A stretch of 46,345 bases of DNA, taken from the sequence record LC918680.1; one strand, written 5' to 3'. The notes below the pieces were generated by a model, which did no database searches, had not been told where the DNA came from, and worked only from the letters and a program-made list of their open reading frames with translations. This document shows, in pieces, positions 1-46,345 of the stretch. Both the position numbers and the translations under genes were made by a program. Numbering within the stretch: the first letter of the stretch is position 1; each line of letters opens with the position of its first letter. Source of the DNA: a phage.

Positions 1-1620
1 ATGCTTCACAACTGGATTCTTAATTGTCGTGATGGTTGGATTGGTGAAATTATGGCTAATTTAGTTTGGGAGGAAATGACGCCAGCAGAAAAGATGGCGG
101 TTAAGGCGATATCCACTCATAGCTTCGAGGGATTCTTGCGGGTGTGGTTCCAGCTAACTCAGGGAGAGCGGTACATTCCAAACTGGCATCATAAATACCT
201 TTGCAGAATCATTGACGAGATTATAGCAGGTGAGCGCAAGGACACTATCATTAACATAGCACCAGGTAGCGGAAAAACAGAGATAGCCTCAATTCACTTC
301 CCAGCCTACTCAATGGTTAAGTTGAGAAAGGTAAGGAACCTGAATATATCGTATGCTGACTCACTGGTTAAGCGTAACTCCAAGCGTGTGCGCGACTTAA
401 TTAAGTCTGTTGAGTTCCAGGAGTTGTTCCCATGTAAGTTTGGTACGTGTAAGGATGATGAGCTACAGGTCCTGGATGACTATGGCAAGGTCAGGTTTGA
501 GTCAATCTCTAAAGCCACTGGCGGCCAAATTACAGGCGCAAGGGGTGGATATATAACCGATTCGTATAGTGGTGCGGTACTGTTAGATGATTTTGACAAA
601 CCAGCCGACATGCTTTCTGCTGTTTTTCGCGCTAACAATCACGTGATGCTAAAGAATACAATACGCTCTCGTAGGGCGAGCTCCGTAAAAGGAAAGGCGA
701 CGCCGATTATCTCTATCCAACAGCGCCTTCATGTGAACGATAGTACGTGGTTCATGATGAATGGCGGTATGGGTATTAGCTTCGACTTGATTAAGATACC
801 GGCGCTCGTAACTGAGGATTACGTCGACACGCTTCCTGACTGGGTTAAGCAGCAATTCATTGATGACGTTCTATCAAGCGAATATATTGAGCGTGATGGT
901 GTTAGGTACTATAGCTATTTCCCTGGCAAGGAATCTGTTCACGACCTAATTGCAATGTGGGATTCTGATAGCTATACATTCCTTAGCCAGTATCAGCAAG
1001 AACCAGTAGCACTTGGCGGCAACCTGATTAACGTAGACTGGCTTCAACGCATTAGCGACACTCTGCGACCGCCAGCTAAGTACGATTACAGGTTTATGGT
1101 CCTTGATACTGCGATGACAACCAAAAGTTACAGCGACTTTAGCGTCATGCAGCTATGGGGTTATAAGGATGGGAAGATTTATCTGCTTGACCAGCGACGC
1201 GGTAAATTTGAAGCTCCTGAGCTCGAGGCTGAGTTATTGGATTTCGAGAAGATGGCTAGGGCATCCAATCAGATAGATGGCATCCTTCGTAAAATCATCA
1301 TCGAGAAGAAAGCCTCTGGTATTGGCCTGATTCAATCAGCCGGAAGGGTTATGCGAACGCCTATCGAGCCGTACGTGCCAGATAACGATAAGCTGACTCG
1401 CGTAATGAGTGCATTACCGCAGATTAAAGCTGGTAACGTAATCCTTCCGGAGTCTGCTACTTGGCTTAATGGCTTGCTAACGGAGATTGCGGCATTCACG
1501 GCAGATGATTCACATGTTCACGATGACCAGATAGACTGTTTGACAATGGCTGTCAACCTGGTACTGAACATTGCAGAAGACCCTAAATCGAGGATGATGC
1601 GCCTCGCTGGCATCAAATAG
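1..1620 (+). CDS. terL: terminase large subunit (start at window edge; may be 5'-truncated)
   Basis: 539-aa ORF; Walker A-like IAPGSGKT, Walker B-like VLLDDFD, C-terminal acidic nuclease-type residues (VLDTA, DDQIDC); heads the structural module. Confidence 0.85.
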   Translation: MLHNWILNCRDGWIGEIMANLVWEEMTPAEKMAVKAISTHSFEGFLRVWFQLTQGERYIPNWHHKYLCRIIDEIIAGERKDTIINIAPGSGKTEIASIHFPAYSMVKLRKVRNLNISYADSLVKRNSKRVRDLIKSVEFQELFPCKFGTCKDDELQVLDDYGKVRFESISKATGGQITGARGGYITDSYSGAVLLDDFDKPADMLSAVFRANNHVMLKNTIRSRRASSVKGKATPIISIQQRLHVNDSTWFMMNGGMGISFDLIKIPALVTEDYVDTLPDWVKQQFIDDVLSSEYIERDGVRYYSYFPGKESVHDLIAMWDSDSYTFLSQYQQEPVALGGNLINVDWLQRISDTLRPPAKYDYRFMVLDTAMTTKSYSDFSVMQLWGYKDGKIYLLDQRRGKFEAPELEAELLDFEKMARASNQIDGILRKIIIEKKASGIGLIQSAGRVMRTPIEPYVPDNDKLTRVMSALPQIKAGNVILPESATWLNGLLTEIAAFTADDSHVHDDQIDCLTMAVNLVLNIAEDPKSRMMRLAGIK

Positions 1621-1632
1621 CACGTTTTGCTA
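1618..1632 (+). promoter_or_regulatory. boundary motif TAGCAC-N3-TTGCTA, copy 1
   Basis: TAGCACGTTTTGCTA; first 3 nt are the terL stop codon. Confidence 0.6.
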
Positions 1633-1689
1633 AAGACGCTCCGCCAAGGATGGCTTATAGTTACTTCACGCAAACGAGAGGAGTAAAAA

Positions 1690-2043
1690 ATGAAAGCAGT
1701 ATTTAAAGGGTATAAAAAAGATGGTTATTTTAAGTTTACCGTTGGTAAGATTTATGACTTATCAAGAACGCCTGGAAGTAATAATGAATACGTCAAAGTT
1801 AAGGATGATAAAGGCTATTTTGGCGTAATTAATCTTAGTGTTTATGATTTCGAAGTTATAGAGCCTACCGATTTTGTCGTTAAAGGTGATAATTTTAAAG
1901 TTGAAAAGGCTGGGATTAAATACTTCATCAACAAAAACATAGTAACTAAAGAGGCATTTTATGAAGTCAGAAGGGAGGTTCGCCAGTTAACACTTAATGG
2001 AGTGAAAACATCATCAATCAAGTTCGAAGTAAAATTCGAGTAA
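1690..2043 (+). CDS. hypothetical protein (AT-rich moron between terL and portal)
   Basis: ATG with SD GAGAGGAG upstream; boundary motif upstream and hairpin+T-run downstream; Lys/Tyr-rich, no recognisable motifs. Confidence 0.55.
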   Translation: MKAVFKGYKKDGYFKFTVGKIYDLSRTPGSNNEYVKVKDDKGYFGVINLSVYDFEVIEPTDFVVKGDNFKVEKAGIKYFINKNIVTKEAFYEVRREVRQLTLNGVKTSSIKFEVKFE

Positions 2044-2065
2044 CCATAAAAGCTATGCTAAACTA

Positions 2066-2089
2066 AGCCCCTAAATTGGGCTTTTTATT
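2066..2089 (+). terminator. intrinsic terminator candidate
   Basis: AGCCC-CTAAATT-GGGCT + TTTTTATT. Confidence 0.5.
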
Positions 2090-2101
2090 GGAGCAAATAA
2101 A

Positions 2102-3373
2102 ATGGTAAAAGCAGATTCATACGCCACGCAATTTCTTGGTGGCCCCAGTGATGGTAGCGAGATTTACGGGCACTTTGGCAACACGTATCTTACACCTCCT
2201 TTCGCTGATTCACTGTACGCATCAAACTCAATTGTACGCCGCATCGTCGACACCATACCGGAGACAGCAATCGCCGCAGGTTTCCATATCGATGGTATTG
2301 ATGACGAAGGTGAATTCTGGTCCAGGTGGGATTACCTGAAGGTTAACGAGTCAATCTCTGACGCATGGTCATGGGCGAGGTTATTTGGCGGCTCTGCAAT
2401 TGTGGCTATCGTTAAGGACAATCGTGCGCTAACCAGCCCGGTACGTGAAGGCGCGGAACTTGAATCACTTCGCGTTTATGAGCGTAGCCAGGTAAGAGTT
2501 CAGACTAAGGAGGAAAACCCTCGCAATGTGCGATTCGGTAAGCCATTAACGTACCGCATCACGCCAGAAGGTAGCGCCATGTTTTATGATGTGCACTACT
2601 CGCGAGTTCACATTATGGATGGCGAGAAGATTCCTAGTTCATTGCGTCGCGGTAATGAAGGGTGGGGTGCTAGCGTTCTGGTTCCTGACCTGCTTGAATC
2701 AATCAAGGATTATCAGACGTGTGAGAAACTGGCAACTCAGTTATTGCGCCGCAAGCAGCAGGCGGTGTGGAAGGCTAAAGGCCTTGCTGAACTGTGTGAC
2801 GACGCGGAAGGTTTTGGTGCGGCCAGGTTGAGGCTTGCCCAGGTTGATGATAACTCTGGCGTTGGTCGCGCGATTGGTATCGACGCTGAAGCTGAAGAGT
2901 ACAGCGTTCTTAACTCGGATATTGGTGGGATTGATGGATTCCTCGATAAGAAGTTCGACAGAATTGTTGCTCTGAGCGGTATCCATGAAATCATTCTCAA
3001 AGGTCGTAACGTTGGCGGGTTGTCATCAAGCCAGAATACAGCGCTAGAGACTTTCCACAAGCTAATCGACCGCAAGCGCAATGAGGAGTTACTTCCAGTG
3101 CTTGGTTTCTTAATCCCATTCATCACAACCGAGCAGGAATGGTCAGTTGAGTTTAAACCTCTAGCTCAGGAATCGAAAAAGGACCGAGCTGAAATACTGA
3201 AGAATAACGTTGATTCAATATCCGCCCTCATCACTAACGGCGTAATGGATGCTGATGAAGCACGAGATACCTTGCGCGCATTAGCCCCAGAGGTTAAGAT
3301 TGGTGATGGTTCGATTGCAAATGAGCAGCCCGCTCAGGAAGAATCACCAAAAGAGGAGCCTGCAATTGAATAA
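2102..3373 (+). CDS. portal protein (by position and size)
   Basis: 423-aa ORF immediately after terL with acidic C-terminus; assignment is positional, no motif check possible. Confidence 0.6.
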   Translation: MVKADSYATQFLGGPSDGSEIYGHFGNTYLTPPFADSLYASNSIVRRIVDTIPETAIAAGFHIDGIDDEGEFWSRWDYLKVNESISDAWSWARLFGGSAIVAIVKDNRALTSPVREGAELESLRVYERSQVRVQTKEENPRNVRFGKPLTYRITPEGSAMFYDVHYSRVHIMDGEKIPSSLRRGNEGWGASVLVPDLLESIKDYQTCEKLATQLLRRKQQAVWKAKGLAELCDDAEGFGAARLRLAQVDDNSGVGRAIGIDAEAEEYSVLNSDIGGIDGFLDKKFDRIVALSGIHEIILKGRNVGGLSSSQNTALETFHKLIDRKRNEELLPVLGFLIPFITTEQEWSVEFKPLAQESKKDRAEILKNNVDSISALITNGVMDADEARDTLRALAPEVKIGDGSIANEQPAQEESPKEEPAIE

Positions 3374-3393
3374 TAAAGGTGAGGAGGATTGGG

Positions 3394-4500
3394 ATGTATA
3401 AGAATCGCTTTGATACAGCAACATTCAAAGCCACCATTGACGAGAATGGTTTTCTCGTCGATACGCCAGTAGTAGCAAGGGTTGGTGTGCAGGTTTATTT
3501 CACAGAGGACGGTTCGACTGTTCGAGAGTTCAGGCCAGCAGAAGAAGTCTTCAAAGAGGAGTCGCTAGCCAGTTACCAGGGTAAGCCAATGACTCTTAAC
3601 CACGTCTTTGTAAACTCCGATAACGCTAAAGACGTAGTGGTCGGCTCGGTAACTGGTAAAGCTGAGGCTCTAGGAAGTACGGTAATTGCGCCAATTGTCG
3701 TATACTCTCAAGAAGCTATTGACGAGGCTCGCTCAGGTAACGCTAAGGAATTATCTGTAGGTTACTCGGCAGTTCTTGATGAAACTCCAGGTTGGGGCGA
3801 CCCGGCAACTGGTAAGTACATTCTTAGGACTGACAACACGCAGGGTTTGGATATACCCACTGACTGGCAAGAGTTCGACGCAATCCAGAGAGACATTAAG
3901 GTAAACCATTTAGCTATGGTCTTCAGGGGTAGGGCTGGAATTGCTAAGCTAAATATGGACGGGCAGCAAGAAAACCCGTATACTGACAACGTTGATTTAA
4001 ATACTAAGGAAAACAAAATGACAGTTAAGATTAAGATTGACTCTGTTGAAGTTGAGGTGTCCAAAGAAGTTGCAGACCACATCTCCAAGATTAACTCCGC
4101 TGTTGAAGCACAGAAAGCTAAGGTTGACTCCATTGAAGCTGAGCGTGATGCACTGAAAGCCAAGGTGGACGCAATGCCTGCTGAAATCGAGAAAGCAGTC
4201 AAAGCCGCTAAAGCTGATGCTGAAGCGCTTGCCGCTCTGGTTGCCGTAGCCGCAGAGGTTGGCGTTAAGACTGATGGTCTGGAAGCTAAAGATATAAAAG
4301 CAGCATACGTTAAAGAAGTTTCCGGCCTTGATGTTTCCGAGAAGTCCGACGCATACATCGACGCAGCGTTCGACATTGCCAAAGATTCTGATAAAATGGC
4401 TGAAGTTCGCAAGGCAACCGCAGCTTCCGACAAATCTGATGCTGCCGACGCACCTAAGAAATTAGACCCGCGCGCTCGTTTAGCAAAAATTAAAAAGTAA
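3394..4500 (+). CDS. putative head maturation/scaffolding protein (globular N-domain + Ala/Lys/Glu-rich coiled-coil C-domain)
   Basis: ATG 3394 with AGGAGG 6 nt upstream (track start 3379 is GTG); C-terminal half strongly coiled-coil-like (AEAL, KAKVD repeats). Confidence 0.45.
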   Translation: MYKNRFDTATFKATIDENGFLVDTPVVARVGVQVYFTEDGSTVREFRPAEEVFKEESLASYQGKPMTLNHVFVNSDNAKDVVVGSVTGKAEALGSTVIAPIVVYSQEAIDEARSGNAKELSVGYSAVLDETPGWGDPATGKYILRTDNTQGLDIPTDWQEFDAIQRDIKVNHLAMVFRGRAGIAKLNMDGQQENPYTDNVDLNTKENKMTVKIKIDSVEVEVSKEVADHISKINSAVEAQKAKVDSIEAERDALKAKVDAMPAEIEKAVKAAKADAEALAALVAVAAEVGVKTDGLEAKDIKAAYVKEVSGLDVSEKSDAYIDAAFDIAKDSDKMAEVRKATAASDKSDAADAPKKLDPRARLAKIKK

Positions 4501-4511
4501 GGAGATAGATA

Positions 4512-5009
4512 ATGGCAATTCGTTCTGTAGCACTGGCTGGTATGGTATCTGATACCTCCCTGTATAATATCGATGGCGCGTGTGTAGTTGGCGGTACCAC
4601 TGAAATTCCTGTTGGTGTAGCTGTTAAAGTATCTACGCTAGAACCGTTAGCTGATGGTCACAAATCCGTTATTGCAACTGGTATTGCTGCAAACTCGGCT
4701 TGTGGCGTAGTTGTTCGTTCTAATTACGAGACTCCAGATGGCACCGCTAAAGTGAAAGAGGCTGTTAACGTAATGACCGCTGGCCGAATCTGGATGCGCA
4801 CTAACCTTAAAGTAGCGCCAAGCTTCGGTACTGCCGTTTTTGTGAATTCAACTGGCGTAGTTGTTGCAGGCGCAGAAGCTGGCGGCGTGGCAACTGGCTG
4901 GACATTCGCTGGCGGATTCATTCCCGCAGCAACCGCAGATGGCGCAATGCCAACTCAAGGTGATAGCGTTGATGGTCCTCTGGTAGAAGTTCAGGTTAAG
5001 CAGAAGTAA
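4512..5009 (+). CDS. putative head decoration/minor capsid protein
   Basis: 165-aa Gly/Ala/Val-rich ORF between scaffold-like gene and capsid gene, followed by strong terminator. Confidence 0.4.
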   Translation: MAIRSVALAGMVSDTSLYNIDGACVVGGTTEIPVGVAVKVSTLEPLADGHKSVIATGIAANSACGVVVRSNYETPDGTAKVKEAVNVMTAGRIWMRTNLKVAPSFGTAVFVNSTGVVVAGAEAGGVATGWTFAGGFIPAATADGAMPTQGDSVDGPLVEVQVKQK

Positions 5010-5029
5010 GATTATCATTAATTAAACAA

Positions 5030-5051
5030 GCCTCCTTCGGGAGGTTTTTTG
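5030..5051 (+). terminator. intrinsic terminator
   Basis: GCCTCC-TTCG-GGAGG + TTTTTT. Confidence 0.75.
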
Positions 5052-5158
5052 TGTCTTTTGCCATCCAGATTTAATCCTCATGTATGATGCTATTGTAGCA
5101 ACCACAAAGTCGTGTATAATTGACTCGTACATACCTAACTGAAAAGGAATAAACAAGA

Positions 5159-6106
5159 ATGGCCATTAAATTTGATGCAGAACAAGCAAAAATCACCGCT
5201 CACCTTGAGCAAATGGGTGTAGATAAGGCTGATGCTGCTGGTATCTGGACCGTTAAGCAGTTAACCGCATCACTGAATCGCGCTTACGAACAAGAATACT
5301 CAGATAACTCAGTTGTTAATATCTTTCCTGTAACCAATGAAATCCCTGGTCACGCGAAGTACTTCGAGTATCCAGAGTTTGATGGTGTTGGTATTGCTCA
5401 GATTATCTCTGATTACTCTGACGACCTGCCGTTGGTTGATGCGCTCATGACAGAGAAGCAGGGTAAAGTATTCCGCTTTGGTAACGCGTTTATGATCTCA
5501 GTTGATGAGATTAAAGTTGGCGCAGCTACTGGTCAGCCATTGTCTGCTCGTAAACAGGCTCTGGCTTTCGAGGCTCACGACAACCTGCTCGATAAACTGG
5601 TATGGTCCGGCTCTTCTCCGCACGGAATCGTAAGTGTTTTTAACCATCCGAATATTAACAACGTAGTTGCAACCCCTAATTGGAGCGTTCCGCAAAACGC
5701 AGTTGACGACATTACCGCAATGATTGACGCGGTTGAGAGCAGTACTCGAGGATTCCACCATGTAACTGACATTCTGTTGCCAGCATCTGCTCGCCGCCAC
5801 ATGCAGCGACTGGTTGATAATACAACCTTAAGCTATGGTGAGTTATTTACTCGCAATAACCCAGGTATCACCTTGCGCTACATGCAGGCCCTGGATAACT
5901 ACGATGGCGCAAATGGAAAAGCTGCACTGGCATTTGAGAAGAACGCATTAAATGCTAGTATTGAGATTCCAGAAGCGACTAACGTGTTACCTGCTCAGCC
6001 GCGCGACTTGCACTTCCGATTCCCTGTAACTTCCAAGTCCACAGGCTTGGTTATTTATAGGCCTCTAACTTTCGCAGTAATCAAAGGCATTACCTTTACT
6101 GCGTAA
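5159..6106 (+). CDS. major capsid protein (by position and size)
   Basis: 315-aa ORF in head module flanked by strong intrinsic terminators, consistent with a highly expressed structural gene. Confidence 0.6.
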   Translation: MAIKFDAEQAKITAHLEQMGVDKADAAGIWTVKQLTASLNRAYEQEYSDNSVVNIFPVTNEIPGHAKYFEYPEFDGVGIAQIISDYSDDLPLVDALMTEKQGKVFRFGNAFMISVDEIKVGAATGQPLSARKQALAFEAHDNLLDKLVWSGSSPHGIVSVFNHPNINNVVATPNWSVPQNAVDDITAMIDAVESSTRGFHHVTDILLPASARRHMQRLVDNTTLSYGELFTRNNPGITLRYMQALDNYDGANGKAALAFEKNALNASIEIPEATNVLPAQPRDLHFRFPVTSKSTGLVIYRPLTFAVIKGITFTA

Positions 6107-6112
6107 TGAATC

Positions 6113-6136
6113 GCCCTCTTAGGAGGGCTTTTTTTA
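6113..6136 (+). terminator. intrinsic terminator after capsid gene
   Basis: GCCCTC-TTAG-GAGGGC + TTTTTTT. Confidence 0.8.
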
Positions 6137-6199
6137 CGTCTGTACCAAATGGAACTGTTGGGTTATAATCACTAAATCAGATAAACAAAGGAGCAAGTA

Positions 6200-6445
6200 A
6201 TGATTAAGTTAGAACACACTGGCGCATGCATGATTGTTTATAATGGTGCCAAATACTTACCAGGCGACACAATTGAAGCAAATGAACTTTGTGATGGACT
6301 TAAGCGCCTGATTGCTGAAGGCAAGCTCGCTATTGAAGGTGACTACAAGGCAACTAAAGAAGTGGCGCAGGAAATCAACAGTAAGAAAAAACGCAAAGAA
6401 CCGAAGACCATTGACGAAGCTCAGACTGGTCAGGAATATAAATAA
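6200..6445 (+). CDS. hypothetical protein
   Basis: 81-aa ORF with SD AAGGAG upstream; Lys-rich C-terminus. Confidence 0.5.
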   Translation: MIKLEHTGACMIVYNGAKYLPGDTIEANELCDGLKRLIAEGKLAIEGDYKATKEVAQEINSKKKRKEPKTIDEAQTGQEYK

Positions 6446-6451
6446 CCAAAT

Positions 6452-6474
6452 GGGCGCTTAGGCGTCCGTTTTTG
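6452..6474 (+). terminator. intrinsic terminator candidate
   Basis: GGGCGC-TTAG-GCGTCC (one G-U) + GTTTTT. Confidence 0.45.
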
Positions 6475-6486
6475 TATGGAGGTTTT

Positions 6487-6882
6487 ATGAACGAACAAGC
6501 ATTAGCCTTTATGAAGTCGCTGGTTCCTGCTCTTAAGAATATTCCAGATGAAACGCTGGACGTATGGCTTGAGTTAGCTAAGCTATACATCTGCACCAGT
6601 AAGTTTGGTGATGATGCTTATAAAGCGCTGTCGCTATACACTCTGCACATTGCCTTTCTTGATGGCGCGCTTAAGCAGAATGAGTCGCTGGATGATTATG
6701 GCAAGAAGGTGGCAAGTTACTCCCTGAGCGGTGAATTTTCTATCAGCTATGAATCCACCTCGCAAACTCAATCATCATTGACAGCTACGCCGTGGGGCAG
6801 ACTTTACTGGAATCTCCTGCGCAAGAAAGGCGGCGGATTTGGCTTGATTACGTCCGCTGGGCGTGAGTGCGGTTGCCAATGA
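6487..6882 (+). CDS. putative head-tail connector/adaptor protein
   Basis: ATG 6487 with GGAGG upstream (track start 6472 is TTG); position between capsid and tail genes; stop overlaps next start (ATGA). Confidence 0.45.
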   Translation: MNEQALAFMKSLVPALKNIPDETLDVWLELAKLYICTSKFGDDAYKALSLYTLHIAFLDGALKQNESLDDYGKKVASYSLSGEFSISYESTSQTQSSLTATPWGRLYWNLLRKKGGGFGLITSAGRECGCQ

Positions 6883-7250
6883 ATTACTCCCAAGTAGAAT
6901 CATTAATGCGCACGGGCATCAATATCTTTAGTGATGGCGATGGTACATTCACGATGAATACTGGTAAAGGTGGTGTCGAAATTGTTGACGGCGTTGAGGT
7001 TCCTGTAGCTGGCGGCACTGCATTAATCAAGGGGCTGGTGAGGGAGATTAAAACCAGAGATATTGATGGCGAATATATCCAGTTTGGTGACAAGCGTGGA
7101 ATTTTCACTTCTGAAGTCCCAATCTTGCAGGGCTACAGGATTATAGTTGACGATGAAACTTACACTGTAGTCGACCCGAGGCCAGTCAAACCAACAGGAA
7201 CTATAGTGGCTTACAGACCAATTCTAAGGAGGGTTGCTACCTATGGCTAG
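6879..7250 (+). CDS. putative head-tail joining protein
   Basis: ATGA-coupled to upstream gene; neck-module position. Confidence 0.45.
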   Translation: MNYSQVESLMRTGINIFSDGDGTFTMNTGKGGVEIVDGVEVPVAGGTALIKGLVREIKTRDIDGEYIQFGDKRGIFTSEVPILQGYRIIVDDETYTVVDPRPVKPTGTIVAYRPILRRVATYG

Positions 7251-7680
7251 AAATATTGGTGGGTTGGCTACATTTACGAATAGTATTGCTGATTGGATTG
7301 ATAGAGCTGATGATAACTTCTCTGATATTGTTTCTGGCACTGTAATTAAGGCTGCTAACGCCATCGTTGATTTATCGCCTGTTGATACTGGTAGGTTTAA
7401 GGCTAACTGGCAGATTACAGCGAACTCCCCAGCCGCCCAGTCTCTGAATGATTACGACAAAACAGGTGGAGATACAAAAAGGTATCTGGCAAGGCAAGCT
7501 CGAGCTGTGGCTAATTCACCAGCGACAAAGGTTATCTACATAACTAACAGGCTTGATTACGCCTCTGACCTTGAGTATGGAGCGTCACAACAAGCTCCAG
7601 CAGGTGTCCTTGGCGTTGTGAATATCAGGTTAGGAAGATACTTCGAAGAGGCAGTTGCCGAAGCAAGGAGTAAAAGATAA
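7243..7680 (+). CDS. putative neck/head-tail joining protein (HK97 gp10-like by position)
   Basis: ATG 7243 overlapping upstream stop; neck-module position; family assignment unverified. Confidence 0.45.
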   Translation: MARNIGGLATFTNSIADWIDRADDNFSDIVSGTVIKAANAIVDLSPVDTGRFKANWQITANSPAAQSLNDYDKTGGDTKRYLARQARAVANSPATKVIYITNRLDYASDLEYGASQQAPAGVLGVVNIRLGRYFEEAVAEARSKR

Positions 7681-8078
7681 TGCAGTATGAGCTATCCTTA
7701 GCAGCAAGGAGGTTTGTGACTGATTTGGTTAAAACGTTTCCAGTCAGGTATCCAATTTCCTATGAAAACGTAGCCTTCTCTCCTCCCAATAATGGTGGTA
7801 TGTGGCTGAAATACGATTACACAGAGGCAGATACCGTAACCTACAGCCTGAGTCGCAAGTGTAAGTACTATGTTGGCATGGTTCAGGTATCCGTCTTTTT
7901 CTCACCAGGTGATGGTGTCGACAGTGCAAGGAGGGTTGCTAATCAATTGGCAGAATCCATGACTGATGGTACAATGCTTGACACAGGCTACATTTATGAG
8001 GGCGGCGTGGTTCACCCAGTAGTGAAGTCAAAATCTGGCTGGTTTATTCCAGTTCGTTTCTATGTTCGTCTTGACTAA
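7680..8078 (+). CDS. putative tail terminator/completion protein
   Basis: 132-aa ORF start-overlapping upstream stop, immediately before major tail gene. Confidence 0.45.
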   Translation: MQYELSLAARRFVTDLVKTFPVRYPISYENVAFSPPNNGGMWLKYDYTEADTVTYSLSRKCKYYVGMVQVSVFFSPGDGVDSARRVANQLAESMTDGTMLDTGYIYEGGVVHPVVKSKSGWFIPVRFYVRLD

Positions 8079-8089
8079 AAGGAAAATAT

Positions 8090-8749
8090 ATGGCCCATCT
8101 TAGTAATGGCACTCAGGTCTTCGTAGAAGGCTCCAGGGGAGCTACTATTGACGTAACTGCAATTTCCAATGCTGTTACTCCTGTTTTAACTTTGTCCAGC
8201 GTTGCTGGTATTGCACGCGGTGATTACCTGCTATTTACCAGCTCAGCTTCGACCCTGCTGGCTGATAAGCAAGTTCGCGTTACCGAGGTATCTGATTCAA
8301 CCGTAACTGTTGAAGGTATTGATACCTCCAACACCACTAAGTTCCCAGCTGGCTTAACTGGTGAAGTTGTTAAGATTCTTACTTGGTTTGAAGTTCCTTG
8401 TGTTCATGACGTATCCACTGATGGCGGCGAACAGCAGTTCGTTAACTTCCAGTGTTTATCTGATGAACGTGAGCAGCAGATTCCAACTTATAAGTCTGCG
8501 GTAACCAACACCTACACGTTTGCGCACGAATACACCAACCCGATATATCCGATTCTGCGTAACTATGACGAAGCTGGTACTATTGTTGCTATTCGTCTGT
8601 TCGTACCTCGAGCTAGAGAGATGCGTCTCCAGTCTGGCACTATCGCTTTCAACGACACCCCAAGCATTGGTGTTAACGAAATCGAAACGGTATCCATCGC
8701 GGTATCTATCCGTGGTAGGTTGAGTTCTGTAGCTTCTGAACTGGCATAA
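8090..8749 (+). CDS. major tail protein
   Basis: 219-aa ORF before chaperone and tape measure genes, followed by strong terminator. Confidence 0.6.
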   Translation: MAHLSNGTQVFVEGSRGATIDVTAISNAVTPVLTLSSVAGIARGDYLLFTSSASTLLADKQVRVTEVSDSTVTVEGIDTSNTTKFPAGLTGEVVKILTWFEVPCVHDVSTDGGEQQFVNFQCLSDEREQQIPTYKSAVTNTYTFAHEYTNPIYPILRNYDEAGTIVAIRLFVPRAREMRLQSGTIAFNDTPSIGVNEIETVSIAVSIRGRLSSVASELA

Positions 8750-8756
8750 ATATAAA

Positions 8757-8778
8757 CCCTCTTCGGAGGGTTTTTTAT
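8757..8778 (+). terminator. intrinsic terminator after major tail gene
   Basis: CCCTC-TTCG-GAGGG + TTTTTT. Confidence 0.75.
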
Positions 8779-8781
8779 TGA

Positions 8782-8796
8782 TAGCACTTTTTGTTA
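8782..8796 (+). promoter_or_regulatory. boundary motif copy 2
   Basis: TAGCACTTTTTGTTA after major-tail terminator. Confidence 0.5.
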
Positions 8797-8857
8797 AAGA
8801 CCAAATCGCGGATTGCTGTATAGTTCATTCATCGAAACGAAATGAGATATTAGTGAA

Positions 8858-9106
8858 ATGAACAACGTTAAAAACATCATCAAACTTGCTGCTGCTCTTG
8901 GTGCTTTCTACCTGGCAATTCAGATTGTTAACCCAACTGGTGGCGAAACCGCAAACTCTGATGCAATAAAGTATGAACATGAATTTAATAGTGCATATTC
9001 TCATTGTGAAAAAGTAGCTGGCGATAAGACAAATCAGATTCTGCATTATGGTCGCGAGGTGTGCACCGAAGTTGCTCACAACATTGTAAAAAACGAATCA
9101 AAGTAA
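8858..9106 (+). CDS. small secreted/membrane protein (moron in tail module)
   Basis: N-terminal hydrophobic segment IIKLAAALGAFYLAIQIV; AT-rich; preceded by terminator, boundary motif and conserved CATCGAAACGAAA leader. Confidence 0.55.
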   Translation: MNNVKNIIKLAAALGAFYLAIQIVNPTGGETANSDAIKYEHEFNSAYSHCEKVAGDKTNQILHYGREVCTEVAHNIVKNESK

Positions 9107-9141
9107 TATAATCATTCAACACAAACAAAGGAGATAACGAG

Positions 9142-9456
9142 ATGGCAAAATTTAAACTTTCACTTAAGGCGCTGCCTGACTTTAAACTTCCGGTTAAGTT
9201 TCAGTTAGCGAATGGTGAAGATGCAGAGGTGGTACTAACAGTTAAGCACAAGAAATCATCTGAACTTCAGGAGATTCTTAATCGTGAAAACTTCAGCACT
9301 AAAGAATTGATTAACGAAATCTGCTCTGACTGGGATTTAGAAGAACCATTTACCGATGAGAACGTAGATGAGTTTGCCAACCTTTTCCCTGGTGCCGTTC
9401 CATCACTGATGGATAGCTACATGAAAGCGCTAGCAGGTCAGCGAGTAAAAAACTAA
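9142..9456 (+). CDS. tail assembly chaperone (lambda G-like)
   Basis: 104-aa acidic ORF directly upstream of tape measure gene; ends in slippery A_AAA_AAC. Confidence 0.6.
   Translation: MAKFKLSLKALPDFKLPVKFQLANGEDAEVVLTVKHKKSSELQEILNRENFSTKELINEICSDWDLEEPFTDENVDEFANLFPGAVPSLMDSYMKALAGQRVKN
9447..9453 (+). other. -1 programmed ribosomal frameshift slippery heptamer A_AAA_AAC
   Basis: X_XXY_YYZ heptamer in G frame 3 nt before stop; -1 frame open into T-like ORF. Confidence 0.55.
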
Positions 9457-9770
9457 AACGCGCAGTATACTTACAATACCAGTCACCGCCAACGGATGCT
9501 GAACTCGAAGCTATCGGAATGAAACGTTCCGATTATGAAGGTGAGGAGCCTGAAGAGTTATACTTCGATGAAACAATGATGCAAAGCTGGGATGTGTACT
9601 GTGCCATGTCAACTCAATGGCGAGTAGGGGCTTGCGGTGCCACAGGCCTTGATTATAATTGCCTTCCATTCTTATTCAAAGTCTATAAAATAGATGATGA
9701 CGAAATGGTACTTAACGACATCAGAATACTTGAGGCTAAAGCCTTAGATATGATGAACGCCAAGAAATAG
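9447..9770 (+). CDS. tail assembly chaperone frameshift extension (lambda T-like; expressed as G-T fusion by -1 frameshift)
   Basis: Frame -1 relative to G is open from the slippery heptamer 9447-9453 through 9770 with no stop. Confidence 0.5.
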   Translation, partial: KKLKRAVYLQYQSPPTDAELEAIGMKRSDYEGEEPEELYFDETMMQSWDVYCAMSTQWRVGACGATGLDYNCLPFLFKVYKIDDDEMVLNDIRILEAKALDMMNAKK

Positions 9771-9795
9771 CCATCCTTCGGGGTGGCTTTTTTAT
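9770..9795 (+). terminator. intrinsic terminator/attenuator between G-T and tape measure gene
   Basis: GCCATCC-TTCG-GGGTGGC + TTTTTT. Confidence 0.65.
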
Positions 9796-9807
9796 TATGG
9801 AGACAAC

Positions 9808-12789
9808 ATGGCAACTAACGAAATTGCTGGTATCACGCTAGCCGTCGACGTAGCTCAGGTCGATAAGGGTACGCAATCCTTACAGAAATTCAGGCAAGCA
9901 AACGAGCAAGCTGCAACAGGCATTAATAGCTTCGTCAACGCCGAACTTGTAGCCAAGACTCAAGCAAGGGACACTGCAAGGCAGCTTGAGGAGCAGCGCA
10001 AATCTTTCGCATCACTTCAGCAAGCCATAGACCCAACCGCTGCTAAATTCCTGAAGTTGCAGAAAGCAGCAACAGATTTGGACAAAGCATTTGAATCCGG
10101 GATAGTTCCTGATGATGAATTCTTCAGGCTTGGCTCTGTTATTGAAACTCAAATCAATAAGCTAAACAGGTCTAAAGCCGCTCTTAGCGAAGAAGGCAGG
10201 GCTGCACTACAGGCATCAATAGATAAAGAGAAAGCAACAACAGCAGCGCAAAAGTTCATTCAATCTCTTGAGAACGAGGCGAATGCAGCAAGCCTGACAA
10301 GGACTGAACTTCTTCAGCTTAAGGCTGCTCAGCTAGGAGTTAGTGACCAGGCTGCACCGATTATCGACAGGATTGGAAAGGCTGCCGAGGCATCTGCGGT
10401 ACAATTGCAGAAGCAAAGCTCCGCTTTTGTTAAGTCTGGGCTTAGTGCCGGTCAATACAAGCAAGCAATTCGACAGCTTCCAGCGCAGATTACAGATATC
10501 GTTACATCTCTTGCTAGCGGCATGCCAATCTGGCTTGTAGCAGTCCAGCAGGGCGGTCAGATTAAGGATAGTTTTGGTGGTATCGGCAATACAGCAAGGT
10601 TTGCACTGGCAGCCATTAACCCATTAACGGCGGTTGTTGGGACTCTGGGTCTGGCTCTTGGGGCCTTGGGTATTGCTGCTTATCAGGCTGATAGGAGAGC
10701 ACGAGAGCTAGCAGCAACAATAACGCTGGTTGGAAACTCAACAATCACATCAACAGGGCAAATAAACCAGGTTGTTGATAGCATTGAGAGTTCCACGCTA
10801 GCCACGCGCGGACTCATCCAAGAGATAGCGAATAGTCTTGTAGCAAACGGTAATCTAACGCTTACGCAGATAGATAAGATAACCAAAGCAACTGCTCAGT
10901 GGGCAACTGTTACATCAACGGATTCAAAAACTATACTTGGGTACTTTGACAAGATCACAAAAGACCCGGTTAAAGGCCTTGCTGAGCTTGATAAGCAATT
11001 TAACTTCCTTCAGTCCGGACAGTTAAAACACATAGAGAACTTGAGGAAGACAGCAGGAGAGACAGAAGCTGTAACGGCAGCTACTGAGCTATTCGCTAAC
11101 GTTATGGAGAATAGGCTGGAAGATGTTGCGCTAAGCCTTAACCCCCTTGAAAGTGCATGGAATAGCTTCAGAAAGTTTGTAAGCGACATTTGGGATAGAA
11201 TCGGCAAGCGCACACTTGGTGCTCTTAACTTAATAACTGACGTTGTTGCTGGTACGATTGAGCAGATAAGGTCGTTTATAAACTCAGGCGACATTCTTCT
11301 TGGTGAATTTGCTATCGCTGCAACCAAGACGCTTCAGTCAATACCGGGGCTTGGTGATGTAGGTAACGGCATAATTGCTGAGCAGCAAAAGGTTGTCGAT
11401 GCAGCCAAGAAGCAAAACGAGGAGTTAGCAAAAAGCATCGCTGAGCGAGATGCTAGGATCAGAAAGGGAGAGATGGGATATGTTAAGGAAAACAGCGATA
11501 TCAACCTAACTGGCAACAAACCATCAACAGATAAGGAATTTGCAGCAAGAAGGAAGGCGCTAGCTGATGAGCTTGATGGGATAAAGAAAGCGAGGAGTGA
11601 GAGGAACAAGGCAGTAAAAGAAGAAAGGGATTTAACCTTATCTTATGAATCTGGCGTTCTTGCACTTCAGGCTCAGCTAAAGGTTTTACAAGAGCACAGG
11701 ACGATAAACGATGTAATAAGTAACGAACGCAAGCAGCTATTCCAGGAGGAAGCTAAGTTTGCAATACTTGAGCAAAGGAAAGCGGATGGTGCGCTTACAA
11801 AATCACAGGCTAAGCTACTTGCGCAGAAGAATATCATTCTTGAACAGGCTAAACAGAAGGCTGAACTTGGTGACCAGATTGTGCTTCAGGAGAGGTCAAA
11901 CAAGTTACTTGATGACAACCTTAAGAAGACAATACAGATTACCAATGAGGCGAAGAATGTTTCACTTGCTGCGGGTCTATCCGAAAGGGAGCGGCAAAGG
12001 GCAGGAGAACTTAAGGCGCTAGAGTCCAATCAGGTAAACAAGGGTGGCTCTGTAGATGATGTTGATTTCCAGAATCTGCTGGAAGCAAGAAAAGAATACT
12101 ACAGGCAGGAAGATAACCTAAGGTCAGACTGGCAAGCTGGTGTAACTTCAACGCTTGCTGACTTAACTGAGAAGTACACTGACTTCAACCAAATTGCTAA
12201 GGATTTGACTGTCGCAGCTTTTGATGGAATTACCGACCAGATTACAAACCTTGTAACCACTGGAGAAACTAATTTCAGGGAGTTCACGGCAAACATACTG
12301 AAAATGATTGCGAAAATTGCAACTCAGCTACTTTTGGTAAAGGCTATTGAATCTACAATTAAGAGCTTTGGTGGTGACACTGGAGCAGGTAGTGCCTTTG
12401 AGTCAATAAAGTCAGCAATTGGCTTTGCTGGTGGCGGCTACACTGGAGACGGCGGGAAGTATCAACCTGCTGGAACTGTGCACCGCGGTGAGTTTGTATT
12501 CACAAAAGAAGCTACAAGCAGGATTGGCGTTAAGAACCTGTACAAGCTAATGCGAGGTTATGCAAATGGCGGCGCTGTTGGTGGGCCCTCTGGCTATGCT
12601 AATGGTGGAGTTGTTGGTGGCACGAATGTCAGTGTTGGCGGCGTGACGGTTAACGTAAACTCTGGAATTGGTGGCGGAAATGATGCTAAGGCGATAGAAT
12701 CTGGAGTTAAGGTTATCGTTGCTGAGGAAATCAGCAAGTCATTCCAGCAGGGCGGAAGAGCCTTTGCTTATCTGAGGGGTTACAACTAA
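9808..12789 (+). CDS. tail tape measure protein
   Basis: 993-aa ORF, coiled-coil-rich, Gly-rich C-terminal region, follows G/GT chaperone pair. Confidence 0.9.
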   Translation: MATNEIAGITLAVDVAQVDKGTQSLQKFRQANEQAATGINSFVNAELVAKTQARDTARQLEEQRKSFASLQQAIDPTAAKFLKLQKAATDLDKAFESGIVPDDEFFRLGSVIETQINKLNRSKAALSEEGRAALQASIDKEKATTAAQKFIQSLENEANAASLTRTELLQLKAAQLGVSDQAAPIIDRIGKAAEASAVQLQKQSSAFVKSGLSAGQYKQAIRQLPAQITDIVTSLASGMPIWLVAVQQGGQIKDSFGGIGNTARFALAAINPLTAVVGTLGLALGALGIAAYQADRRARELAATITLVGNSTITSTGQINQVVDSIESSTLATRGLIQEIANSLVANGNLTLTQIDKITKATAQWATVTSTDSKTILGYFDKITKDPVKGLAELDKQFNFLQSGQLKHIENLRKTAGETEAVTAATELFANVMENRLEDVALSLNPLESAWNSFRKFVSDIWDRIGKRTLGALNLITDVVAGTIEQIRSFINSGDILLGEFAIAATKTLQSIPGLGDVGNGIIAEQQKVVDAAKKQNEELAKSIAERDARIRKGEMGYVKENSDINLTGNKPSTDKEFAARRKALADELDGIKKARSERNKAVKEERDLTLSYESGVLALQAQLKVLQEHRTINDVISNERKQLFQEEAKFAILEQRKADGALTKSQAKLLAQKNIILEQAKQKAELGDQIVLQERSNKLLDDNLKKTIQITNEAKNVSLAAGLSERERQRAGELKALESNQVNKGGSVDDVDFQNLLEARKEYYRQEDNLRSDWQAGVTSTLADLTEKYTDFNQIAKDLTVAAFDGITDQITNLVTTGETNFREFTANILKMIAKIATQLLLVKAIESTIKSFGGDTGAGSAFESIKSAIGFAGGGYTGDGGKYQPAGTVHRGEFVFTKEATSRIGVKNLYKLMRGYANGGAVGGPSGYANGGVVGGTNVSVGGVTVNVNSGIGGGNDAKAIESGVKVIVAEEISKSFQQGGRAFAYLRGYN

Positions 12790-12820
12790 TTAACGGGGCT
12801 TCGGCCCCTAAGGATTTTAA

Positions 12821-13171
12821 ATGGCATTGCAAACATTTAACTGGTGCTTGAACGTTCTCAACGGTGGATCATTATTTAGTAACAAGAACAACGTTAGAAT
12901 TGTATCCTTTGGCAACGGCTTTGAACAAAGGGGTACTGGAGGATACAGGACAAACAAAAGGACGTATACGGTTAGCTACGTTGGTCGTGAGTGGGAGGCA
13001 GTAATGAACTTCTGCTTTGATCACATTGTAAAACCTTTCGCATGGACTACGCCACAGGGTGAATTAAAGCTGTTTGTTATTCAGCAGGATAGTATCAGCG
13101 TCACTCCTAGCACAAAAGAAGTCCAGACTGTTAGCATGCAATTTACTGAAGTTTTTACTTCAATGGGTTAA
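12821..13171 (+). CDS. minor tail protein (lambda M-like)
   Basis: 116-aa ORF directly after tape measure gene. Confidence 0.6.
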   Translation: MALQTFNWCLNVLNGGSLFSNKNNVRIVSFGNGFEQRGTGGYRTNKRTYTVSYVGREWEAVMNFCFDHIVKPFAWTTPQGELKLFVIQQDSISVTPSTKEVQTVSMQFTEVFTSMG

Positions 13172-13175
13172 ACTA

Positions 13176-13199
13176 AGGCCCATAGAGGGCCTTTTTTAT
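13176..13199 (+). terminator. intrinsic terminator candidate
   Basis: AGGCCC-ATAGA-GGGCCT + TTTTTT. Confidence 0.65.
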
Positions 13200-13209
13200 T
13201 GGAGAGAAT

Positions 13210-13965
13210 ATGGCAAGTTTAAAGTTTGAAAACCAGCTTCAATCACTTTTTCCTGGTGAAGTGGTTACGCTTATTGAGGTTGACGGAAGTAAATTCGGGG
13301 CAAGGGTTTACAGGTTTCATGGGGAGAACATCTCATACACGCCTGAAGAAATCATGCAAGCCCAAGCGTCCGGCCAGCCACTACCATCCAAGACAATCAC
13401 TTTCCGTGGAGAAGAGTATGGAGCCAGGCCTTTCGGTATTAGCGGCATTAATCTTACTTCTGACGGCAAAGCAAACAAGCTCACGCTAATTTTATCAAAC
13501 GTAGACCAGGCTGTTTCCGCGCTAATACGTCAGTATAATGGCATGGTTCAGGCTAAGGTGACAATTTGGGTTACTATCAGGGATAATATCAATGAGGACG
13601 GCAGCATTGCAGATGGTGATTATCGTAAGATGGTTTACTTTATTGAGCGTCCAAAGCAGGTTGACTACAAAACTGCCTCTTTTGAGTTATCTAGCCCAAT
13701 TGATATGGATGGCATTTATATTCCAGCGAGGTTAGTCCAGTCAGTATGCTACTTCGCTTCCCGTGGCTGGTATCGTAGTGGTAACGGTTGTGATTATGCC
13801 GGGAATCGATACTTTGATAAAGACAATAATCCGGTTGATGACCCTGGCCTGGATTTCTGCGCCGGAACTGTTGATGCATGTAAGTTAAGGTTTGGTGAAA
13901 ACAACCAGCTATCATTTGGAGGTTGTGCCTCTGCTAGCTTGCAAGCCAAGAATAACCAGAACTAA
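13210..13965 (+). CDS. minor tail protein (lambda L-like)
   Basis: 251-aa ORF with C-terminal Cys cluster resembling the gpL Fe-S cysteines. Confidence 0.65.
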   Translation: MASLKFENQLQSLFPGEVVTLIEVDGSKFGARVYRFHGENISYTPEEIMQAQASGQPLPSKTITFRGEEYGARPFGISGINLTSDGKANKLTLILSNVDQAVSALIRQYNGMVQAKVTIWVTIRDNINEDGSIADGDYRKMVYFIERPKQVDYKTASFELSSPIDMDGIYIPARLVQSVCYFASRGWYRSGNGCDYAGNRYFDKDNNPVDDPGLDFCAGTVDACKLRFGENNQLSFGGCASASLQAKNNQN

Positions 13966-13975
13966 GGAGTCTAAA

Positions 13976-14734
13976 ATGCTTACACCAAAAGTTAAACTAG
14001 AAATCATGCGCCACGCAAAAGAGGATTACCCAAACGAGTGCTGCGGCGTAGTCACCCAAAAAGGCATGGCACAAAAATACCATAGAATCACCAACGCATC
14101 GAAAGACCCTGAAAATGAGTTCATTCTTGACGCCAGTGAGTACATGAATATTGTCTTTAATCTTGGCTACAGCGAGTCAATTGTTTACGTAGCTCACTCA
14201 CACACTGGAGATGGTGCAACTACAAGGCCTAGCCCGGCAGACATATGCAGTTGCAATGAGTGCGAGATTCCATATGTCATCGTTAGTTACCCGGAAGGAG
14301 ATCTGCGAATCCTTGAACCAGTTGATATGCCGCTAGCAGGAAGACCGTGGGGTTTGGGTAGCTTCGATTGCTGGGGATTGATAATGTCATTCCACGCAAA
14401 ACACGGCGTTAAACTGGCTGATTACCGCGTTAATTATCCATGGTGGAACAAGGAGTATGGCGAAAATATCTATGACGAGAATTGGATTAAGGAAGGATTT
14501 GAGCTAGTAGAAACTGATGATATTCCAGTTGGCTCCATGATTATGATGCAGATTCAAAGTGAGACGACAAACCACGCAGGAATCTACATTGGAGATAACA
14601 AGTTCCTGCATCACCTTTACGGAAAGATGAGTAAAGTAGATACTTATAGCGATTACTGGCGCGAGCGCACGGTTCGAATCGTTCGCCACAAAGATTTACC
14701 AGAAGGAGCAAATTACAATGCAGAGACTGATTAA
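13976..14734 (+). CDS. tail assembly protein (lambda K-like; MPN/JAB + NlpC/P60 domains)
   Basis: JAMM-like HSHTGDGATTRPSPAD and NlpC/P60 Cys (FDCWGL) and His (HAGIYIG); ATG 13976 with AAGGAG upstream (track start 13892 is upstream alternative). Confidence 0.75.
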   Translation: MLTPKVKLEIMRHAKEDYPNECCGVVTQKGMAQKYHRITNASKDPENEFILDASEYMNIVFNLGYSESIVYVAHSHTGDGATTRPSPADICSCNECEIPYVIVSYPEGDLRILEPVDMPLAGRPWGLGSFDCWGLIMSFHAKHGVKLADYRVNYPWWNKEYGENIYDENWIKEGFELVETDDIPVGSMIMMQIQSETTNHAGIYIGDNKFLHHLYGKMSKVDTYSDYWRERTVRIVRHKDLPEGANYNAETD

Positions 14735-15293
14735 GGTTAAGCTTGGCTTGTCACTTGGCAGAAGGTACGGGAAAGTCCATGAGTTGTGCGTGGAGTCTGT
14801 ACCGGAAGCACTTCGAGCATTATCGGTAAACATTCCAGCATTTAAAGAGTTCATGCAAAGCCATGCTGGACAAAGGACTAGGTTCGCAATATTTGCTGAC
14901 GGGAAGAACCTTAATGAACATCGTATCAAGGATTTTAAGGTAGTTGGTGAGATTCGTATTATGCCAATACCTCAAGGAAGAAAAAGCGGAGGGTTATTCC
15001 AGACAGTAATAGGTGCGGCGCTCATTGGTGCTAGCTTCTTCCTTACTGGTGGTATTGCAACCGCTGTTCTTGGTGCTGGTATCTCACTAGCTGCTGGCGG
15101 TGTAGCTCAGTTACTTTCCCCACAAGCAACTGGATTAAAGACGCAGGAGTCTGCGCAAAACAGGGCTTCATACGCATTCGGGTCGGCTGTTAACACTGTA
15201 GCTGCTGGATACCCAATATGTTTGCCATACGGTTATCGAAGTGTTGGCGGCTCTGTATTTAGTGCTGGGAGTTACTCAGAAGATATCGCTTAA
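14718..15293 (+). CDS. tail assembly protein (lambda I-like)
   Basis: 191-aa ORF with Gly/Ala-rich hydrophobic C-terminal half, between K-like and J-like genes; strong terminator downstream. Confidence 0.6.
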   Translation: MQRLIKVKLGLSLGRRYGKVHELCVESVPEALRALSVNIPAFKEFMQSHAGQRTRFAIFADGKNLNEHRIKDFKVVGEIRIMPIPQGRKSGGLFQTVIGAALIGASFFLTGGIATAVLGAGISLAAGGVAQLLSPQATGLKTQESAQNRASYAFGSAVNTVAAGYPICLPYGYRSVGGSVFSAGSYSEDIA

Positions 15294-15298
15294 ATTAA

Positions 15299-15324
15299 GA
15301 CCCGCCTAGTGCGGGTTTTTTATT
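15299..15324 (+). terminator. intrinsic terminator before J-like gene
   Basis: ACCCGC-CTAGT-GCGGGT + TTTTTT. Confidence 0.7.
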
Positions 15325-15333
15325 TAGTGTAGA

Positions 15334-18300
15334 ATGGCACAAATGGTCAAAACAAATGCGGAGCTATGTGATATGGCGGAAGAAATTAAGATTTATGGAA
15401 GTAAGGGCGGACAGCCAAAGCAGCACCAACCTGTAGAGCAGCCTGATAACCTGATATCCGTAAACAAGGTTAAGGTTTTGCTAGCTGTTTCTGATGGTGA
15501 GGTTGATAGCTCATTCTCCCTAAAGGACCTTTACCTTGCTGACGTTCCTGTACAGAACCAGAATGGCACATACAACTACGAGGGTGTAACGGCAGAGTTT
15601 CGCCCTGGCACACAGAGTCAGGATTACATTGCCGGGCTAGAGGGTGCTAGCTCGGAAGTGCAAGTGAACAGGGAGATTAAAAACTCAACTCCTTACATCA
15701 TTGCTGTTAATAACACCCAGCTATCAGCGATTAGGGTTAAGCTGTTTTGGCCTCGTCTGATTAATCAGGAAAGTAACGGAGATCTTAACGGTACCACTTG
15801 CGAGTATGCGATTGACCTGTCCGTTGATGGCGCTACATACACTGAGTACACGCGCGGAGTAGTTAATGGCAAGACAACTAGCGGGTACGACAGAAGTATC
15901 AGGGTTAACCTTCCTGCTGAGTTCTCGAGTGCGTTGGTGAGGGTTCGTAAGATCACGGCAGATTCAGAAAGTTCGACGCTGGTTAACGACATGCAAATTA
16001 CGACCTATCAGGAAGTAATTGATGCTAAATTCCGCTACCCACTTACAGCTCTGGTTTACGTTGAGTTCAGTTCTGACCTCTTCCCTAACGGAATCCCGAC
16101 GATTTCAATCAAGAAGAAGTGGAAGTTGATTCGCGTTCCAACTAACTACAACCCAGAGACAAGGACTTACAGCGGAACCTGGAACGGCACCTTTAAGATG
16201 GCGTATTCCAATAACCCGGCGTGGGTTCTTTACGACTTGGTGACGAATCAGCGTTACGGACTTGACCAGCGAGAGCTTGGCATTACTATTGATAAGTGGG
16301 GTCTGTATGAGGCGGCGCAATTCTGTGACCAGATGGTTCCAGATGGTAAGGGTGGAGTTGAGCCGCGCTACCTGTGTGATGTTGTCATTCAGCAGAAAGT
16401 TGAAGCATATCAGGTAATCCGTGATATTTGCTCTATCTTCCGTGGGCTGACATTCTATGACGGCGAGCAGATAGGGATTGTTGTCGATAAGCCGCGTCAA
16501 CCATCGTACGTATTCACCAATGACAACGTTGTTGATGGATTGTTCAACCGTACATTTGGTAGCGATAAGTCACTTTACACGGTTGCCAACGTTCAGTTTG
16601 ATGACGTTGAAAACTCATACCAACAGGATGTTGAGCCAGTATTCGAGTTAGAGGCAACAAGGCGTTTTGGTTACAACCCGGTCGACCTTACAGCTATTGG
16701 ATGTACTCGCAGGAGTGAGGCAAACCGCCGCGGGCGCTGGTTATTAAAGACGAACATTCGCAGCGAGACTATTAGTTTCACTACTGGTCTGGAAGGTATG
16801 ATTCCAATGATTGGTGAGGTTATTGCAGTTAATGACCAGGCATGGTCTAGCAACTACACCCTTAACCTTTCTGGTCGTATCGAGTCAGTAAGTGGGTTGC
16901 AAGTTTTTGTGCCATTTAAGATTGATGCTACTGCTGGCGACAGGATTCTAATAAACAAGCCTGATGGAATGCCAGAGTACAGGACCATTGCATCTGTATC
17001 TGAAGATGGTATGACGCTTCAACTTAATACAGCGTTTAGCTTTACTCCTCAGCCTGACACAGTATTTGCGATTGATAAGGAAAATCTTGCTCTTCAGCAA
17101 TATGTTGTGACCGGTATTCAAAAAGCAGACAGCGATGGAGATGATGCGTTTGGTTACACGATTACCGCAGTTGAGTACGACCCGAACAAATACGACGAGA
17201 TTGATTACGGCGTAAACATTCAGGACAGGCCAACTTCAATCGTGGAGCCAGATACATTACTGGCACCCGAGAATGTTCAGGTTAGCAGTTACAGTAAGGT
17301 TGTTCAGGGTTTATCAGTTGAGACAATGGTAATCACGTGGGACAAGGTTCAGTACGCGAAAACCTACACGGTCCAGTGGCGCAAGGAGAACGGAAACTGG
17401 ATTAACGTGCCGCGCACAGCAAGCACAGAGGTTGATATTGAAGGTATCTATGCCGGAATTTACCAGGTTCGCGTAAGGGCCGTTTCTGATACTGAAAACG
17501 TATCCGCATGGTCTGACATTGTTTCAGTAAGCCTCACAGGCAAGATTGGGACCCCTTCTTCACCTACAGTAATCACCGCTTCAGATGATGAAATATTCGG
17601 CATTAGGGTTAAGTGGGGATTTCCTGAAAACTCAGCCGATACGTCATACACTGAATTGCAGCAAGTAGCCGACAATGGTGATGGTACTTATACACCAGAG
17701 AATGCTAGCCTTCTGACTCTGGTGCCTTACCCGAGTTACGAGTACTGGCATACTACACTTCCTGCTGGAAAGGTCATCTGGTACAGGGCGCGACTGATTG
17801 ACAAGATTGGTAACGTCTCACCATGGACTGATTTTGTAAGGGGTATGGCAAGCGATGATGTGTCGTCAATCATTGGTGATATTAAGGTTGATATAGAAAA
17901 CTCAGATGGGTTCAAGTATCTCCAGCAGAATGCCATTGAGTCAAACGGAGCTATTCAGGCGCAAGCGGAATCAATAATTGAGAACGCCCTGGCTAATGAT
18001 GGTGACGTGCGTAGAATGACGAAGGAAAACGGCAAGAGGAAGGCCGAATTTGTTCAGGCTGTGAATCTTATCGCCGATGAAGAAAGGGCTCGCGTAGAGG
18101 CTCTGACGCAGCTTAAGGCGCAGATTGATGATGAGATTGTAGCTTCATTGACAAGGATTGATACGGCGCTAGCGGAAGAGACGCAAGCAAGGACCACTGC
18201 GGACACTGCTTTATCTGCAAGGCTAGGTGATAATGAGGCTGCGTTAAATGAGAAGCTGGACACTTACGTTACTGCCGATTCAATTGGTGCTCAGTACGGG

Positions 18301-18729
18301 ATTAAACTTGGCCTCAAATACAATGGCGTTGAGTACAGTTCTGGCATGAGTATGGAGCTAACTGGTTCTGATGGCAATGTTCGTAGTCAGGTCATCTTTG
18401 ATGCTAACAGGTTCGCAATCAGTAACGGTGTTAGTTCAGGTTCCGGTCAGTGGTCATTGCCTTTCGTAGTTGAGAATAACCAGGTATTCATCCAAAGCGC
18501 GGTAATTCAGGATGGTTCAATTACTAACGCGAAGATTGGTAACTCGATTCAGTCAAACAACTACGTTGCTAACTCGCAGGGCTGGAGTTTAAACAAAGCT
18601 GGGACATTCGAGAATAACGGCTCAACTGCTGGCGAAGGTAAGATGAAGCAGACGAACCAAACAATTTCGGTTGCGGATGCTAATGGAAGGCTTCGTGTTC
18701 AGATTGGTCGTTTAACTGGCACATACTAA
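15334..18729 (+). CDS. tail tip/central fibre host-specificity protein (lambda J-like)
   Basis: 1131-aa ORF at end of tail module, larger than any other non-tape-measure ORF. Confidence 0.85.
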   Translation: MAQMVKTNAELCDMAEEIKIYGSKGGQPKQHQPVEQPDNLISVNKVKVLLAVSDGEVDSSFSLKDLYLADVPVQNQNGTYNYEGVTAEFRPGTQSQDYIAGLEGASSEVQVNREIKNSTPYIIAVNNTQLSAIRVKLFWPRLINQESNGDLNGTTCEYAIDLSVDGATYTEYTRGVVNGKTTSGYDRSIRVNLPAEFSSALVRVRKITADSESSTLVNDMQITTYQEVIDAKFRYPLTALVYVEFSSDLFPNGIPTISIKKKWKLIRVPTNYNPETRTYSGTWNGTFKMAYSNNPAWVLYDLVTNQRYGLDQRELGITIDKWGLYEAAQFCDQMVPDGKGGVEPRYLCDVVIQQKVEAYQVIRDICSIFRGLTFYDGEQIGIVVDKPRQPSYVFTNDNVVDGLFNRTFGSDKSLYTVANVQFDDVENSYQQDVEPVFELEATRRFGYNPVDLTAIGCTRRSEANRRGRWLLKTNIRSETISFTTGLEGMIPMIGEVIAVNDQAWSSNYTLNLSGRIESVSGLQVFVPFKIDATAGDRILINKPDGMPEYRTIASVSEDGMTLQLNTAFSFTPQPDTVFAIDKENLALQQYVVTGIQKADSDGDDAFGYTITAVEYDPNKYDEIDYGVNIQDRPTSIVEPDTLLAPENVQVSSYSKVVQGLSVETMVITWDKVQYAKTYTVQWRKENGNWINVPRTASTEVDIEGIYAGIYQVRVRAVSDTENVSAWSDIVSVSLTGKIGTPSSPTVITASDDEIFGIRVKWGFPENSADTSYTELQQVADNGDGTYTPENASLLTLVPYPSYEYWHTTLPAGKVIWYRARLIDKIGNVSPWTDFVRGMASDDVSSIIGDIKVDIENSDGFKYLQQNAIESNGAIQAQAESIIENALANDGDVRRMTKENGKRKAEFVQAVNLIADEERARVEALTQLKAQIDDEIVASLTRIDTALAEETQARTTADTALSARLGDNEAALNEKLDTYVTADSIGAQYGIKLGLKYNGVEYSSGMSMELTGSDGNVRSQVIFDANRFAISNGVSSGSGQWSLPFVVENNQVFIQSAVIQDGSITNAKIGNSIQSNNYVANSQGWSLNKAGTFENNGSTAGEGKMKQTNQTISVADANGRLRVQIGRLTGTY

Positions 18730-18739
18730 CTGATAAAAT

Positions 18740-18760
18740 AGGCAAATGGATTTGCCTTTA
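18740..18760 (+). terminator. hairpin/weak terminator after J-like gene
   Basis: AGGCAAA-TGGA-TTTGCCT then TTTATAAAT. Confidence 0.4.
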
Positions 18761-18776
18761 TAAATAGGAGTAAATT

Positions 18777-19091
18777 ATGGCTGAGTATGGAATTGCAACA
18801 TATGACGCGAACGGTAATTACAATAACTACGGGATTAGACCTGTAACAGTTGTTGGTAATATCTCGCTTGCTAATGGACAGACATCTGGTAGCTACAGCT
18901 TTACGATACCAGCAGGTACTAAGGTTAATTTCGTCGTCGCGACTCAATCTGACTCGCTAATTAGCTACACCAATAAGCGTTTAATATCCGCATCTGGAAA
19001 TACGATAAATATATCTGCAACAACAGGATATGGTAACGGCGTTACATCCACTGGTGCTTCTAATGTTATTGTCTTTCTGGAGAATGCGTAA
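18777..19091 (+). CDS. hypothetical Ser/Thr/Asn/Gly-rich protein (putative fibre-associated)
   Basis: 104-aa ORF immediately after J-like gene; composition resembles the next ORF. Confidence 0.45.
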   Translation: MAEYGIATYDANGNYNNYGIRPVTVVGNISLANGQTSGSYSFTIPAGTKVNFVVATQSDSLISYTNKRLISASGNTINISATTGYGNGVTSTGASNVIVFLENA

Positions 19092-19759
19092 TGAGTTATG
19101 GAGCGTACATAAATGTAAATGGTAACCCGTTCATAACCCAGAACTCAACGCCGATGGCGCTTTATAGAAAAGTTACAATTAACTCAACGAAATCAAATAA
19201 TTTCAACTCAGCTAGCGCCTCAGTAAACATACCAGGAGGAACGTCACTGATAGGTTTTGGGAGGACCAGTGGGTATGCAGCAATAAGTAGCTCAATATCT
19301 GGGAGTACAGTTTCGGTAAGCGCTAGCAACTACAAAGTTACAAATTTCACTCTTGAAGCTTATTTCTTTGCTATATTCCCACAAGAACTACCAGCGTGGG
19401 GTATGGCAATATGGGATGATTCAGGTAAGTTAATACTAACAAATGAAACAAAAGTAATGACTGACTTGATAACGATTGGTACGCCAGGAGCTTCTAGTGG
19501 AGGTGTGTTTATAGATACAACAATACAAGGTAGGAAGCTTGCTGTTTGCCCTGGGGTACTTGGTGCGGTTTTGCTTGCAGGCCCTCCTCAGCAGGGGCAG
19601 CCCACAATTCAGCCAGTCACGGCATACACTGCATGTCATGACCAAGATGGAGGAACAAGGTTTAGGTCAGCAACTTCAAGTAGCGCATCCGGCGGTAGCC
19701 TTGGAGCTTCAAACCTTGGAACAATAATGACCGCCATTGACGTTTCAATATATGACTAA
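19091..19759 (+). CDS. hypothetical Ser/Thr/Gly-rich protein (putative fibre-associated)
   Basis: 222-aa ORF start-overlapping upstream stop (TAATG); followed by strong terminator. Confidence 0.45.
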   Translation: MSYGAYINVNGNPFITQNSTPMALYRKVTINSTKSNNFNSASASVNIPGGTSLIGFGRTSGYAAISSSISGSTVSVSASNYKVTNFTLEAYFFAIFPQELPAWGMAIWDDSGKLILTNETKVMTDLITIGTPGASSGGVFIDTTIQGRKLAVCPGVLGAVLLAGPPQQGQPTIQPVTAYTACHDQDGGTRFRSATSSSASGGSLGASNLGTIMTAIDVSIYD

Positions 19760-19782
19760 GCCCCTTTCGGGGCTTTTTTATT
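19759..19782 (+). terminator. intrinsic terminator at end of + strand structural block
   Basis: AGCCCC-TTTC-GGGGCT + TTTTTT. Confidence 0.8.
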
Positions 19783-20002
19783 AACCACCACAGTCGTGAT
19801 CTTTAAAGTTAGACTCCGAAACGTAGTGGAAAGAGAATGGGTATCCAGCACGTAACAGTAGTTCGTCACCTCTTTGCTGAGTACCAAAAACATAAACCGA
19901 GTACTCTGACCCAGCAGATTCATAAATTGCGGTACAAGTGCGCTCAGGCATTGAAGAGCATCCAGTCAGTAATAACGCTGCGCAGATAATAAACTTTTTC
20001 AT
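19781..20002 (-). CDS. small lipoprotein, Cor-like superinfection-exclusion candidate
   Basis: MKKFIICAALLLTGC signal peptide with lipobox; 73 aa; convergent with tail module. Confidence 0.55.
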   Translation of the reverse strand: MKKFIICAALLLTGCSSMPERTCTAIYESAGSEYSVYVFGTQQRGDELLLRAGYPFSFHYVSESNFKDHDCGG

Positions 20003-20168
20003 AAAATCTCCTTAGAAGCCGTTAAAGTTTGAGGCAAGCAGCAGAACCCACACTAAGAAACCAGTTACAGAAGCACCCGCAAAAGTTGAAATTAAGTTAG
20101 TAGTTAATCTCTTGTTTAGGTTGTTTCGTTTCGATGTGGTAATCATAAACCATCATTAAGCTTTGTCT

Positions 20169-20858
20169 TTAGCTATTAGTGCTATTTGCAATAAACACAG
20201 CCTTTGCAAAACCGCGAGGAGTTAGGCTGCGGATTACCTTTGTCTTCTTGCTCTTTCCACCTAACTTCTTGTATTGGTCAGAGAATCCATCGTTAACGCC
20301 CACCGGAATCGCCTTAGGCCATTTAAACCCATTACCAAACCAAATGCATGTCTTCTTAGGATATGCGTCTCTTGGCTTTATTAGGTCGCTAAAAAACGGG
20401 TGTAAATCATCTTCCGGCAAATAGCCTCCGTATTCATATGGGTGGAAAGTCTTATTAGGCTTTCTCCAGAGTGATGACAGTACGCTGATTGGATTCTCAA
20501 TCATGTATGGGACTTCGTACTTATTAGCCAAGTTAAAAGCAACTTTACATGTTTCCGCAGCTTCAATCTGGAAGTTATGGTTAACCAGTCGCTTTCGCTC
20601 AAAGTGCCTTGACCCGCTCACGGCTAAATCCGTACACGGCGGGAACGCTAAAATGATATCAGGCTTCACATCAAAGTCGAAGTCGGCATCTATCCAGACA
20701 TTAACGTAGGTGATGTTCTCATGTCCAAATTTTGCATTTAAATCCACGTAACTACCGTGGTCAGACTCATCAAAGTTGAAACAGTAGCACTCGTGACCAG
20801 CCTCAGCCCAATCTTTCACAGCCAGCCCTGAACCATCAAATAAAGACCAAACAACCAT
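20169..20858 (-). CDS. putative DNA methyltransferase with C5-cytosine MTase-like motifs
   Basis: Motif I-like FDGSGL, Pro-Cys FPPCTDLAVSG, ENV-like IENP; start placed at internal ATG 20858 preceded by conserved ACGAGAGAGG leader (track start 20900 has no RBS); unusually short (229 aa). Confidence 0.5.
   Translation of the reverse strand: MVVWSLFDGSGLAVKDWAEAGHECYCFNFDESDHGSYVDLNAKFGHENITYVNVWIDADFDFDVKPDIILAFPPCTDLAVSGSRHFERKRLVNHNFQIEAAETCKVAFNLANKYEVPYMIENPISVLSSLWRKPNKTFHPYEYGGYLPEDDLHPFFSDLIKPRDAYPKKTCIWFGNGFKWPKAIPVGVNDGFSDQYKKLGGKSKKTKVIRSLTPRGFAKAVFIANSTNS
20170..20184 (-). promoter_or_regulatory. boundary motif copy 3
   Basis: - strand TAGCACTAATAGCTA overlapping MTase stop. Confidence 0.5.
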
Positions 20859-20900
20859 TTTGAAATCCTCTCTCGTTTTTTTGTGTGACCAACTATACAT

Positions 20901-21399
20901 GGTTTTGCGGATTAGTTTTAGCTATTCGTGCTGTTGGTTACGCGTAACCGATGTAACTCTATGTATACCATATGCATCAGCGGGAAATCGTATACGCCTA
21001 ATTACGCTTTGATACGCCATAGTTACATTAAAATATATATATATATCAACCTTTTACTCTTATTATTATTATTATATATATTACTGTGTATATCATGTAA
21101 CTACTGTCATGGAGCGTTCCGGTTATAATTTTTATATCATGTGATTTTATACAGTATTTCGCTGCACCTATACCTATGCACCATCCGCTAAAATTGGTAT
21201 ACACGATATACGCACCATTTACATTGAGCTATAGCTGGGCTCAGGCAGTGAAAAACGTAACCAATAGAAATGTCTACACGTAGTTACGGATTTATACGCG
21301 TATACTTGATTAATTAATCGGCGATACCAATTGGACTGTGTGTCTTGCGTGCGGCATCATTAACGCATCGAAAGCAAACAGCCACAGAGAGATAGAGAA
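20901..21399. repeat. control region A: gene-free AT-rich divergent intergenic region, paralogous to region B
   Basis: Shares with region B the blocks TATATATATCAACCTTTTACT, (ATT)n-TATATATA microsatellite and AGCTATAGCTGGGCT...CGTAACCAAT; contains palindromes GGTTACGCGTAACC (20936-20949) and TATACGCGTATA (21293-21304). Confidence 0.7.
20919..20933 (-). promoter_or_regulatory. boundary motif copy 4 (degenerate)
   Basis: - strand CAGCACGAATAGCTA upstream of MTase leader. Confidence 0.4.
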
Positions 21400-21585
21400 A
21401 TGAAAATGCCTGATAAATTAAAAGCGCACACAGTAATACTACCAACGTATTCTCCTGTTGCTATATTCCTTACGCATGACATGGCTGTTAGATTCTGCGA
21501 ATTATCATACGGTAAACAATGGGAGCAAACAGGCGCAAGGATAGAAAAGACAACATCAGAACACATCAAAGTCATTAAGGGATAA
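21400..21585 (+). CDS. hypothetical early protein
   Basis: First + strand ORF after control region A; CATCGAAAGC...AGAGAG leader upstream. Confidence 0.45.
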   Translation: MKMPDKLKAHTVILPTYSPVAIFLTHDMAVRFCELSYGKQWEQTGARIEKTTSEHIKVIKG

Positions 21586-21589
21586 AATC

Positions 21590-21784
21590 ATGCCACACTT
21601 CATAATTAAAGAGAAAAACAACGCACTGTTCGGCGATTGCTACTTTGGTGGCCCAGCCGGATACACTACCAACAAATCTGAAGCCGACCAATTCGAGACA
21701 AAGGAAGAGGCCAAGGAGTTGCTGACAGGATACTTCACTGAAGAAGATTTGAAAGCTATTAAGATTGTTAAAATTAAGGATTGA
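21590..21784 (+). CDS. hypothetical protein
   Basis: 64-aa ORF, closely spaced with neighbours. Confidence 0.5.
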   Translation: MPHFIIKEKNNALFGDCYFGGPAGYTTNKSEADQFETKEEAKELLTGYFTEEDLKAIKIVKIKD

Positions 21785-21787
21785 ACC

Positions 21788-22759
21788 ATGACATTTAAAG
21801 TTTATACGAACGACGAGCTAACAAATGAATCCTATCACGAAGAGCAAGACCATATCTCTGGCTCTTCACTGGCTGAGATTCTTGCTACCTCACCAGCTAA
21901 ATGGAAGTTTAAGCAGCGCAATAACTCTAGCGCAGCACTTAAGTTTGGCACACTAAGTCACTGCATGATGCTAGAGCGCGAGGTGTTTGACTCAACATAC
22001 ATGCGAGCTACTGACTTTGACGAAGTGGAAGGATTGATTACTAGCCAAACGGCTTTATCCGCAGCGCTTAAAAAAGTTGGAGTTTCAGGCACGTCAGGGA
22101 AGGGTTATAACGAGCTTGTAGAGATGATGTATAAGTGTGGTGAGGATTGGCCTGTTAAATGGTTAATTGAGCAGCAGGAGAGCGCTCATGCGCTAATTAG
22201 TGGCAAAGAGCTCGTTACTGCGAAAGATTACGATAAAGTAATTCAAATGCGAGAGGTTCTAACTAATATTCCGGCATATGATTCGGTCATTAATTCACCA
22301 TCAGCGCAGAAAGAACTATCAATATTTGGTGAGATTCTCGGTTGTGGTGTTAAGGTTCGTCTTGACCATGTGGATGTTGTTGATGGTATTGTCTACATTA
22401 CTGACTACAAAACCACAGCAGATGCAAGTCCTAGAGGATTTGGGAAGTCAGCTTATGACCATGGATACCTGTGCAAGATGGCACTTCAGCGAGATCTGTT
22501 TGTGAAAGCCTTTAATGAGAAACGCAAGGTTGTAGTTCGCCTTTTGGCACAGGAGAAAGCAGAGCCTTACTTACCTATGTGCTACACGCTTACGGATGAG
22601 CAGCTTCGCATTGGGCGCTTACAATATTTAGAGGCTCTGGCTGTTTACAAGCAGTGCAAGGAACTTGATGTGTGGCCTGGGTATAGCAATGGGATTACAG
22701 AGCAAGATTTGATGATTCCTGAGTGGGTAAGTAAGCAGTATCAAGAACTTCTAAAATAG
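21788..22759 (+). CDS. PD-(D/E)xK family exonuclease (recombination exonuclease)
   Basis: VRLDHVDVVDGIVYITDYKT gives D...D-x-K nuclease motif; adjacent to Erf-like and SSB genes. Confidence 0.7.
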   Translation: MTFKVYTNDELTNESYHEEQDHISGSSLAEILATSPAKWKFKQRNNSSAALKFGTLSHCMMLEREVFDSTYMRATDFDEVEGLITSQTALSAALKKVGVSGTSGKGYNELVEMMYKCGEDWPVKWLIEQQESAHALISGKELVTAKDYDKVIQMREVLTNIPAYDSVINSPSAQKELSIFGEILGCGVKVRLDHVDVVDGIVYITDYKTTADASPRGFGKSAYDHGYLCKMALQRDLFVKAFNEKRKVVVRLLAQEKAEPYLPMCYTLTDEQLRIGRLQYLEALAVYKQCKELDVWPGYSNGITEQDLMIPEWVSKQYQELLK

Positions 22760-22771
22760 CACTAATTGCTA
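22757..22771 (+). promoter_or_regulatory. boundary motif copy 5
   Basis: TAGCACTAATTGCTA; starts at exonuclease stop TAG. Confidence 0.6.
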
Positions 22772-22829
22772 AAGACAAAATTAACAGGTGGGGTATCATT
22801 ACCCCATCGAAACGAAAGAGAGATGGGGA

Positions 22830-23480
22830 ATGAAAACTTCTGAGCAAAACAAGCAAGTATTGAAGGCGTTATTCGAGGCTAAATCAAAGTTTGCTAAGGC
22901 TGAAAAGTCTAAGCAGAACTCACACCTCAAGAATAAGTACGCTACTTTAGATGATGTTTTAGCAGCTGTAGAGCCAGGCTTGGCTGATAGCGGACTGGTG
23001 ATGTTTCAGTCGATGATTGATGATGATGTAAGCACTCGTATTAAGGTTGAAACAACCATTTATCACGCAGAGTCTGGGGAGTGGGTTAGCTTCCTGACAA
23101 TCGTCCCAATCAGTAAGCAAGATGCTCAAGGTTATGGGTCATCACTTACATACGCTCGCCGTTACGCAATCACAGCGGCGTTAGGTTTAAGCCAGGCAGA
23201 TGATGATGGTCAGCTTGCAGTTAAGGGTATCAACTCATTTAAGAAAGATTTAGCTAAGTGCAACACTCTTGATGACCTGCGCGATGTATACAAAGAAGCT
23301 AAGCAGTCTCTTGATTCAGCTGGTTGGCTGGTGATTGAACCTCACATTATTGAGCGTAAGGCAGAGATTCAGGCTAATGCAACTAACGGCTTCAATCCTG
23401 CAAAACCTAAACAGGTTGCACAAAAGTCTGTTCAAGAAGAAAAAGTTGAAGTACAATCTCAAGAAATCGACACATTCTAA
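22830..23480 (+). CDS. Erf-like single-strand annealing protein
   Basis: ATG 22830 after conserved leader (track start 22788 lies inside the upstream hairpin); sits between exonuclease and SSB; family call from overall resemblance only. Confidence 0.55.
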   Translation: MKTSEQNKQVLKALFEAKSKFAKAEKSKQNSHLKNKYATLDDVLAAVEPGLADSGLVMFQSMIDDDVSTRIKVETTIYHAESGEWVSFLTIVPISKQDAQGYGSSLTYARRYAITAALGLSQADDDGQLAVKGINSFKKDLAKCNTLDDLRDVYKEAKQSLDSAGWLVIEPHIIERKAEIQANATNGFNPAKPKQVAQKSVQEEKVEVQSQEIDTF

Positions 23481-23520
23481 TTTAACGGAGCTGCGGCCCC
23501 AACATTAAGAGAGAAAGAAA

Positions 23521-23952
23521 ATGAGTCATGTAATCACTGGCGTTATCCGTCGCGCTCCGTTCACTAAAGAAGGTCAGAATGCAAATGGCAGTTGGAAGAT
23601 GTACGCGGTTGATTTAAGTGAGCGTTACAAGGATAAAGATGGTCAATCTCAGTATAGCAACTATCGTGCCGTCTTCTTCGCAAAGGAATCAATGCTTACA
23701 TGGTATAACGAAGCGTTTCAGGAAGGGAAGATTGTTAGCGTAAGTTGTGAGACGTTAGCATTAGATGTTCGAGATAAAGATGGCAAGACTTACATAACAA
23801 TTAACATGAATAATCCTCGTCTTGAGTTTAGTCAGCGTGGTGAGGGTGTACAGCAACATAAAAATACAGAGCAACAACAGCGCCATCAACCGCAACAGCA
23901 ACAGCAACAACCACAACAGCAAAACACATTCGACGGAGATATTCCATTCTGA
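23521..23952 (+). CDS. ssb: single-stranded DNA-binding protein
   Basis: OB-fold-like N-region, Gln/Pro-rich linker, acidic tail ending DGDIPF. Confidence 0.8.
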   Translation: MSHVITGVIRRAPFTKEGQNANGSWKMYAVDLSERYKDKDGQSQYSNYRAVFFAKESMLTWYNEAFQEGKIVSVSCETLALDVRDKDGKTYITINMNNPRLEFSQRGEGVQQHKNTEQQQRHQPQQQQQQPQQQNTFDGDIPF

Positions 23953-23960
23953 TAAAAGAT

Positions 23961-23984
23961 AAAGCCCCTTTCGGGGCTTTTTTA
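23961..23984. terminator. bidirectional intrinsic terminator between convergent ssb and tail-fibre genes
   Basis: A-run + GCCCC-TTTC-GGGGC + T-run. Confidence 0.8.
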
Positions 23985-26516
23985 TGCAAGAGAAACTCTT
24001 GAGTTTGCAAATATCAAGGCGTCCCTTTGATTATCAAATTCTACAACAAAATAATCAGCAAGGCTTAATACCATACCAGTTAATCCATTGAGGTTAATGT
24101 TAAGGTTTGCAACGCCAGAAACCGAAGCCTGACCAACTCCAAATGTATGAACCCACTTACCACGCTCAGTAAACACACTGCCTAATGATGCGCTACCAAA
24201 AATGTTTATAATACCATCAGCACCGCCTTGAATCCTGTTTGCAGAAATACCCCAAACATACCATTTTCCGGAAGTTATATTAAAGCGACCATTTATCAAT
24301 TCGTACTGAGCCGCACCATCTAATTCGTAGTATCCAGATGATTGCGAGTGTATACCCCTTGTATCAGAACCTTCCCTTGACGACCCTGTTCCACCAAAGT
24401 CGTTTCCACCAGTACCAAAAGGCCTCCTGACTAAAACAATTCCGGAATCGGGGTTAAAAACTCGACCTTTAGTAACATATCCTCTAACAGATAGGTTTGA
24501 AGTGCCAGTTATCTTGGCTGTCTGTGATACCAGCGACTCAACTATAACGTTTGATGTTGAAGATCCATTCAGGTATGCATCCTTAGCAAAAATAATACTG
24601 TTCGAATCAAGAGAGAAACTTTGGTGCCCATCAGCGTTATCAAACCTGCACCCATAAGTTACAAGGTTTGAATTTGATAACTCAATGTTATTAATATAAG
24701 AATGCTCAGCAAAGAAAACGGACGTATCGATGAGCTTCAAAACCCTTGGGAGTTCAGCTCCCTCACCTACGTTAATTGCTCCCCCAGTTGCTATCGCTTC
24801 AAACCATACGTTAGACAATCCGCAAGGTGATGTTGGGCAATCTCCAGGTTTATTCTTTAACCTTATACCGCCGCCAGCAGAGGCCTCCATTATTGAATCC
24901 CTAATCCACCACCCACCAATTCCTCCAGCAACAGGGTTCGTTGCGCTACTTGTGCTTGTCGCATCTAGCATTACTGAATATTGAGAGATTGTATCTGAGT
25001 GGTATCCGTATAAAGTGTCCGCTCCTATATGCATTTCGTCATGAGCTTTGGCTCGATACCCGTAATTCGCATTTCTAATACTTACGTTTCTGTAGGTATT
25101 TCCAATGTTGCCAGCATTTTTCCTTATACCAACATCCAGGTTATTGAAGTAAAGCCTATCCAATACAACCCTTCCAGCATAAGGGTCATCCGGGAATTGA
25201 AAGCCGTTATTACCTTGTATTGCAGTACCTGTAAACTGCAAATCCGATAAATGCTTTTGCCTCCAGTGCGGAACCGATAGCGTTGAGGTGAGTCCGGTTT
25301 CAAAAGGTTTAACACTTATTACGGTATTATATCCAGAGCCTGATATGTTCCTGCCAGCAAAGGAGTAGTTATTACTCTCATAAGTTCCCGGGCTTATAAC
25401 TACCGACCCGCCATCGCCAGCGGCTTCTATTGCTGAAGATATTGAGCCGCTATAGCTTGATGTGCTTTTTGAATCTGTATTTAAAATTGATGACACCTCA
25501 CCCTTTGAGTAAACATCAAGGTTGGTTCTTGCCACGGACTTATCTGCAATGTCTGAAAGATTCAATGATTTTTGAAACGTCTCGGATTTTGAGTAAACAT
25601 CAAGCAACCCCCTAACCCTTGACGCGCTTGATCCACCAGTTGCAGCATTACCGCCAGGCAAGCTTAGTACTTCCCTTACATAAAAAACCCTAGATCCAGT
25701 CTCACCAGAAATTGTGACATCTGCAATCCTAAAATTTGAGTCTGACCCAGTAGACGGAGATAACCTTAATACATTAGCCGAATTAACACCCCTAGATGCA
25801 ATAACATCAATACAAATAGGAGTTGTTGAAACCGGAAACATTGAACTAATTTCTTTTGGGGTGTTTAACATATTCCTAAGTGTGCACTGATAACGACCTC
25901 CGGAATAAAATTGCATTGTTTGCCAATCTAAAGAGGTAAGTAATGGCGTTGTCGTGCTACCTATTCCGTGATTAGCAAAGTAAGCAACAGCCGCTGTATT
26001 TCCAGCTGCATTTATTGCCTCAACCGTCCTGTTATATGAATTTTGTGCGTTAGTGCTTGCACCAACTGCGGTCGCTGCACTTTCAGCAGCAGCAATCTGA
26101 CTAGCTAACGCCTCCGCAGCTCCGGTAGTTGACTGAGTTGCCAGTTGTTCAAAACGAGGCCAATCAAAAGTATCTTGACCAATAAATTGCAGTAGACTTT
26201 CAATAGAAGTCTCTTTTGACTGGTAGTAACGCAATGTTTCCGCAACATCCTGTGCCAACCCCTGAACAGTAATTCCATCATGAGCAAGAATTGCGTAACC
26301 AGTACCAGCGGGAACAGTTTCAGAACTTGGATTATAAACATTAACCTGAGTATCGCTGATGATTTCAGAGATGGTGTAAATTTTCAGAGGGCTGGTTTTG
26401 AAAATGATAGTAGCACCTACACGAATCAGTGTAAGAGGTGCTTTCCATGTAGTACCTACGCCAGTAACCTCGCCATTTGAGGCTAGTGATGCTGTTCCTA
26501 AGTCATAAATTGCCAT
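23982..26516 (-). CDS. tail fibre/tailspike protein
   Basis: 844-aa ORF, Gly/Ser/Asn/Thr-rich with repetitive beta-rich character; own promoter-like TGGTAGAAT upstream. Confidence 0.7.
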   Translation of the reverse strand: MAIYDLGTASLASNGEVTGVGTTWKAPLTLIRVGATIIFKTSPLKIYTISEIISDTQVNVYNPSSETVPAGTGYAILAHDGITVQGLAQDVAETLRYYQSKETSIESLLQFIGQDTFDWPRFEQLATQSTTGAAEALASQIAAAESAATAVGASTNAQNSYNRTVEAINAAGNTAAVAYFANHGIGSTTTPLLTSLDWQTMQFYSGGRYQCTLRNMLNTPKEISSMFPVSTTPICIDVIASRGVNSANVLRLSPSTGSDSNFRIADVTISGETGSRVFYVREVLSLPGGNAATGGSSASRVRGLLDVYSKSETFQKSLNLSDIADKSVARTNLDVYSKGEVSSILNTDSKSTSSYSGSISSAIEAAGDGGSVVISPGTYESNNYSFAGRNISGSGYNTVISVKPFETGLTSTLSVPHWRQKHLSDLQFTGTAIQGNNGFQFPDDPYAGRVVLDRLYFNNLDVGIRKNAGNIGNTYRNVSIRNANYGYRAKAHDEMHIGADTLYGYHSDTISQYSVMLDATSTSSATNPVAGGIGGWWIRDSIMEASAGGGIRLKNKPGDCPTSPCGLSNVWFEAIATGGAINVGEGAELPRVLKLIDTSVFFAEHSYINNIELSNSNLVTYGCRFDNADGHQSFSLDSNSIIFAKDAYLNGSSTSNVIVESLVSQTAKITGTSNLSVRGYVTKGRVFNPDSGIVLVRRPFGTGGNDFGGTGSSREGSDTRGIHSQSSGYYELDGAAQYELINGRFNITSGKWYVWGISANRIQGGADGIINIFGSASLGSVFTERGKWVHTFGVGQASVSGVANLNINLNGLTGMVLSLADYFVVEFDNQRDALIFANSRVSLA

Positions 26517-26538
26517 TGTAAAGTCTCCATTTGTAAAG

Positions 26539-26553
26539 TAGCACTAATTGCCA
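26539..26553 (+). promoter_or_regulatory. boundary motif copy 6
   Basis: TAGCACTAATTGCCA between tail fibre and primase genes. Confidence 0.45.
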
Positions 26554-26580
26554 AAATTCATTCTACCATCTTTCAGGCAA

Positions 26581-26602
26581 TAAAAAACCTCCCGAAGGAG
26601 GT
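26581..26602 (-). terminator. intrinsic terminator (- strand) after primase
   Basis: Plus-strand AAAAAA + CCTCC-CGAA-GGAGG, i.e. hairpin then U-run on - strand. Confidence 0.7.
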
Positions 26603-27525
26603 TAGTTTAGCAAGTCGTTTGCTTTGTACACTTTCTTTCGTATGCCTGTTTTAAATGACTCACCGTCATTAGGAACTACAACATCAACACCCCTATCGTC
26701 AGCAACAGCGAGTATATCGCTATCAGAATCACGGCAAGCAATTCTGAACTTCCTTGACTTGTCGCGGTGGATAACCATCTCCATATTGTAACAGGAGAAA
26801 GCAACAAACACTTCGCGCCCACCAGTAGCAAGGTGAACACGTATGCCATCAATATAATTGTCAACAACATAAGTATAACTATCATCCTGCTTAGAACCAA
26901 TAACGGAAACAGAATCACGAGTGTAATCACCAGCAAGGAACTTAACATTTGAATCCTCATCAATAAACATTACGTTACAGAACTCATCACTAAGCCCATC
27001 TTCATAAACCATCGAACAAGGGATTGCGTGAATCATTGAACCATTTTTAGCTATACCAACATCAAAACCAAACTCGTCATAAATACCCTCGTATGTCGTG
27101 AGTGGACTAGATTCAACTCGCTGAGTCCTCTCCATGACCTCAAGAACTTTCTTGTGGTCTACTTGAGCGCCCATTTTATAACGCAGCGTTCTTGATGCTT
27201 GCTTGTTAGCTTTAACTATAACCTCAATTGGTGTTAAGTTCAGCCAGTCACCAAGCAAATTTACTGAATCGGCGAAGGACAATCCAGTGCACTTCATGAC
27301 CCACCCTATACCGGAGTCACTTCCGCATTTCGAACAAATTGCCGCGCCATTTCCTTTTTCACTGCCTATTTCGTCGGTAAATCTGAATCTGTCAGTGCCA
27401 AAGCAGTATGGGCATGGTCCGTGCTTCTTACTTAGGTGTCTATCATTCCAACCAAGTTCCTTTGCATAAAATGATTTCCACAATCCGGCCATCTTAGGTA
27501 TAACTTCATTCTTATCGTAATTCAT
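26602..27525 (-). CDS. DNA primase (zinc-binding + Toprim-like)
   Basis: CPYC...CSKC zinc-ribbon near N-terminus, acidic D-rich C-terminal region. Confidence 0.7.
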   Translation of the reverse strand: MNYDKNEVIPKMAGLWKSFYAKELGWNDRHLSKKHGPCPYCFGTDRFRFTDEIGSEKGNGAAICSKCGSDSGIGWVMKCTGLSFADSVNLLGDWLNLTPIEVIVKANKQASRTLRYKMGAQVDHKKVLEVMERTQRVESSPLTTYEGIYDEFGFDVGIAKNGSMIHAIPCSMVYEDGLSDEFCNVMFIDEDSNVKFLAGDYTRDSVSVIGSKQDDSYTYVVDNYIDGIRVHLATGGREVFVAFSCYNMEMVIHRDKSRKFRIACRDSDSDILAVADDRGVDVVVPNDGESFKTGIRKKVYKANDLLN

Positions 27526-27881
27526 TTGCTTAAACCGTGATTTTCGTGAAAGTTGTATTTTCTCTCTGCTTCAATTCTTACTTTATACGCCTGCTCTGGA
27601 GTATCTAAGTTACCAAGGTGTAGCTGCTTGCCGTCAACCTTGATGTAAGCCTTAAATTTTCCGTGATTTAGCTTTGCCACTCCACAATAACCAGTTGTTG
27701 ATAAAACGCTAAGCTTGCAATTTCTTGAGTTACCTTGATTTGTTGTTACTCTTAGGTTTTCTATTCTGTTATCTAATTTGTTATGGTTTATATGATCAAT
27801 GTAGTCGCCATTTTGAAGTTCTCCATTAAACATCTCCCACACAACTCTATGTACATAAGTCCTAAAGCCATTAACAGACAC
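27522..27881 (-). CDS. HNH homing endonuclease with AP2-type DNA-binding domain
   Basis: HNH motif DHINHNKLDNRIENLRVTT followed by AP2-like GYCGV...FKAYI segment. Confidence 0.8.
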   Translation of the reverse strand: MSVNGFRTYVHRVVWEMFNGELQNGDYIDHINHNKLDNRIENLRVTTNQGNSRNCKLSVLSTTGYCGVAKLNHGKFKAYIKVDGKQLHLGNLDTPEQAYKVRIEAERKYNFHENHGLSK

Positions 27882-28052
27882 TTTGTAATAGCCAGATGTA
27901 GATAGTGAGTTGCACTCATCGCCAACCTTAACACGTCTTGCAGTGCTAATCTTTCAATGCAATTTGCCATCTACATAGTAAAAATAATCATGCCAGTTCA
28001 TTTTCTTCTCCCCAATAAAAAGGGATGTACCGATTATGGCACATCCAATTAT

Positions 28053-28526
28053 TTAATCTTTAGCTTTTCGTGCTGCTTCGTTGGCAATCTTATTCTTGCG
28101 CCATGGTCGACATGGTGGCTTTGTTGCTAGTTCAGCTTCGGTAACAACCCGCAGCATATGGCGTTTCTTGCATCTAAGCGTTAATGGCTTACCGTTTCCG
28201 TCGAATTGCAGGTCTGGTCGGCAGAACGTAGCTCTAAAGCCTTCCTTATTTCGCTTGTATGCATTGTGAGCCCTCTGGGCACCTCGAGCCGAAATCATCC
28301 CGCGATCAAACCATTGCTCTACAGTCTGGTGAGATACATTTAACTGCTTGGCGATATTGGCCTTCGTGCCGTAGAAATCAAGAACCATCTCCAGACGAGC
28401 TCGTAGCCCAGCCTTTACTTCATCTTTCAATACGTAGTAGCCTGACGGTCGTTTGCGCTGTTTCTTGTCTTGCGTGCGGATGGTTCCGTTATTGCCGTTG
28501 ATAGTTCGCTTGTCAATTTCACACAT
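28053..28526 (-). CDS. basic HTH DNA-binding protein
   Basis: HTH-like IAKQLNVSHQTVEQWF; highly basic termini. Confidence 0.45.
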   Translation of the reverse strand: MCEIDKRTINGNNGTIRTQDKKQRKRPSGYYVLKDEVKAGLRARLEMVLDFYGTKANIAKQLNVSHQTVEQWFDRGMISARGAQRAHNAYKRNKEGFRATFCRPDLQFDGNGKPLTLRCKKRHMLRVVTEAELATKPPCRPWRKNKIANEAARKAKD

Positions 28527-28539
28527 CTCATTACCTCAA

Positions 28540-37407: not shown

Positions 37408-38991
37408 TTACCCCAGCAATAGTGGATTAATGTAAATTTTATCACCAATCAGGCATGTGTAGTTTTTCTCATCAAGCATAGGAATCAAGTGGTCCTTAAT
37501 GCGAGTCATAATTCCAGCCTGAGCTTCAAAAGGTTTAACCTTGCGTGCAGCCTCATACAACGAGCGAACACCAACAACACCTTTACCATTCTTGCCCTGC
37601 TTAATCAGGATATCAACCAGCTTGTTCATCTCGGCATTGTCACCAGCATGACCAGCAGCACTAGCGGATGATAAATAAGTCTTGCTTAGTTCGTTGAAAA
37701 TCATAACCGCTTCCTGCATTGTATCCAGTTCAATCTCTCTTGACTTTTGAGGGCTGGATCCGGCTGGTGAGAACCAGTTACGAATTACGTGCAGAACAGA
37801 AGCGATGCGGATTGCTTGCTTATCAAACTTACCAAGAGCACCGCGCAACATTGTGTGAGAATACTTGCCACCATCACCAAGATGAGGCTCCATCTCTTGA
37901 CGAGCGCGGTTAAGGTAACGCATTGATGACGCGCTTACAGTAAGTTTCACTTCAACTTCATTCATAATCTCATGAACAAGACGGAAATAGTCTGCTTTCA
38001 GGCCGTCATCAATAGCCTCATAGGTTGAATCACCATTTTCATCAACAAATACACGTTCGCCAAGAAATGATTTTTCACGCACCAGAAGGAAACGCTCAGA
38101 TACACCAATACCACGCGCACCAGCATTCATAATGGCATTGATTGTTTCATCCTGAGCAATTACGGAGATGCATCCCATAGCCACAAAGCTCATGTTATTT
38201 TCTGCGTTCGCACGGGCAATTGACACATTACCTGCATCCCATGCTTTCAGCACGAGCTCGCTGTTCGTTTTCTTCGAGCCATCACCGTAAGTCATGCCTA
38301 ACAGTGAGTTGACGCTAGTAGCCTCATCAGAGATTACCGCAAAATTACCCTGGCGATTGTTGATTCGCGCAAGACCTTCCGGAGTAGTATCGGAGACAGG
38401 GAATACTATATCGCATAGCTTCTCGAGCTTCTCCTCTAAATCCTCCTTCTCCTCAAAAAGTGAAGCCATTTCAGAAGGTGATTTCTCCTGCTTCATCTCT
38501 TTAGCCAGAGCGGACAGTTTAGCCATAATCTTTTTTCGATCACGTTTACGTACTTCATTCAACCGCTCAGTCTCAGCAATCATCGGCGCAATTGATAGCG
38601 AGTTAATGGCTGATTTACCAGTTGAAGGCGGCTGACTTGTTACCACGTACAAAGATGTTGGCTGTTGGGTTCCATGATACTCGACAGTAAAACGCCCAAG
38701 CATTGCAGCAGAAACACAACCAAGAAAGTGCATGTAAACTGACGACTCAGGGAACTGAACCGAGCGAGCGATATTAGCCGATAGCTTACCAACAACATCA
38801 ATATCATTACCGAGTGAGATTACTGGATACTTATCATTACCTGTATCAATCTCGACAGGTGCTTTCCAGAACGATTGAGAATGTCGATAGCCATTGGCAT
38901 TAATAGCCACGCGAAGCGGTGGTAGGTTTTCATTGGCAGCGATTGCCATAACCTGCTCAACAGATAGTTTATCTTCGTTGAAATCAAACAT
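37408..38991 (-). CDS. P-loop NTPase (DUF3987-like), putative replication-associated ATPase
   Basis: Walker A SQPPSTGKS and Walker B-like AVISDEAT; 527 aa; boundary motif and conserved leader upstream. Confidence 0.55.
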   Translation of the reverse strand: MFDFNEDKLSVEQVMAIAANENLPPLRVAINANGYRHSQSFWKAPVEIDTGNDKYPVISLGNDIDVVGKLSANIARSVQFPESSVYMHFLGCVSAAMLGRFTVEYHGTQQPTSLYVVTSQPPSTGKSAINSLSIAPMIAETERLNEVRKRDRKKIMAKLSALAKEMKQEKSPSEMASLFEEKEDLEEKLEKLCDIVFPVSDTTPEGLARINNRQGNFAVISDEATSVNSLLGMTYGDGSKKTNSELVLKAWDAGNVSIARANAENNMSFVAMGCISVIAQDETINAIMNAGARGIGVSERFLLVREKSFLGERVFVDENGDSTYEAIDDGLKADYFRLVHEIMNEVEVKLTVSASSMRYLNRARQEMEPHLGDGGKYSHTMLRGALGKFDKQAIRIASVLHVIRNWFSPAGSSPQKSREIELDTMQEAVMIFNELSKTYLSSASAAGHAGDNAEMNKLVDILIKQGKNGKGVVGVRSLYEAARKVKPFEAQAGIMTRIKDHLIPMLDEKNYTCLIGDKIYINPLLLG

Positions 38992-39048
38992 TACTTCTCT
39001 CCGTGTTGTTATGAGCGGCCATTATATCAATAGCCGCTTATAATGCAT

Positions 39049-39063
39049 TATCAATTAGTGCTA
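39049..39063 (-). promoter_or_regulatory. boundary motif copy 11
   Basis: - strand TAGCACTAATTGATA upstream of DUF3987-like gene. Confidence 0.5.
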
Positions 39064-39221
39064 TTTAGTAAGATGCAATCTATCTTGTAGTAGTCAAAGT
39101 GATTTTCTGAAGATATTTCTTTGTTATATTTAAACTCCTGTGCTTTGAATTCTTCATCGAAAGCGGCAATCACTTCGCTTCCATCATAGTGTGTGCAACC
39201 ACTTACAATGTATAATTTCAT
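39051..39221 (-). CDS. hypothetical small protein
   Basis: 56-aa ORF, start overlaps upstream stop (ATGA); C-terminus LNSTN encoded by boundary motif; below track cutoff. Confidence 0.4.
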   Translation of the reverse strand: MKLYIVSGCTHYDGSEVIAAFDEEFKAQEFKYNKEISSENHFDYYKIDCILLNSTN

Positions 39222-39607
39222 TTGTATTGAGCCTCAAAGTGGTAAGTTTCACACAACGTATAAAAGCCAACATCTTCGCTGCGATATAGCTGCCAGGCGT
39301 TGCCATCTTCATCGTAAATGTATCCAGCTGACTGACCAAGTCCGCTATGCATGTTGACCTGGTATCGCTTACCTTCTTTGAAGTCTTTCTTAACGCCAGA
39401 CTTATGGTTAACCTTTGTGCAGTAAAGAGTTTTGGTTTTAATGTATTTTCCACGTTCTTCCAGGTTGATCCATTTGCCGTCTTTTTTGATTTGCTCAAAT
39501 TCAACTTCCTCAGCGACACCGTTAACCCACTGGTGAATCTTTTTAACGCGAGCTTTAAATAGCTTGTTGTCGTTGCTAATGAAATTTTTGGTTATCGTAG
39601 TAGTCAT
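39218..39607 (-). CDS. hypothetical protein
   Basis: 129-aa Lys-rich ORF. Confidence 0.5.
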   Translation of the reverse strand: MTTTITKNFISNDNKLFKARVKKIHQWVNGVAEEVEFEQIKKDGKWINLEERGKYIKTKTLYCTKVNHKSGVKKDFKEGKRYQVNMHSGLGQSAGYIYDEDGNAWQLYRSEDVGFYTLCETYHFEAQYK

Positions 39608-39768
39608 TATTTTAATCTCTTAGTTGTCAACATGAATTTGTTTGGTACTGATTTGCGCACAATACGCACAACAATCTTATCAAACTTCTGAACTAAACCG
39701 TAAATCTTACCATCTAGCGACGCCCTGAGAACCGCCTCTTCCATCTCGTCATAAAAGTTGTCGAACAT
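39607..39768 (-). CDS. hypothetical small protein
   Basis: Start placed at ATG 39768 after conserved CATCGAAACGAAAGAGAG leader (track start 39834 is TTG within the motif). Confidence 0.4.
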   Translation of the reverse strand: MFDNFYDEMEEAVLRASLDGKIYGLVQKFDKIVVRIVRKSVPNKFMLTTKRLK

Positions 39769-39827
39769 GATCTCTTGCTCTCTTTCGTTTCGATGGAGTA
39801 AATATACGCCATCCGTGGCGGTGAGTT

Positions 39828-39992
39828 TTAGCAATTAGTGCTATTTTTTCTGGCCTTCTCAATTGCCTTCAACATAATCTCGTGAGACTCAAGCAGGTCC
39901 TCGTTAAACCAGTCCCCGCAAGGCCAACCCTTTCCGCTGTAAGCACTTATGACTTCCAGATCGAAATAGTTTATCTCAGATGGTAAAAGCAT
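39828..39992 (-). CDS. hypothetical small protein
   Basis: 54-aa ORF; C-terminus KNSTNC encoded by boundary motif; start overlaps upstream stop; below track cutoff. Confidence 0.4.
   Translation of the reverse strand: MLLPSEINYFDLEVISAYSGKGWPCGDWFNEDLLESHEIMLKAIEKARKNSTNC
39829..39843 (-). promoter_or_regulatory. boundary motif copy 12
   Basis: - strand TAGCACTAATTGCTA perfect 6-3-6. Confidence 0.6.
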
Positions 39993-40195
39993 TATTCAAT
40001 CACCTTAAAAGTTGCGATGCCGTGGATGATTACGTAATCAAGGCATTTAAGCGCCTGGAACGTGTCGTGATGCTTGTGTGGACGTTCGCCGGTAACAAGG
40101 CACATATCATTTTTAAACTCGGTAGCGTTGTATTCAGAGCCCTTATTGAAGGCATCGTTAAAGTCTTTAATTACGTTCGTGCATAATAGTTTCAT
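39992..40195 (-). CDS. hypothetical protein
   Basis: 67-aa ORF. Confidence 0.5.
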   Translation of the reverse strand: MKLLCTNVIKDFNDAFNKGSEYNATEFKNDMCLVTGERPHKHHDTFQALKCLDYVIIHGIATFKVIE

Positions 40196-40380
40196 TTTAC
40201 TACCTCAAACTCTCCAGGGTGGATAACTAATGGCTTGGCTTTACCATCCATTATTACAACAGTTCCATTTTCGTGTTCCATGAATACCTCGTAAACACCT
40301 CCAGGTTCAAGGCCGTAGAATTCGTATTCGTCATCGTCAAACCCATCTGTCTTACTTAGCGCTATTATTTTTACCTTCAC
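40192..40380 (-). CDS. hypothetical protein
   Basis: GTG 40380 with SD GAGGAGG 5 nt upstream (track TTG start 40422 lacks RBS); first - strand gene leaving control region B. Confidence 0.5.
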   Translation of the reverse strand: MKVKIIALSKTDGFDDDEYEFYGLEPGGVYEVFMEHENGTVVIMDGKAKPLVIHPGEFEVVK

Positions 40381-40436
40381 ATATCCCTCCTCGTTGTTGA
40401 TGAGCGAACTATAACTCCGCAATACCTAAATGTCTT

Positions 40437-40450
40437 TAGCAAAAAGTGCT
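40437..40450 (-). promoter_or_regulatory. boundary motif copy 13 (spacer variant)
   Basis: - strand TAGCACTTTTGCTA at edge of control region B. Confidence 0.4.
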
Positions 40451-41053
40451 ATTAGTTGGATTTATTTATTGTTGCAGATATTGCAATGATTAATCTTACT
40501 ATTGCACATATAACAATATTGCATCGAATGCAATGATGTTTTTGATTGTTGCGGGATTTGCAATGATTGATGTGAGGGTGAATGAATGGTGAATGAACTA
40601 CCATACAAGTTGATTTTGATTCTTGCTGAGCCAATTTGGATATACACGTTATCGAAGTTATGGTGTGTATATGAGGTGCGCTTCCGAAGAATCATACACG
40701 CCTACCACGCTAGATTACGCAATGGTTACATAATAATATCTATATATATCAACCTTTTACTATATTATTATTATTATTATATATATGTATGTATATGGTG
40801 TAGATTGGTCGTATGGATGGGTCGATAGTTTTTCTATGAAAACTACTAATTTTATCTATATAGATACATATGCATACCCCCGGCGAATCCGCGTAAAATA
40901 TTACACAGGGTAATTACACCAGCTATAGCTGGGCTGAGAGGTCAAAAAGCGTAACCAATGCAGATATAAACACAACATAACACTTGATAACGCGTATATT
41001 CATGATACCATGGTTTCATCTTAACGAAGAGCAACCAATCAGGAGTAACGAAT
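40451..41053. repeat. control region B: gene-free AT-rich divergent intergenic region, paralogous to region A; iteron-like TGCAATGAT repeats
   Basis: Same conserved blocks as region A at about 40741-40790 and 40920-40975; three TGCAATGAT copies plus further TTGCA half-sites at about 40470-40570; coordinates +/-2. Confidence 0.7.
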
Positions 41054-41575
41054 ATGTCAGAACATAAAGAAGCAGTAAGTTTGGGTGAAATCATTCGATA
41101 CATGGCGAGTCAGGCGCTCAAGTCAGAAGACAAAGTGTGCACAGTCCCTGTGACCATGATTGCTCGTCAATACTTCGGCATGAGTCGTGAGACGTTCGTA
41201 TCGCTAAGTGGTGAGGAGGTTCTACCTGGTGGTGAATACCACATGCCAAAACTAAAAGCGTCATACGTTTCAAACACCGTAAGCCGAATGCCTGAGATTA
41301 AGGCGGCTGACGTGCGCTCAAGGTTCTCACTTAGTTTTACTGACTTTGAGGGCGAGAGTGAGACATACTGCGCATCACTTAGCCTGGTTCCTGGCGCTGT
41401 AAAATCCGGCTCAAGAAGCAAGGCAGAGCAAGAGAAGGAGGCGGCTACCATTGAAAGGTTCAAGGCTCGATTGTTGAAACTATCACCAAGCGTCGCTGGT
41501 CTTGAAGGTGATGAACTTAAGGGTGCAGTATCAATGATTAACGCATACCAAGAAATGATTAAGGAGACTAAATAG
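41054..41575 (+). CDS. hypothetical early protein
   Basis: 173-aa ORF, first + strand gene leaving control region B; SD AGGAG upstream. Confidence 0.55.
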   Translation: MSEHKEAVSLGEIIRYMASQALKSEDKVCTVPVTMIARQYFGMSRETFVSLSGEEVLPGGEYHMPKLKASYVSNTVSRMPEIKAADVRSRFSLSFTDFEGESETYCASLSLVPGAVKSGSRSKAEQEKEAATIERFKARLLKLSPSVAGLEGDELKGAVSMINAYQEMIKETK

Positions 41576-41678
41576 TGGGTATGGTAGTAGACTACCATAC
41601 CATCAGCGGTACAGTGAGGATGAGGTTGAGGTGGCTATGGATTTATATCGGAAAGCTAAATTACTACTGATTGGGAAA

Positions 41679-41694
41679 TAGCACTTTTTGCCTA
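41679..41694 (+). promoter_or_regulatory. boundary motif copy 14 (degenerate)
   Basis: TAGCACTTTTTGCCTA. Confidence 0.4.
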
Positions 41695-41753
41695 ACGATA
41701 TGACGCCAAGGATGGCATAATTACCTCATCAGATAAAGAGTGGAGATAGAGAC

Positions 41754-41864
41754 ATGAATAAAGAAACCAAGCAGCACCCATCAAGTAATCATCATTGCGA
41801 ACACATTATGCAATACTACCGAAACAACCTGAAGACCAAAGGCGTATTCGGTAAAGTTAAATGA
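41754..41864 (+). CDS. hypothetical small protein
   Basis: 36-aa His/Cys-containing ORF between two boundary motifs. Confidence 0.35.
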
Positions 41865-41870
41865 GATAAA

Positions 41871-41885
41871 TAGCACAAATTGTTA
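41871..41885 (+). promoter_or_regulatory. boundary motif copy 15
   Basis: TAGCACAAATTGTTA. Confidence 0.5.
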
Positions 41886-41945
41886 AACCTTCCGCAAGGC
41901 CATTTGATATAGTGGCCTTATTAAAGCAAAGCAAGAGAGGGTGGG

Positions 41946-42176
41946 ATGGATAGGAACAAATATGAAAGAGAGATTACTGGGCTTAATGGCGAGCGTGCTA
42001 TTGTTGATGTGTATCGCACGCTATCAGCGTTCAACGTTACAGACCCAGCATGTCAGCATGCAATCAAAAAGCTGCTCTGCATGGGTTTACGAGGTCACAA
42101 GGATGTTATCACAGACCTTGATGACGCAATAGACTCACTGAACAAGATGAAAACTTACCTGGAACAAACTAAATGA
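41946..42176 (+). CDS. hypothetical protein
   Basis: 76-aa ORF after boundary motif; preferred over overlapping 41941 frame (GTG start). Confidence 0.45.
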   Translation: MDRNKYEREITGLNGERAIVDVYRTLSAFNVTDPACQHAIKKLLCMGLRGHKDVITDLDDAIDSLNKMKTYLEQTK

Positions 42177-42415
42177 TTACAATTAAACTGTCAGAGAAAG
42201 ATGCAGCAATCCTTGAATCGATCATAATGAAGCCGATGTACTCTACGCTCACCTTTGAGCAGATGCGTGTCGTAAAAGAGACTAGCGCGCAAATCAACAA
42301 TCAGCAGTTCGACGTATCAGACTTCGAGTTATCTCGCCAGTACGAAGCTCTAAGCATCCAGAATGCTGGCTACCTCACTAAAACTGGGATAAGGCGACAA
42401 AGAAATGATTTATAA
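42173..42415 (+). CDS. hypothetical protein
   Basis: 80-aa ORF, ATGA-coupled. Confidence 0.5.
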   Translation: MITIKLSEKDAAILESIIMKPMYSTLTFEQMRVVKETSAQINNQQFDVSDFELSRQYEALSIQNAGYLTKTGIRRQRNDL

Positions 42416-42584
42416 AAAAGGAGATGAGATTTACAGCAAGCACACATTGAACAGATTCATCATTGAATACACTGATGGAAATTGCGTCATCCTGAAAAGT
42501 ATTGATGGCAAGTATGATGAAACCAGATGCTACTACATGCATGACATTAAAGAGAGCTTTAGACATGTCATGGTGAAGAAATGA
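42405..42584 (+). CDS. hypothetical small protein
   Basis: 59-aa ORF overlapping neighbours at both ends. Confidence 0.45.
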   Translation: MIYKKGDEIYSKHTLNRFIIEYTDGNCVILKSIDGKYDETRCYYMHDIKESFRHVMVKK

Positions 42585-42724
42585 TTTACGTTCACACGTA
42601 CTATACAGGTAAGTTTAACAGCGTTAAGCACGTGCGAGTTTATGAATCCTACAATGAAGCAAAAGCTCAGATGGATGTTCTTGGTGGTGCCGTGCATCGA
42701 TGCGAAGTAGTTGAAGAATTATAA
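42581..42724 (+). CDS. hypothetical small protein
   Basis: 47-aa ORF; stop immediately precedes a boundary motif. Confidence 0.4.
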   Translation: MIYVHTYYTGKFNSVKHVRVYESYNEAKAQMDVLGGAVHRCEVVEEL

Positions 42725-42725
42725 A

Positions 42726-42740
42726 TAGCACGAATTGCTA
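42726..42740 (+). promoter_or_regulatory. boundary motif copy 16
   Basis: TAGCACGAATTGCTA directly after stop TAA. Confidence 0.6.
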
Positions 42741-42799
42741 AACATGAATTGGGATAGGTTGTTATACTTATCCCATCAAAACGAGATGAGGAATTGACG

Positions 42800-42979
42800 A
42801 TGCGTTTTAGACAATCAGCCGCCAAGCTCCAGGCTAACAACTTCGATGGTTACACAACATTTATCATCGCCAAGGCTTTCGGTTTGCATGATGAACCTGA
42901 GGTTCATACTATCCACTTAAATGAAGAGCAAGCTCGAGAACTGGCTTTCGAGATTCTTGATCAATTGAATAAAATTTAA
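42800..42979 (+). CDS. hypothetical small protein
   Basis: ATG 42800 with SD GAGGAA upstream (track start 42794 is TTG). Confidence 0.45.
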   Translation: MRFRQSAAKLQANNFDGYTTFIIAKAFGLHDEPEVHTIHLNEEQARELAFEILDQLNKI

Positions 42980-42989
42980 GGTTTATAAA

Positions 42990-43412
42990 ATGAAATTAAG
43001 CAAATCTCAAAGGGAAGAGTTGAAGGGCAAGTTCGGTGGTCGCTGCGCTTATTGTGGGTGTGAACTACCTGAGAAAGGCTGGCATGCTGACCATGTTGAA
43101 CCGGTGCTACGTAAATCTGAGGTATGCATGAAGGCAGCGGAGAAAGGAACTTTCAAGCTGAAGGCGACAGGTGAGTTTAATCGACCACAAGCTGATCGAA
43201 TGGAAAACCTTTACCCTGCATGTGCTCCATGCAACCTCATGAAAGCTTGCTATTCCCTTGAAATGTTCAGGGAACAGGTGTCTCTTCAAGTCGCTCGCGG
43301 GCGTAAGAGCAGCATGAATTTTCGCACGGCAGAGCGGTTCGGCCTCATCTCCATAGTGGAGGATCCAGTTGTTTTCTGGTTTGAGAAGTTTGAGCAAATT
43401 AACAAAATCTGA
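42990..43412 (+). CDS. HNH endonuclease (free-standing)
   Basis: CAYCG...HADHVEP...CAPCNLMK gives Cys-x2-Cys / H-x-D-H / Cys-x2-Cys-N HNH architecture. Confidence 0.75.
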   Translation: MKLSKSQREELKGKFGGRCAYCGCELPEKGWHADHVEPVLRKSEVCMKAAEKGTFKLKATGEFNRPQADRMENLYPACAPCNLMKACYSLEMFREQVSLQVARGRKSSMNFRTAERFGLISIVEDPVVFWFEKFEQINKI

Positions 43413-43575
43413 GGATAGAGAAATGAATACTTGGTTAATGATGGATGAAGTTCTGGTTGAAGTATTGCCATGGTTACTCTGGTTATTGGGCTTCATGATT
43501 ATTTACATTATTTCAGCAGCCGTAGATGACGCTAAAAGCGATTCTAACGAACTATAATTTAAGTGAGGTGATTGC

Positions 43576-43737
43576 ATGATTAAGATCGTATACATTGGTC
43601 AGGATGATTATATGGCGCGCTTAAAGCATGGCGACGTATTCTATGCAGAGCCTAGCGAAGATGGAAATGGGTACTTCATTAAAAACAAGCACGATGAGGA
43701 GCTTTACATAGCAAACCACGAGGCTCTTGTTTACTAA
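43576..43737 (+). CDS. hypothetical small protein
   Basis: 53-aa ORF with SD GTGAGGTG upstream; coordinates +/-1. Confidence 0.4.
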   Translation: MIKIVYIGQDDYMARLKHGDVFYAEPSEDGNGYFIKNKHDEELYIANHEALVY

Positions 43738-43868
43738 TGGATAACTACGAAACACCAAGCCAGTGGGCTAAACGGATGCAGGAAGAAGCAAAGAACGGAG
43801 AAGAGGCGATGGCTTACTACGAGCTGGCGCAAATTTGGATGGATCGGGAGAAAAAGAGCAATGGTTAA
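43737..43868 (+). CDS. hypothetical small protein
   Basis: 43-aa ORF start-overlapping upstream stop. Confidence 0.4.
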   Translation: MDNYETPSQWAKRMQEEAKNGEEAMAYYELAQIWMDREKKSNG

Positions 43869-43921
43869 CACTTGCATTTATTTTTATGTCAATGAGTTTA
43901 TTGATGACTTAATGTATTTTA

Positions 43922-44143
43922 ATGAAAAGTATGGTGACACATTCGAGTGTGACGGCGACAACCTTGAGGTACTATCAACATTCAATAGAGGTGAAAAGAA
44001 TGAGCTTCACTGAATATGTTATCGCATGTGAACGACTGGTCTTTGATATGAAGACTTTTCACTGGTTCATAATTAAGGATTTAATCAAGCCTTACAAGCA
44101 AGGAGTAACACCTGAGACGTTTGTTAAGTCATTCTATAAATAG
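43922..44143 (+). CDS. hypothetical protein
   Basis: 73-aa ORF; stop TAG is the first 3 nt of a boundary motif. Confidence 0.45.
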   Translation: MKSMVTHSSVTATTLRYYQHSIEVKRMSFTEYVIACERLVFDMKTFHWFIIKDLIKPYKQGVTPETFVKSFYK

Positions 44144-44155
44144 CACGAATTGCTA
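44141..44155 (+). promoter_or_regulatory. boundary motif copy 17
   Basis: TAGCACGAATTGCTA; starts at upstream stop TAG. Confidence 0.6.
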
Positions 44156-44213
44156 AATGCATGCGTCATGGATGGCATATAATTACCATATCAACATAAC
44201 GAGAGGGTAGAAA

Positions 44214-44450
44214 ATGTTCGGATTAGAAGACGCATACTTTAACGCAGTCAAGCGACAGGCTGATAAGCTGAATGAAGAGTACGGCAAACTTGGCGCAAAG
44301 AAGAAAGATGATAAGGTTGTTGCGGCGCTTATCACTCAGATATGGGGGCCGGTATCCACGATAATCGCACGTGACAAGTTTGTGTGGATTGCTGGGTATC
44401 GAAAAGGTCGCGTGGGTCATGATGAGAATGGGAATAGCCTTTATGAATGA
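44214..44450 (+). CDS. hypothetical protein
   Basis: 78-aa ORF after boundary motif and ACGAGAGGG leader. Confidence 0.5.
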   Translation: MFGLEDAYFNAVKRQADKLNEEYGKLGAKKKDDKVVAALITQIWGPVSTIIARDKFVWIAGYRKGRVGHDENGNSLYE

Positions 44451-44752
44451 CATTATCATTGATTTAGTGTTAACTTTTATTGCTGTTGGTCTTGCTATTG
44501 CAACGGGTGTAGGTATGCTTTTGCTTGTAATGAGCTGGTGATAAGAGCGGGAGCTCCATGTATGAATGGGAATGAGAATAACCAAAAACATCGATACGTT
44601 TACGCGTTCACGTCAATCATTAACGATTTTGACATTAAAGCGCTAAATGCTGGGTATTATGAGTCAACAAAACAGGGTCTATCAATCGGTGAGAGTTGCT
44701 AATTTTACGAGTGCAAAGATTGTGGCAAGATGCTTATCACTGAGGAGTTTTG

Positions 44753-44950
44753 ATGAATAAAATTATTAAGAAAGGCGATGCTATCAAGTGCACAAAGGCG
44801 GCATCGGATGACTTCATGGATGGATGCGATTACCAGGTCGAAAATGTATCGAAGACTGGCCACGTATTCTGCTACAGCGATAATGGCGAATTGGTGAGCA
44901 TTGACTACCCGTATGACCAGAATTATGGGAAATTCGAAAGAGTAAGTTGA
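44753..44950 (+). CDS. hypothetical protein
   Basis: 65-aa ORF, SD GAGGAG upstream. Confidence 0.45.
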   Translation: MNKIIKKGDAIKCTKAASDDFMDGCDYQVENVSKTGHVFCYSDNGELVSIDYPYDQNYGKFERVS

Positions 44951-44975
44951 CACATCTAACCCTGACTGGTACATT
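44947..44975 (+). promoter_or_regulatory. candidate sigma70-like promoter upstream of tRNA-Arg
   Basis: TTGACA (44947-44952), 17-bp spacer, TACATT (44970-44975). Confidence 0.35.
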
Positions 44976-45138
44976 AACAACTGTAGACAGACGAGGCCAC
45001 CAAGTGGCAACGGCGCACGGAGCGCAACACAAAGTCCATAGCTCACTAAGCAGCGTATATGGCGAAATCGGTCGAGAAACTCGACGCTGGAAGCGTAACC
45101 AGCAATCCTTCAATAGCGCAATCGCTACTCAAGGATTT

Positions 45139-45214
45139 GTTCTGCTGGCGTAACAGGATAACGCAAAGACCTCCTAAGTCTTAGTTACTGGTTCGAGTCC
45201 AGTGCGGAACACCA
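45139..45214 (+). tRNA. tRNA-Arg (anticodon CCU, reads AGG)
   Basis: Manual cloverleaf: 7-bp acceptor stem (one G-U), 4-bp D-stem with GG in loop, 5-bp anticodon stem with loop CTCCTAA, T-arm ACTGG/TTCGAGT/CCAGT, discriminator A, encoded CCA. Confidence 0.8.
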
Positions 45215-45245
45215 AATTAAGAAACCAATAATCCTGGGGGATTAA

Positions 45246-45458
45246 ATGAAAAAAGTAACAATCATCGTAAAAGATATTGAAAGCGGCACTTCCCAAAAAT
45301 TCAACGCAACACTTGACCGTGAACATAAATGCTTAAAGGGTGTGATTGGCGGGGTTTCAGTTAGCGCGGATATTAAAGGTTATCTCGAGCTTGAAAGAGA
45401 AACTCAAAACTATAGCAATCAGAGCGGGAAGATAAAAAATGCAGCTCTGGGATGTTAA
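45246..45458 (+). CDS. hypothetical protein
   Basis: 70-aa ORF with SD GGGGGA upstream. Confidence 0.45.
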   Translation: MKKVTIIVKDIESGTSQKFNATLDREHKCLKGVIGGVSVSADIKGYLELERETQNYSNQSGKIKNAALGC

Positions 45459-45627
45459 GCTTTCAATCCGATTAATGGGTCGTAGTTGCAAAAGTTGCAC
45501 TCAAGAATTTATCGCGTCGGTTACTGCTAAGTCCTCAGAGGAAGCAGTAGCGAAAGTTAAGGTAATGTCTGGTGCCGACCAGGATTGCCACAAATTCATA
45601 GTAGCTTACGTTCGTGAGCGAAAGTAA
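45439..45627 (+). CDS. hypothetical protein (Cys-containing)
   Basis: 62-aa ORF overlapping upstream gene. Confidence 0.4.
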   Translation: MQLWDVKLSIRLMGRSCKSCTQEFIASVTAKSSEEAVAKVKVMSGADQDCHKFIVAYVRERK

Positions 45628-45680
45628 AAGAAGTTCTACTCTCTGTTTGTTTCATATCTCTCGTTGTTGTTCGATACTTT

Positions 45681-45705
45681 GCCCTCTTCTTGAGGGCTTT
45701 TTTTC
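45681..45705 (+). terminator. intrinsic terminator before terS
   Basis: GCCCTC-TTCTT-GAGGGC + TTTTTTT. Confidence 0.75.
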
Positions 45706-45715
45706 GTTTGCTATA

Positions 45716-45724
45716 TGATATAAT
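45716..45724 (+). promoter_or_regulatory. candidate extended -10 promoter element TGATATAAT upstream of terS
   Basis: Perfect TGnTATAAT 27 nt upstream of terS ATG, right after a terminator; no good -35. Confidence 0.4.
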
Positions 45725-45751
45725 GCATCTCTAAACAAAGGAGGTAACAAA

Positions 45752-46276
45752 ATGAAAGGCGAAAACTTCACCAGCCATGCGCAAGAAAAGATTCGCTCTG
45801 GCAACTTCAAGGCTATGTACAACAAGAAATATTCCGACATTACAACTCTAGCCAAAAACAGAATCATGACCCCAGAACAGTTATTCAACTTGGCTGTGAA
45901 ATACTTCTCATGGGCAGAGGATAATGCAATCAAAGCGGCTGAGACGGCCAGCTTCCAGGGCGTGGTCACTGAGAGCCTTGTGCATAAGCCACGAGTATTC
46001 ACGTTAACAGGGTTCTGCCTTTACTGCGGCGTTACTTCAAGTGCCATTGAGAAATGGAGGAAGTCTGCGGGTTATGACGATGTGATGACATTCATTGATT
46101 CCGTGATTAGAGAGCAGAAGTATCAGCTGGCAGCGTCTGGCATTGTTAACCCTGGCATGATTTCCAAGGAGCTTGGAATCGACAAACCGCAGGAGATCAC
46201 TATAAGCAATAACTCTTCTGCTAACGACGTCGAAACGATGAAGGAAGCTCTGGAGTCTGTGATTAGTAAGCTGTAA
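45752..46276 (+). CDS. terS: terminase small subunit
   Basis: 174-aa ORF after terminator and extended -10, SD AAGGAGG; position immediately upstream of terL if the genome is circularly joined. Confidence 0.6.
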   Translation: MKGENFTSHAQEKIRSGNFKAMYNKKYSDITTLAKNRIMTPEQLFNLAVKYFSWAEDNAIKAAETASFQGVVTESLVHKPRVFTLTGFCLYCGVTSSAIEKWRKSAGYDDVMTFIDSVIREQKYQLAASGIVNPGMISKELGIDKPQEITISNNSSANDVETMKEALESVISKL

Positions 46277-46345
46277 TAACATGGGGTAGATTGGCGTGAT
46301 CAAATTAATGAAGGCGTTATTGGTGTATTACATGATGGCAGCTAC

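Follow-up and report, generated by a model that had tools for sequence, protein, structure and literature searches.

The stretch of 46,345 nucleotides analysed here as a whole (LC918680.1; hereafter, the window) comes from a T1-like phage (Drexlerviridae/Braunvirinae) and carries 17 full copies of an intergenic unit that is probably a mobile promoter–terminator cassette resembling the promoter-early stem-loop (PeSL) cassettes of T4-type phages, with a marbox serving as the −35 element and activation by the host stress regulators MarA, SoxS, or Rob. Given the marbox match and the position of the motif in place of the −35, the phage probably borrows host regulators for approximately 17 gene cassettes. 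A whole-unit profile search of the window recovered the 17 full units (E 3e-14 to 6e-5) together with two orphan, motif-only sites, 26539-26553 (+) and 33247-33261 (−), against a chance expectation of about 0. The first-pass annotation, which had listed at least 17 copies of the repeat and proposed a shuffled-genome control, is borne out: TAGCACNNNTTGCTA matches the window exactly nine times compared with 0.01 in shuffles and, with one mismatch at most, 15 times compared with 0.33.

The repeat has already been published for phage TLS, as 21-nt 'direct repeats' (aaATAGCACnnnTTGnTAAAA) approximately 76 nt upstream of start codons, located between genes and oriented with transcription, its function being left open among a stoperator, an enhancer site, and a UP element (German, Kropinski, Misra et al. 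2024, PMC11447400). Judged by its sequence, its orientation, the ~76-nt distance to the start codon, and the N3 classes GAA/TAA/AAA/TTT, all of which it has in common with the TLS and T1-like repeats, the window motif is this TLS-type repeat in a new genome. The −10 element at 22 bp, the marbox identity, the hairpin, and the occurrence outside Drexlerviridae are absent from the TLS publication (PMC11447400). What appears to be new here is the −10 spacing, the marbox match, the class II geometry, the wider phage distribution, and the role of the hairpin. Wietzorrek et al. in 2006 reportedly noted 'conserved inverted repeats' in the genome of phage Rtp.

The placement at gene boundaries, claimed earlier, is confirmed by the positions of stop and start codons. 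The gene before the unit ends on the motif's own TAG in four cases and on the TAA of TTGCTAA in three; in several others, its stop codon is no more than a few bases away from the motif. Measured from the start of the motif, 15 units have the downstream start codon at 68–83 nt and one has it at 102 nt; for the remaining unit, at 20170 (−), none was found within 160 nt. Each unit probably fills the gap between two genes as a compact promoter–terminator cassette. Sites that lie between genes and point with transcription, as the TLS authors observed (PMC11447400), would also suit a stoperator-like roadblock, at which a bound protein stops elongation from upstream, or an RNA element in the form of a UAGCA...UGCUA mRNA hairpin, whose G–U pair the TTGTTA variants would keep. 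Either is highly improbable: a fixed −10 at 22 bp and a conserved +1 are not expected of a roadblock, no prophage repressor is known from the virulent T1-like phages, and the putative 5-bp stem shows no compensatory changes and is broken by the variants TAGCTA, TTGATA, and TTGCCA.

In order, a unit consists of a 20-bp asymmetric marbox (A-TAGCAC-nWW-TTGYTAAA), an 18-bp stretch without sequence constraint but often with an RNA hairpin, a conserved G(−14), a TATAAT-like −10 hexamer, the putative start A of CATCGAAACGA, and a short A/C-rich leader with a Shine–Dalgarno sequence. Among 63 motif sites in five phages, a −10 hexamer stands 22 bp (21–23) downstream in 55, and in only three when the mirror orientation is scored, the background rate being 6%. 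An ATAATT-like element ~23 bp from TTGCTA had been described before; the downstream element is there, with the spacing corrected to 22 bp (21–23) and the hexamer to a TATAAT-like one, and the conserved leader (CATCGAAACGA...) is present as described. In 15 of 17 window units, an A stands 7 nt past the −10, and from the −10 position we infer that transcription starts at the A of CATCGAAACGA, which would put the marbox centre at −39.5 to −41.5 in the window units. No usable −35 was found at the motif units, and sigma70 −35/−10 pairs show no enrichment (26 and 35 observed against 29.6 and 31.7 expected, respectively), in agreement with the earlier view that this is not a standard sigma70 promoter; the motif appears to be a protein-recognition element in a promoter of non-standard type. 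For a modified polymerase, the option then offered, no evidence was found.

Sigma70 RNA polymerase might nevertheless manage alone, with the A-tract-flanked upstream element serving, next to the −10 and G(−14), as a UP element or displaced −35 surrogate. The −10 hexamers are good, TTGCTA is similar to TTGACA, UP-like elements are among the options of the TLS authors (PMC11447400), and in Lw1/RB43 the same −10 and leader are also found with an ordinary −35 instead of the motif. We consider this distinctly unlikely, as TTGCTA, at 22 bp from the −10, is 5 bp too far away for region 4, the invariant motif positions are G and C and not the A/T typical of UP elements, and a 15-position match to an activator site would arise by coincidence at ~2^-22 per alignment by our own estimate.

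The site in question is, by its agreement with published consensuses, a consensus marbox, the site type of monomeric MarA/SoxS/Rob. The consensus GCANNWWNTGNNAAA (PMC12052159) has 12 exact matches in the window versus 0.89 expected, and all 12 are motif sites; against the refined consensus GCAHWWWWTGYYAAA (PMC6900184), six units have no mismatch and eight have one. In unit 1, the 15-mer GCACGTTTTGCTAAA is identical at 14/15 positions to the reverse complement of the mar operon marbox TTTAGCAAAACGTGG (supplement of PMC12052159). The phage motif is tighter than the host consensus, with an invariant A at offset 1 and T at offsets 9 and 13, and this extra constraint could reflect a different or additional reader. 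A 20-mer marbox consensus, AYNGCACNNWNNRYYAAAY, reportedly given by Martin et al. in 1999, is matched 16 times with one mismatch at most versus 1.13 expected.

At class II promoters, a forward marbox overlaps the −35, with its centre between −36 and −55 (PMC12052159); the fumC marbox is listed at −39 (PMC12052159 supplement), and RamA binds micF around −41, where CAC(T)-7N-AAA reads along the top strand. With its forward orientation and a predicted centre near −40.5, the motif is of class II marbox geometry. Its likeness to the class II promoters micF, fumC, and lpxC P2 extends to the GCAHWWWWTGYYAAA consensus, the asymmetric monomer-read site type, the position over the −35, and the weak or absent −35 itself. 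Host marboxes, in contrast, are degenerate and scattered, whereas the phage sites are near-perfect and belong to 17 promoters within 46 kb of a lytic phage; the extra invariant positions, the fused terminator-like hairpin, and the conserved leader further set the phage units apart.

A monomeric MarA-family activator would bind the marbox forward, centred at about −40.5, stand in for the missing −35 contact, and recruit sigma70 RNA polymerase as at micF/fumC, the candidates being Rob, MarA, or SoxS in E. coli and RamA in Klebsiella or Salmonella. Rob is present in the cell before infection, so a phage protein would be dispensable for firing. MarA and SoxS are scarce without stress, and Rob, while abundant, is considered largely inactive without inducers. 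Activation by the family is typically modest (2–4 fold for RamA), and for a fast lytic phage, to rely on MarA/SoxS/Rob alone would be surprising. We know of no T1-like phage for which dependence on rob, marA, or soxS has been established.

A different reader had been proposed in the first-pass annotation, which took the motif for an imperfect palindrome bound by a dimeric phage regulator, possibly the HTH protein encoded at 28053-28526 (−). This Cro-like protein is the homologue of Rtp52 and T1 gp23. Rtp52 was reportedly proposed by Wietzorrek et al. in 2006, in the Rtp genome work, as the reader of 10 inverted repeats. As an operator of this protein, the motif would bind a dimer at −42 that activates −35-less promoters, like lambda cI at PRM, and represses where it lies at or after +1, that is, at the tail-fibre gene and its own gene. 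The inner TAGCA-N5-TGCTA is indeed a perfect dyad (5+5 bp) with a half-site spacing of 10 bp, and the protein is conserved in 831 phage records and is the only regulator-like protein common to the window and the Pantoea myophage AAM37. Its gene has the best sigma70-like promoter of the region (28577-28604 (−), TTGTTA-16-TATAAT), the −10 of which overlaps that of unit 6 back to back, with the unit 6 marbox at about +16 to +30 in its leader. At the tail-fibre gene promoter (26539-26568 (−)), a backward motif (26553-26539) directly follows the extended −10 (TGgTAGAAT, 26568-26560, minus strand) at about +1 to +15, a placement kept in Rtp and T1. Sites near −42 at promoters without a −35, and sites in repressing positions elsewhere, are likewise known from lambda cI, Mu Mor/C, and phi29 p4.

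The palindrome is, however, superficial, as the strong conservation at the flanks and at positions 6 and 10 is asymmetric. Among 55 sites, A occurs at −1 in 53, W at offsets 7 and 8 in 54–55, and A in 54 at offset 15 and in 48 at offset 16. Only 2% of sites have a complementary −1/+15 mirror pair, the C at offset 5 faces the T at offset 9 (0% complementary), and the AAA flanks on both sides are 2–16% complementary. The positions −1, 7, 8, 15, and 16, which played no part in site selection, fit the marbox and depart from dyad symmetry; a true dyad the motif is not. The motif is also strictly oriented to the −10 (55 vs 3 of 63) and remains constant while the recognition helix of the HTH protein varies (SHQTVEQW / SNQTVQGW / CCVRLTNA / PFSGVRSW), and it occurs in Lw1/RB43, in which no HTH homologue was found (E > 1). 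Moreover, an early-expressed activator would leave the firing of the first promoters unexplained. The sites of lambda cI, Mu Mor/C, and phi29 p4 are dyads for phage dimers, unlike the asymmetric window site with its host-factor consensus, which is found also in phages without the candidate regulator. We therefore regard the Cro-like protein as an unlikely reader. The inner 5+5 bp dyad and the adjoining of one copy by the HTH gene were counted against the host-activator reading.

Under activation by MarA/SoxS/Rob, the backward copy at +1 of the tail-fibre promoter, which by its position is of operator or repression geometry, would repress that promoter, and the copy in the HTH-gene leader may do the same there. 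The other orphan motif (33247-33261 (−)) has no −10, lies within the 3′ end of the ORF at 33045-33296 (+), and is found at the same place in Rtp.

Between motif and leader, the hairpin reported earlier exists as a stable structure in about half of the window units. Across 73 units from five phages, 63% have a stable hairpin (z < −1.5; mean z −2.6), and among 44 strong ones, the sense strand is more stable in 37 and the antisense strand in six (p = 6e-6). Terminator-like sites exceed expectation (19 against 11.8; 17 against 9.1). By position and strand bias, the variable hairpin, in the spacer or over the −10, is a predicted RNA-level terminator or attenuator; it may act on transcripts from upstream as an attenuator, terminator, or 3′ stabiliser and so insulate the cassettes. 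The analogy to PeSL cassettes, known from the T4-type phages RB49/phi1 (Arbiol et al. 2010, PMC2839356; Comeau et al. 2014, PMC4122927), holds well: in both, the stem-loop occupies the −35/−10 interval or covers the −10, ORFans are flanked, and indel or replacement boundaries between close relatives are marked. For one PeSL stem-loop in T4-type phages, insulation has been shown experimentally. PeSL promoters, however, have a consensus sigma70 −35/−10 with an AT-rich upstream region, whereas here a marbox 22 bp from the −10 replaces the −35.

Individual units illustrate this anatomy. Unit 1 (1617-1689 (+)) has its marbox ATAGCACGTTTTGCTAAAGA at 1617-1636, −10 TATAGT at 1656-1661, a putative +1 A at 1668, and ATG at 1690, and the TAG of its motif ends the upstream 539-aa ORF (terminase large subunit). 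Unit 2 (8781-8857 (+); marbox 8781-8800, −10 TATAGT 8819-8824, putative +1 ~8831, ATG 8858) lies 3′ of the major tail protein gene. On the minus strand follow unit 3 (20120-20185; marbox 20185-20166, −10 TATGAT 20147-20142, putative +1 ~20135), with the next ORF beginning at 20002, and unit 4 (20859-20934), with a degenerate marbox ACAGCACGAATAGCTAAAAC, −10 TATAGT at 20897-20892, and the ATG of a methyltransferase-like ORF at 20858. Unit 5 (22756-22829 (+), ATG 22830) stands between the exonuclease VIII and Erf recombinase genes, its motif TAG being the exo stop codon, and its hairpin GGUGGGGUAUCAUUACCCCAUC encloses the −10 TATCAT at 22794-22799 (MFE −15.4, z −4.9). Unit 6 (28539-28622 (+), marbox 28539-28558) is predicted to drive the helicase N-part (ATG 28623), and unit 7 (29945-30047 (+)), within the 3′ end of a LAGLIDADG ORF, precedes the helicase C-part (ATG 30048). 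In unit 8 (32175-32256 (+)), the VRR-NUC gene ends on the motif TAG and the hairpin GAGUUGguguauugucAACUC encloses the −10 (z −3.8). Hairpins lie in the spacer of unit 9 (34511-34584 (+); degenerate marbox, upstream of the polynucleotide kinase gene; GCCUCAAaggaUUGAGGC, z −5.9) and unit 10 (35598-35672 (+); −10 CATAAT, ATG 35673; GCCGGAguaaUCCGGC, z −4.6), and over the −10 of unit 11 (38992-39064 (−); TATAAT; GCGGCUAUUGAUAUAAUGGCCGC, z −5.0), upstream of the 527-aa DUF3987 gene (ATG 38991), unit 15 (41870-41945 (+); AAGGCCAuuugauauagUGGCCUU, z −4.2), and unit 16 (42725-42799 (+); TATACT; GGGAUAgguuguuauacUUAUCCC, z −5.1). Unit 12 (39769-39844 (−); −10 TATATT) precedes a 53-aa ORFan (ATG 39768) without counterpart in AN_ECEAS, unit 13 (40381-40452 (−); −10 TATAGT) a GTG/ATG at ~40380, and unit 14 (41678-41753 (+); −10 CATAAT) a 36-aa ORF (ATG 41754). 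In unit 17 (44140-44213 (+); −10 TATAAT, ATG 44214), the upstream 73-aa ORF ends on the motif TAG.

The motif is conserved in relatives, with sites in Rtp, T1, and other phages. Units with the −10 at 22 bp occur in C130_2-like phages, in Lw1/RB43, and in AAM37, and Vibrio phage Vc1 carries units as well. AAM37 encodes a MarA-like protein (HTH_18 E 1.8e-14; best PDB match MarA 1bl0, E 1.4e-6) in a unit-driven operon, and the window has many unannotated small ORFs, from which a divergent phage-encoded MarA-like, or equivalent monomeric two-HTH, activator might be expected to read the marboxes, as AAM37 gp49 presumably does. Such an activator seems quite improbable: AraC/HTH_18 was not found in the 15 window proteins scanned (Pfam), and tblastn of AAM37 gp49, MarA, and SoxS against the window, T1, Rtp, Vc1, Lw1, and 132 loci gave no matches. 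Two HTH-like proteins annotated in T1 were modelled as all-beta (pLDDT 85.9) and as winged-helix-like (pLDDT 83.5), the latter with no significant PDB match.

If the units are indeed cassettes activated by MarA/SoxS/Rob, their ~75 bp of conserved sequence may double as recombination points for swaps of ORFan cassettes within and between phage families. Boundaries of indels and replacements relative to close relatives do coincide with units, the check on synteny suggested earlier: 9 of 22 homology breakpoints with AN_ECEAS fall at units versus 1.1 expected, with random positions rather than gene boundaries as the control. Homology to AN_ECEAS breaks at 41730, the putative +1 of unit 14, and is back at 41869, next to unit 15; in place of window 41730-41869, between the two units, AN_ECEAS has a cassette at 39733-40162 that is homologous to Lw1 gp017 and gp016, themselves behind a T1-type unit. 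T1-type units with homologous ORFans are found in the T4-type phages Lw1/RB43, and cassettes of unit plus ORFan are, by homology, common to window-type phages and Lw1.

By its sequence, the window is the genome of a virulent T1-like siphophage; positions 20000-44000 are 92.7% identical to Escherichia phages AN_ECEAS and ES, and phiA2-1, Rtp and T1 (Drexlerviridae; Braunvirinae) are remoter relatives of this part. The first-pass annotation had reported at least 17 copies of a palindrome, TAGCAC-N3-TTGCTA, at gene boundaries, and this observation holds well beyond chance: TAGCACNNNTTGCTA has 9 exact copies in the window versus 0.01 expected, and 15 copies at one mismatch or fewer versus 0.33. 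Aligning the copies with their flanks gives a unit of ~75 bp, and a profile of the unit recovers 17 full units in the window (E 3e-14 to 6e-5) as well as two motif-only sites, 26539(+) and 33247(-). In four units, the motif's TAG serves as the stop codon of the upstream gene, and in three, the TAA of TTGCTAA does. The distance from the start of the motif to the downstream start codon is 68-83 nt for 15 units and reaches 102 nt for another, while the 17th, 20170(-), shows no start codon within 160 nt.

The repeat itself has been published previously. A re-annotation of phage TLS in 2024 described 21 copies of aaATAGCACnnnTTGnTAAAA, 18 of them intergenic, which are oriented with transcription and lie ~76 nt 5' of start codons, pointed to like repeats in T1, Rtp and Rogue1, detected just three intergenic sigma70-like promoters, and left the function of the repeat undecided among L5-like stoperators, enhancer sites and UP elements (PMC11447400). 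The window motif agrees with this 21-nt intergenic repeat of Drexlerviridae (TLS/T1/Rtp) in sequence, intergenic location, co-orientation and the distance of ~76 nt. Scanned directly, the genomes of T1 and Rtp each hold about 18-20 units, and units are also present in Vibrio phage Vc1, Pantoea phage AAM37, and the T4-type phages Lw1 and RB43. The transcriptional organisation of T1-like phages has been a puzzle from the time that T1, Rtp and TLS were sequenced: their genomes have no polymerase or sigma gene and almost no recognisable sigma70 promoters. A literature search found no transcription-start or transcriptome data for this group.

The anatomy of the units was assessed on 63 motif sites with at most one mismatch from the window, T1, Rtp, Vc1 and AAM37, with a -10 hexamer defined by at least 4/6 matches, A2 and T6, and a position 21-23 bp past TTGCTA. 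Such a hexamer follows TTGCTA in 55/63 sites, most often at 22 bp, versus 3/63 sites in the mirror orientation and about 6% of random positions. The logo of the units reads aAATAGCACtAATTGcTAAAac ... G(-14)nTATaaT ... cA.cgaaA, and an A stands 7 nt past the hexamer in 15 of the 17 window units. No -35 was found in the units at 16-18 bp from the -10, and consensus sigma70 pairs show no enrichment there (26 versus 29.6 expected, and 35 versus 31.7, over the region). Because the -10 lies at a fixed spacing and a -35 is missing at 16-18 bp, the units are predicted to be promoters devoid of a -35 and equipped with a conserved upstream element, which supports the promoter reading proposed earlier.

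Several known elements do not fit this arrangement. TTGCTA is ruled out as a sigma70 -35 by the 22-bp spacer, and AAGACA/TAAACA at 16-18 bp are weak and unconserved. A UP element, A/T-rich at -40 to -60 and read by the alpha C-terminal domain, does not match the invariant G/C at motif offsets 2, 3, 5 and 11. In sigma54 promoters (TGGCAC-N5-TTGCW), the GG and GC elements are 10 bp apart and transcription starts ~12 bp downstream; the motif has AG for GG, N3 for N5, and a sigma70-type -10 at 22 bp. The T4 MotA box, the TTGC repeats of lambda CII and the sigma54 -24/-12 are rejected on their spacing. The leader CATCGAAACGA(A/G)AGAGG is kept along its length, starting with the inferred +1 and including the Shine-Dalgarno (1668-1689 in the window and its equivalent in every unit); it is A/C-rich and unstructured, and is conserved even in the Lw1 and RB43 copies, not in AAM37.

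MarA, SoxS and Rob are monomeric activators of the AraC family. The consensus of their binding site, the marbox, is GCANNWWNTGNNAAA, printed as 5'-gcannwwntgnnaaa-3' (PMC12052159), and has been refined to 5'-GCAHWWWWTGYYAAA-3' (PMC6900184). The former has 12 exact matches in the window versus 0.89 expected, all 12 being motif sites, while the refined consensus has no mismatch in six units and one in eight, giving 14/17 at one mismatch or fewer. The classical 20-mer, reportedly from Martin et al. in 1999, has 16 window matches at one mismatch or fewer versus 1.13 expected. The marbox of the mar operon is TTTAGCAAAACGTGG (PMC12052159 supplement); its reverse complement, CCACGTTTTGCTAAA, is identical at 14/15 positions to the motif of unit 1 (1617-1689, +), GCACGTTTTGCTAAA. 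Five positions, -1, 7, 8, 15 and 16, played no part in picking the sites, yet are strongly kept and break the symmetry: A occurs at -1 in 53/55 sites, at 15 in 54/55 and at 16 in 48/55, and W at offset 7 in 54/55 and at offset 8 in 55/55. Complementary bases face each other at the mirror positions -1 and +15 in 2% of sites, and at offsets 5 and 9 (C/T) in 0%. Taken with its flanks, the motif reads as an asymmetric MarA/SoxS/Rob marbox, not a dyad.

In class II promoters, a forward marbox lies over the -35 with its centre at -36 to -55 (PMC12052159), the one of fumC being listed at -39 (PMC12052159 supplement). RamA binds micF at about -41, where the top strand reads CAC(T)-7N-AAA. The units share these features: besides matching the consensus, the marbox of all 17 is forward (GCAC-7N-AAA on the top strand, as in micF), the -10 stands downstream of the site (55/63 versus 3/63 mirrored), and the centre, at -39.5 to -41.5 from the inferred start, falls over a poor -35. 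A literature search that covered few subscription journals turned up no paper tying marboxes to phage promoters.

The dyad symmetry had earlier been taken to suggest a dimeric phage regulator, with the protein encoded at 28053-28526 (-) as the candidate. It is a Cro-like helix-turn-helix (HTH) protein with a weak P22_Cro match (phrog_2856), conserved in 831 phage records. The Rtp genome paper of 2006 reportedly ascribed 10 inverted repeats to its homologue, Rtp52. Control of the motif by this protein would suit the local arrangement, in which the region's best sigma70-type promoter, TTGTTA-16-TATAAT (28604-28577, minus strand), belongs to the HTH gene, and the leader of this gene contains a motif copy that, for the divergent helicase promoter, is also located at about -40. 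However, motif conservation is asymmetric (flanks, offsets 5/9), the DNA motif is invariant across phages whose recognition helix differs (window/T1, Vc1 and AAM37), and the T4-type phages Lw1 and RB43 have five to six T1-type units with the HTH homologue absent. Dyad conservation, co-variation with the helix and co-occurrence, as for operators of Cro/cI-type HTH dimers, were thus not observed, and the dimeric regulator is disfavoured.

By contrast, AAM37, a Dibbivirus myophage outside Drexlerviridae, has the same motif-22-(-10) units and also encodes a 136-aa MarA-like protein, gp49 (36758-37168; HTH_18 E 1.8e-14), which is matched best in the PDB by MarA, RamA, Rob and SoxS. One of its marbox-22-(-10) units lies directly 3' of the gp49 stop codon. 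A MarA-like gene was not detected in the window by Pfam on 15 proteins, nor in the window, T1, Rtp, Vc1 and Lw1 by tblastn, and AlphaFold models of the two HTH-like proteins of the T1 annotation lack a MarA-like fold. In the window these are two conserved small proteins: the 129-aa protein at 39218-39607 (-) is all-beta (pLDDT 85.9), and the 111-aa protein at 37069-37404 (-) has helices and a beta-hairpin, winged-helix-like (pLDDT 83.5), with no significant PDB match. Given that the HTH protein is disfavoured and no MarA-like gene was detected in these phages, the most economical reading is that T1-like phages use host MarA-family factors, the constitutive Rob being likeliest. Nine units are found in Vc1, a member of Drexlerviridae reported on V. 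cholerae, and their leader is the variant CAACGAAAC; whether this host encodes a MarA/SoxS/Rob-type factor bears on the host-factor hypothesis.

The hairpin described earlier in the motif-leader unit is confirmed for many units, not for every one. Compared with shuffles, the segment from marbox to +1 has a mean z of -2.6 over 73 units, with z < -1.5 in 63%; in the window, such hairpins are found in units 5, 8, 9, 10, 11, 12, 15 and 16. Stems occupy the 18-bp spacer, which is free of sequence constraint, or surround the -10. Of 44 strong hairpins, 37 are stabler on the sense strand and 6 on the antisense strand (p = 6e-6), and G-U pairs number 41 in sense versus 24 in antisense. A DNA cruciform at the -10 is disfavoured, given the stabler sense hairpins and that half exclude the -10; an RNA hairpin of the palindrome itself is rejected, with no compensatory changes found. 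The 5' arm precedes the transcription start of the unit, so that the hairpin has to act on transcripts from the upstream gene, for which it would be an attenuator, a terminator or a 3' stabiliser. Some copies in T1 are annotated as rho-independent terminators, and the window holds more terminator-like sites than expected (19 versus 11.8, and 17 versus 9.1).

This architecture resembles that of the PeSL cassettes of T4-type phages, save that the marbox takes the place of the -35. One PeSL stem-loop has been shown to terminate transcription, and recombination between PeSLs shuffles ORFans (PMC2839356; PMC4122927). PeSLs have a consensus sigma70 -35/-10 with an AT-rich upstream region, whereas T1-type units possess the -10 with no -35 at 16-18 bp. 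The stem-loop of a PeSL is placed either over the -10 or in the spacer that separates it from the -35, and both positions occur in T1-type units, for which a terminator role is predicted. Like PeSLs, the units flank ORFans and mark the boundaries of indels and replacements: homology breakpoints fall within 30 nt of units in 9/22 cases for AN_ECEAS, 8/36 for phiA2-1 and 6/40 for Rtp, versus 1.1-2.0 expected from random positions rather than gene boundaries, so that part of the signal reflects gene boundaries as such. Window 41730-41869, bounded by the +1 of unit 14 and the first base of unit 15, is exchanged in AN_ECEAS for 39704-40162, whose two ORFs are homologous to Lw1 gp017 and gp016, located behind a T1-type unit in Lw1; gp166 of Lw1 shares 72% identity with an ORF on a T1-like contig. 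C130_2-like phages of 41.8 kb carry units as well, as a scan of viral contigs showed. Thus, unit architecture, breakpoints and cassettes in common with Lw1 lend support to the analogy with PeSL-type shuffling drawn earlier.

In Pseudotevenvirus T4-type phages, the five to six T1-type units adjoin ORFans (Lw1 9952-10913, 56163-56239 and 91903-92340; RB43 757-2040), and sibling promoters in Lw1 and RB43 have the same -10 and leader with an ordinary -35 replacing the marbox. Three Lw1 units have a full terminator inserted, which sets the marbox 32-33 bp from the -10, one helical turn more.

Collectively, the unit is probably, with appreciable room for doubt, a PeSL-like promoter-terminator cassette in which a consensus class II marbox replaces the -35 and is read by MarA/SoxS/Rob-type activators. 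A broader proposal is put forward more tentatively: the T1-like family may hand -35 recognition at early and middle promoters, and at ORFan cassettes exchanged with T4-type and other enterobacterial phages, to host MarA/SoxS/Rob (RamA in Klebsiella). If so, phage expression would be tied to the mar/sox/rob state of the host (salicylate, bile, paraquat, antibiotics), the regulators could be titrated off host resistance genes by the dozens to thousands of consensus marboxes that replicating phage DNA would present, and AAM37-like phages with their own MarA homologue would represent a self-sufficient version of the design. The class II marbox reading provides a concrete and immediately testable hypothesis for a conserved repeat, and would link infection to the mar/sox/rob regulon of antibiotic resistance, a point of interest for combining phages with antibiotics. 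Moreover, units and homologous ORFans in T4-type, C130_2-like and Dibbivirus phages extend the idea of PeSLs as mobile regulatory cassettes across families.

Some copies occupy other positions. The tail-fibre gene (23982-26516, -) is preceded by an extended -10, TGgTAGAAT (26568-26560), which a backward motif follows directly at about +1 to +15 (the two together at 26539-26568). Equivalent arrangements exist in Rtp (TGcTACAAT, ~33763-33800) and T1 (TTGCAA-17-TAAAAT, ~34903-34950), the operator-like backward motif being common to three phages of two subfamilies. MarA-family proteins are reported to repress from sites over core promoters, for example at pbpG (PMC12052159); the tail-fibre motif is in such a repressing position, where a MarA-family or phage protein could act. 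An orphan exact motif at 33247-33261 (-) has no -10 and lies inside the 3' end of the ORF at 33045-33296, as it does at ~39141 in Rtp.

At 28576-28582, the -10 of the HTH gene (minus, TATAAT) overlaps that of the helicase unit (plus, TATTAT) back to back; competition for RNA polymerase is thus expected between the two divergent promoters, which makes the pair a possible switch. The helicase gene itself appears to be interrupted (28623-31757), with an N-part ORF (28623-29432; weak Intein_splicing/HINT matches at aa 172-241), a LAGLIDADG endonuclease ORF in another frame (29261-30115) and a C-part ORF (30048-31757), which unit 7 (29945-30047) would supply with its own promoter; the helicase is single in Rtp and phiA2-1 (~664 aa). 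In addition, HNH endonuclease genes are present at 27522-27881 (-) and 42990-43412 (+) (HNH_3 E 2e-18 and HNH E 6e-5, respectively), which likely encode homing endonucleases, inserted at places unlike those in relatives.

What the first reader, a model, noticed from the sequence alone, without database searches (positions are those of the whole stretch)
1690..2043. AT-rich moron inserted between terL and the portal gene
The 117-aa ORF is visibly more AT-rich than its flanks. It is bracketed by a boundary motif with conserved leader upstream and a hairpin with T-run downstream, so it looks like an independently transcribed unit inside the packaging/head operon. Function is unknown (Lys/Tyr-rich, beta-rich); morons often encode host-interaction, exclusion or anti-defence functions.
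Basis: partly seen in the sequence, partly recalled or inferred. Interest (0 to 1): 0.5.

Follow-up and report, generated by a model that had tools for sequence, protein, structure and literature searches.

The report
Portable moron cassette in T1-like phage
A small, AT-rich, dispensable gene with its own promoter and terminator sits between the DNA-packaging and portal genes of a T1-like coliphage, and the same promoter-gene-terminator unit occurs in other slots of related phages, so it is a mobile accessory ("moron") gene of unknown function, not a core virion gene.

Summary
ORF 1690-2043 (117 aa) has the lowest G+C in the window (0.32, against 0.46 for terL and 0.49 for the portal gene). 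The 19-nt repeat lies upstream at 1617-1635, and a hairpin with a T-run lies downstream at 2065-2089.

The moron reading is supported by comparison. Only 9 of 59 T1-like terL-portal junctions carry the gene. Carriers and non-carriers are interleaved among close relatives. One lineage has a frameshifted copy, and HNH endonucleases fill the slot elsewhere. dN/dS is 0.34-0.62, against 0.03-0.09 for the neighbouring genes.

Homologues with the same promoter-leader-ORF-terminator layout sit between tail genes M|L and L|K in other T1-like phages. Another homologue lies in an early gene cluster of a Vequintavirinae phage.

The predicted protein has an SH3-like barrel and a beta-beta-alpha-beta domain, with no informative homologue. 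The label "virion structural protein" (PHROG 14592) has no experimental support that I could find. Function is inferred: a non-structural host-interaction factor.

Caveats: both bracketing signals are generic elements of T1-like genomes, and the hairpin must be leaky for the portal gene to be expressed.

Side finding: the boundary motif matches the E. coli MarA/SoxS/Rob marbox consensus, placed as in class II promoters.

The parts
1617..1635 (+). 19-nt boundary repeat ATAGCACGTTTTGCTAAAG. It overlaps the terL stop codon. It matches the MarA/SoxS/Rob marbox consensus with one mismatch (last base G instead of Y). Its 15-mer core, 1620-1634, matches gcannwwntgnnaaa exactly.
1656..1661 (+). -10-like hexamer TATAGT, 21 nt after the 15-mer box. 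This places the box at about -48..-34, the class II position. The start of transcription is predicted near 1668.
   Evidence: 19 modules aligned; the A at -11 is invariant and the T at -7 nearly so; position criterion from PMC12052159
1662..1689 (+). Conserved leader (TTACTTCACGCAAACGAGAGGAG...) with the Shine-Dalgarno sequence AGGAG at 1679-1683
1690..2043 (+). Cargo ORF of 117 aa (13.6 kDa, pI 9.4). It has an N-terminal SH3-like beta-barrel (residues 1-58), a low-confidence variable linker (61-73) and a C-terminal beta-beta-alpha-beta domain (75-117). It belongs to PHROG 14592.
2008..2064 (+). Conserved 3' block: the last ~12 codons (SSIKFEVKFE) plus TAACCATAAAAGCTATGCTAAACTA. DNA homology to distant Braunvirinae resumes here. 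This is the right-hand boundary of the exchangeable ORF body.
2065..2089 (+). Terminator-like hairpin (6-bp stem, 7-nt loop) plus TTTATT. The portal RBS GGAG (2090-2093) follows directly. The element is weak (-7.8 kcal/mol) and conserved in relatives with and without the ORF.

Best explanation
The feature is a self-contained accessory gene cassette (a moron) of virulent T1-like phages.

Shown by comparison. The unit [marbox-type repeat, -10 hexamer, conserved leader, ORF, hairpin with T-run] is dispensable. It is patchily distributed and occurs in at least three different intergenic slots of T1-like structural operons (terL|portal, tail M|L, tail L|K). A bare ORF copy lies in an early gene cluster of a Vequintavirinae phage. 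The ORF body is replaced by divergent alleles between conserved cassette ends, and it changes amino acids 4-20 times faster, relative to silent change, than terL and the portal gene.

Inferred. Host sigma-70 RNA polymerase starts near 1668 from a promoter with a good -10, a poor -35 and an activator site centred near -41. The strong Shine-Dalgarno sequence gives abundant product. The weak hairpin stops part of the transcripts and lets the rest run into the portal gene.

Inferred with less confidence. The 13.6-kDa product is a soluble, non-virion protein. Its SH3-like barrel binds a host or phage protein, and it acts as a non-essential host-interaction or counter-defence factor under arms-race selection.
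For: Distribution.
- The ORF is present at 9 of 59 T1-like terL-portal junctions.
- Seven close relatives have a 48-49 nt gap instead, and four have an HNH_3 endonuclease in the slot.
- Only 30 phage records hold a homologue, against 839 with a homologous portal gene.
- Carriers and non-carriers are each other's nearest neighbours by portal and terL identity: window/TR2, L003/L007 and Sd1/L017.
- The phiEB49 copy is frameshifted in an A-run.

Evolution.
- dN/dS is 0.34 and 0.62 for the ORF, against 0.03-0.09 for terL and the portal gene in the same phage pairs. The window and phage ES differ by 5 non-synonymous and 0 synonymous changes.
- IMM-001 has a portal protein 96% identical to the window's, but its ORF body is only ~50% identical in DNA. 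The identity is 80-88% in the terL end and marbox (falling to 64% over the -10 and leader) and 98% in the 3' end at 2016-2065.

Portability.
- Homologues with the same marbox, GGATGGCGTATAGT, leader, ATG ... hairpin, TTTTTTATTGGAG layout lie between tail M|L (L063) and tail L|K (L067 = AugustePiccard, which also has a terL|portal copy; L068).
- The window's own L|K junction has neither signal.
- P0040 lies next to a DNA ligase among small early genes of Vequintavirinae phage UPEC06.

Composition and origin.
- It is the lowest-GC ORF in the window, with a GC3 z-score of -3.0.
- There is no match in 5,426 complete E. coli genomes.

Protein.
- The AF2 model has mean pLDDT 82.5 and shows an SH3-like barrel plus a beta-beta-alpha-beta domain.
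- The phage already has a Phage_cement decoration protein at 4512..5009.
Against: - No transcript, protein or phenotype data exist for any member, so promoter use, termination efficiency and function are all inferred.
- RefSeq and PHROG call members 'virion structural protein', and one GenBank record says 'putative minor outer capsid protein'.
- Most copies lie inside structural operons.
- Both bracketing signals also occur at the same junction without the ORF: the marbox in ~25 loci and the hairpin in all class C loci. At this slot the signals are therefore not demonstrably part of the insert, and the direction of events (insertion or deletion) is unresolved.
- The SH3-like fold does not identify a ligand.
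- A dN/dS of 0.3-0.6 could reflect relaxed constraint rather than an arms race.
Confidence: 0.62

Rival explanations
1. It is a dispensable virion-associated protein, such as a head, neck or tail decoration or adhesin. It would be made in bulk from its own promoter and added to the particle. Paralogues placed beside head or tail genes would decorate the corresponding part.
For: - The PHROG 14592, RefSeq and GenBank labels point this way.
- Four of the five contexts seen are inside structural operons.
- The strong RBS and following terminator resemble the layout of abundant structural genes, such as the major capsid and major tail genes, which are followed by terminators at 6113 and 8747.
- Small beta-rich accessory domains that evolve fast are typical of decoration proteins (general knowledge).
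Against: - I found no proteomic support. Gel-band mass spectrometry of JK06-like virions (AHP24, AHS24, AHP42, AKS96) and of Rogue1 lists the portal and other proteins but not the gene before the portal gene (PMC4070988, PMC3496638). Only 3-7 bands were analysed, so this is weak evidence.
- One homologue sits among early genes next to a DNA ligase in a Vequintavirinae phage.
- Presence or absence does not follow portal or capsid type.
- The phage already has a cement protein.
Confidence: 0.2
2. It is an ordinary, vertically inherited structural or packaging gene of the head operon, co-expressed with terL and the portal gene. It would resemble lambda gpW, which lies between the terminase and portal genes.
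For: Its position between terL and the portal gene is the same as gpW in lambda (from memory). It shares its silent-site divergence with the portal side.
Against: - It is absent from 50 of 59 junctions and from T1 itself.
- It is frameshifted in phiEB49.
- Family members occur in tail and early-gene slots.
- Its dN/dS is 4-20 times that of its neighbours.
Confidence: 0.03
3. It is a decayed or non-catalytic relative of the free-standing homing endonucleases that use this slot. It would be kept as a selfish or site-protecting element.
For: HNH_3 endonuclease genes occupy the same slot in L006, L018, L039 and L057. The C-terminal domain has a beta-beta-alpha core. The junction is a recombination breakpoint, since terL and portal genes have different nearest neighbours.
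Against: - There is no Pfam, NCBIfam or PADLOC match.
- The family has no conserved His, Cys or metal ligands. The invariant residues are G, K, D, Y, F, N and E.
- No nuclease appears among the structural matches.
- dN/dS is below 1 and both termini are conserved, which argues for a working protein.
Confidence: 0.05
4. It is not a gene: a chance ORF in an AT-rich spacer.
For: AT-rich sequence has few stop-free stretches in other frames. No Pfam family matches.
Against: - There are 30 family representatives at 50% identity, aligned along their full length, with conserved N- and C-termini.
- dN/dS is below 1 in divergent pairs.
- There is a canonical RBS.
- The fold prediction is confident.
Confidence: 0.01

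Closest known systems
Morons of lambdoid phages (Juhala/Hendrix definition; e.g. HK97 gp15, lambda lom and bor; from memory)
   Same: A single ORF is flanked by a sigma-70-type promoter and an intrinsic terminator. It lies between genes that are adjacent in relatives, has deviant base composition, and is dispensable and patchy.
   Different: - The host phage is virulent, so there is no prophage expression.
- The promoter is the phage's own general promoter type, not a foreign one.
- The terminator is a generic junction element and is leaky.
- The same cargo family recurs in several slots.
- The ORF body is exchanged between conserved cassette ends.
T1 'transcriptons' and the 21-nt direct repeat aaATAGCACnnnTTGnTAAAA of TLS, T1, Rtp and Rogue1 (PMC11447400, citing the T1 genome paper)
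   Same: The upstream motif of this ORF is a copy of that repeat. The unit bounded by repeat/promoter and terminator is what those authors call a transcripton.
   Different: The authors left the repeat unexplained, suggesting a stoperator, enhancer site or UP element. They did not describe this ORF family or its portability.
PHROG 14592 / RefSeq 'virion structural protein' (CEB_EC3a gp67, Jk06 JK_35P, phiEB49 gp57, Sd1)
   Same: Sequence membership is clear (E = 3e-29, full length).
   Different: The functional label has no experimental basis that I could find. The distribution and the alternative genomic contexts argue against a core structural role.
Bas11 Gp54 (PDB 9axb), the small SH3-like trigger of CapRel-SJ46 (PMC11578894)
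   Different: There is no detectable sequence similarity: it is not found by the family profile at E <= 10. It has 66 aa and a single domain, sits at a different locus, and has a six-stranded barrel.
DUF7244 standalone SH3 protein of the Drexlerviridae lysis module (PMC13164509)
   Same: It is another patchy, small SH3-like accessory protein of T1-like phages, sometimes next to HNH genes. Foldseek gives TM 0.69 to the N-terminal domain.
   Different: It is unrelated in sequence. The window's 57-aa ORF in the corresponding position before the holin gene (35673..35846; not scanned against DUF7244 here) gives BLASTP E = 1.3 against the N-terminal domain. It is always beside the lysis genes and has a single domain.
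Class II MarA/SoxS/Rob-dependent promoters of E. coli (PMC5684230, PMC12052159)
   Same: The box sequence equals the consensus. It is in forward orientation, centred near -41 and overlaps a poor -35, with a good -10.
   Different: It lies in a phage genome, in about 16 copies per genome. Binding and dependence have not been tested. A phage Cro/CI-like HTH protein is an alternative binder.

Membership tests
Moron (promoter-ORF-terminator insert) | It lies between two genes that are adjacent in related phages | tested here: met
   terL and the portal gene are 48-49 nt apart in TR2, DTL and five other close relatives, and 58-95 nt apart in all but one of the more distant ones (L054, 140 nt), including T1
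Moron (promoter-ORF-terminator insert) | It has its own promoter upstream | tested here: inconclusive
   A promoter-like module is present (box 1617-1635, TATAGT 1656-1661) and travels with the ORF to the M|L and L|K slots. The same box also sits on the terL stop codon in ~25 ORF-less phages. No transcript start has been mapped.
Moron (promoter-ORF-terminator insert) | It has its own factor-independent terminator downstream | tested here: inconclusive
   A hairpin with T-run is present. It accompanies the ORF at the L|K slot, where the window has none. It is also present at ORF-less terL|portal junctions and is weak here (-7.8 kcal/mol).
Moron (promoter-ORF-terminator insert) | Its nucleotide composition differs from the surrounding genome | tested here: met
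   G+C is 0.32 against a genome value of 0.436, the lowest of 81 ORFs. The GC3 z-score is -3.0 after correcting for amino-acid content.
Moron (promoter-ORF-terminator insert) | It is expressed independently of the surrounding operon | not testable with these tools
   This needs RNA-seq or TSS mapping of infected cells. No T1-like transcriptome was found in the library.
PHROG 14592 'virion structural protein' | Sequence match to the family profile | tested here: met
   E = 3e-29, residues 1-117 on profile positions 2-116 of 116
PHROG 14592 'virion structural protein' | The protein is present in purified virions | not testable with these tools
   No proteomic record was found. Band-based mass spectrometry of related virions does not list it.
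SH3-like small beta-barrel | Five-stranded barrel topology in the N-terminal ~58 residues | tested here: met
HNH / beta-beta-alpha-metal nuclease | Conserved catalytic His and metal-binding residues on a beta-beta-alpha core | tested here: not met
   A beta-beta-alpha core is predicted at 76-102, but the family has no conserved His or Cys and no HNH Pfam match.
Class II MarA/SoxS/Rob-dependent promoter | Marbox sequence (gcannwwntgnnaaa / AYNGCACNNWNNRYYAAAY) | tested here: met
   1620-1634 GCACGTTTTGCTAAA matches the 15-mer definition exactly and is 14/15 identical to the marRAB marbox ccacgttttgctaaa. The 19-mer has one mismatch.
Class II MarA/SoxS/Rob-dependent promoter | Forward orientation, overlapping the -35 (site between -36 and -55) | tested here: met
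   The box reads in the direction of the ORF. With the hexamer at -12..-7 the 15-mer spans about -48..-34, centred at -41 (criterion from PMC12052159). The TSS is predicted, not mapped.
Class II MarA/SoxS/Rob-dependent promoter | Binding by, and activation through, MarA, SoxS or Rob | not testable with these tools
   This needs EMSA or footprinting, and infection of marA soxS rob mutants.

The most novel reading that the evidence does not exclude
The 'boundary motif' that drives this moron, and about 15 other transcription units in the window, is a consensus binding site for the host regulators MarA, SoxS and Rob in class II position. T1 itself has 20 exact copies. If so, T1-like phages would wire most of their gene expression, including portable accessory cassettes like this one, through the host's stress, antibiotic and bile-salt response regulators. 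The cassette's conserved ends would also serve as recombination anchors for swapping cargo alleles. This would explain a repeat that the T1 and TLS genome papers left unexplained.
Probability: 0.4. Interest if true: 0.75.

Novelty: new member of a known kind. Interest (0 to 1): 0.45.

Why it matters
For annotation, the inherited label 'virion structural protein' for this family is probably wrong and should read 'accessory protein of unknown function'.

For phage biology, the family is a clean example of a promoter-gene-terminator cassette that moves between slots in virulent phages. It exchanges cargo alleles between conserved ends. This is the behaviour expected of genes involved in host range, exclusion or counter-defence, so members are reasonable candidates for anti-defence or defence-trigger screens. 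Another small SH3-like Drexlerviridae protein was already found in such a screen.

The wider value lies in the promoter. If the marbox identity is functional, infection by T1-like phages would depend on, or respond to, Rob, MarA or SoxS. That is directly testable with existing E. coli mutants. It is relevant to phage therapy given together with antibiotics or in bile-rich environments.

Tried and rejected
- **Family databases.** Pfam, NCBIfam and PADLOC scans of the ORF gave nothing.
- **Profile against PDB sequences.** Only noise was found, with E >= 0.4.
- **Exhaustive HMMER search of 1.84 billion representatives.** It found 30 hits. The four long hits (P0041-P0044) are lectin or Ig-repeat proteins and were rejected as spurious.
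- **Source of the 'virion structural protein' label.** The Rogue1, AHP24-group, ACG-M12 and IMM-001 papers give no support. The first literature query was badly chosen.
- **Host origin.** There is no match in complete E. coli genomes.
- **Paralogue in the window.** None was found.
- **Relation to the ORF before the lysis genes.** BLASTP between the N-terminal domain and the window's 57-aa ORF before the holin gene gave no similarity.
- **Column-wise covariation for the inverted repeat around the -10.** This was abandoned because the register differs between copies. It was replaced by an own-versus-cross complementarity permutation test.
- **Direction of events at terL|portal.** Whether class C arose by deletion or class A by insertion could not be resolved.
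- **T1-like transcriptome.** None was found.
- **Rfam.** Only the tRNA matched.

Full report
**What the window is**

The window is a T1-like siphovirus genome of the family Drexlerviridae, subfamily Braunvirinae. Its closest records are Escherichia phages ES (94.5% DNA identity over the first 4.5 kb) and AN_ECEAS (96%). ORF 1..1620 is the large terminase subunit (Terminase_6C, PHROG 38). ORF 2102..3373 is the portal protein (Phage_portal_3, E = 1e-66).

**Check of the observation**

The 117-codon ORF at 1690..2043 exists and has an AGGAG 6 nt upstream.
- Its G+C is 0.32, against 0.46 for terL and 0.49 for the portal gene. That is the lowest of 81 mechanically called ORFs (mean 0.423, sd 0.041).
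- Amino-acid content explains about half of the deficit.
- The rest is AT-biased synonymous codon choice. GC3 is 0.299, against 0.431 +/- 0.044 expected (z = -3.0).
- Three other genes, among them a tail-fibre gene and the polynucleotide kinase, are equally or more AT3-biased.

The upstream motif ATAGCACGTTTTGCTAAAG (1617-1635) overlaps the terL stop codon and belongs to a repeat family far above chance. A hairpin with a T-run follows the ORF at 2065-2089.

**Is it a gene?**

Yes.
- There are 18 close homologues.
- An exhaustive profile search of 1.84 billion representative proteins found 26 credible family members of about 100-140 aa (four long hits rejected).
- Both termini are strongly conserved (MKAVFKGY... 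and ...SSIKFEVKFE). The middle is variable and rich in insertions and deletions.
- dN/dS is below 1 in divergent pairs.

The AlphaFold2 model (mean pLDDT 82.5, pTM 0.46) has three parts:
- an N-terminal five-stranded SH3-like barrel (residues 1-58);
- a low-confidence linker (61-73);
- a C-terminal beta-beta-alpha-beta domain.

**Distribution at the terL|portal junction**

I fetched 57 loci around portal homologues and added five annotated ones. With the window, 59 junctions could be analysed.

| Class | Loci | Content of the junction |
|---|---|---|
| A | 9 (8 distinct phages, including Rtp, CEB_EC3a, SU57, Sd1, phiEB49) | Motif + ORF + hairpin |
| C | 7 close relatives (TR2, DTL and others) | 48-49 nt gap with the hairpin only |
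| HNH | 4 | An HNH_3 homing endonuclease in the slot |
| B | about 25, from more distant subfamilies | Motif on the terL stop codon and a hairpin, but no ORF |
| None | 14 | Neither motif nor ORF |

- T1 itself has only a terminator in this slot.
- In the phage collection, 839 records have a homologous portal gene but only 30 have a detectable ORF homologue.
- Carriers and non-carriers are interleaved. The nearest relative of window/ES is ORF-less TR2. L003 is closest to ORF-less L007 after its sister, and Sd1 is closest to ORF-less L017.
- The phiEB49 copy is split by a frameshift in an A-run.

The gene is dispensable and repeatedly gained, lost or exchanged.

**Evolutionary rate and allele exchange**

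- In the pair L003/L004 the ORF has dN/dS 0.34, against 0.08 for terL and 0.06 for the portal gene.
- In L008/L009 it is 0.62, against 0.09 and 0.03.
- The window and ES differ by 5 non-synonymous and 0 synonymous changes.
- Silent divergence of the ORF follows the portal side, not terL. This places a recombination breakpoint at the terL end.
- IMM-001 has a portal protein 96% identical to the window's, yet its ORF body is only ~50% identical in DNA.
- In the same comparison, the terL end and marbox are 80-88% identical, falling to 64% over the -10 and leader. The 3' block at 2016-2065 is 98% identical.

So the ORF body is an exchangeable segment between conserved cassette ends.

**Portability (the decisive evidence)**

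Context look-ups of distant family members show the same cassette elsewhere.
- P0034 lies between tail genes M and L.
- P0039 and P0037 lie between tail genes L and K.
- P0039 is a second paralogue in phage AugustePiccard, which also has a terL|portal copy.

Each of these copies has the same layout:
- a marbox overlapping the upstream stop codon;
- a GGATGGCGTATAGT-type -10 region;
- the ...AAACGAGAGGAG leader;
- a hairpin followed by TTTTTTATTGGAG and the next gene's ATG.

The window's own L|K junction has neither promoter nor hairpin. At that slot the cassette therefore brings both signals.

A fifth context is an early gene cluster beside a DNA ligase in the 143-kb Vequintavirinae phage UPEC06, without these signals. 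This mobility, and a non-structural context, argue against a core structural or packaging-specific role.

**The bracketing signals are generic**

Nineteen modules were aligned, 15 from the window and 4 from other cassettes.
- The -10 hexamer lies at a fixed distance from the repeat.
- The A at -11 is invariant and the T at -7 nearly invariant.
- The -35 is poor (AAGACN at best).
- The initial transcribed sequence CATCGAAACGA is conserved.

Modules precede early, replication, lysis and tail genes alike. The motif is therefore the general promoter element of the phage and not specific to this ORF.

The hairpin, T-run and GGAG element is likewise a generic junction. It is found at ORF-less terL|portal junctions and after the window's M gene. 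The portal gene has no other promoter, so the hairpin must be leaky. In the window it is weakened to -7.8 kcal/mol, against -12.7 in ES.

The unit is thus a transcription unit in form but not insulated. Its promoter probably also feeds the portal operon.

**Identity of the boundary motif (side finding)**

The repeat is the 21-nt direct repeat aaATAGCACnnnTTGnTAAAA that the TLS re-annotation paper describes in TLS, T1, Rtp and Rogue1. That paper leaves it unexplained, suggesting a stoperator, enhancer or UP element (PMC11447400).

The repeat coincides with the E. coli MarA/SoxS/Rob marbox.
- The ChIP-seq consensus gcactaattgctaaa (PMC5684230) is identical to the window copies at 22756 and 39844.
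- The ORF's copy is 14/15 identical to the marRAB operon's own marbox.
- The degenerate consensus AYNGCACNNWNNRYYAAAY (from memory) gives 16 matches at <=1 mismatch, against 1.1 expected.
- The 15-mer definition gcannwwntgnnaaa (PMC12052159) gives 12 exact matches in the window and 20 in T1, against ~0.5 expected.
- Orientation and position fit the class II definition in that paper: forward, and centred near -41 if the hexamer is at -12..-7.

I found no paper linking the two.

There is a rival binder. The phage has a Cro/CI-like HTH protein at 28053..28526, homologous to T1 ST23. It could recognise the TAGCA-N5-TGCTA core. However, the motif's asymmetric flanks and strict orientation fit a marbox better. 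Binding and dependence are untested.

**Function**

Function is not shown. The evidence is as follows:
- dispensability and patchiness;
- paralogy and slot-hopping;
- allele replacement and elevated dN/dS;
- an early-gene context in another phage family;
- an existing cement protein in this phage;
- absence from the published virion band proteomes of related phages.

From this, I judge a soluble, non-virion host-interaction or counter-defence factor, using its SH3-like barrel to bind a protein ligand, as the most likely reading. A dispensable virion decoration protein is the main rival (about 0.2). Other small SH3-like accessory proteins of Drexlerviridae are analogues in kind, not homologues. 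They are Bas11 Gp54, a CapRel trigger (PMC11578894), and the DUF7244 protein of the lysis module (PMC13164509).

**Verdict**

- The moron interpretation is supported, and strengthened by the discovery of the same cassette in other slots.
- Two corrections apply: the bracketing signals are generic, and the unit is not insulated.
- It is a new member of a known kind.
- The gene itself is of moderate interest. The marbox identity of its promoter motif is the most interesting lead.

Noticed in passing
window, + strand 1617, 8781, 22756, 28539, 32175, 35598, 41678, 41870, 42725, 44140; - strand 20185, 20934, 39844, 40452 (weaker: 26538, 29945, 34511, 28076-, 39064-): The intergenic 19-nt repeat matches the E. 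coli MarA/SoxS/Rob marbox consensus. There are 16 matches at <=1 mismatch against 1.1 expected, and two copies are identical to the ChIP-seq consensus gcactaattgctaaa. The box lies in forward orientation 21 nt upstream of a conserved -10, which is the class II position. T1 has 20 exact 15-mer matches. The TLS paper describes the repeat as unexplained, and I found no paper making the marbox link.
   Followed up: partly
window modules at 22756, 32175, 35598, 41870, 42725, 28076(-), 39064(-): In about half of the promoter modules, the spacer just upstream of the -10 hexamer is complementary to the 6-9 nt just downstream of it. The sequence and register differ between copies but complementarity is kept. 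Own-arm pairing exceeds cross-module pairing (permutation p = 1e-4). It is absent from the module of this finding. I have no explanation.
   Followed up: partly
window 28053..28526 (-): This 157-aa protein is a Cro/CI-like helix-turn-helix protein (P22_Cro, 23 bits, below the Pfam cut-off). It is homologous to T1 ST23 'transcriptional regulator'. It is a candidate phage-encoded binder of the palindromic core TAGCA-N5-TGCTA of the repeat.
   Followed up: partly
window 21004-21099 / 40707-40802 and 21227-21279 / 40921-40973: Two copies, 19.7 kb apart, of an extremely AT-rich region of ~270 bp. It contains (TA)n and (ATT)n runs (73-74% identity between copies). Both copies lie in intergenic parts of the non-structural half.
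   Followed up: no
L006 3432-3956, L018 2185-2550, L039 3413-3922, L057 3412-3918: In other T1-like phages the terL|portal slot holds an HNH_3 homing endonuclease gene instead. It lies downstream of the marbox in two cases and upstream of it in two. terL and the portal gene also have different nearest relatives, so the junction is a recombination and insertion hotspot.
   Followed up: partly
L067 (Escherichia phage AugustePiccard, MZ501051) 4001-4318 and record 2848-3165: One phage carries two paralogues of the family in two slots, terL|portal and tail L|K.
   Followed up: partly
window 13172-13209 and 2044-2101: The element AAACTA, GC-rich hairpin, TTTTTTATTGGAG, ATG recurs as a generic gene junction in the structural module (after tail gene M, and after the ORF of the finding). 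The hairpin after the ORF carries a G->T change relative to phage ES that weakens it from -12.7 to -7.8 kcal/mol.
   Followed up: partly
L010 (phiEB49) 3612-3943; also ACG-M12, SCS31, ECH1 records: The family member is interrupted by a frameshift in an A-run. tblastn covers only residues 1-102 in four related records. This could be real inactivation, or a shared sequencing or annotation artefact.
   Followed up: no
window 45139-45214 (+): A tRNA-Arg(CCT) gene, the only Rfam or ARAGORN hit in the window. Relatives carry a tRNA-Arg in the same region.
   Followed up: no
window 8781-9140: A second marbox module lies inside the structural region. It follows the terminator of the major tail gene directly and precedes a small ORF upstream of the tail chaperone genes. 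It may be another moron-like unit.
   Followed up: no

Follow-up and report, generated by a model that had tools for sequence, protein, structure and literature searches.

ORF82, an accessory gene between the tail tube and tail chaperone genes of a T1-like phage, encodes a predicted exported protein and candidate envelope effector

The 46,345-nucleotide phage sequence analysed here (LC918680.1, the whole of which we call the window) carries a small open reading frame, ORF82, between its major tail protein (MTP) and tail assembly chaperone (TAC) genes. ORF82 is a real gene, and it is accessory, dispensable cargo, not a core tail gene. We propose, tentatively and with less than even confidence, that its product is an exported accessory effector of the cell envelope, most likely acting in superinfection exclusion after receptor binding. 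Under this proposal, ORF82 would be a lineage-specific accessory gene of the Braunvirinae, housed in a variable slot between the MTP terminator and the chaperone, transcribed from one copy of an ATAGCAC-type repeated promoter and standing first in a short unit that runs into the chaperone genes. Its N-terminal Sec signal would put a two-cysteine hairpin of ~53 residues in the periplasm, from where the protein could act on the envelope of the infected cell, in the periplasm or at the inner membrane, and exclude further phages by interfering with the passage of the tail tip or tape measure through either compartment.

Gene, family and predicted export

T1-like phages are well-known contaminants of laboratories and fermentations, and are also candidates for phage therapy. 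The window phage is one of them, a virulent siphophage of the Drexlerviridae, subfamily Braunvirinae. Positions 8000-10000 are 93% identical to phages ES, AN_ECEAS, CY1, Rao1, TR2 and TR3, the gene order is that of Rtp and IME542, and neither an integrase nor a repressor was found in the closest fully annotated relative genome. The T1-type Cor cassette is also complete in the window (phrog_557, phrog_425 and phrog_1119, with cor at E 4e-27), and from it dependence on FhuA is presumed. To our knowledge, cor is the sole characterised self-protection gene of T1-like phages, and its presence in the window was counted against exclusion by ORF82. The family Drexlerviridae has been described as virulent (PMC11447400).

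ORF82 starts with ATG and its 82-aa product opens MNNVKNIIKLAAALGAFYLAIQIVNPTGGETANS. The hydrophobic N-terminus and two cysteines that the first-pass annotation had described are both present, and the gene does lie directly behind the terminator of the major tail gene (Table 1). Homologues were found by tblastn in 82 phage records, all of them Braunvirinae wherever taxonomy was retrieved, and all but three among the matches listed cover the full 82 aa; a metagenome protein database added 46 clusters, on contigs of ~45 kb. Nearly all of 45 aligned homologues are 82 aa long, and N25, P26, Y39, F43, C50, G55, K57, Q60 and C69 are invariant among them. Within clades, pairwise Nei-Gojobori estimates of dN/dS lie between 0.03 and 0.3, in the signal region and C-terminal domain alike. 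ORF82 is a real gene because its 82-aa length is kept and because it is under purifying selection within clades; an antisense ORF at 8825..9079 was rejected on the same two observations, since it is the plus-strand frame that is constrained.

The full length of the protein matches phrog_22925, a family of unknown function (E 4.7e-28, residues 1-82 aligned to all 82 positions of the profile). Searches of Pfam at E up to 1, of NCBIfam and of PDB sequences gave no match, and an exhaustive profile search over 1.84 billion cluster representatives returned only ORF82's own cluster. phrog_22925 is an orphan family. One GenBank record labels a homologue 'exonuclease', a label for which we found no support.

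The N-terminus is built like a Sec signal, with a charged n-region (MNNVKNIIK, +2 from K5 and K9), an h-region (L10-V24) that is rich in Ala and Gly (6 of 15 residues) and a c-region that is polar, contains a helix breaker and has small residues at -3/-1. The hydrophobic segment spans residues 7-24 (Kyte-Doolittle maximum 1.73 over 19 residues and 2.08 over 15, the latter at residues 10-24), the invariant N25-P26 breaks the helix after the h-region, and the small residues that follow fit signal peptidase I (T-G-G/E here, G-x-A/ in most homologues, the stroke marking the cut). Cleavage after G29 or A30 is possible. Charge follows the positive-inside pattern, at +2 in residues 1-9 and -3 in residues 25-45. 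Whether the signal is cleaved or kept as an N-in/C-out anchor, the C-terminal domain is predicted to be periplasmic, a location that suits the two invariant cysteines.

A published prediction on a homologue points the same way. In phage MSK, just two genes, MSK_000011 and MSK_000046 (a cor-like lipoprotein), were given a signal peptide by SignalP 4.1, and TMHMM flagged MSK_000011 too; the major tail protein there is MSK_000010 and the tape measure MSK_000014 (PMC8421802). This numbering, and the gene order of the independently annotated OzMSK (45,053 bp, the length of MSK), in which the tail tube gene is followed by an 82-aa ORF, a frameshifted chaperone and the tape measure, identify MSK_000011 as the ORF82 homologue, and the homologue in MSK/OzMSK is 56% identical to ORF82 overall and nearly identical over residues 1-28. 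The suggestion of a small secreted or membrane protein therefore holds: ORF82 is a genuine gene whose N-terminal features, together with the SignalP call on its homologue, mark the product as envelope-targeted.

An AF2 model of the full-length protein was weak (pLDDT 66), whereas the mature 53 residues (30-82) were modelled at pLDDT 89.8 as two helices, 31-54 and 57-81, with the break at the invariant G55. Both invariant cysteines lie in this exported part only. In such a hairpin, going by its secondary structure, C50 would stand roughly opposite residue 61 and C69 roughly opposite residue 42, so that the two would be out of register; an intermolecular disulfide, in a dimer or with a partner, seems no less likely than one within the molecule.

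Promoter repeat, transcription unit and cargo slot

Table 1. Features of the tail operon around ORF82 in the window
Feature	Position	Strand	Basis or remark
Tail terminator protein	7680..8078	+	
Major tail protein (MTP)	8090..8749	+	PF08813, E 7e-66
Intrinsic terminator after major tail gene	8754..8779	+	stem 8754-8773, then T run
21-nt T1-like direct repeat ATAGCACTTTTTGTTAAAGAC	8781..8801	+	'boundary motif' of the first-pass annotation
-10-like hexamer TATAGT	8819..8824	+	read from sequence, 17 nt past repeat
Leader / initial transcribed sequence CATCGAAACGAAA	8830..8842	+	conserved repeated element
ORF82	8858..9106	+	phrog_22925 profile match, homologues, dN/dS; stop codon included
Predicted Sec signal (peptide or anchor), residues 1-29	8858..8944	+	sequence, hydropathy
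Exported domain (predicted), residues 30-82, helical hairpin	8945..9103	+	invariant C50, G55, K57, Q60, C69
Putative sigma-70-like promoter TTGTAA-17-TATAAT	9084..9112	+	10/12 matches
Tail assembly chaperone (TAC, G-like)	9142..9456	+	PF08748, E 1.2e-32
DUF1799 'T' ORF	9519..9770	+	
First intrinsic terminator downstream of ORF82	9769..9794	+	stem 9769-9788
Tape measure protein (TMP)	9808..12789	+	

The terminator behind the major tail gene has eight pairs, four of them GC, a loop of four and the tail TTTATTGATA. The same hairpin was found in CY1, ES, IME542, Rtp and ACG-M12, and T1 also has a terminator at the position after its major tail gene. Between this terminator and ORF82 stand a full copy of the 21-nt repeat, a -10-like hexamer and a leader, the parts of a promoter-type element. 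The repeat spans the -35 region of that element and the sequence upstream of it. With at most one mismatch, its core, ATAGCACNNNNTGNTAA, occurs 16 times in the window against 0.38 expected, a number reached by 0 of 100 shuffles, and most copies have a start codon 69-84 nt downstream (77 nt for the ORF82 copy). At the same distance as the TATAGT of ORF82, the other copies carry TATAGT, TATCAT, TATATT or TATTGT. The leader CATCGAAACGAAA recurs exactly five times (8830+, 20124-, 22805+, 32224+ and 39783-) and ten times with up to two mismatches, where 1.3 matches were expected and no shuffle of 100 reached ten. Aligned copies share one layout, which runs from the repeat through ~17 nt to a TATAGT-like -10, then ~5 nt, the leader, a GAGAG-type Shine-Dalgarno and the start codon. 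The RNA of the leader does not fold stably (z = +1.36), and a search for known RNA families in it found none.

From this layout we infer that the repeat element acts as a promoter, and ORF82 would plausibly have one of its own; a sigma-70 consensus scan made no call at the ORF82 copy, whose -35 is weak. Such putative promoters precede mostly non-structural genes, among them erf, a helicase and many small ORFs, and one copy, with an identical CATCGAAACGAAA leader, precedes cor, whose start lies 183 nt past the repeat. The structural module holds only two copies, that of ORF82 and one at 1617 ahead of the ORF 1690..2043, which falls in a PHROG annotated 'virion structural protein'.

The first-pass annotation had placed a boundary motif and a leader before ORF82, and both are there. 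The idea that they are special to this gene was rejected, the motif being a published T1-like promoter-associated repeat with ~16 uses in this genome. A re-annotation of phage TLS described a 21-nt direct repeat, aaATAGCACnnnTTGnTAAAA, in 21 copies oriented with transcription and lying ~76 nt upstream of start codons, noted similar repeats in T1, Rtp and Rogue1, and considered a UP element, an enhancer site or a 'stoperator' (PMC11447400). The repeat in the window has the same consensus, orientation and start-codon distance of ~76 nt and does not differ in kind; here it is found in addition at the junctions of exchanged small-gene cassettes.

Downstream, the 35-nt gap between ORF82 and the chaperone (9107-9141) holds no hairpin. 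The first terminator (eight pairs, five of them GC, tail TTTTTATTAT) would close a unit made up of ORF82 and the chaperone, and since none precedes it the two genes are predicted to share one transcription unit. The regulatory signals that ORF82 had been credited with as its own thus come down to the promoter-type element, no terminator being present between 9106 and 9142. Within the 3' end of ORF82 sits the putative sigma-70-like promoter, facing the chaperone gene. Other alleles keep TTGCAA-17-TAGAAT or TACAAT at this place despite their divergence in protein sequence, the EC3a record has a predicted promoter annotated there, and some of the conservation seen in the C-terminal I-x-K-x-x-x-K is probably due to the embedded promoter. 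In the Rtp genome, a lipoprotein gene abuts the chaperone and the embedded promoter is absent, so the chaperone would be supplied there by the ATAGCAC promoter or by read-through of the terminator; for this reason ORF82 is not assignable as early or late.

To see how this locus varies among relatives, we surveyed 30 Drexlerviridae loci anchored on the chaperone. The gap between MTP and TAC is free of genes and 76-130 nt long in 22 of the 30, T1 included, whereas in the window the distance is 392 nt with ORF82 in between; the ORF82 family occupies seven loci and rtp34 one (Rtp). Because the slot is empty in 22 of 30 related loci, ORF82 is accessory. Rtp34 is a 128-aa lipoprotein unrelated to ORF82, which starts MKAIIAIMATLLLAGC and has the lipobox LLAG/C, and its gene stands behind the same terminator, repeat and leader; AugustePiccard, RobRod40 and MM01 carry this lipoprotein too, likewise downstream of the promoter element and leader. 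Four phages (CY1, Rao1, TR2 and TR3) have ~164 extra bases between the repeat and ORF82, an insert that encodes a 46-aa peptide with two transmembrane segments, MILIGMLTAFFYYATGLTFWVSLGAAIGTYFVSALLALIVRALRNR (phrog_16572, E 2e-5), left unannotated in three of the four records. In phiA2-1 this mini-gene adjoins the lysis genes, directly behind an ATAGCAC repeat and a ATCGAAACGAG leader. As ORF82, Rtp34 and the 46-aa peptide alternate or stack between MTP and TAC, the locus is an exchangeable site for small envelope proteins, and the junctions of the exchanged cassettes are marked by the repeat and leader.

The first-pass annotation had called ORF82 a moron. Morons have been defined as inserted DNA with its own promoter and terminator, deviant GC and expression from the prophage (PMC3594210, summarising Juhala et al. 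2000). ORF82 is indeed inserted between genes that are adjacent in relatives, as the lengthened MTP-TAC distance attests, and it plausibly has its own promoter; three other marks of a moron are absent. The next terminator, at 9769-9788, lies beyond the chaperone genes; the GC content of ORF82 (39.0%) is at the 13th percentile of 249-nt windows and no outlier against the 43.6% of the window (sd 4.0), the neighbouring chaperone gene being at 40.6%; and prophage expression does not apply to a virulent phage. ORF82 is fairly called 'moron-like accessory cargo' but not a 'moron', and the locus is an example of moron-like cargo in virulent phages, its exchange taking place at a short promoter repeat.

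Allelic diversity and candidate functions

Compared at the nucleotide level with clade B phages such as IME542, the window, whose ORF82 belongs to clade A, changes character within ORF82. The tail tube gene is 78-88% identical, the intergenic region 81-90% and codons 1-28 of ORF82 81-87%; over codons 29-82, nucleotide identity is undetectable and the protein only 38-45% identical, and in the chaperone, T and tape measure genes identity is 66-73% (chaperone 70-73%). The exported domain is the most diverged segment in the whole structural module, and the ORF82 protein as a whole is 56% identical to that of IME542 where each neighbouring gene is at 65-95%. ACG-M12 has a third allele of ORF82 with a different N-terminus, and its chaperone, T and tape measure genes are 84-97% identical in nucleotides to those of clade B phages and Rtp. 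The exported domain exists in three or more deeply diverged allelic forms, each under purifying selection, a pattern typical of specificity determinants.

Two kinds of co-variation were tested and rejected. Co-variation of the exported domain with the tape-measure block fails on ACG-M12 and Rtp, which share B-type TAC, T and TMP genes and differ in the slot gene, so that ORF82 varies independently of tape-measure type; this uncoupling weakens the case for an exclusion specificity matched to the tape measure. Nor does the family track the outer-membrane receptor, as it is found in JeanPiccard (LptD), IME253 (FepA) and the window (FhuA, inferred), and the clade B alleles of the LptD phage and the FepA phage resemble one another closely.

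Superinfection exclusion after receptor binding, our tentative choice, draws on the theme of envelope proteins at this locus, on the leader that ORF82 has in common with cor, on the deep alleles under purifying selection and on the precedent of HK97 gp15. No sequence similarity or specific fold similarity links ORF82 to any known exclusion protein, and no experiment on a member of phrog_22925 was found in papers on T1-like phages and their relatives (TLS, KanT1, BASEL and MSK). A daunorubicin study deals with Bas33, which is T5-like, and so has no bearing on expression in the Braunvirinae. A bolder version of the proposal, which we regard as doubtful, is that the family constitutes a new class of periplasm-acting immunity or exclusion determinants, post-receptor and receptor-independent, and that the slot is an 'envelope cargo' site shuffled at the ATAGCAC repeat. 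If the slot does encode a second, receptor-independent envelope function, it would explain part of the cross-exclusion observed among Braunvirinae that circulate together, and the 53-residue domain would make a compact tool for probing how siphophage tails pass across the periplasm.

Takeover of the envelope, or counter-defence, is in our judgement an unlikely alternative. Here the hairpin would bind and inhibit a periplasmic or inner-membrane component of the host (candidate targets include proteases, abortive-infection or nuclease defences bound to the membrane, and parts of Ton/Tol) and so protect the infection or the progeny. Export and accessory status fit this equally well, the diversity of alleles, each kept under purifying selection, suits a protein adapting to host targets that vary, and orphan status fits fast-evolving anti-host proteins, but the data name no specific target, and searches of Pfam, PDB and NCBIfam returned no similarity to a known anti-defence protein.

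T1-like phages lyse their hosts with a pinholin and a SAR endolysin, and ORF82 could instead time or assist lysis, as a secreted or signal-anchor-release periplasmic protein that modulates the pinholin, SAR endolysin and u-spanin system. We consider this improbable. The Ala/Gly-rich hydrophobic N-terminus and helical periplasmic domain do resemble T4 RI in outline, ORF82 is probably co-expressed with the late tail genes, and the 46-aa partner peptide of CY1 is the one that adjoins lysis genes in phiA2-1. Lysis modules of the Drexlerviridae also take optional accessories, the SH3 protein of KanT1 being one (PMC13164509). Against this, ORF82 lies ~27 kb from the candidate lysis cassette (ORFs 35926..37057), is not homologous to holin or antiholin families in PHROGs or Pfam, and is dispensed with by T1 and most of its relatives, which lyse without it.

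It is very improbable that ORF82 masks its own receptor in the manner of Cor or Llp, binding it to stop superinfection and the loss of progeny on debris. An alternative cargo of the slot, Rtp34, is a lipoprotein, and ORF82 and cor have their exact leader in common, but ORF82 has no lipobox and no cysteine before residue 50, and cor is already in the window. The mechanism is disfavoured because the family occurs with different outer-membrane receptors (LptD, FepA and probably FhuA), and the clade B alleles of LptD and FepA phages are nevertheless similar. Scarcely credible, finally, is a role in tail assembly or in the virion alongside the chaperone and TMP, with the hydrophobic N-terminus as an interaction or membrane-insertion element: ORF82 is directly upstream of the chaperone and probably co-transcribed with it, and the other repeat-driven gene of the structural module is assigned to a virion protein family, but 22 of 30 related tail operons lack ORF82 and Rtp has a lipoprotein in its stead, it is uncoupled from chaperone and tape-measure alleles, its homologue MSK_000011 has a signal peptide by the published SignalP call and, as a weaker point, goes unnamed in the main-text SDS-PAGE profile of MSK (PMC8421802), in which not all of the 13 bands are listed and a protein of 6-9 kDa is easily missed. 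A protein exported to the periplasm, as ORF82 is predicted to be, would not be part of the virion.

Comparison with known systems

A close precedent in position and outline is gp15 of HK97, the first described moron, a small YebO-like inner-membrane superinfection exclusion protein whose gene lies between the chaperone and tape-measure genes and which blocks genome entry in a tail-dependent and receptor-independent manner (PMC3594210). Like gp15, ORF82 is small, envelope-targeted by its N-terminal features, encoded within a siphophage tail operon beside the chaperone and TMP genes, and missing in close relatives. In contrast, HK97 is temperate, and gp15 is expressed from its prophage with a dedicated promoter and terminator, whereas ORF82 belongs to a phage that is virulent, lacks its own terminator and is found across the chaperone genes from the position of gp15, and the bulk of its product is probably periplasmic where gp15 is embedded in the membrane. 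Pfam includes a YebO model, and neither Pfam at E up to 1, NCBIfam nor the exhaustive profile search related ORF82 in sequence to HK97 gp15 or YebO.

Cor (T1, phi80 and N15) and Llp (T5), from coliphages both virulent and temperate, are exclusion lipoproteins, each matched to one receptor. They resemble ORF82 in being phage-encoded exported proteins, and cor in the window has the same repeat and an identical CATCGAAACGAAA leader. The window Cor opens MKKFIICAALLLTGC, whereas ORF82 has no lipobox and no match to phrog_1119; and while Cor and Llp are tied to one receptor, the ORF82 family occurs with receptor modules of the LptD, FepA and Cor/FhuA types. T4 RI, the antiholin that regulates the T4 holin, and T4 Sp are proteins of a virulent phage with fewer than 100 aa, a hydrophobic segment for targeting at the N-terminus and a small domain in the periplasm. 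Their outline is similar to that of ORF82, but homology is absent in Pfam and PHROGs and the genomic context differs.

The other occupants of the slot, Rtp34 and the phrog_16572 peptide, are like ORF82 small envelope proteins of unknown function, and they share the same slot, terminator, repeat and leader. They are nonetheless unrelated to it in sequence, size and targeting, Rtp34 being a lipoprotein and the 46-aa peptide having two transmembrane segments, whereas ORF82 combines a predicted Sec signal with a helical hairpin. ORF82 is in this sense an uncharacterised member of a familiar kind, the small exported accessory proteins of phages.

The repeat and its inverted counterpart

The 21-nt ATAGCAC repeat that precedes ORF82, the 82-aa ORF for a predicted exported accessory protein, is represented in the window by 16 copies of ATAGCACNNNNTGNTAA versus 0.38 expected. 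Its core is partly palindromic (TAGCA-N5-TGCTA), and in most window copies a −10-like hexamer lies ~17 nt past the repeat and a start codon 69–84 nt downstream of it. The element is the already published TLS/T1 direct repeat, which has been proposed to act as a UP element of promoters, as a site for an activator or as a stoperator (PMC11447400). In Tunavirus-type phages (T1-type loci L027–L041), where the tail-tube/chaperone intergenic region holds no cargo gene, the repeat is found inverted (TTAACAAAAAGTGCTAT), shortly upstream of the Shine-Dalgarno of the chaperone gene; the inverted copy is kept across diverged genomes.

Within the structural module, the only other repeat-driven gene is a 117-aa ORF (31.9% GC vs 43.6% for the window) assigned to phrog_14592 ‘virion structural protein’ and weakly similar to Rtp22; it is probably the ‘first moron’ of the first-pass annotation. 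The T1-type Cor cassette, with the exclusion lipoprotein gene cor, is complete, and 183 nt upstream of cor is an ATAGCAC repeat, accompanied by an exact copy of the CATCGAAACGAAA leader; no start codon is obvious in the 120 nt that separate this leader from cor.

Coordinates of the features discussed, in the window unless another record is named
Feature	Record	Position	Details
ATAGCACNNNNTGNTAA copies	Window	1617, 8781, 20185(-), 22756, 28539, 29945, 32175, 33262(-), 34511, 35598, 39064(-), 39844(-), 40452(-), 41870, 42725, 44140	
Repeat-driven 117-aa ORF	Window	1690..2043	With repeat, 1617-2043
Three-codon mini-ORF	Window	8842-8853	ATG AGA TAT TAG; in ORF82 leader, ends 4 nt before ORF82 start
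Sigma-70-like promoter	Window	9084-9112	TTGTAA-17-TATAAT; 10/12 matches; faces chaperone gene
Region of open −1 frame	Window	9438-9770	
−1 slippery heptamer	Window	9446-9452	Chaperone gene end
Cor cassette	Window	18777-20185	
phrog_557	Window	18777..19091	Cor cassette
phrog_425	Window	19091..19759	Cor cassette
cor	Window	19784..20002	Minus strand; MKKFIICAALLLTGC; phrog_1119, E 4e-27
tRNA gene	Window	45139-45211	Plus strand; Rfam RF00005, 58.9 bits
Inverted copy of the repeat, TTAACAAAAAGTGCTAT	L027-L041	~20-40 nt upstream of chaperone start	T1 record ~18840-18856
ORF82 homologue	ES (L002, OR466728.1)	2359-2607	Labelled ‘exonuclease’
phrog_16572 peptide gene	CY1 (L001)	2364-2504	46 aa
phrog_16572 peptide gene	phiA2-1 (L044)	701-841	46 aa
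Rtp34 gene	Rtp (L011)	16380-16766	
Rtp34 gene	AugustePiccard (L042)	1458-1844	

Alternative cargo and signals around ORF82

In CY1, Rao1, TR2 and TR3, a gene for a 46-aa two-TM peptide (phrog_16572), unannotated in three of these four close relatives, stands between the repeat-type promoter and ORF82. The same mini-gene occurs near the holin of phiA2-1, behind another ATAGCAC repeat and the same ATCGAAACGAG leader, and looks like a small cassette shifted by recombination at the repeat. Four phages instead carry Rtp34, a hypothetical 128-aa lipoprotein beginning MKAIIAIMATLLLAGC, whose gene is preceded by the terminator, repeat and leader also seen ahead of ORF82. A receptor is reported or inferred for two of the four: LptD for AugustePiccard, and for Rtp by inference from the rtp44/45 receptor-binding protein locus that the two share at ~93% identity. 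JeanPiccard also uses LptD, yet has ORF82 in place of Rtp34. The ‘exonuclease’ label on the ES homologue of ORF82 and the labels of its adjoining tail genes are annotation errors, which should not be carried into other records.

The predicted sigma-70-like promoter sits within the last codons of ORF82; it is kept in all three ORF82 alleles despite protein divergence and is missing where the slot holds Rtp34. Mini-ORFs of the form M-R-x-stop, equivalent to that in the ORF82 leader, are present in the leaders at this slot in ES, IME542, ACG-M12 and Rtp, and were not found in the other repeat leaders, outside the slot; the one preceding ORF82 may have arisen just as a side effect of the GAGA Shine-Dalgarno.

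The chaperone frameshift

Downstream of ORF82, the chaperone gene carries a canonical −1 slippery heptamer (A_AAA_AAC) at its end, and from there the −1 frame runs on without a stop across the DUF1799 ORF as far as 9770. An equivalent chaperone frameshift is annotated in the OzMSK record. Given the heptamer and the open frame, a chaperone fusion of the same type as lambda G/GT would be expected in the window.

What the first reader, a model, noticed from the sequence alone, without database searches (positions are those of the whole stretch)
9142..9770. Predicted -1 programmed frameshift making a G-T-like tail chaperone fusion
The G-like ORF ends ...GTA AAA AAC TAA. The heptamer A_AAA_AAC (9447-9453) is a canonical X_XXY_YYZ slippery site, and the -1 frame is open from there through 9770, ending just before the tape measure gene. 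This matches the conserved G/GT arrangement of long-tailed phages.
Basis: partly seen in the sequence, partly recalled or inferred. Interest (0 to 1): 0.45.

Follow-up and report, generated by a model that had tools for sequence, protein, structure and literature searches.

The report
T1-type phage tail chaperone frameshift
This is the standard, already annotated -1 ribosomal frameshift that lets T1-like coliphages make a short and a long form of their tail-assembly (tape-measure) chaperone from one gene pair; it is real by comparative evidence but ordinary.

Summary
The 104-codon ORF at 9142-9456 ends GTA AAA AAC TAA. A_AAA_AAC lies at 9447-9453 in the X_XXY_YYZ phase. The -1 frame is open from 9417 to the TAG at 9768-9770, 37 nt before the tape measure start (9808).

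The ORF is Pfam Phage_TAC_4 and the -1 segment is DUF1799. One PHROG profile, built from fused proteins, matches both halves end to end. The window is a Drexlerviridae (T1-like) phage.

- The same heptamer plus TAA occurs in 25 of 29 distinct related contexts, T1 included, while neighbouring synonymous sites vary freely.
- The 22 codons between the junction and the first possible start (ATG 9519) show a coding signature in the -1 frame and contain no ATG, GTG or TTG.
- That Met is not conserved in relatives.
- Phage U136B already annotates the joined frameshift product, and papers on the T1-like phages Stevie and Solomon report the frameshift.

Two details are new. This lineage lacks the downstream hairpin found in T1 and Tempevirinae relatives. 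A few relatives keep only an A_AAR tetramer. The predicted GT is 209 aa (about 24 kDa) and probably made at low level. Nothing here is novel in kind.

The parts
8090..8749 (+). Major tail (tube) protein gene, upstream neighbour. By analogy with lambda gpV, it is the presumed binding partner of the T domain.
   Evidence: Pfam Phage_tail_3 E=7e-66 and phrog_584 'major tail protein' E=3.5e-83.
8754..8781 (+). Terminator-like hairpin (AAACCCTC UUCG GAGGGTTT) plus T-run after the major tail gene.
   Evidence: Phage T1 annotates a rho-independent terminator at the equivalent place.
9128..9133 (+). Shine-Dalgarno AAGGAG, 8 nt upstream of the G start codon.
   Evidence: Read from the sequence.
9142..9456 (+). 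G-type tail assembly (tape measure) chaperone ORF, 104 aa, 11.8 kDa, the zero-frame product.
   Evidence: Pfam PF08748 Phage_TAC_4 E=1.2e-32 over residues 1-104. phrog_569 and phrog_17368 also match.
9447..9453 (+). Slippery heptamer A_AAA_AAC, the predicted site of the -1 shift.
   Evidence: It is identical in 25 of 29 distinct related contexts, including phage T1.
9454..9456 (+). Zero-frame TAA stop of G, directly 3' of the heptamer. It may add a pause.
   Evidence: The stop is TAA in 28 of 29 contexts.
9453..9770 (+). T segment, the -1 frame extension of 105 codons plus TAG. Predicted GT = join(9142..9453, 9453..9770), 209 aa, 24.0 kDa.
   Evidence: Pfam DUF1799 E=2.3e-14. phrog_17368 positions 109-211, E=8e-50. 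phrog_680 also matches. Codon-position entropy is 0.47/0.33/1.18 for the 22 codons before the first possible start.
9519..9521 (+). First ATG in the -1 frame. Gene callers use it for a separate 83-aa ORF, but it is probably not a real start.
   Evidence: There is no SD upstream (GAAGCTATCGGA ATG). The residue is Leu in many relatives. Annotated starts differ between records.
9769..9798 (+). Terminator-like hairpin (AGCCATCC UUCG GGGTGGCT) plus T-run between the T stop and the tape measure start.
   Evidence: Phage T1 annotates a terminator at the equivalent place.
9808..12789 (+). Tape measure protein gene, 993 aa, downstream neighbour. By analogy with lambda gpH, it is the presumed ligand of G and GT.
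   Evidence: Pfam TMP_2 E=3e-52 and Tape_meas_lam_C E=5e-17. phrog_24 E=5e-246.

Best explanation
Genes 9142-9456 and 9453-9770 are the tape-measure (tail assembly) chaperone pair of a T1-like (Drexlerviridae) coliphage.

Most ribosomes translate G and stop at TAA 9454, giving a 104-aa protein. A small fraction slips back one base on A_AAA_AAC (9447-9453). They then read CTA AAA CGC... in the -1 frame to TAG 9768, giving a 209-aa GT fusion.

The slip could be a tandem slip of tRNA-Lys and tRNA-Asn, or a P-site slip of tRNA-Lys on the A_AAA core.

By analogy with lambda gpG and gpGT, many G and few GT would coat the tape measure protein. The T domain would recruit the major tail protein so the tube polymerises to the right length. 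Neither chaperone would end up in the virion.

Shown here:
- the sequence anatomy
- family membership of both halves
- synteny
- conservation of the frame change and of the slip site
- protein-level constraint on -1 codons that no start codon can reach

Inferred:
- that the shift is ribosomal
- its efficiency, probably around 1% or a few per cent, because this heptamer is weak in E. coli and no stimulatory structure is detectable in this lineage
- the junction residue (Asn or Lys)
- the chaperone mechanism
For: - Anatomy.
- Families: Phage_TAC_4 E=1e-32, DUF1799 E=2e-14. The fused-protein profile phrog_17368 is matched by G (1-107) and T (109-211).
- Lambda-like synteny.
- Conserved frame change: 1138 phage records match the fused protein, and 909 cover at least 80% of it in one place. 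All but one of the listed rows are two tblastn pieces.
- Conserved slip site: AAAAAAC+TAA in 25 of 29 distinct contexts, with invariant wobble bases amid saturated synonymous variation. A distant Ralstonia phage (31% identity) has a different canonical heptamer, G_GGA_AAC, at the same position. Phage T1 itself has GCA AAA AAC TAA.
- No reachable start: there is no start codon in the -1 frame from 9417 to 9518, yet those codons have entropy 0.47/0.33/1.18 at positions 1/2/3, like the rest of G and T. The first candidate start varies from +11 to +125 nt in relatives.
- Prior annotation: the U136B joined CDS 'tape measure chaperone protein frameshift product'. Stevie and Solomon papers (PMC4319613, PMC8407766).
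- Precedent for the motif: A_AAA_AAC shifts at more than 0.1% without stimulators in E. coli, and the paper's cluster search lists an A_AAA_AAC IS cluster as a proven case with no established stimulator (PMC4066793).
- Mechanism in lambda: PMC5009743.
Against: - There is no experimental evidence for this phage or, as far as I found, for any T1-like phage. All support is comparative.
- A_AAA_AAC is rated low-efficiency in E. coli, because the AAC-to-AAA re-pairing is poorly tolerated (PMC4066793).
- The window shows no downstream stimulatory structure (60 nt, -7.9 kcal/mol, z=-0.26; 107 nt, z=-1.58). RNAalifold finds none conserved across the family.
- The upstream SD-like AGGT (9435-9438) is not conserved.
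- Five relatives (L033-L037) and Webervirus lack the full heptamer, so the heptamer is not strictly required in the family.
- No solved structure matches by sequence, and no structure was modelled.
Confidence: 0.9

Rival explanations
1. T is a separate small protein made by independent initiation or re-initiation at ATG 9519, as most gene callers annotate it. No fusion is made.
For: An ATG-started 83-aa ORF exists at 9519-9770. Phage ES annotates it that way. The Pfam DUF1799 match begins at about that residue (residue 22 of the -1 segment).
Against: - There is no Shine-Dalgarno before 9519.
- The Met is Leu (CTA, TTA or CTT) in many relatives.
- The first candidate start lies at +11, +50, +56, +65, +122 or +125 nt in different relatives, which would remove up to 41 conserved residues.
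- The 22 codons upstream show a clear coding signature in the -1 frame without any start codon.
- phrog_17368 and phrog_680 align right up to the junction.
Confidence: 0.04
2. The fusion is made by transcriptional slippage. RNA polymerase adds one A in the A6 run (9447-9452), giving an mRNA in which G and T are in frame, with junction ...VKKLKR....
For: A homopolymeric A6 run is conserved in most relatives. An inserted A would give the same frame change.
Against: - Six A is, from my own knowledge, well below the run lengths (about 9 or more) used for productive slippage in bacteria.
- Relatives with GCA AAG GTC, GCA AAA GTT or G GGA AAC keep the frame change without a long run.
- The phase of the run relative to the codons is strictly conserved. 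Ribosomal slippage needs that; polymerase slippage does not.
Confidence: 0.04
3. It is a sequencing or assembly error in a homopolymer. G and T are really one continuous gene.
For: Three related records (L003 = N5822, L039, L040) have A5 at this place and other frame breaks, so homopolymer errors do occur here.
Against: - A5 does not put G and T in frame. That would need A7.
- Those three records carry further frame breaks within the G-T region itself, and N5822 also has its major tail gene split in two.
- A6 followed by TAA is found in dozens of independent genomes, including T1.
- All but one of the listed tblastn rows are in two pieces.
Confidence: 0.01

Closest known systems
Tape measure chaperone frameshift of T1-like phages (Drexlerviridae): T1 ST40/ST39, U136B_045/046, Stevie, Solomon
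   Same: - Orthologous proteins, at 44-98% identity to the fused protein.
- Same gene order.
- Same A_AAA_AAC + TAA site in T1 and most relatives.
- Same terminators flanking the cassette.

   Different: - The window's lineage (Braunvirinae-like; closest is phage ES at 91.7% nt) lacks the GGGCGGTTT/AAACCGCCC hairpin that starts 6-7 nt after the heptamer in T1 and Tempevirinae relatives.
- It has an extra 82-aa ORF (8858-9106) between the major tail gene and G.
Phage lambda gpG/gpGT (Levin 1993; Xu 2004, 2013, 2014; summarised in PMC5009743)
   Same: - Position between the major tail and tape measure genes.
- A -1 shift near the end of G.
- A fusion about twice the length of G.
- Expected low GT:G ratio.
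- Downstream M-L-K-I-J module.
   Different: - Different Pfam families: Phage_TAC_4 and DUF1799 here. No match to lambda's G or T families was reported.
- Slip site A_AAA_AAC against the stop here, rather than lambda's G_GGA_AAG (the lambda site is from my own knowledge).
- Function is inferred by analogy only.
IS1 insA-insB' -1 frameshift
   Same: From my own knowledge, IS1 uses A_AAA_AAC in E. coli. PMC4066793 cites IS1 as an element that uses a low-efficiency motif with or without stimulators, and separately lists an A_AAA_AAC IS cluster as a proven case with no established stimulator.
   Different: Unrelated proteins and purpose (transposase dosage).

Membership tests
G/GT tail assembly chaperone pair with programmed -1 frameshift (Xu, Hendrix & Duda 2004 criteria) | Two overlapping ORFs located between the major tail protein gene and the tape measure gene | tested here: met
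   Major tail gene 8090-8749, G 9142-9456, T to 9770, tape measure 9808-12789. One extra small ORF (8858-9106) sits between the major tail gene and G.
G/GT tail assembly chaperone pair with programmed -1 frameshift (Xu, Hendrix & Duda 2004 criteria) | The second ORF is in the -1 frame, overlaps the end of the first, and has no start or RBS of its own | tested here: met
   The overlap is 37 nt. There is no ATG, GTG or TTG in the -1 frame from 9417 to 9518 and no SD before ATG 9519. The start position is not conserved in relatives.
G/GT tail assembly chaperone pair with programmed -1 frameshift (Xu, Hendrix & Duda 2004 criteria) | A slippery sequence in the correct phase within the overlap, conserved among relatives | tested here: met
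   A_AAA_AAC at 9447-9453, found in 25 of 29 distinct contexts. The variants are an A_AAG or A_AAA tetramer, or G_GGA_AAC, at the same codons.
G/GT tail assembly chaperone pair with programmed -1 frameshift (Xu, Hendrix & Duda 2004 criteria) | The fusion protein is actually produced at a low fixed ratio and is required for tail assembly | not testable with these tools
   This needs a western blot or mass spectrometry, a reporter assay and genetics. I found no experimental report for T1-like phages.
Pfam PF08748 Phage_TAC_4 | Score above the gathering threshold over the full domain | tested here: met
   113.2 bits against a cutoff of 21.1. Residues 1-104 match profile positions 1-124 of 124.
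Pfam PF08809 DUF1799 (T part) | Score above the gathering threshold | tested here: met
   53.8 bits against a cutoff of 26. Residues 22-101 of the -1 segment match profile positions 2-80 of 80.
Drexlerviridae (T1-like phages) | Nucleotide and protein similarity and gene order matching members of the family | tested here: met
   91.7% nt identity over 8090-9810 to Escherichia phage ES (Drexlerviridae; Braunvirinae). The tail module is collinear with T1.
-1 PRF signals with a downstream stimulatory RNA structure (dnaX/IS3 type) | A stable hairpin or pseudoknot 5-9 nt 3' of the heptamer | tested here: not met
   Window: -7.9 kcal/mol over 60 nt, z=-0.26, with nothing at the right spacing. The feature is present in T1 and Tempevirinae relatives (-14 to -19 kcal/mol, z down to -3.5) but has no compensatory changes. 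Pseudoknots were not searched.

The most novel reading that the evidence does not exclude
The frameshift signal may be evolving within Drexlerviridae.

- T1 and Tempevirinae pair A_AAA_AAC with a 9-12 bp hairpin 6-7 nt downstream.
- This window's lineage has lost that hairpin or never had it, and would rely on the heptamer plus the abutting TAA.
- Other lineages keep only an A_AAR tetramer.

The conserved core would then be a tRNA-Lys P-site slip next to a stop codon. In this window that core route would put Lys rather than Asn at the junction, although a tandem slip on the intact heptamer would still give Asn. Different lineages would run different G:GT ratios.
Probability: 0.35. Interest if true: 0.25.

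Novelty: already known. Interest (0 to 1): 0.1.

Why it matters
The main value is for annotation. Most deposited relatives call G and a truncated T as two unrelated 'hypothetical' or mislabelled proteins ('minor tail protein', 'tail length tape measure protein'). The correct feature is join(9142..9453, 9453..9770) with ribosomal slippage.

Biologically it is one more instance of the near-universal G/GT arrangement of long-tailed phages. The only mildly interesting point is the variation of the signal inside one phage family: a hairpin present or absent, and a heptamer versus a tetramer. That variation could serve as a natural series for studying how the G:GT ratio is tuned.

Tried and rejected
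- Downstream stimulatory structure. Single-sequence folds of the window and RNAalifold on 14 diverse relatives gave nothing for the window or for the family as a whole. A hairpin appears only in the T1/Tempevirinae subset. Pair counting there showed no compensatory changes, only U-A to U-G. It is therefore suggestive, not proven, and it does not apply to this window.
- Upstream Shine-Dalgarno-like stimulator. AGGT at 9435-9438 lies 8 nt before the heptamer, but the Gly codon varies (GGT, GGG, GGC, GGA) in relatives. I rejected it as a conserved element.
- Natural in-frame G-T fusion. Enterobacter phage N5822 gave a single tblastn piece. Inspection showed an error-ridden assembly with A5 and other indels, so it was rejected. 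L039 and L040 are the same.
- Sequence match to solved structures with the 209-aa fusion: none at E<=1.
- The second in-phase A_AAA_AAC at 9088-9094 in ORF 8858-9106. The -1 frame closes after 5 codons, so I treated it as coincidence.
- I did not run the large protein-database searches or structure prediction. Pfam and PHROG matches and more than 1100 phage records already settle family membership.

Full report
**Observation**

From ATG 9142, preceded by AAGGAG at 9128-9133, the zero frame runs 104 codons. It ends ...GGT CAG CGA GTA AAA AAC TAA, with TAA at 9454-9456. The heptamer A_AAA_AAC occupies 9447-9453 in the X_XXY_YYZ phase.

The -1 frame is open from 9417, a 37-nt overlap. It continues for 105 codons from 9453 to TAG at 9768-9770. 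The +1 frame closes after 15 codons. The next gene starts at 9808 and is a tape measure protein (Pfam TMP_2 E=3e-52, Tape_meas_lam_C E=5e-17).

The heptamer on its own is not improbable.
- About 0.06 in-phase XXXYYYN heptamers are expected in the overlap.
- The + strand of the window has 142 such heptamers and six AAAAAAC.
- One of the six, at 9088-9094, is in phase in the neighbouring small ORF and leads nowhere.

The case therefore rests on context and conservation.

**What the genes are**

- The 104-aa product matches Pfam Phage_TAC_4 end to end (E=1.2e-32).
- The -1 segment matches DUF1799 (E=2.3e-14).
- In PHROGs, the 213-position profile phrog_17368 is matched by G at positions 1-107 and by the -1 segment at 109-211 (E=1e-30 and 8e-50). 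That family is therefore built from fused GT proteins.

The neighbours form a lambda-like tail module:
- tail terminator, 7680-8078
- major tail protein, 8090-8749
- G, T and the tape measure gene
- homologues of lambda M, L, K (JAB plus NlpC/P60), I and J

**Where it comes from**

Region 8090-9810 is 91.7% identical to Escherichia phage ES (Drexlerviridae, Braunvirinae) and 88-93% identical to phages CY1, Rao1, TR2, TR3 and IMM-001.

tblastn with the conceptual 209-aa fusion hits 1138 phage records, and 909 of them cover at least 80% of it in one place. All but one of the 40 rows listed are two pieces, meaning two frames. Hosts include Escherichia, Klebsiella, Shigella, Salmonella, Citrobacter and Enterobacter, with Ralstonia at 31% identity.

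**Comparative test of the frameshift**

I collected 46 related loci and later added phage T1.

1. Slip site. AAAAAAC followed by TAA sits at the same codons in 25 of 29 distinct 63-nt contexts, including T1 itself (GCA AAA AAC TAA).
   - The wobble bases of the three heptamer codons are invariant in those 25.
   - The five preceding codons (Leu, Ala, Gly, Gln, Arg) use 6, 4, 4, 2 and 4 synonymous forms.
   - The exceptions are informative. Loci L033-L037 have GCA AAG GTC TAA. Webervirus has GCA AAA GTT TAA. Each keeps an A_AAR tetramer at codon -2.
   - The Ralstonia phage has a different canonical heptamer, G_GGA_AAC TGA, at the same position.

2. No start for T.
   - In the window the -1 frame has no ATG, GTG or TTG between 9417 and 9518.
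   - ATG 9519 has no Shine-Dalgarno.
   - In relatives that residue is often Leu encoded by CTA, TTA or CTT.
   - The first conceivable start lies at +11, +50, +56, +65, +122 or +125 nt from the G stop, depending on the phage.
   - Deposited annotations accordingly start T at inconsistent places.

3. Coding signature. The 22 codons between the junction and Met 9519 lie beyond the G stop and cannot be reached from any start.
   - Their codon-position entropies are 0.47/0.33/1.18.
   - That pattern is indistinguishable from G (0.72/0.50/1.34) and from the rest of T (0.62/0.43/1.23).
   - The peptide LKRAVYLxYQxPPTDAELEA is conserved across the family.
   - These codons are therefore translated in the -1 frame, and only a shift from G can deliver ribosomes there.

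**Mechanism**

The best-supported model is a ribosomal -1 slip on A_AAA_AAC.

What PMC4066793 says about the motif in E. coli:
- It is a low-efficiency motif, because the AAC-to-AAA re-pairing in the A site is poorly tolerated.
- It still shifts at more than 0.1% without stimulators.
- Its cluster search lists an A_AAA_AAC IS cluster as a proven case of frameshifting with no established stimulator.
- A_AA.G and A_AA.A are among the four shift-prone tetramers.

The tetramer-only relatives suggest that the conserved core is a tRNA-Lys P-site slip at codon -2, next to a stop.

No stimulatory structure is detectable in the window.
- 60 nt from the stop fold at -7.9 kcal/mol, z=-0.26.
- 107 nt fold with z=-1.58.
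- RNAalifold finds nothing across the family.

T1 and Tempevirinae relatives differ. They have a hairpin GGGCGGTTT...AAACCGCCC starting 6-7 nt after the heptamer, at -14 to -19 kcal/mol and z down to -3.5. It shows only U-A to U-G variation and no compensatory pairs.

I therefore expect a low GT:G ratio here, of the order of lambda's 1:30 (PMC5009743) or lower. The junction residue depends on the route:
- Asn for a tandem slip or a slip at the stop
- Lys for a tRNA-Lys P-site slip with an empty A site, or for transcriptional slippage

The role of G and GT is inferred from lambda and not tested here. In lambda, G and the G part of GT coat the tape measure protein. The T domain recruits the major tail protein. 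Neither is in the virion.

**Rivals**

- Independent initiation of T is contradicted by the start-codon and coding-signature results above.
- Transcriptional slippage on A6 is unlikely. The run is short, and relatives keep the frame change without a run.
- Sequencing error is excluded by the many independent genomes with A6. The three records with A5 (N5822, L039, L040) carry further frame breaks, and A5 would not join the frames anyway.

**What is already known**

- Phage U136B carries a joined CDS annotated 'tape measure chaperone protein frameshift product'.
- The paper for phage Solomon, whose structural proteins resemble those of T1, reports the chaperone's 'programmed translational frameshift' (PMC8407766).
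- The G/GT arrangement is textbook for long-tailed phages (PMC5009743).

The finding is therefore correct and useful for annotation. The closest relative, ES, labels the two ORFs 'hypothetical protein' and 'minor tail protein'. It is not new.

**Verdict**

| Item | Verdict |
|---|---|
| Observation | confirmed |
| Confidence in the frameshift model | about 0.9 |
| Novelty | already known |
| Interest | 0.1 |

The only mildly novel angle is the diversity of the signal within one family: hairpin present or absent, and heptamer versus tetramer.

Noticed in passing
window 8754-8781 and 9769-9798: Two terminator-like hairpins, both with UUCG tetraloops and T-runs, bracket the G/T cassette. One follows the major tail gene and one lies between the T stop and the tape measure start. 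Phage T1 annotates rho-independent terminators at both equivalent places. They probably step down transcription along the tail operon.
   Followed up: partly
window 8858-9106: An 82-aa ORF (phrog_22925, unknown function, no Pfam hit, hydrophobic N-terminal stretch) sits between the major tail gene and G. The megablast match to the more distant relatives stops about here (query position ~853 = window ~8942). T1 has only a 76-nt gap at this place. Relatives label it variously 'TfmS', 'exonuclease' or hypothetical.
   Followed up: no
window 9086-9094: The same nonamer GTA AAA AAC occurs in phase near the end of ORF 8858-9106, 12 nt before its stop. The -1 frame closes after 5 codons, so this looks like coincidence. 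It is a reminder that an in-phase heptamer alone proves nothing.
   Followed up: yes
window 9084-9112: A sigma-70-like promoter match (TTGTAA, 17 nt, TATAAT; 10 of 12) lies just upstream of the G ribosome-binding site, inside the end of the small ORF. It is a consensus match only.
   Followed up: no
L047 (T1) 19188-19226; L002, L024 and others ~1819-1850: T1 and Tempevirinae relatives have a 9-12 bp hairpin (GGGCGGTTT / AAACCGCCC) starting 6-7 nt 3' of the heptamer, the classic spacing for a -1 stimulator. Synonymous sites in the stem are invariant, but there are no compensatory changes. It is absent from the window, ES, the Rtp-like loci and L033-L037.
   Followed up: partly
L033-L037 ~1804-1815; L045 ~1816-1827; L046 1815-1821: Alternative slip sites occur at the same codons. 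L033-L037 have GCA AAG GTC TAA (A_AAG tetramer). Webervirus has GCA AAA GTT TAA (A_AAA tetramer). The Ralstonia phage has G_GGA_AAC TGA.
   Followed up: partly
L003 (Enterobacter phage N5822, MW032452), L039, L040: These records have A5 instead of A6 at the slip site and further frame breaks within the G-T region. N5822 also has its major tail gene split in two. They look like homopolymer sequencing errors rather than biology.
   Followed up: yes
and one search hit lists: Several records named 'Campylobacter phage' (for example A110b and A134) are T1-like coliphage genomes by sequence. The host attribution looks doubtful.
   Followed up: no

What the first reader, a model, noticed from the sequence alone, without database searches (positions are those of the whole stretch)
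18777..19759. Pair of compositionally similar Ser/Thr/Asn/Gly-rich ORFs after the J-like gene
The two translationally coupled ORFs (104 and 222 aa) have similar low-complexity, beta-rich composition and no recognisable motifs. They may be accessory receptor-binding or fibre-tip proteins that set host range.
Basis: inference. Interest (0 to 1): 0.4.

Follow-up and report, generated by a model that had tools for sequence, protein, structure and literature searches.

The report
Receptor-binding gene pair of T1-like phage
The two small genes after the tail-tip gene J are real.

Summary
Both ORFs exist exactly as described: 18777-19091 (104 aa) and 19091-19759 (222 aa), joined by a TAATG overlap. 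They are the last genes of the tail operon, directly after a lambda-J-like gene, and are followed by a strong terminator.

They match PHROG families 557 and 425. A convergent Cor lipoprotein gene (19781-20002, minus strand) completes the three-gene cassette that the literature ties to FhuA-dependent phages such as T1, N15, phi80, HK022 and BASEL Bas03.

The backbone is about 90% identical to E. coli phage ES. ES carries a different cassette, an LptD-type DUF6453 RBP. Homology breaks at 18586-20916, and the last 35-47 residues of J co-vary with cassette type in 18 of 18 classifiable loci.

Neither protein has a signal peptide or a membrane helix, so the database labels "outer membrane" and "membrane associated" are unsupported.

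Verdict: a new, divergent allele of a known kind. Best matches are at most 60% identity in phage genomes and 82% in one metagenome contig. FhuA is the likely target but is untested.

The parts
15334..18729 (+). J-like central tail fibre / tail tip protein (1131 aa), the scaffold that would carry the cassette proteins
   Evidence: Pfam FNIII-A_GpJ 3.6e-40, Phage_Tail_Tip 1.8e-38, Phage-tail_3 3.9e-17; phrog_31.
18586..18729 (+). Cassette-specific C-terminal tail of J (last 48 aa, ...GEGKMKQTNQTISVADANGRLRVQIGRLTGTY). Inferred docking socket for the cassette proteins.
   Evidence: Homology to phage ES (90% backbone) stops at 18585. The last 50 aa of J are 56-84% identical across cassette carriers whose J bodies are only 29-76% identical. 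Tail class matches cassette class in 18 of 18 classifiable loci.
18740..18757 (.). 7-bp hairpin in the 47-nt J-ORF104 spacer, followed by an AGGAG ribosome-binding site 7 nt before the ORF104 ATG. Role unknown.
   Evidence: RNA fold -8.2 kcal/mol, z -1.4, not distinguishable from shuffles.
18777..19091 (+). ORF104: small beta-sandwich protein of family phrog_557. Inferred adaptor or first module of the receptor-binding complex. Residues 1-27 are strongly conserved, the rest is variable.
19091..19759 (+). ORF222: two-domain all-beta protein of family phrog_425. Inferred terminal receptor-binding protein. Residues 1-25 and 99-140 are conserved (assembly). Residues 26-98 and 141-222 are variable (specificity).
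19758..19781 (+). Intrinsic terminator ending the tail operon immediately after ORF222
   Evidence: GC-rich 7-bp stem plus a T run. -13.8 kcal/mol, z -3.85, 0 of 200 shuffles as stable. No U-tract on the minus strand.
19781..20002 (-). Cor-type superinfection-exclusion lipoprotein (73 aa, lipobox LLTGC), convergent with ORF222
   Evidence: phrog_1119 'Cor superinfection exclusion protein' E 1.2e-25. 78% identical to Cor of the FhuA-dependent phage JulesPiccard.
20124..20187 (-). Promoter-like element about 120 nt upstream of cor. It is one of 8 copies of a conserved sigma70-like promoter family in the window, so cor is transcribed separately from ORF104/ORF222 and on the other strand.
   Evidence: Repeat family D1/I1. 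Alignment shows ATAGCAC-N3-TTGCTAAA, spacer, TATnAT, then CATCGAAACGAAA. Sequence context.

Best explanation
ORF104 and ORF222 are the virion-borne receptor-recognition module of a T1-like (Drexlerviridae, Braunvirinae-like) siphovirus.

Proposed mechanism.
1. They are made late, as the last two genes of the tail operon.
2. They dock on the cassette-specific last 35-47 residues of the trimeric J fibre through their conserved N-terminal segments.
3. ORF222 is the terminal receptor-binding protein. Its variable C-terminal beta domain engages an outer-membrane protein, most probably the TonB-dependent ferrichrome transporter FhuA, and triggers irreversible adsorption and DNA ejection.
4. ORF104 is a one-module relative of the ORF222 N-domain. 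It acts as an adaptor, or as the first module of the complex.
5. The convergent cor gene, driven by its own promoter, makes a lipoprotein that blocks the same receptor from the periplasmic side in infected cells.

Shown here: gene structure, family membership, module swap, J-tail co-variation, fold similarity to a solved RBP, and the absence of membrane-targeting signals.

Inferred: virion location, which protein touches J, stoichiometry, and FhuA as the target.
For: 1. Position and expression.
- The pair lies directly after J, with translational coupling, and ends at a strong unidirectional terminator.
- In N15 and mEp390 the J stop overlaps the gp22 start, and the gp22 stop overlaps the gp23 start.

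2. Cassette identity.
- phrog_557 + phrog_425 + Cor phrog_1119.
- The same layout occurs in JulesPiccard, JakobBernoulli, N15, mEp390, a Logan contig whose ORF222 homologue groups with those of Citrobacter genomes, and 5 IMG/VR loci.
- The literature links this cassette to FhuA-dependent phages T1, HK022, N15, ES18 and phi80, and to 10 of 10 BASEL carriers (PMC13164509).
- Bas03 RB-TnSeq gives fhuA and tonB as the top hits (supplement of bioRxiv 10.64898/2026.04.02.716166).

3. Modularity.
- The window is about 90% identical to phage ES except at 18586-20916.
- There ES has a reverse-strand DUF6453 protein homologous to the Oekolampad LptD RBP (E 1.5e-66) plus a lipoprotein.

4. J-tail co-variation: 11 loci with tail '...LRVQIGxLTGx[YFW]' carry the pair, and 7 loci with tail '...NLPNGGRVVVGVW' carry DUF6453.

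5. Structure.
- In that structure the C-terminal part contacts the receptor and the tail-proximal part is disordered (PMC12685063). This matches the conserved N-terminus and variable C-terminus of ORF222.

6. No signal peptide or TM helix: maximum Kyte-Doolittle 19-residue mean is 0.65 and 1.34.

7. A distant pair in L018 (108 + 218 aa after J) lacks cor altogether. It is linked to ORF222 through phrog_4062.
Against: - The T1 cryo-EM study could not resolve J residues 821-1172 or anything attached to them (PMC11945409).
- The variable regions of ORF222 are only 32-38% identical to those of known FhuA binders. The nearest full-length relatives outside two metagenome contigs are in Citrobacter genomes, at 59%. 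The target could be a different FhuA variant or another TonB-dependent transporter. PMC13164509 notes a Cor plus phrog_425-like cassette in BtuB-dependent Tempevirinae.
- MSAs for the models were shallow (21 and 25 sequences).
Confidence: 0.75

Rival explanations
1. The two proteins are host-membrane proteins that work with Cor in superinfection exclusion. [quoted passage not shown]
For: Tight genomic association with cor in FhuA-dependent phages (PMC13164509). PHROG labels.
Against: - No signal peptide, lipobox or TM helix.
- In this window and other Drexlerviridae, cor is on the opposite strand with its own promoter-family element, while the pair ends the late tail operon.
- In lambdoid carriers the pair is translationally coupled to J.
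- The pair occurs without cor in L018. Cor-like genes occur without the pair in T5-like phages (PMC13164509).
- Best structural match is a virion RBP. Composition is like tail fibres.
Confidence: 0.07
2. Only ORF222 is structural. ORF104 is a non-virion assembly chaperone, like the Tfa or gp38-type fibre assembly factors, needed to fold ORF222 or attach it to J.
For: Small size, translational coupling to the RBP gene, and a very conserved N-terminal 27 residues (65-96%). LptD-type cassettes manage with a single protein.
Against: - Chaperone genes usually follow the fibre gene. ORF104 precedes it.
- ORF104 has the same tail-fibre-like composition and beta-sandwich architecture as the ORF222 N-domain. 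Strand positions are near-identical; hhalign aligns 72 columns at E 0.0019; both models hit the same lectin-type PDB folds.
- 104 + 222 aa is about the 320 aa of the single-chain RBP.
Confidence: 0.12
3. The cassette is a receptor-binding module, but the receptor is not FhuA. It could be another TonB-dependent transporter, or a FhuA orthologue of a non-E. coli host such as Citrobacter.
For: ORF222 variable regions are only 32-38% identical to E. coli FhuA binders. Nearest named relatives are Citrobacter freundii genome-encoded (likely prophage) proteins at 59%. All 344 phage-genome hits are below 60%. A phrog_425-like protein plus Cor is reported in BtuB-dependent Tempevirinae (PMC13164509).
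Against: - Cor is 78% identical to that of FhuA/TonB-dependent JulesPiccard.
- ORF222 shows full-length homology of 40-46% over 99% or more of its length to N15 gp23, mEp390 and JulesPiccard. This meets the preprint's family criterion (over 30% identity, over 99% coverage) for its FhuA class.
- The backbone is that of E. coli phages.
Confidence: 0.25

Closest known systems
FhuA-type cassette downstream of gpJ: JulesPiccard (Bas03) bas03_0029/0030 + Cor; N15 gp22/gp23/gp24(Cor); equivalents in T1, phi80, HK022, ES18, mEp390
   Same: Same three genes and order after J. Same PHROG families (557, 425, 1119). Same class of J C-terminal tail. Same sizes (100-104, 222-225 and 73-79 aa). In Drexlerviridae, the same convergent orientation of cor.
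   Different: Sequence is divergent. ORF222 is 43-46% and ORF104 50-55% identical to these, and the variable segments only 32-38%. The swapped block in the window also carries a DNA methyltransferase gene that JulesPiccard and ES lack.
Oekolampad (Bas18) RBP / Rtp44 family, Pfam DUF6453, solved on LptDE (PDB 9RPT; PMC12685063)
   Different: A single 310-320 aa protein on the reverse strand, against two proteins (104 + 222 aa) on the J strand. No significant sequence homology. Different receptor (LptD), a different lipoprotein family (PF24052) and a different J tail.
Phage T5 pb5 / Llp (FhuA RBP and superinfection-exclusion lipoprotein)
   Same: Works alike. A dedicated RBP is attached non-covalently to the tip of a central fibre and binds FhuA. 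A small lipoprotein (Llp, Cor-like fold per PMC13164509) blocks FhuA from the periplasm (PMC9586334).
   Different: pb5 is a 640-aa protein encoded elsewhere in the genome. No sequence match was found in the PDB sequence search, which should include pb5. T5 adsorption is TonB-independent, whereas T1 and Bas03 need TonB.
Lambda J C-terminal domain (LamB binding); TolC- and LamB-type J extensions in Drexlerviridae
   Same: The same tail-tip scaffold determines the terminal receptor.
   Different: There the receptor-binding domain is fused to J and no downstream cassette exists (PMC8594841). Here J ends in a short cassette-specific tail and recognition is delegated to separate proteins.

Membership tests
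FhuA-type receptor cassette downstream of gpJ (phrog_557 + phrog_425 + Cor) | Located immediately downstream of a lambda-J-like tail tip gene | tested here: met
   J at 15334-18729 with Pfam GpJ and Phage_Tail_Tip domains. ORF104 starts 47 nt later.
FhuA-type receptor cassette downstream of gpJ (phrog_557 + phrog_425 + Cor) | Protein of about 100 aa belonging to phrog_557 | tested here: met
   E 7.4e-23, residues 3-102 on profile positions 2-99 of 100.
FhuA-type receptor cassette downstream of gpJ (phrog_557 + phrog_425 + Cor) | Protein of about 222 aa belonging to phrog_425, more than 30% identical over more than 99% of its length to members from FhuA-dependent phages (criterion of bioRxiv 10.64898/2026.04.02.716166) | tested here: met
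   phrog_425 E 1.3e-49 over the full length. 46% to JulesPiccard and 43% to N15 gp23. tblastn coverage 99%. Caveat: the preprint text does not say which of the two cassette proteins it calls the RBP.
FhuA-type receptor cassette downstream of gpJ (phrog_557 + phrog_425 + Cor) | Adjacent Cor-type lipoprotein gene | tested here: met
   19781-20002 (-), phrog_1119 E 1.2e-25, lipobox LLTGC.
FhuA-type receptor cassette downstream of gpJ (phrog_557 + phrog_425 + Cor) | J ends in the class-specific tail ...DANGxLRVQIGxLTGx[YFW] | tested here: met
   The window J ends ...ADANGRLRVQIGRLTGTY. The same class is present in all 11 cassette carriers examined and absent from the 7 DUF6453 carriers.
FhuA-type receptor cassette downstream of gpJ (phrog_557 + phrog_425 + Cor) | Infection depends on FhuA (and TonB) | not testable with these tools
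   Known only for relatives: Bas03 and Bas07; T1, N15 and phi80 (PMC13164509).
DUF6453 / Oekolampad-Rtp44 LptD receptor-binding proteins | Match to Pfam PF20051 (DUF6453) | tested here: not met
   No Pfam hit for ORF222 or ORF104 at E up to 1. The ES counterpart scores 1.5e-137.
DUF6453 / Oekolampad-Rtp44 LptD receptor-binding proteins | Profile-level sequence homology | tested here: inconclusive
   hhalign A1 vs A3: E 0.005, probability 7%, 73 columns. N-terminal 13 residues: E 2.5e-4, probability 43%.
DUF6453 / Oekolampad-Rtp44 LptD receptor-binding proteins | Shared three-dimensional fold with the solved RBP (9RPT chain C) | tested here: met
Membrane / outer-membrane proteins (as labelled in PHROGs and RefSeq) | Signal peptide, lipobox, transmembrane helix or OM beta-barrel signature | tested here: not met
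   Maximum 19-residue hydropathy is 0.65 (ORF104) and 1.34 (ORF222). N-termini are polar (MAEYGIATYD, MSYGAYINVNG). Models are soluble beta-sandwiches.
H-type lectin-like beta-sandwich (ORF104 and ORF222 N-domain) | Fold match to H-type lectins (SLL-2, Helix pomatia agglutinin, discoidin C-domain) | tested here: inconclusive

The most novel reading that the evidence does not exclude
The 'unrelated' receptor-binding proteins encoded next to gpJ in small siphoviruses may be divergent versions of one modular protein.
- The protein would be built from roughly 100-aa beta-sandwich modules, each opened by a [YWF]G-h-x-h-x-[DN]-x-x-G hairpin.
- ORF104 + ORF222 (326 aa, three such motifs) would be a split form of the single-chain, roughly 320-aa DUF6453 RBP.
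- The cassette-specific last 35-47 residues of J would be the matching socket.
- If so, J tail plus cassette could be moved as one unit to retarget T1-like phages, and the FhuA-type RBP could be modelled on the solved LptD-type complex.
Probability: 0.3. Interest if true: 0.6.

Novelty: new member of a known kind. Interest (0 to 1): 0.4.

Why it matters
The locus sets which outer-membrane protein a T1-like phage uses, so it determines host range, resistance routes and superinfection exclusion.

This window gives a clean natural example of cassette exchange. It has the same backbone as phage ES but a FhuA-type module in place of the LptD-type one, with the swap boundary inside the last 48 codons of J. 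That boundary defines the unit an engineer would have to move.

The allele is new: at most 60% identity to any sequenced phage. It therefore widens the known sequence space of the FhuA-type family.

Two recent statements in the literature look too strong against the results here.
- That the two genes have no structural relatives and may be membrane or exclusion factors (PMC13164509).
- That the FhuA- and LptD-type RBP families are unrelated (bioRxiv 10.64898/2026.04.02.716166). The ORF222 model matches the solved LptD RBP well above background.

Tried and rejected
- Direct BLASTP of ORF104 against ORF222 was not significant (E 0.22).
- Narrow HMMs of the roughly 25-residue N-terminal motif, built from each family and searched against all 725 six-frame segments of the window, gave no significant cross-hits. 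The best was E 0.79. The three-fold motif is therefore supported only by three weaker lines:
  - the broader phrog_557 profile hitting ORF222 residues 102-130 (E 5.9e-4);
  - hhalign P values of about 0.001-0.002;
  - recurrence of the motif at the same three positions in the very distant L018 pair.
- A 3x3 hhalign matrix of ORF104, ORF222-N and ORF222-C against the three thirds of DUF6453 did not give a clear colinear diagonal. The split-gene idea stays a hypothesis.
- PDB sequence searches with single sequences and with the ORF222 family profile found nothing. Pfam found nothing.
- The exact ORF222 sequence is not on record in the public assembly index.
- The hairpin between J and ORF104 is not more stable than shuffled sequence, and I assign it no function.
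- Giant LapA/Big-repeat adhesins hit by the ORF104 profile were set aside as summed weak matches of serine/threonine/glycine-rich beta repeats.
- An apparent J-ORF104 fusion fragment (P0269) ends in out-of-frame-looking sequence and was not used as evidence.

Full report
**1. Observation**

The window has ORFs at 18777-19091 (+, 104 aa) and 19091-19759 (+, 222 aa). The TAA stop of the first overlaps the ATG of the second, reading TAATG.

Upstream lie homologues of lambda K, I and J. The J-like protein (15334-18729, 1131 aa) carries the Pfam domains FNIII-A_GpJ, Phage-tail_3 and Phage_Tail_Tip.

ORF104 has its own AGGAG ribosome-binding site 7 nt before the ATG. A GC-rich hairpin plus T-run follows ORF222 directly: -13.8 kcal/mol, z -3.85, with a U-tract on the + strand only. 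The pair therefore closes the tail operon.

- S+T+N+G is 47% in ORF104 and 40% in ORF222.
- Charged residues are 8-10%.
- Non-tail proteins of the window have 21-27% STNG.
- The J C-terminus and the lateral fibre both have 38% STNG.

The proteins are not repetitive or truly low-complexity. AlphaFold2 predicts both as all-beta with good confidence: ORF222 pLDDT 85.5 and pTM 0.81; ORF104 pLDDT 84.6 and pTM 0.71.

**2. What the genes are**

Pfam has nothing for either protein. PHROGs places them as follows:
- ORF104 in phrog_557 (E 7e-23), labelled 'outer membrane protein'.
- ORF222 in phrog_425 (E 1e-49), labelled 'membrane associated protein'.

Convergent with ORF222 is a 73-aa lipoprotein at 19781-20002 on the minus strand. 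It has the lipobox LLTGC and belongs to the Cor superinfection-exclusion family (phrog_1119, E 1e-25).

The order J, ~100 aa, ~222 aa, Cor recurs in these places:
- BASEL phages JulesPiccard and JakobBernoulli
- N15 (gp21-gp24) and mEp390
- a 48-kb Logan contig whose ORF222 homologue (P0003) groups with those of Citrobacter genomes
- a 3.7-kb metagenome contig that is 84% identical to window 17622-21287
- five IMG/VR loci

[quoted passage not shown] This particular three-gene cassette is found in FhuA-dependent phages T1, HK022, N15, ES18 and phi80, and in all ten BASEL carriers (PMC13164509). JulesPiccard (Bas03) gave fhuA and tonB as top RB-TnSeq hits.

**3. Modular exchange**

The window backbone is about 90% identical to Escherichia phage ES over 24 kb. 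Homology stops at 18585, which is 48 codons before the end of J, and resumes at 20917.

In that interval ES has, on the reverse strand, a 320-aa DUF6453 protein (PF20051, E 1.5e-137) and a Phage_lipoprotein family protein. The DUF6453 protein is homologous to the Oekolampad RBP solved on LptDE (E 1.5e-66). The two phages therefore differ by a clean swap of an LptD-type for a FhuA-type cassette.

I examined 20 loci: the window, six reference loci and 13 IMG/VR relatives.
- All 11 with the pair + Cor have J proteins ending ...DANGxLRVQIGxLTGx[YFW].
- All 7 with DUF6453 have J proteins ending ...NNGITVNLPNGGRVVVGVW.

The last 50 residues of J are 56-84% identical among cassette carriers whose J bodies are only 29-76% identical. 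This supports a physical fit between the J tip and the cassette proteins. The 2026 preprint also flagged the GpJ tip as specificity-associated.

**4. Evidence on function**

*No membrane targeting.* Neither protein has a signal peptide, lipobox or hydrophobic helix. The 'membrane' labels have no support in the sequence.

*Separate transcription from cor.* cor is transcribed from the other strand. About 120 nt upstream of it lies one of eight copies of a conserved promoter-like element: ATAGCAC-N3-TTGCTAAA, a 17-18 nt spacer, TATnAT, then CATCGAAACGAAA. The pair belongs to the late tail transcript. In lambdoid carriers the pair is coupled to J by overlapping stop and start codons.

*The pair exists without cor.* A very diverged pair of 108 + 218 aa follows J in IMG/VR locus L018, and there is no cor. 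It is linked to ORF222 through phrog_4062.

*Matching conservation pattern.* In ORF222, residues 1-25 and 99-140 are 56-67% identical to distant family members, while residues 26-98 and 141-222 are 32-38% identical to JulesPiccard, N15 and mEp390. In ORF104, residues 1-27 are 65-96% identical and the rest is variable. The first 13 residues of the ORF222 model have low confidence, as expected for a segment that orders only on a partner.

*Wider distribution of the fold.* Foldseek against BFVD finds 17 uncharacterised 204-334-aa proteins with TM about 0.43-0.65. They come from phages of Xanthomonas, Pectobacterium, Acinetobacter, Pseudomonas and Proteus. The fold is therefore widespread and unannotated.

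**5. Are the two ORFs related to each other?**

The evidence is weak but consistent.
- BLASTP is negative.
- hhalign of the family profiles aligns ORF104 residues 22-100 with ORF222 residues 21-96: 72 columns, E 0.0019, probability 14%.
- The predicted strands fall at nearly the same positions. ORF104: 24-31, 38-41, 48-57, 67-73, 76-82, 89-103. ORF222: 23-31, 38-46, 51-59, 64-70, 73-81, 87-95.
- A short hairpin-like motif opens ORF104 (EYGIATYDANGNY), ORF222 (SYGAYINVNGNPF) and the second half of ORF222 (AWGMAIWDDSGKL).
  - phrog_557 detects the third copy at E 5.9e-4.
  - The motif recurs at the same three positions in the L018 pair.
  - It resembles the DUF6453 N-terminus, GILIDLNDGRP.
  - Narrow motif HMMs do not reach significance.

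I read ORF104 as a probable single-module paralogue of the ORF222 N-domain, with confidence about 0.5.

The lengths (104 + 222 = 326 aa against 320 aa for DUF6453) suggest a split or fused relationship. My 3x3 profile matrix did not establish colinearity.

**6. Mechanism proposed**

1. Late in infection J, ORF104 and ORF222 are made from one transcript.
2. The conserved N-terminal segments dock the cassette proteins on the cassette-specific J tail.
3. The variable C-domain of ORF222 binds the terminal receptor. By analogy with T1, phi80 and Bas03, binding would become irreversible in a TonB-dependent manner.
4. Cor, expressed separately, blocks the receptor in infected cells.

The receptor is most likely FhuA. 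In favour:
- Cor is 78% identical to the Bas03 Cor.
- ORF222 is homologous over its full length to N15 gp23, mEp390 and Bas03 proteins at 40-46% over at least 99% of the length.

Against:
- The variable regions are strongly diverged.
- Apart from two metagenome contigs at 82% and 75%, the nearest relatives are in Citrobacter freundii genomes, probably prophages, at 59%.

I put FhuA, possibly an unusual variant or different loops, at roughly 0.65-0.7.

**7. Rivals**

- A role in superinfection exclusion as membrane proteins (PMC13164509) is contradicted by the points in section 4.
- ORF104 as a non-virion chaperone cannot be excluded without proteomics.
- No paper I could read shows virion location or receptor binding for this family. 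The T1 cryo-EM map did not resolve the J C-terminus or anything attached to it. The 2026 preprint relies on AlphaFold3 docking (ipTM 0.87 for Bas03-FhuA).

**8. Novelty and score**

The locus type, its association with FhuA and its modular exchange are published, so this is a new and divergent member of a known kind.

- the exact swap boundaries relative to ES
- the strict co-variation of the J tail with cassette class in the sample
- the sequence-based rejection of the 'membrane' labels
- a clear fold match between the FhuA-type 222-aa protein and the solved LptD-type RBP

The fold match questions the 'unrelated families' and 'no structural hits' statements. Interest 0.4.

Noticed in passing
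window 8778-8842, 20124-20187(-), 22753-22817, 32172-32236, 35595-35659, 39783-39846(-), 42722-42786, 44137-44201: Eight copies of a conserved ~65-nt promoter-like element: ATAGCAC-N3-TTGCTAAA, a 17-18 nt spacer, TATnAT, then CATCGAAACGAAA. It is probably the phage's early or middle promoter family with a shared upstream box and leader. One copy sits upstream of cor.
   Followed up: partly
window 20169-20900 (-): A 243-aa DNA methyltransferase gene (phrog_757, E 5e-86) lies inside the block that differs from phage ES. It is absent from ES and JulesPiccard at this position but present in the 84%-identical metagenome contig L020. It seems to travel with this cassette variant.
   Followed up: partly
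window 21004-21099 / 40707-40802 and 21227-21279 / 40921-40973: Two direct repeat pairs, 73-74% identical and about 19.7 kb apart, including an AT-rich (TATATATAT / TTATTATTATTAT) stretch. They may be duplicated regulatory or origin-like regions.
   Followed up: no
window 45139-45211 (+): A tRNA gene (Rfam RF00005, 58.9 bits) near the right end of the window.
   Followed up: no
L018 4663-4989 and 4989-5645 (IMGVR_UViG_3300020045_001394): A very diverged 108 + 218 aa pair directly after a 1212-aa J, overlapping stop and start codons, with no cor. It is followed by a 463-aa fibre gene. It keeps the three hairpin motifs (SFGMRIWGSNG, TYGLTFTNNSD, TYGLRLWDEYSELLFDNDT). The large protein also matches positions 104-301 of the 350-position profile phrog_21124, which hints at longer, possibly fused, relatives.
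   Followed up: partly
phage records (myPSH2311, LAMP, TH38, vB_EcoP_WFI101126 and others): The DUF6453 LptD-type RBP of phage ES has 24-26% identical full-length relatives in 67-82-kb E. coli phage genomes, at least some of them podoviruses (vB-EcoP names). The RBP family therefore appears to reach beyond small siphoviruses.
   Followed up: no
proteins P0263, P0273, P0279-P0281, P0295 and others: The ORF104 family profile also scores giant repeat adhesins (LapA-domain, Big_6 and Kre9-type Ig-like repeats; up to 19 matched stretches per protein). This is probably summed weak similarity of S/T/G-rich beta-sandwich repeats rather than homology.
   Followed up: partly
protein P0269 (139 aa): A database fragment reads through from a class-A J tail (...VLRVQVGRLTG) into an ORF104-like N-terminus (MAYGIQTWDASG...) in one frame. 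It is either a real J-ORF104 fusion or, more likely, an assembly or gene-calling artefact.
   Followed up: no

What the first reader, a model, noticed from the sequence alone, without database searches (positions are those of the whole stretch)
19781..20002. Convergent small lipoprotein after the tail genes: Cor-like superinfection-exclusion candidate
A 73-aa ORF on the opposite strand has a classic lipobox (LLTGC). It sits just beyond the J-like host-specificity gene and the two fibre-like ORFs. In phages whose receptor-binding protein targets an outer-membrane transporter, a small lipoprotein at this position typically inactivates the receptor to block superinfection.
Basis: partly seen in the sequence, partly recalled or inferred. 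Interest (0 to 1): 0.45.

Follow-up and report, generated by a model that had tools for sequence, protein, structure and literature searches.

The report
Cor exclusion lipoprotein of T1-like phage
The small reverse-strand gene after the tail genes is an ordinary copy of cor, a known phage lipoprotein gene that shuts down the bacterial FhuA receptor so that other phages using that receptor cannot attach to the cell.

Summary
Window 19781-20002 (minus strand) encodes a 73-aa protein. It has a GGAG ribosome-binding site, a lipoprotein signal peptide (MKKFIICAALLLTG|C) and Ser at +2.

It matches PHROG 1119 "Cor superinfection exclusion protein" over its full length (E 4e-27). It passes NCBIfam's curated Cor equivalog model (49 bits against a cut-off of 31). 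It is 77% identical to phage T1 Cor and 80% to Cor of BASEL phage JulesPiccard. It is under purifying selection (dN/dS 0.10-0.16).

The locus is the canonical FhuA-type cassette of T1: J, a 104-aa gene, a 222-aa gene, a terminator, then convergent cor. Every BASEL Drexlerviridae phage that matched this Cor or its partner protein has FhuA as its measured receptor.

The gene is therefore already known in kind and of low interest. Three side observations:
- The whole receptor module is swapped relative to the nearest genome, phage ES.
- The 222-aa partner protein is a divergent allele closest to Citrobacter prophage proteins.
- A 16-nt deletion removed the start of a conserved 34-aa peptide gene that precedes cor in relatives.

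The parts
19781..20002 (-). cor coding sequence (73 aa precursor, 59 aa mature lipoprotein)
   Evidence: ORF. PHROG 1119 E 4.2e-27. NF047972 49.3 bits against a cut-off of 31. 233 phage records hold a homologue. dN/dS 0.10-0.16.
19958..20002 (-). Lipoprotein signal peptide (aa 1-14) plus the lipidated Cys15. The lipobox LTGC is at 19958-19969.
   Evidence: Read directly from the sequence. L12, G14 and C15 are invariant in 19 homologues. Only 2 of 1073 candidate starts in the window match the lipobox pattern.
20008..20011 (-). GGAG ribosome-binding site of cor. It sits in TAAGGAG, where TAA (20012-20014) is the stop codon of the upstream small ORF.
   Evidence: Sequence. TAAGG is conserved in all relatives aligned.
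19758..19775 (.). GC-rich hairpin between the convergent 222-aa gene and cor. It is an intrinsic terminator for the tail operon (T-run on the + strand) and the 3'-end hairpin for cor.
   Evidence: Terminator scan. Folding gives -13.8 kcal/mol (z -4.4) on + and -13.5 kcal/mol on -. T1 and MM01 carry an annotated terminator at the same place.
20012..20146 (-). Remnant of a small hydrophobic-peptide gene directly upstream of cor. The conserved part is 20012-20104. Its normal RBS and ATG are missing because of a 16-nt deletion between 20108 and 20107.
   Evidence: In relatives this is a 34-aa ORF (MTNLTTNLISTFAGGAVTGFLVWVLLLASNFNGF) with third-position wobble. The only in-frame ATG left in the window (20146-20144) lies inside the -10 hexamer.
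20124..20187 (-). Promoter/operator-like element that probably drives cor: AAGACA-16 nt-TATGAT, preceded by the palindrome TAGCA-N5-TGCTA.
   Evidence: Promoter scan. It forms a 64-nt inverted repeat with 22754-22817. The core has six copies in the window against 0 expected. TATnnT and CATCGAAACGAAA are invariant, and an RBS plus ATG follows in the other five copies.
19091..19759 (+). 222-aa putative FhuA receptor-binding protein (PHROG 425), the functional partner of cor in the cassette
   Evidence: PHROG 425 E 1.3e-49. 43-47% identical over full length to T1 ST31, JulesPiccard, N15 gp23 and phi80 gp23. Family criterion taken from the 2026 preprint read.
18777..19091 (+). 104-aa accessory or tail-tip protein of the cassette (PHROG 557)
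   Evidence: PHROG 557 E 7.4e-23. 45-54% identical to T1 ST32, JulesPiccard, N15 gp22 and phi80 gp22.
15334..18729 (+). J-like central tail fibre or tip protein. Its last ~47 codons (from 18586) belong to the exchanged receptor module.
   Evidence: Pfam FNIII-A_GpJ, Phage_Tail_Tip and Phage-tail_3. PHROG 31. Homology with phage ES stops at 18585.

Best explanation
This is the cor gene of a T1-like (Drexlerviridae, Braunvirinae-like) phage. It encodes an outer-membrane lipoprotein that inactivates the phage's own terminal receptor, FhuA, from the periplasmic side.

Proposed sequence of events:
1. Host RNA polymerase transcribes cor from the promoter-like element at 20187-20124. The same element precedes the erf/ssb genes and four other small-gene units (inferred).
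2. The precursor is exported. Lgt adds diacylglycerol to Cys15, and signal peptidase II cleaves after Gly14. [quoted passage not shown] These steps are inferred from the sequence features and the established E. coli lipoprotein pathway.
3. The 59-residue mature domain is a small SH3-like beta-barrel. Its ends are tied together by a Cys23-Cys71 disulphide (mature Cys9-Cys57). The fold is predicted here; the disulphide is inferred from the invariant cysteines and from Llp Cys11-Cys58.
4. The domain binds the periplasmic face and plug of FhuA. This locks FhuA in a state in which extracellular loops fold over the binding site for phage receptor-binding proteins. The step is shown structurally only for T5 Llp and is inferred for Cor. 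Functional inactivation of FhuA by Cor is reported in the literature for phi80, N15 and mEp167-type Cor.

Consequence: FhuA-dependent phages, including this phage's own progeny, can no longer adsorb irreversibly to the infected cell or to its debris.
For: Family membership:
- PHROG 1119 E 4.2e-27 over residues 1-72.
- NCBIfam equivalog NF047972, 49.3 bits against a cut-off of 31.
- 233 phage records hold a homologue, many annotated Cor. Identity is 76.7% to T1 and 80.3% to JulesPiccard.

Conserved features:
- In 19 homologues that include T1, N15 and phi80 Cor, these residues are invariant: L12, G14, C15, C23, C71 and R51-A-G-Y-P55 of the RAGYPF motif (F56 is nearly invariant).

Synteny:
- The order J, PHROG 557, PHROG 425, terminator, cor is identical to T1 ST33-ST30, JulesPiccard bas03_0028-0031 and MM01.
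- N15 and phi80 have the same three genes with cor co-directional.

Receptor:
- The BASEL supplement lists FhuA as the measured terminal receptor of JulesPiccard, PeterMerian, JakobBernoulli, BrunoManser and LeonhardEuler. All five appear among my hits.
- PMC13164509 reports that the three-gene cassette is restricted to FhuA phages.

Fold:
- The AF2 model has pLDDT 83.7.
- Among the top 50 Foldseek hits, Llp has the highest query-normalised TM-score and the lowest rmsd.
- A Cor-family profile finds Llp as the top PDB sequence hit, E 0.0033.

Llp mechanism and Cor-Llp kinship: PMC9586334 and bioRxiv 10.64898/2026.03.26.714494.

Selection: dN/dS 0.10-0.16.
Against: - Nothing was tested experimentally: not lipidation, localisation, FhuA binding or exclusion.
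- The molecular mechanism of Cor itself has not been solved. The 2026 Llp preprint says so. The allosteric step is borrowed from Llp, which is only about 22% identical.
- The Foldseek E-value for Llp is not significant (0.095). Pfam has no model that matches.
- The partner 222-aa protein is a divergent allele. It is at most 50% identical to any deposited phage protein and 59% to Citrobacter prophage proteins. The FhuA assignment therefore rests on family-level criteria, and the host is not known.
- The promoter is a consensus match plus repeat conservation, not a mapped start site.
- Loss of the start of the upstream cistron could reduce cor expression if the two genes are translationally coupled.
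Confidence: 0.88

Rival explanations
1. This is a Cor-family lipoprotein that jams an outer-membrane transporter other than FhuA (for example BtuB, or the FhuA orthologue of another genus with altered specificity). That transporter would match a partner receptor-binding protein that has changed target.
For: The 222-aa partner is unusually divergent: under 60% identity to all 345 phage records, with its nearest full-length relatives in Citrobacter freundii genomes at 59%. PMC13164509 notes Cor-like proteins in BtuB-dependent phages.
Against: This Cor is 75-84% identical to Cor of phages with measured FhuA dependence. The partner still meets the criterion of more than 30% identity over full length that defines the FhuA-specific family in the 2026 preprint. 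Both accessory genes are present, an arrangement reported only for FhuA phages. The C-terminus of J matches FhuA-type phages and not phage ES.
Confidence: 0.06
2. The molecular action is the same, but the selected benefit in this virulent phage is not exclusion of competitors. Instead it protects released progeny from wasting themselves on receptor-bearing debris of lysed cells ('lytic conversion', as argued for T5 Llp).
For: The phage looks strictly lytic: it belongs to the T1 family and no integrase or repressor was found near this locus. PMC13164509 states that this mechanism also prevents adsorption of progeny to cell remnants. Llp is formally named 'lytic conversion lipoprotein'.
Against: The two benefits are not exclusive, and sequence data cannot separate them. 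If the shared promoter element marks early genes, early expression would serve exclusion as well.
Confidence: 0.3
3. The ORF is another kind of small phage lipoprotein, such as an o-spanin (Rz1-like), or a chance ORF with a lipobox-like start.
For: There are weak PHROG hits to Rz-like spanin families, E 0.017-0.3.
Against: Those hits cover only residues 1-24, which is the signal peptide. The lysis cassette is elsewhere: holin 35926-36189, endolysin 36189-36674 and u-spanin 36671-37057. Full-length Cor matches, invariant motifs and dN/dS of 0.10-0.16 rule out a chance ORF.
Confidence: 0.01
4. The gene is intact but poorly expressed or decaying in this phage, because a 16-nt deletion removed the start of the upstream cistron of its transcription unit.
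For: The deletion is seen relative to contigs L011 and L012, which carry a 99% identical cor. In the other five copies of the promoter element a gene start follows within about 25 nt.
Against: cor keeps its own GGAG site and ATG. No disabling change is present. It differs by only 2 nt from the L011 copy. T1 cor has no such upstream peptide gene at all.
Confidence: 0.05

Closest known systems
Cor of coliphage T1 (ST30, YP_003915.1) and of BASEL phage JulesPiccard/Bas03 (QXV81858.1)
   Same: Identity is 77-80%, with the same length class (73-75 aa), lipobox, two further cysteines and the RAGYPF motif. The locus and convergent orientation are the same: after J and the PHROG 557 / PHROG 425 pair, with a terminator hairpin in between. 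Both phages use FhuA (T1, Bas03).
   Different: The partner 222-aa protein is only 43-47% identical to theirs. T1 lacks the small hydrophobic ORF and the promoter repeat upstream of cor. JulesPiccard has the small ORF intact, whereas the window has lost its start.
Cor of temperate phages phi80 and N15 (the founding, experimentally studied members of the family)
   Same: The family is the same: 38% identity, with invariant C15, C23, C71 and RAGYPF. The three-gene cassette after the J homologue is the same. These are FhuA-dependent phages.
   Different: In phi80 and N15, cor is co-directional with the tail genes and acts as a prophage-expressed lysogenic-conversion gene. Here it is inverted, has its own promoter-like element, and sits in a virulent phage.
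Llp, lytic conversion lipoprotein of phage T5 (PDB 8A60 chain B, 7QJF)
   Different: Identity is only about 22-24%. A single-sequence search is not significant (E 0.53) and the family profile is borderline (E 0.0033). The genomic context differs: next to pb5 in a Demerecviridae genome. The partner receptor-binding protein is unrelated. I therefore regard it as the same structural superfamily and probably the same mechanism, not the same family.
Convergent lipoprotein plus 320-aa protein module at the same locus in Escherichia phage ES (PHROG 4281 / PHROG 1265)
   Same: It occupies the same slot after J in the nearest whole-genome relative. It is preceded by the same promoter-like element. It also encodes a small lipoprotein (MTNLIKLSIIAAAAIIMVGC|SS...) that is presumably the cognate exclusion factor.
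   Different: The protein families are unrelated, and both genes are convergent to J. The receptor is presumably different. I did not determine which.

Membership tests
Cor superinfection-exclusion lipoproteins (NCBIfam NF047972 / PHROG 1119) | Sequence match to the curated family model above its cut-off, over the full length | tested here: met
   NF047972 gives 49.3 bits against a cut-off of 31, residues 1-71 on profile positions 1-76 of 78. PHROG 1119 gives E 4.2e-27, residues 1-72.
Cor superinfection-exclusion lipoproteins (NCBIfam NF047972 / PHROG 1119) | Type II (lipoprotein) signal peptide with a lipobox and a residue at +2 that allows outer-membrane sorting | tested here: met
   MKKFIICAALLLTG|CS. 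L12, G14 and C15 are invariant in 19 homologues. Residue +2 is Ser. Only 2 of 1073 candidate starts in the window fit the pattern. Actual lipidation was not testable.
Cor superinfection-exclusion lipoproteins (NCBIfam NF047972 / PHROG 1119) | Two further conserved cysteines near the ends of the mature protein, and the RAGYPF core motif | tested here: met
   C23, C71 and R51-A-G-Y-P55 are invariant, and F56 is nearly invariant, across the T1-like, N15 and phi80 proteins.
Cor superinfection-exclusion lipoproteins (NCBIfam NF047972 / PHROG 1119) | Position directly after the J homologue and the two-gene PHROG 557 / PHROG 425 cassette of FhuA-dependent siphophages | tested here: met
   The order is the same as in T1, JulesPiccard, MM01, N15 and phi80. 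The association with FhuA comes from PMC13164509 and the BASEL tables.
Cor superinfection-exclusion lipoproteins (NCBIfam NF047972 / PHROG 1119) | Expression abolishes FhuA functions: adsorption of T1, phi80 and T5, and ferrichrome, albomycin and colicin M uptake | not testable with these tools
   This needs a plasmid expression and plating or uptake experiment. The literature reports the phenotype for other members.
T5 Llp family (lytic conversion lipoprotein) | Recognisable sequence homology to Llp | tested here: inconclusive
   phmmer gives E 0.53. A Cor-family profile gives E 0.0033, 20.8 bits, covering the signal peptide and the first ~28 mature residues.
T5 Llp family (lytic conversion lipoprotein) | Llp fold: a small beta-barrel closed by a disulphide between the N- and C-terminal segments | tested here: met
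T5 Llp family (lytic conversion lipoprotein) | Encoded next to a pb5-type receptor-binding protein in a T5-like genome | tested here: not met
   The neighbours are a lambda-J-like protein and PHROG 557 / PHROG 425 proteins in a T1-like genome.
Phage spanins (o-spanin / u-spanin lipoproteins) | Homology beyond the signal peptide, and a position in the lysis cassette | tested here: not met
   Spanin PHROG hits have E 0.017 or worse and cover residues 1-24 only. The lysis cassette, with its own u-spanin, is at 35926-37057.

The most novel reading that the evidence does not exclude
In Braunvirinae and Rogunavirinae-type phages, cor may be the second gene of a two-gene unit. The first gene would be a conserved 34-aa hydrophobic peptide, under protein-level selection, whose stop codon overlaps the cor ribosome-binding site. 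That peptide could be an unrecognised accessory or second-layer exclusion factor, and this phage has lost it through a 16-nt deletion. Separately, a T1-type Cor is paired here with a receptor-binding allele closest to Citrobacter prophages. This may show that the periplasm-facing exclusion factor and the surface-facing receptor-binding protein evolve and recombine independently, so that one Cor serves FhuA variants of several genera.
Probability: 0.15. Interest if true: 0.35.

Novelty: already known. Interest (0 to 1): 0.1.

Why it matters
As a discovery it matters little. Cor has been known since the 1990s, T1's cor sits in the same place, and curated models name this protein automatically.

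The identification has practical value:
- It predicts FhuA as the phage's terminal receptor.
- It predicts that cells infected with this phage, or engineered to express this gene, will resist T1, phi80, T5 and other FhuA-dependent phages and lose ferrichrome uptake.

The locus is also a clean example of modular exchange of receptor-binding and exclusion cassettes between T1-like phages. The breakpoints lie in the last ~47 codons of J and, on the right, at 20916/20917, just upstream of the methyltransferase gene.

Tried and rejected
- Pfam gave no hit for the ORF at E up to 1, so Pfam cannot classify it. PHROGs and NCBIfam could.
- A single-sequence search of PDB sequences was not significant: Llp at E 0.53, with an unrelated PvuII chain ranked above it. 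A family profile was needed.
I rebuilt the alignment from window and database proteins only.
- Spanin identity was considered and rejected.
- I first treated the 44-aa ORF at 20012-20146 as a possible intact upstream gene. Comparison with relatives shows that its true start was deleted and that the remaining ATG lies inside the -10 hexamer.
- The terminator-like sites at 20216-20196 and 19915-19896 lie inside coding sequence, have weak stems, and were disregarded.
- The 33-nt direct repeat 19923/21220 (76% identity, two copies) was treated as a chance match.
- I did not try to identify the receptor of the phage ES module.

Full report
**Observation.** GGAG lies 5 nt upstream of the ATG, inside TAAGGAG.

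The N-terminus, MKKFIICAALLLTG|CSS, is a classic type II signal peptide. It has two lysines, a nine-residue hydrophobic core, the lipobox L-T-G-C and Ser at +2. In E. coli (established lipoprotein-sorting rules) Ser at +2 means transfer to the outer membrane. I applied a lipoprotein-signal pattern to all 1073 candidate starts with at least 40 codons, in six frames. Only two matched: this ORF and the 128-aa protein at 36671-37057. The latter is the phage's u-spanin, next to the holin and endolysin. The lipobox is therefore not a chance feature.

Against homologous genes the ORF shows dN/dS of 0.10 (metagenome contig L007) and 0.16 (JulesPiccard), so it is a protein-coding gene under purifying selection.

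**What the window is.** It starts with a terminase large-subunit-sized ORF and has the gene order of a T1-like siphophage. The first 25 kb match Escherichia phage ES (Drexlerviridae, Braunvirinae) at 90% over 85% of the length. They match many other Drexlerviridae phages more weakly.

**Identity of the ORF.**
- It matches PHROG 1119, "Cor superinfection exclusion protein", over residues 1-72 with E 4.2e-27.
- It scores 49.3 bits on NCBIfam NF047972, "phage exclusion lipoprotein Cor", an equivalog model whose cut-off is 31.
- Pfam has no matching model.
- tblastn finds a full-length homologue in 233 phage records. The best is 84% identical (BUCT-XGG-1). JulesPiccard is 80% and T1 is 76.7%, and many are annotated Cor.
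- In the large protein collection the best match is 99% identical, on two short metagenome contigs. The next is 86%.
- In an alignment of 19 homologues that includes the founding members from N15 and phi80 (38% identity), several residues are invariant: the lipobox L12, G14 and C15; two further cysteines, C23 and C71; and R51-A-G-Y-P55. F56 is nearly invariant.

**Context.** The gene order is: J-like protein (15334-18729, with Pfam GpJ and tail-tip domains); a 104-aa ORF (PHROG 557); a 222-aa ORF (PHROG 425); a hairpin terminator at 19758-19775; then convergent cor. This is identical to T1 ST33-ST30, JulesPiccard bas03_0028-0031 and MM01. N15 and phi80 have the same three genes after their J homologue, but there cor is co-directional.

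They are the conserved pair regarded as the receptor-binding locus of FhuA-dependent small siphophages. PMC8594841 matched alleles of this locus to receptors. PMC13164509 reports that the cassette of cor plus both upstream genes occurs in T1, HK022, N15, ES18, phi80 and ten BASEL phages, all of them FhuA-dependent. A 2026 preprint defines the FhuA-specific receptor-binding family by more than 30% identity at full coverage. The window's 222-aa protein is 43-47% identical over its full length to the T1, JulesPiccard, N15 and phi80 proteins. The 104-aa protein is 45-54% identical to its counterparts.

Five BASEL Drexlerviridae phages turned up among my hits: JulesPiccard, PeterMerian, JakobBernoulli, BrunoManser and LeonhardEuler. 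The BASEL supplementary table lists FhuA as the measured terminal receptor of all five.

**Fold and mechanism.** AlphaFold2, run with a 23-sequence alignment, gives a confident model: mean pLDDT 83.7, and above 90 for residues 21-70. It shows a small four-stranded barrel.

- Foldseek E-values are not significant. Even so, among its top 50 hits Llp has the highest query-normalised TM-score (0.54; 0.62 normalised by Llp) and the lowest rmsd.
- A profile of the Cor family finds Llp as its top PDB sequence hit (E 0.0033). It aligns C23 with the first disulphide cysteine of Llp.
- In mature numbering the window protein has Cys9 and Cys57. Llp has the Cys11-Cys58 disulphide that ties its termini together.

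The Llp-FhuA structure shows the lipoprotein on the periplasmic face, bound to a non-native plug conformation. Extracellular loops 7 and 8 fold inward over the phage-binding site. The authors propose that Cor works the same way (PMC9586334). A 2026 preprint concludes that Llp and Cor belong to one structural family. It also notes that Cor proteins are known to inactivate FhuA functionally but that their own mechanism has not been solved.

My mechanistic account therefore has three levels:
- Shown here: the lipoprotein signal, family membership, synteny, and an Llp-like predicted fold with equivalent cysteines.
- Taken from the literature on other members: FhuA inactivation.
- Inferred by analogy with Llp: periplasmic binding to the plug and allosteric closure of the loops.

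**Expression.** Directly upstream of cor, at 20187-20124 on the minus strand, lies a promoter-like element, AAGACA-16 nt-TATGAT. It forms a 64-nt inverted repeat with 22754-22817, just upstream of the erf gene. Its core, AATAGCACNAATNGCTAAAGACAA, occurs six times in the window against none expected.

The six copies share the palindrome TAGCA-N5-TGCTA, an invariant TATnnT and the motif CATCGAAACGAAA. In five of them an RBS and start codon follow within about 25 nt. The cor copy is the exception. Its relatives are the two contigs with 99% identical cor, contig L007, JulesPiccard and MM01. In all of them the element is followed by a 34-aa hydrophobic ORF whose stop codon overlaps the cor RBS, and the differences between these copies are mostly third-position wobble. 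The window has a 16-nt deletion, between 20108 and 20107, that removes this ORF's RBS spacer and ATG. The only in-frame ATG left (20146) sits inside the -10 hexamer.

cor keeps its own RBS, and T1 has no such peptide gene. I therefore expect cor to be expressed, but I could not test this. That the element is a promoter, and an early one, is inference.

**Module exchange.** Against phage ES, homology runs at 90% up to 18585, about 47 codons before the end of J. It resumes at 20917. The segment between, 18586-20916, holds the J tip, the two cassette genes, cor, the peptide remnant and a Dcm-like methyltransferase. In ES it is replaced by a different convergent pair: a 320-aa PHROG 1265 protein and an 81-aa lipoprotein of PHROG 4281. 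That pair is preceded by the same promoter element. This fits the horizontal exchange of receptor-binding and exclusion modules described for this phage family.

Within the window's module the histories differ. Cor and the J tip resemble those of E. coli T1-like phages at about 75% DNA identity. The 222-aa gene has no phage homologue above 60% protein identity. Apart from two short metagenome contigs (82% and 75%), its closest full-length relatives are Citrobacter freundii chromosomal, presumably prophage, proteins at 59%. One plausible reading is that the surface-facing binder tracks variable FhuA loops while the periplasm-facing Cor sees a conserved plug. This is untested, and the host of the window phage is unknown.

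**Rivals.**
- A different target transporter is unlikely, given the identity to Cor of phages with measured FhuA dependence and the complete FhuA-type cassette. The divergent partner keeps a small probability alive.
- Spanin identity is excluded. The spanin hits cover only the signal peptide, and the lysis cassette is elsewhere.
- A chance ORF is excluded by homology and selection.
- Whether the main benefit to a virulent phage is exclusion of competitors or protection of progeny from debris cannot be decided from sequence. Both follow from the same molecular action.

**Verdict.** The gene is an ordinary orthologue of a long-known family in its canonical place, so novelty is "already known" and interest is low. 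The side observations (lost peptide gene, six-copy promoter element, module swap, Citrobacter-like partner allele) are minor but recorded.

Noticed in passing
window 20012-20146 (minus strand); deletion junction between 20108 and 20107: A conserved 34-aa hydrophobic-peptide gene precedes cor in relatives (MTNLTTNLISTFAGGAVTGFLVWVLLLASNFNGF). It shows third-position wobble, and its stop codon overlaps the cor RBS. In the window a 16-nt deletion has removed its RBS spacer and ATG, and the remaining in-frame ATG lies inside a -10 hexamer. Its function is unknown, and T1 lacks it.
   Followed up: partly
window 20163-20186(-), 22755-22778(+), 32174-32197(+), 40430-40453(-), 42724-42747(+), 44139-44162(+): There is a six-copy promoter/operator-like element: AATAGCACNAATNGCTAAAGACAA with the palindrome TAGCA-N5-TGCTA, then an invariant TATnnT and CATCGAAACGAAA. 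Each copy sits just upstream of a gene start. None is expected by chance. It precedes the cor unit, the erf/ssb unit and four small-gene units, and it is conserved in phage ES.
   Followed up: partly
window 18586-20916 versus L005 (phage ES) 5862-7335: The whole receptor module (J tip, two cassette genes, cor, peptide remnant, methyltransferase) is exchanged relative to the closest genome. ES carries instead a convergent 320-aa PHROG 1265 protein and an 81-aa PHROG 4281 lipoprotein behind the same promoter element.
   Followed up: partly
window 19091-19759 (+): The 222-aa putative receptor-binding protein is a divergent allele. It is under 60% identical to all 345 phage records. Apart from two short metagenome contigs (82%, 75%), its nearest full-length relatives are Citrobacter freundii chromosomal proteins at 59%. 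The adjacent Cor, by contrast, is about 80% identical to Cor of E. coli T1-like phages.
   Followed up: partly
window 20169-20900 (-): This is a Dcm-like C5 cytosine methyltransferase (PHROG 757, E 4.7e-86). It reaches only 15.4 bits on Pfam DNA_methylase, below that model's cut-off of 22. It lies inside the segment exchanged relative to phage ES and is 84.5% identical in DNA to the JeanPiccard gene. Its last codons overlap the promoter element of cor.
   Followed up: no
window 35926-37057 (+): This is the lysis cassette: holin (PHROG 2877), endolysin (PHROG 7) and a 128-aa lipoprotein spanin (PHROG 1804, MKAALIAAVIILSG|C). The spanin is the only other lipobox protein in the window.
   Followed up: yes
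L003 (N15) 6619-6855 and L004 (phi80) 7299-7532 versus window 19781-20002: cor is co-directional with the tail genes in the temperate phages N15 and phi80. It is inverted (convergent, with a terminator in between) in T1, JulesPiccard, MM01 and the window. This suggests a different transcriptional wiring in virulent T1-like phages.
   Followed up: no
L005 (GenBank OR466728, phage ES) 7028-7321, 8017-8988, 9540-10190, 10231-10668: The deposited annotation of phage ES looks wrong in several places. The lipoprotein start is placed inside the promoter element; PHROG 4281 aligns only from residue 17, and the likely start is at L005 7273. Three genes that align with the window's exonuclease VIII, Erf and the following 143-aa ORF (the SSB position in JulesPiccard) are labelled capsid maturation protease, head morphogenesis protein and terminase small subunit.
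   Followed up: no
window 23982-26516 (-): This is an 844-aa lateral tail-fibre gene. The N-terminal 370 residues match PHROG 24092 and the C-terminal 500 match PHROG 27367. It is convergent with the recombination genes, at the position of T1 ST26. It probably determines the primary (glycan) receptor and is independent of the cor cassette.
   Followed up: no
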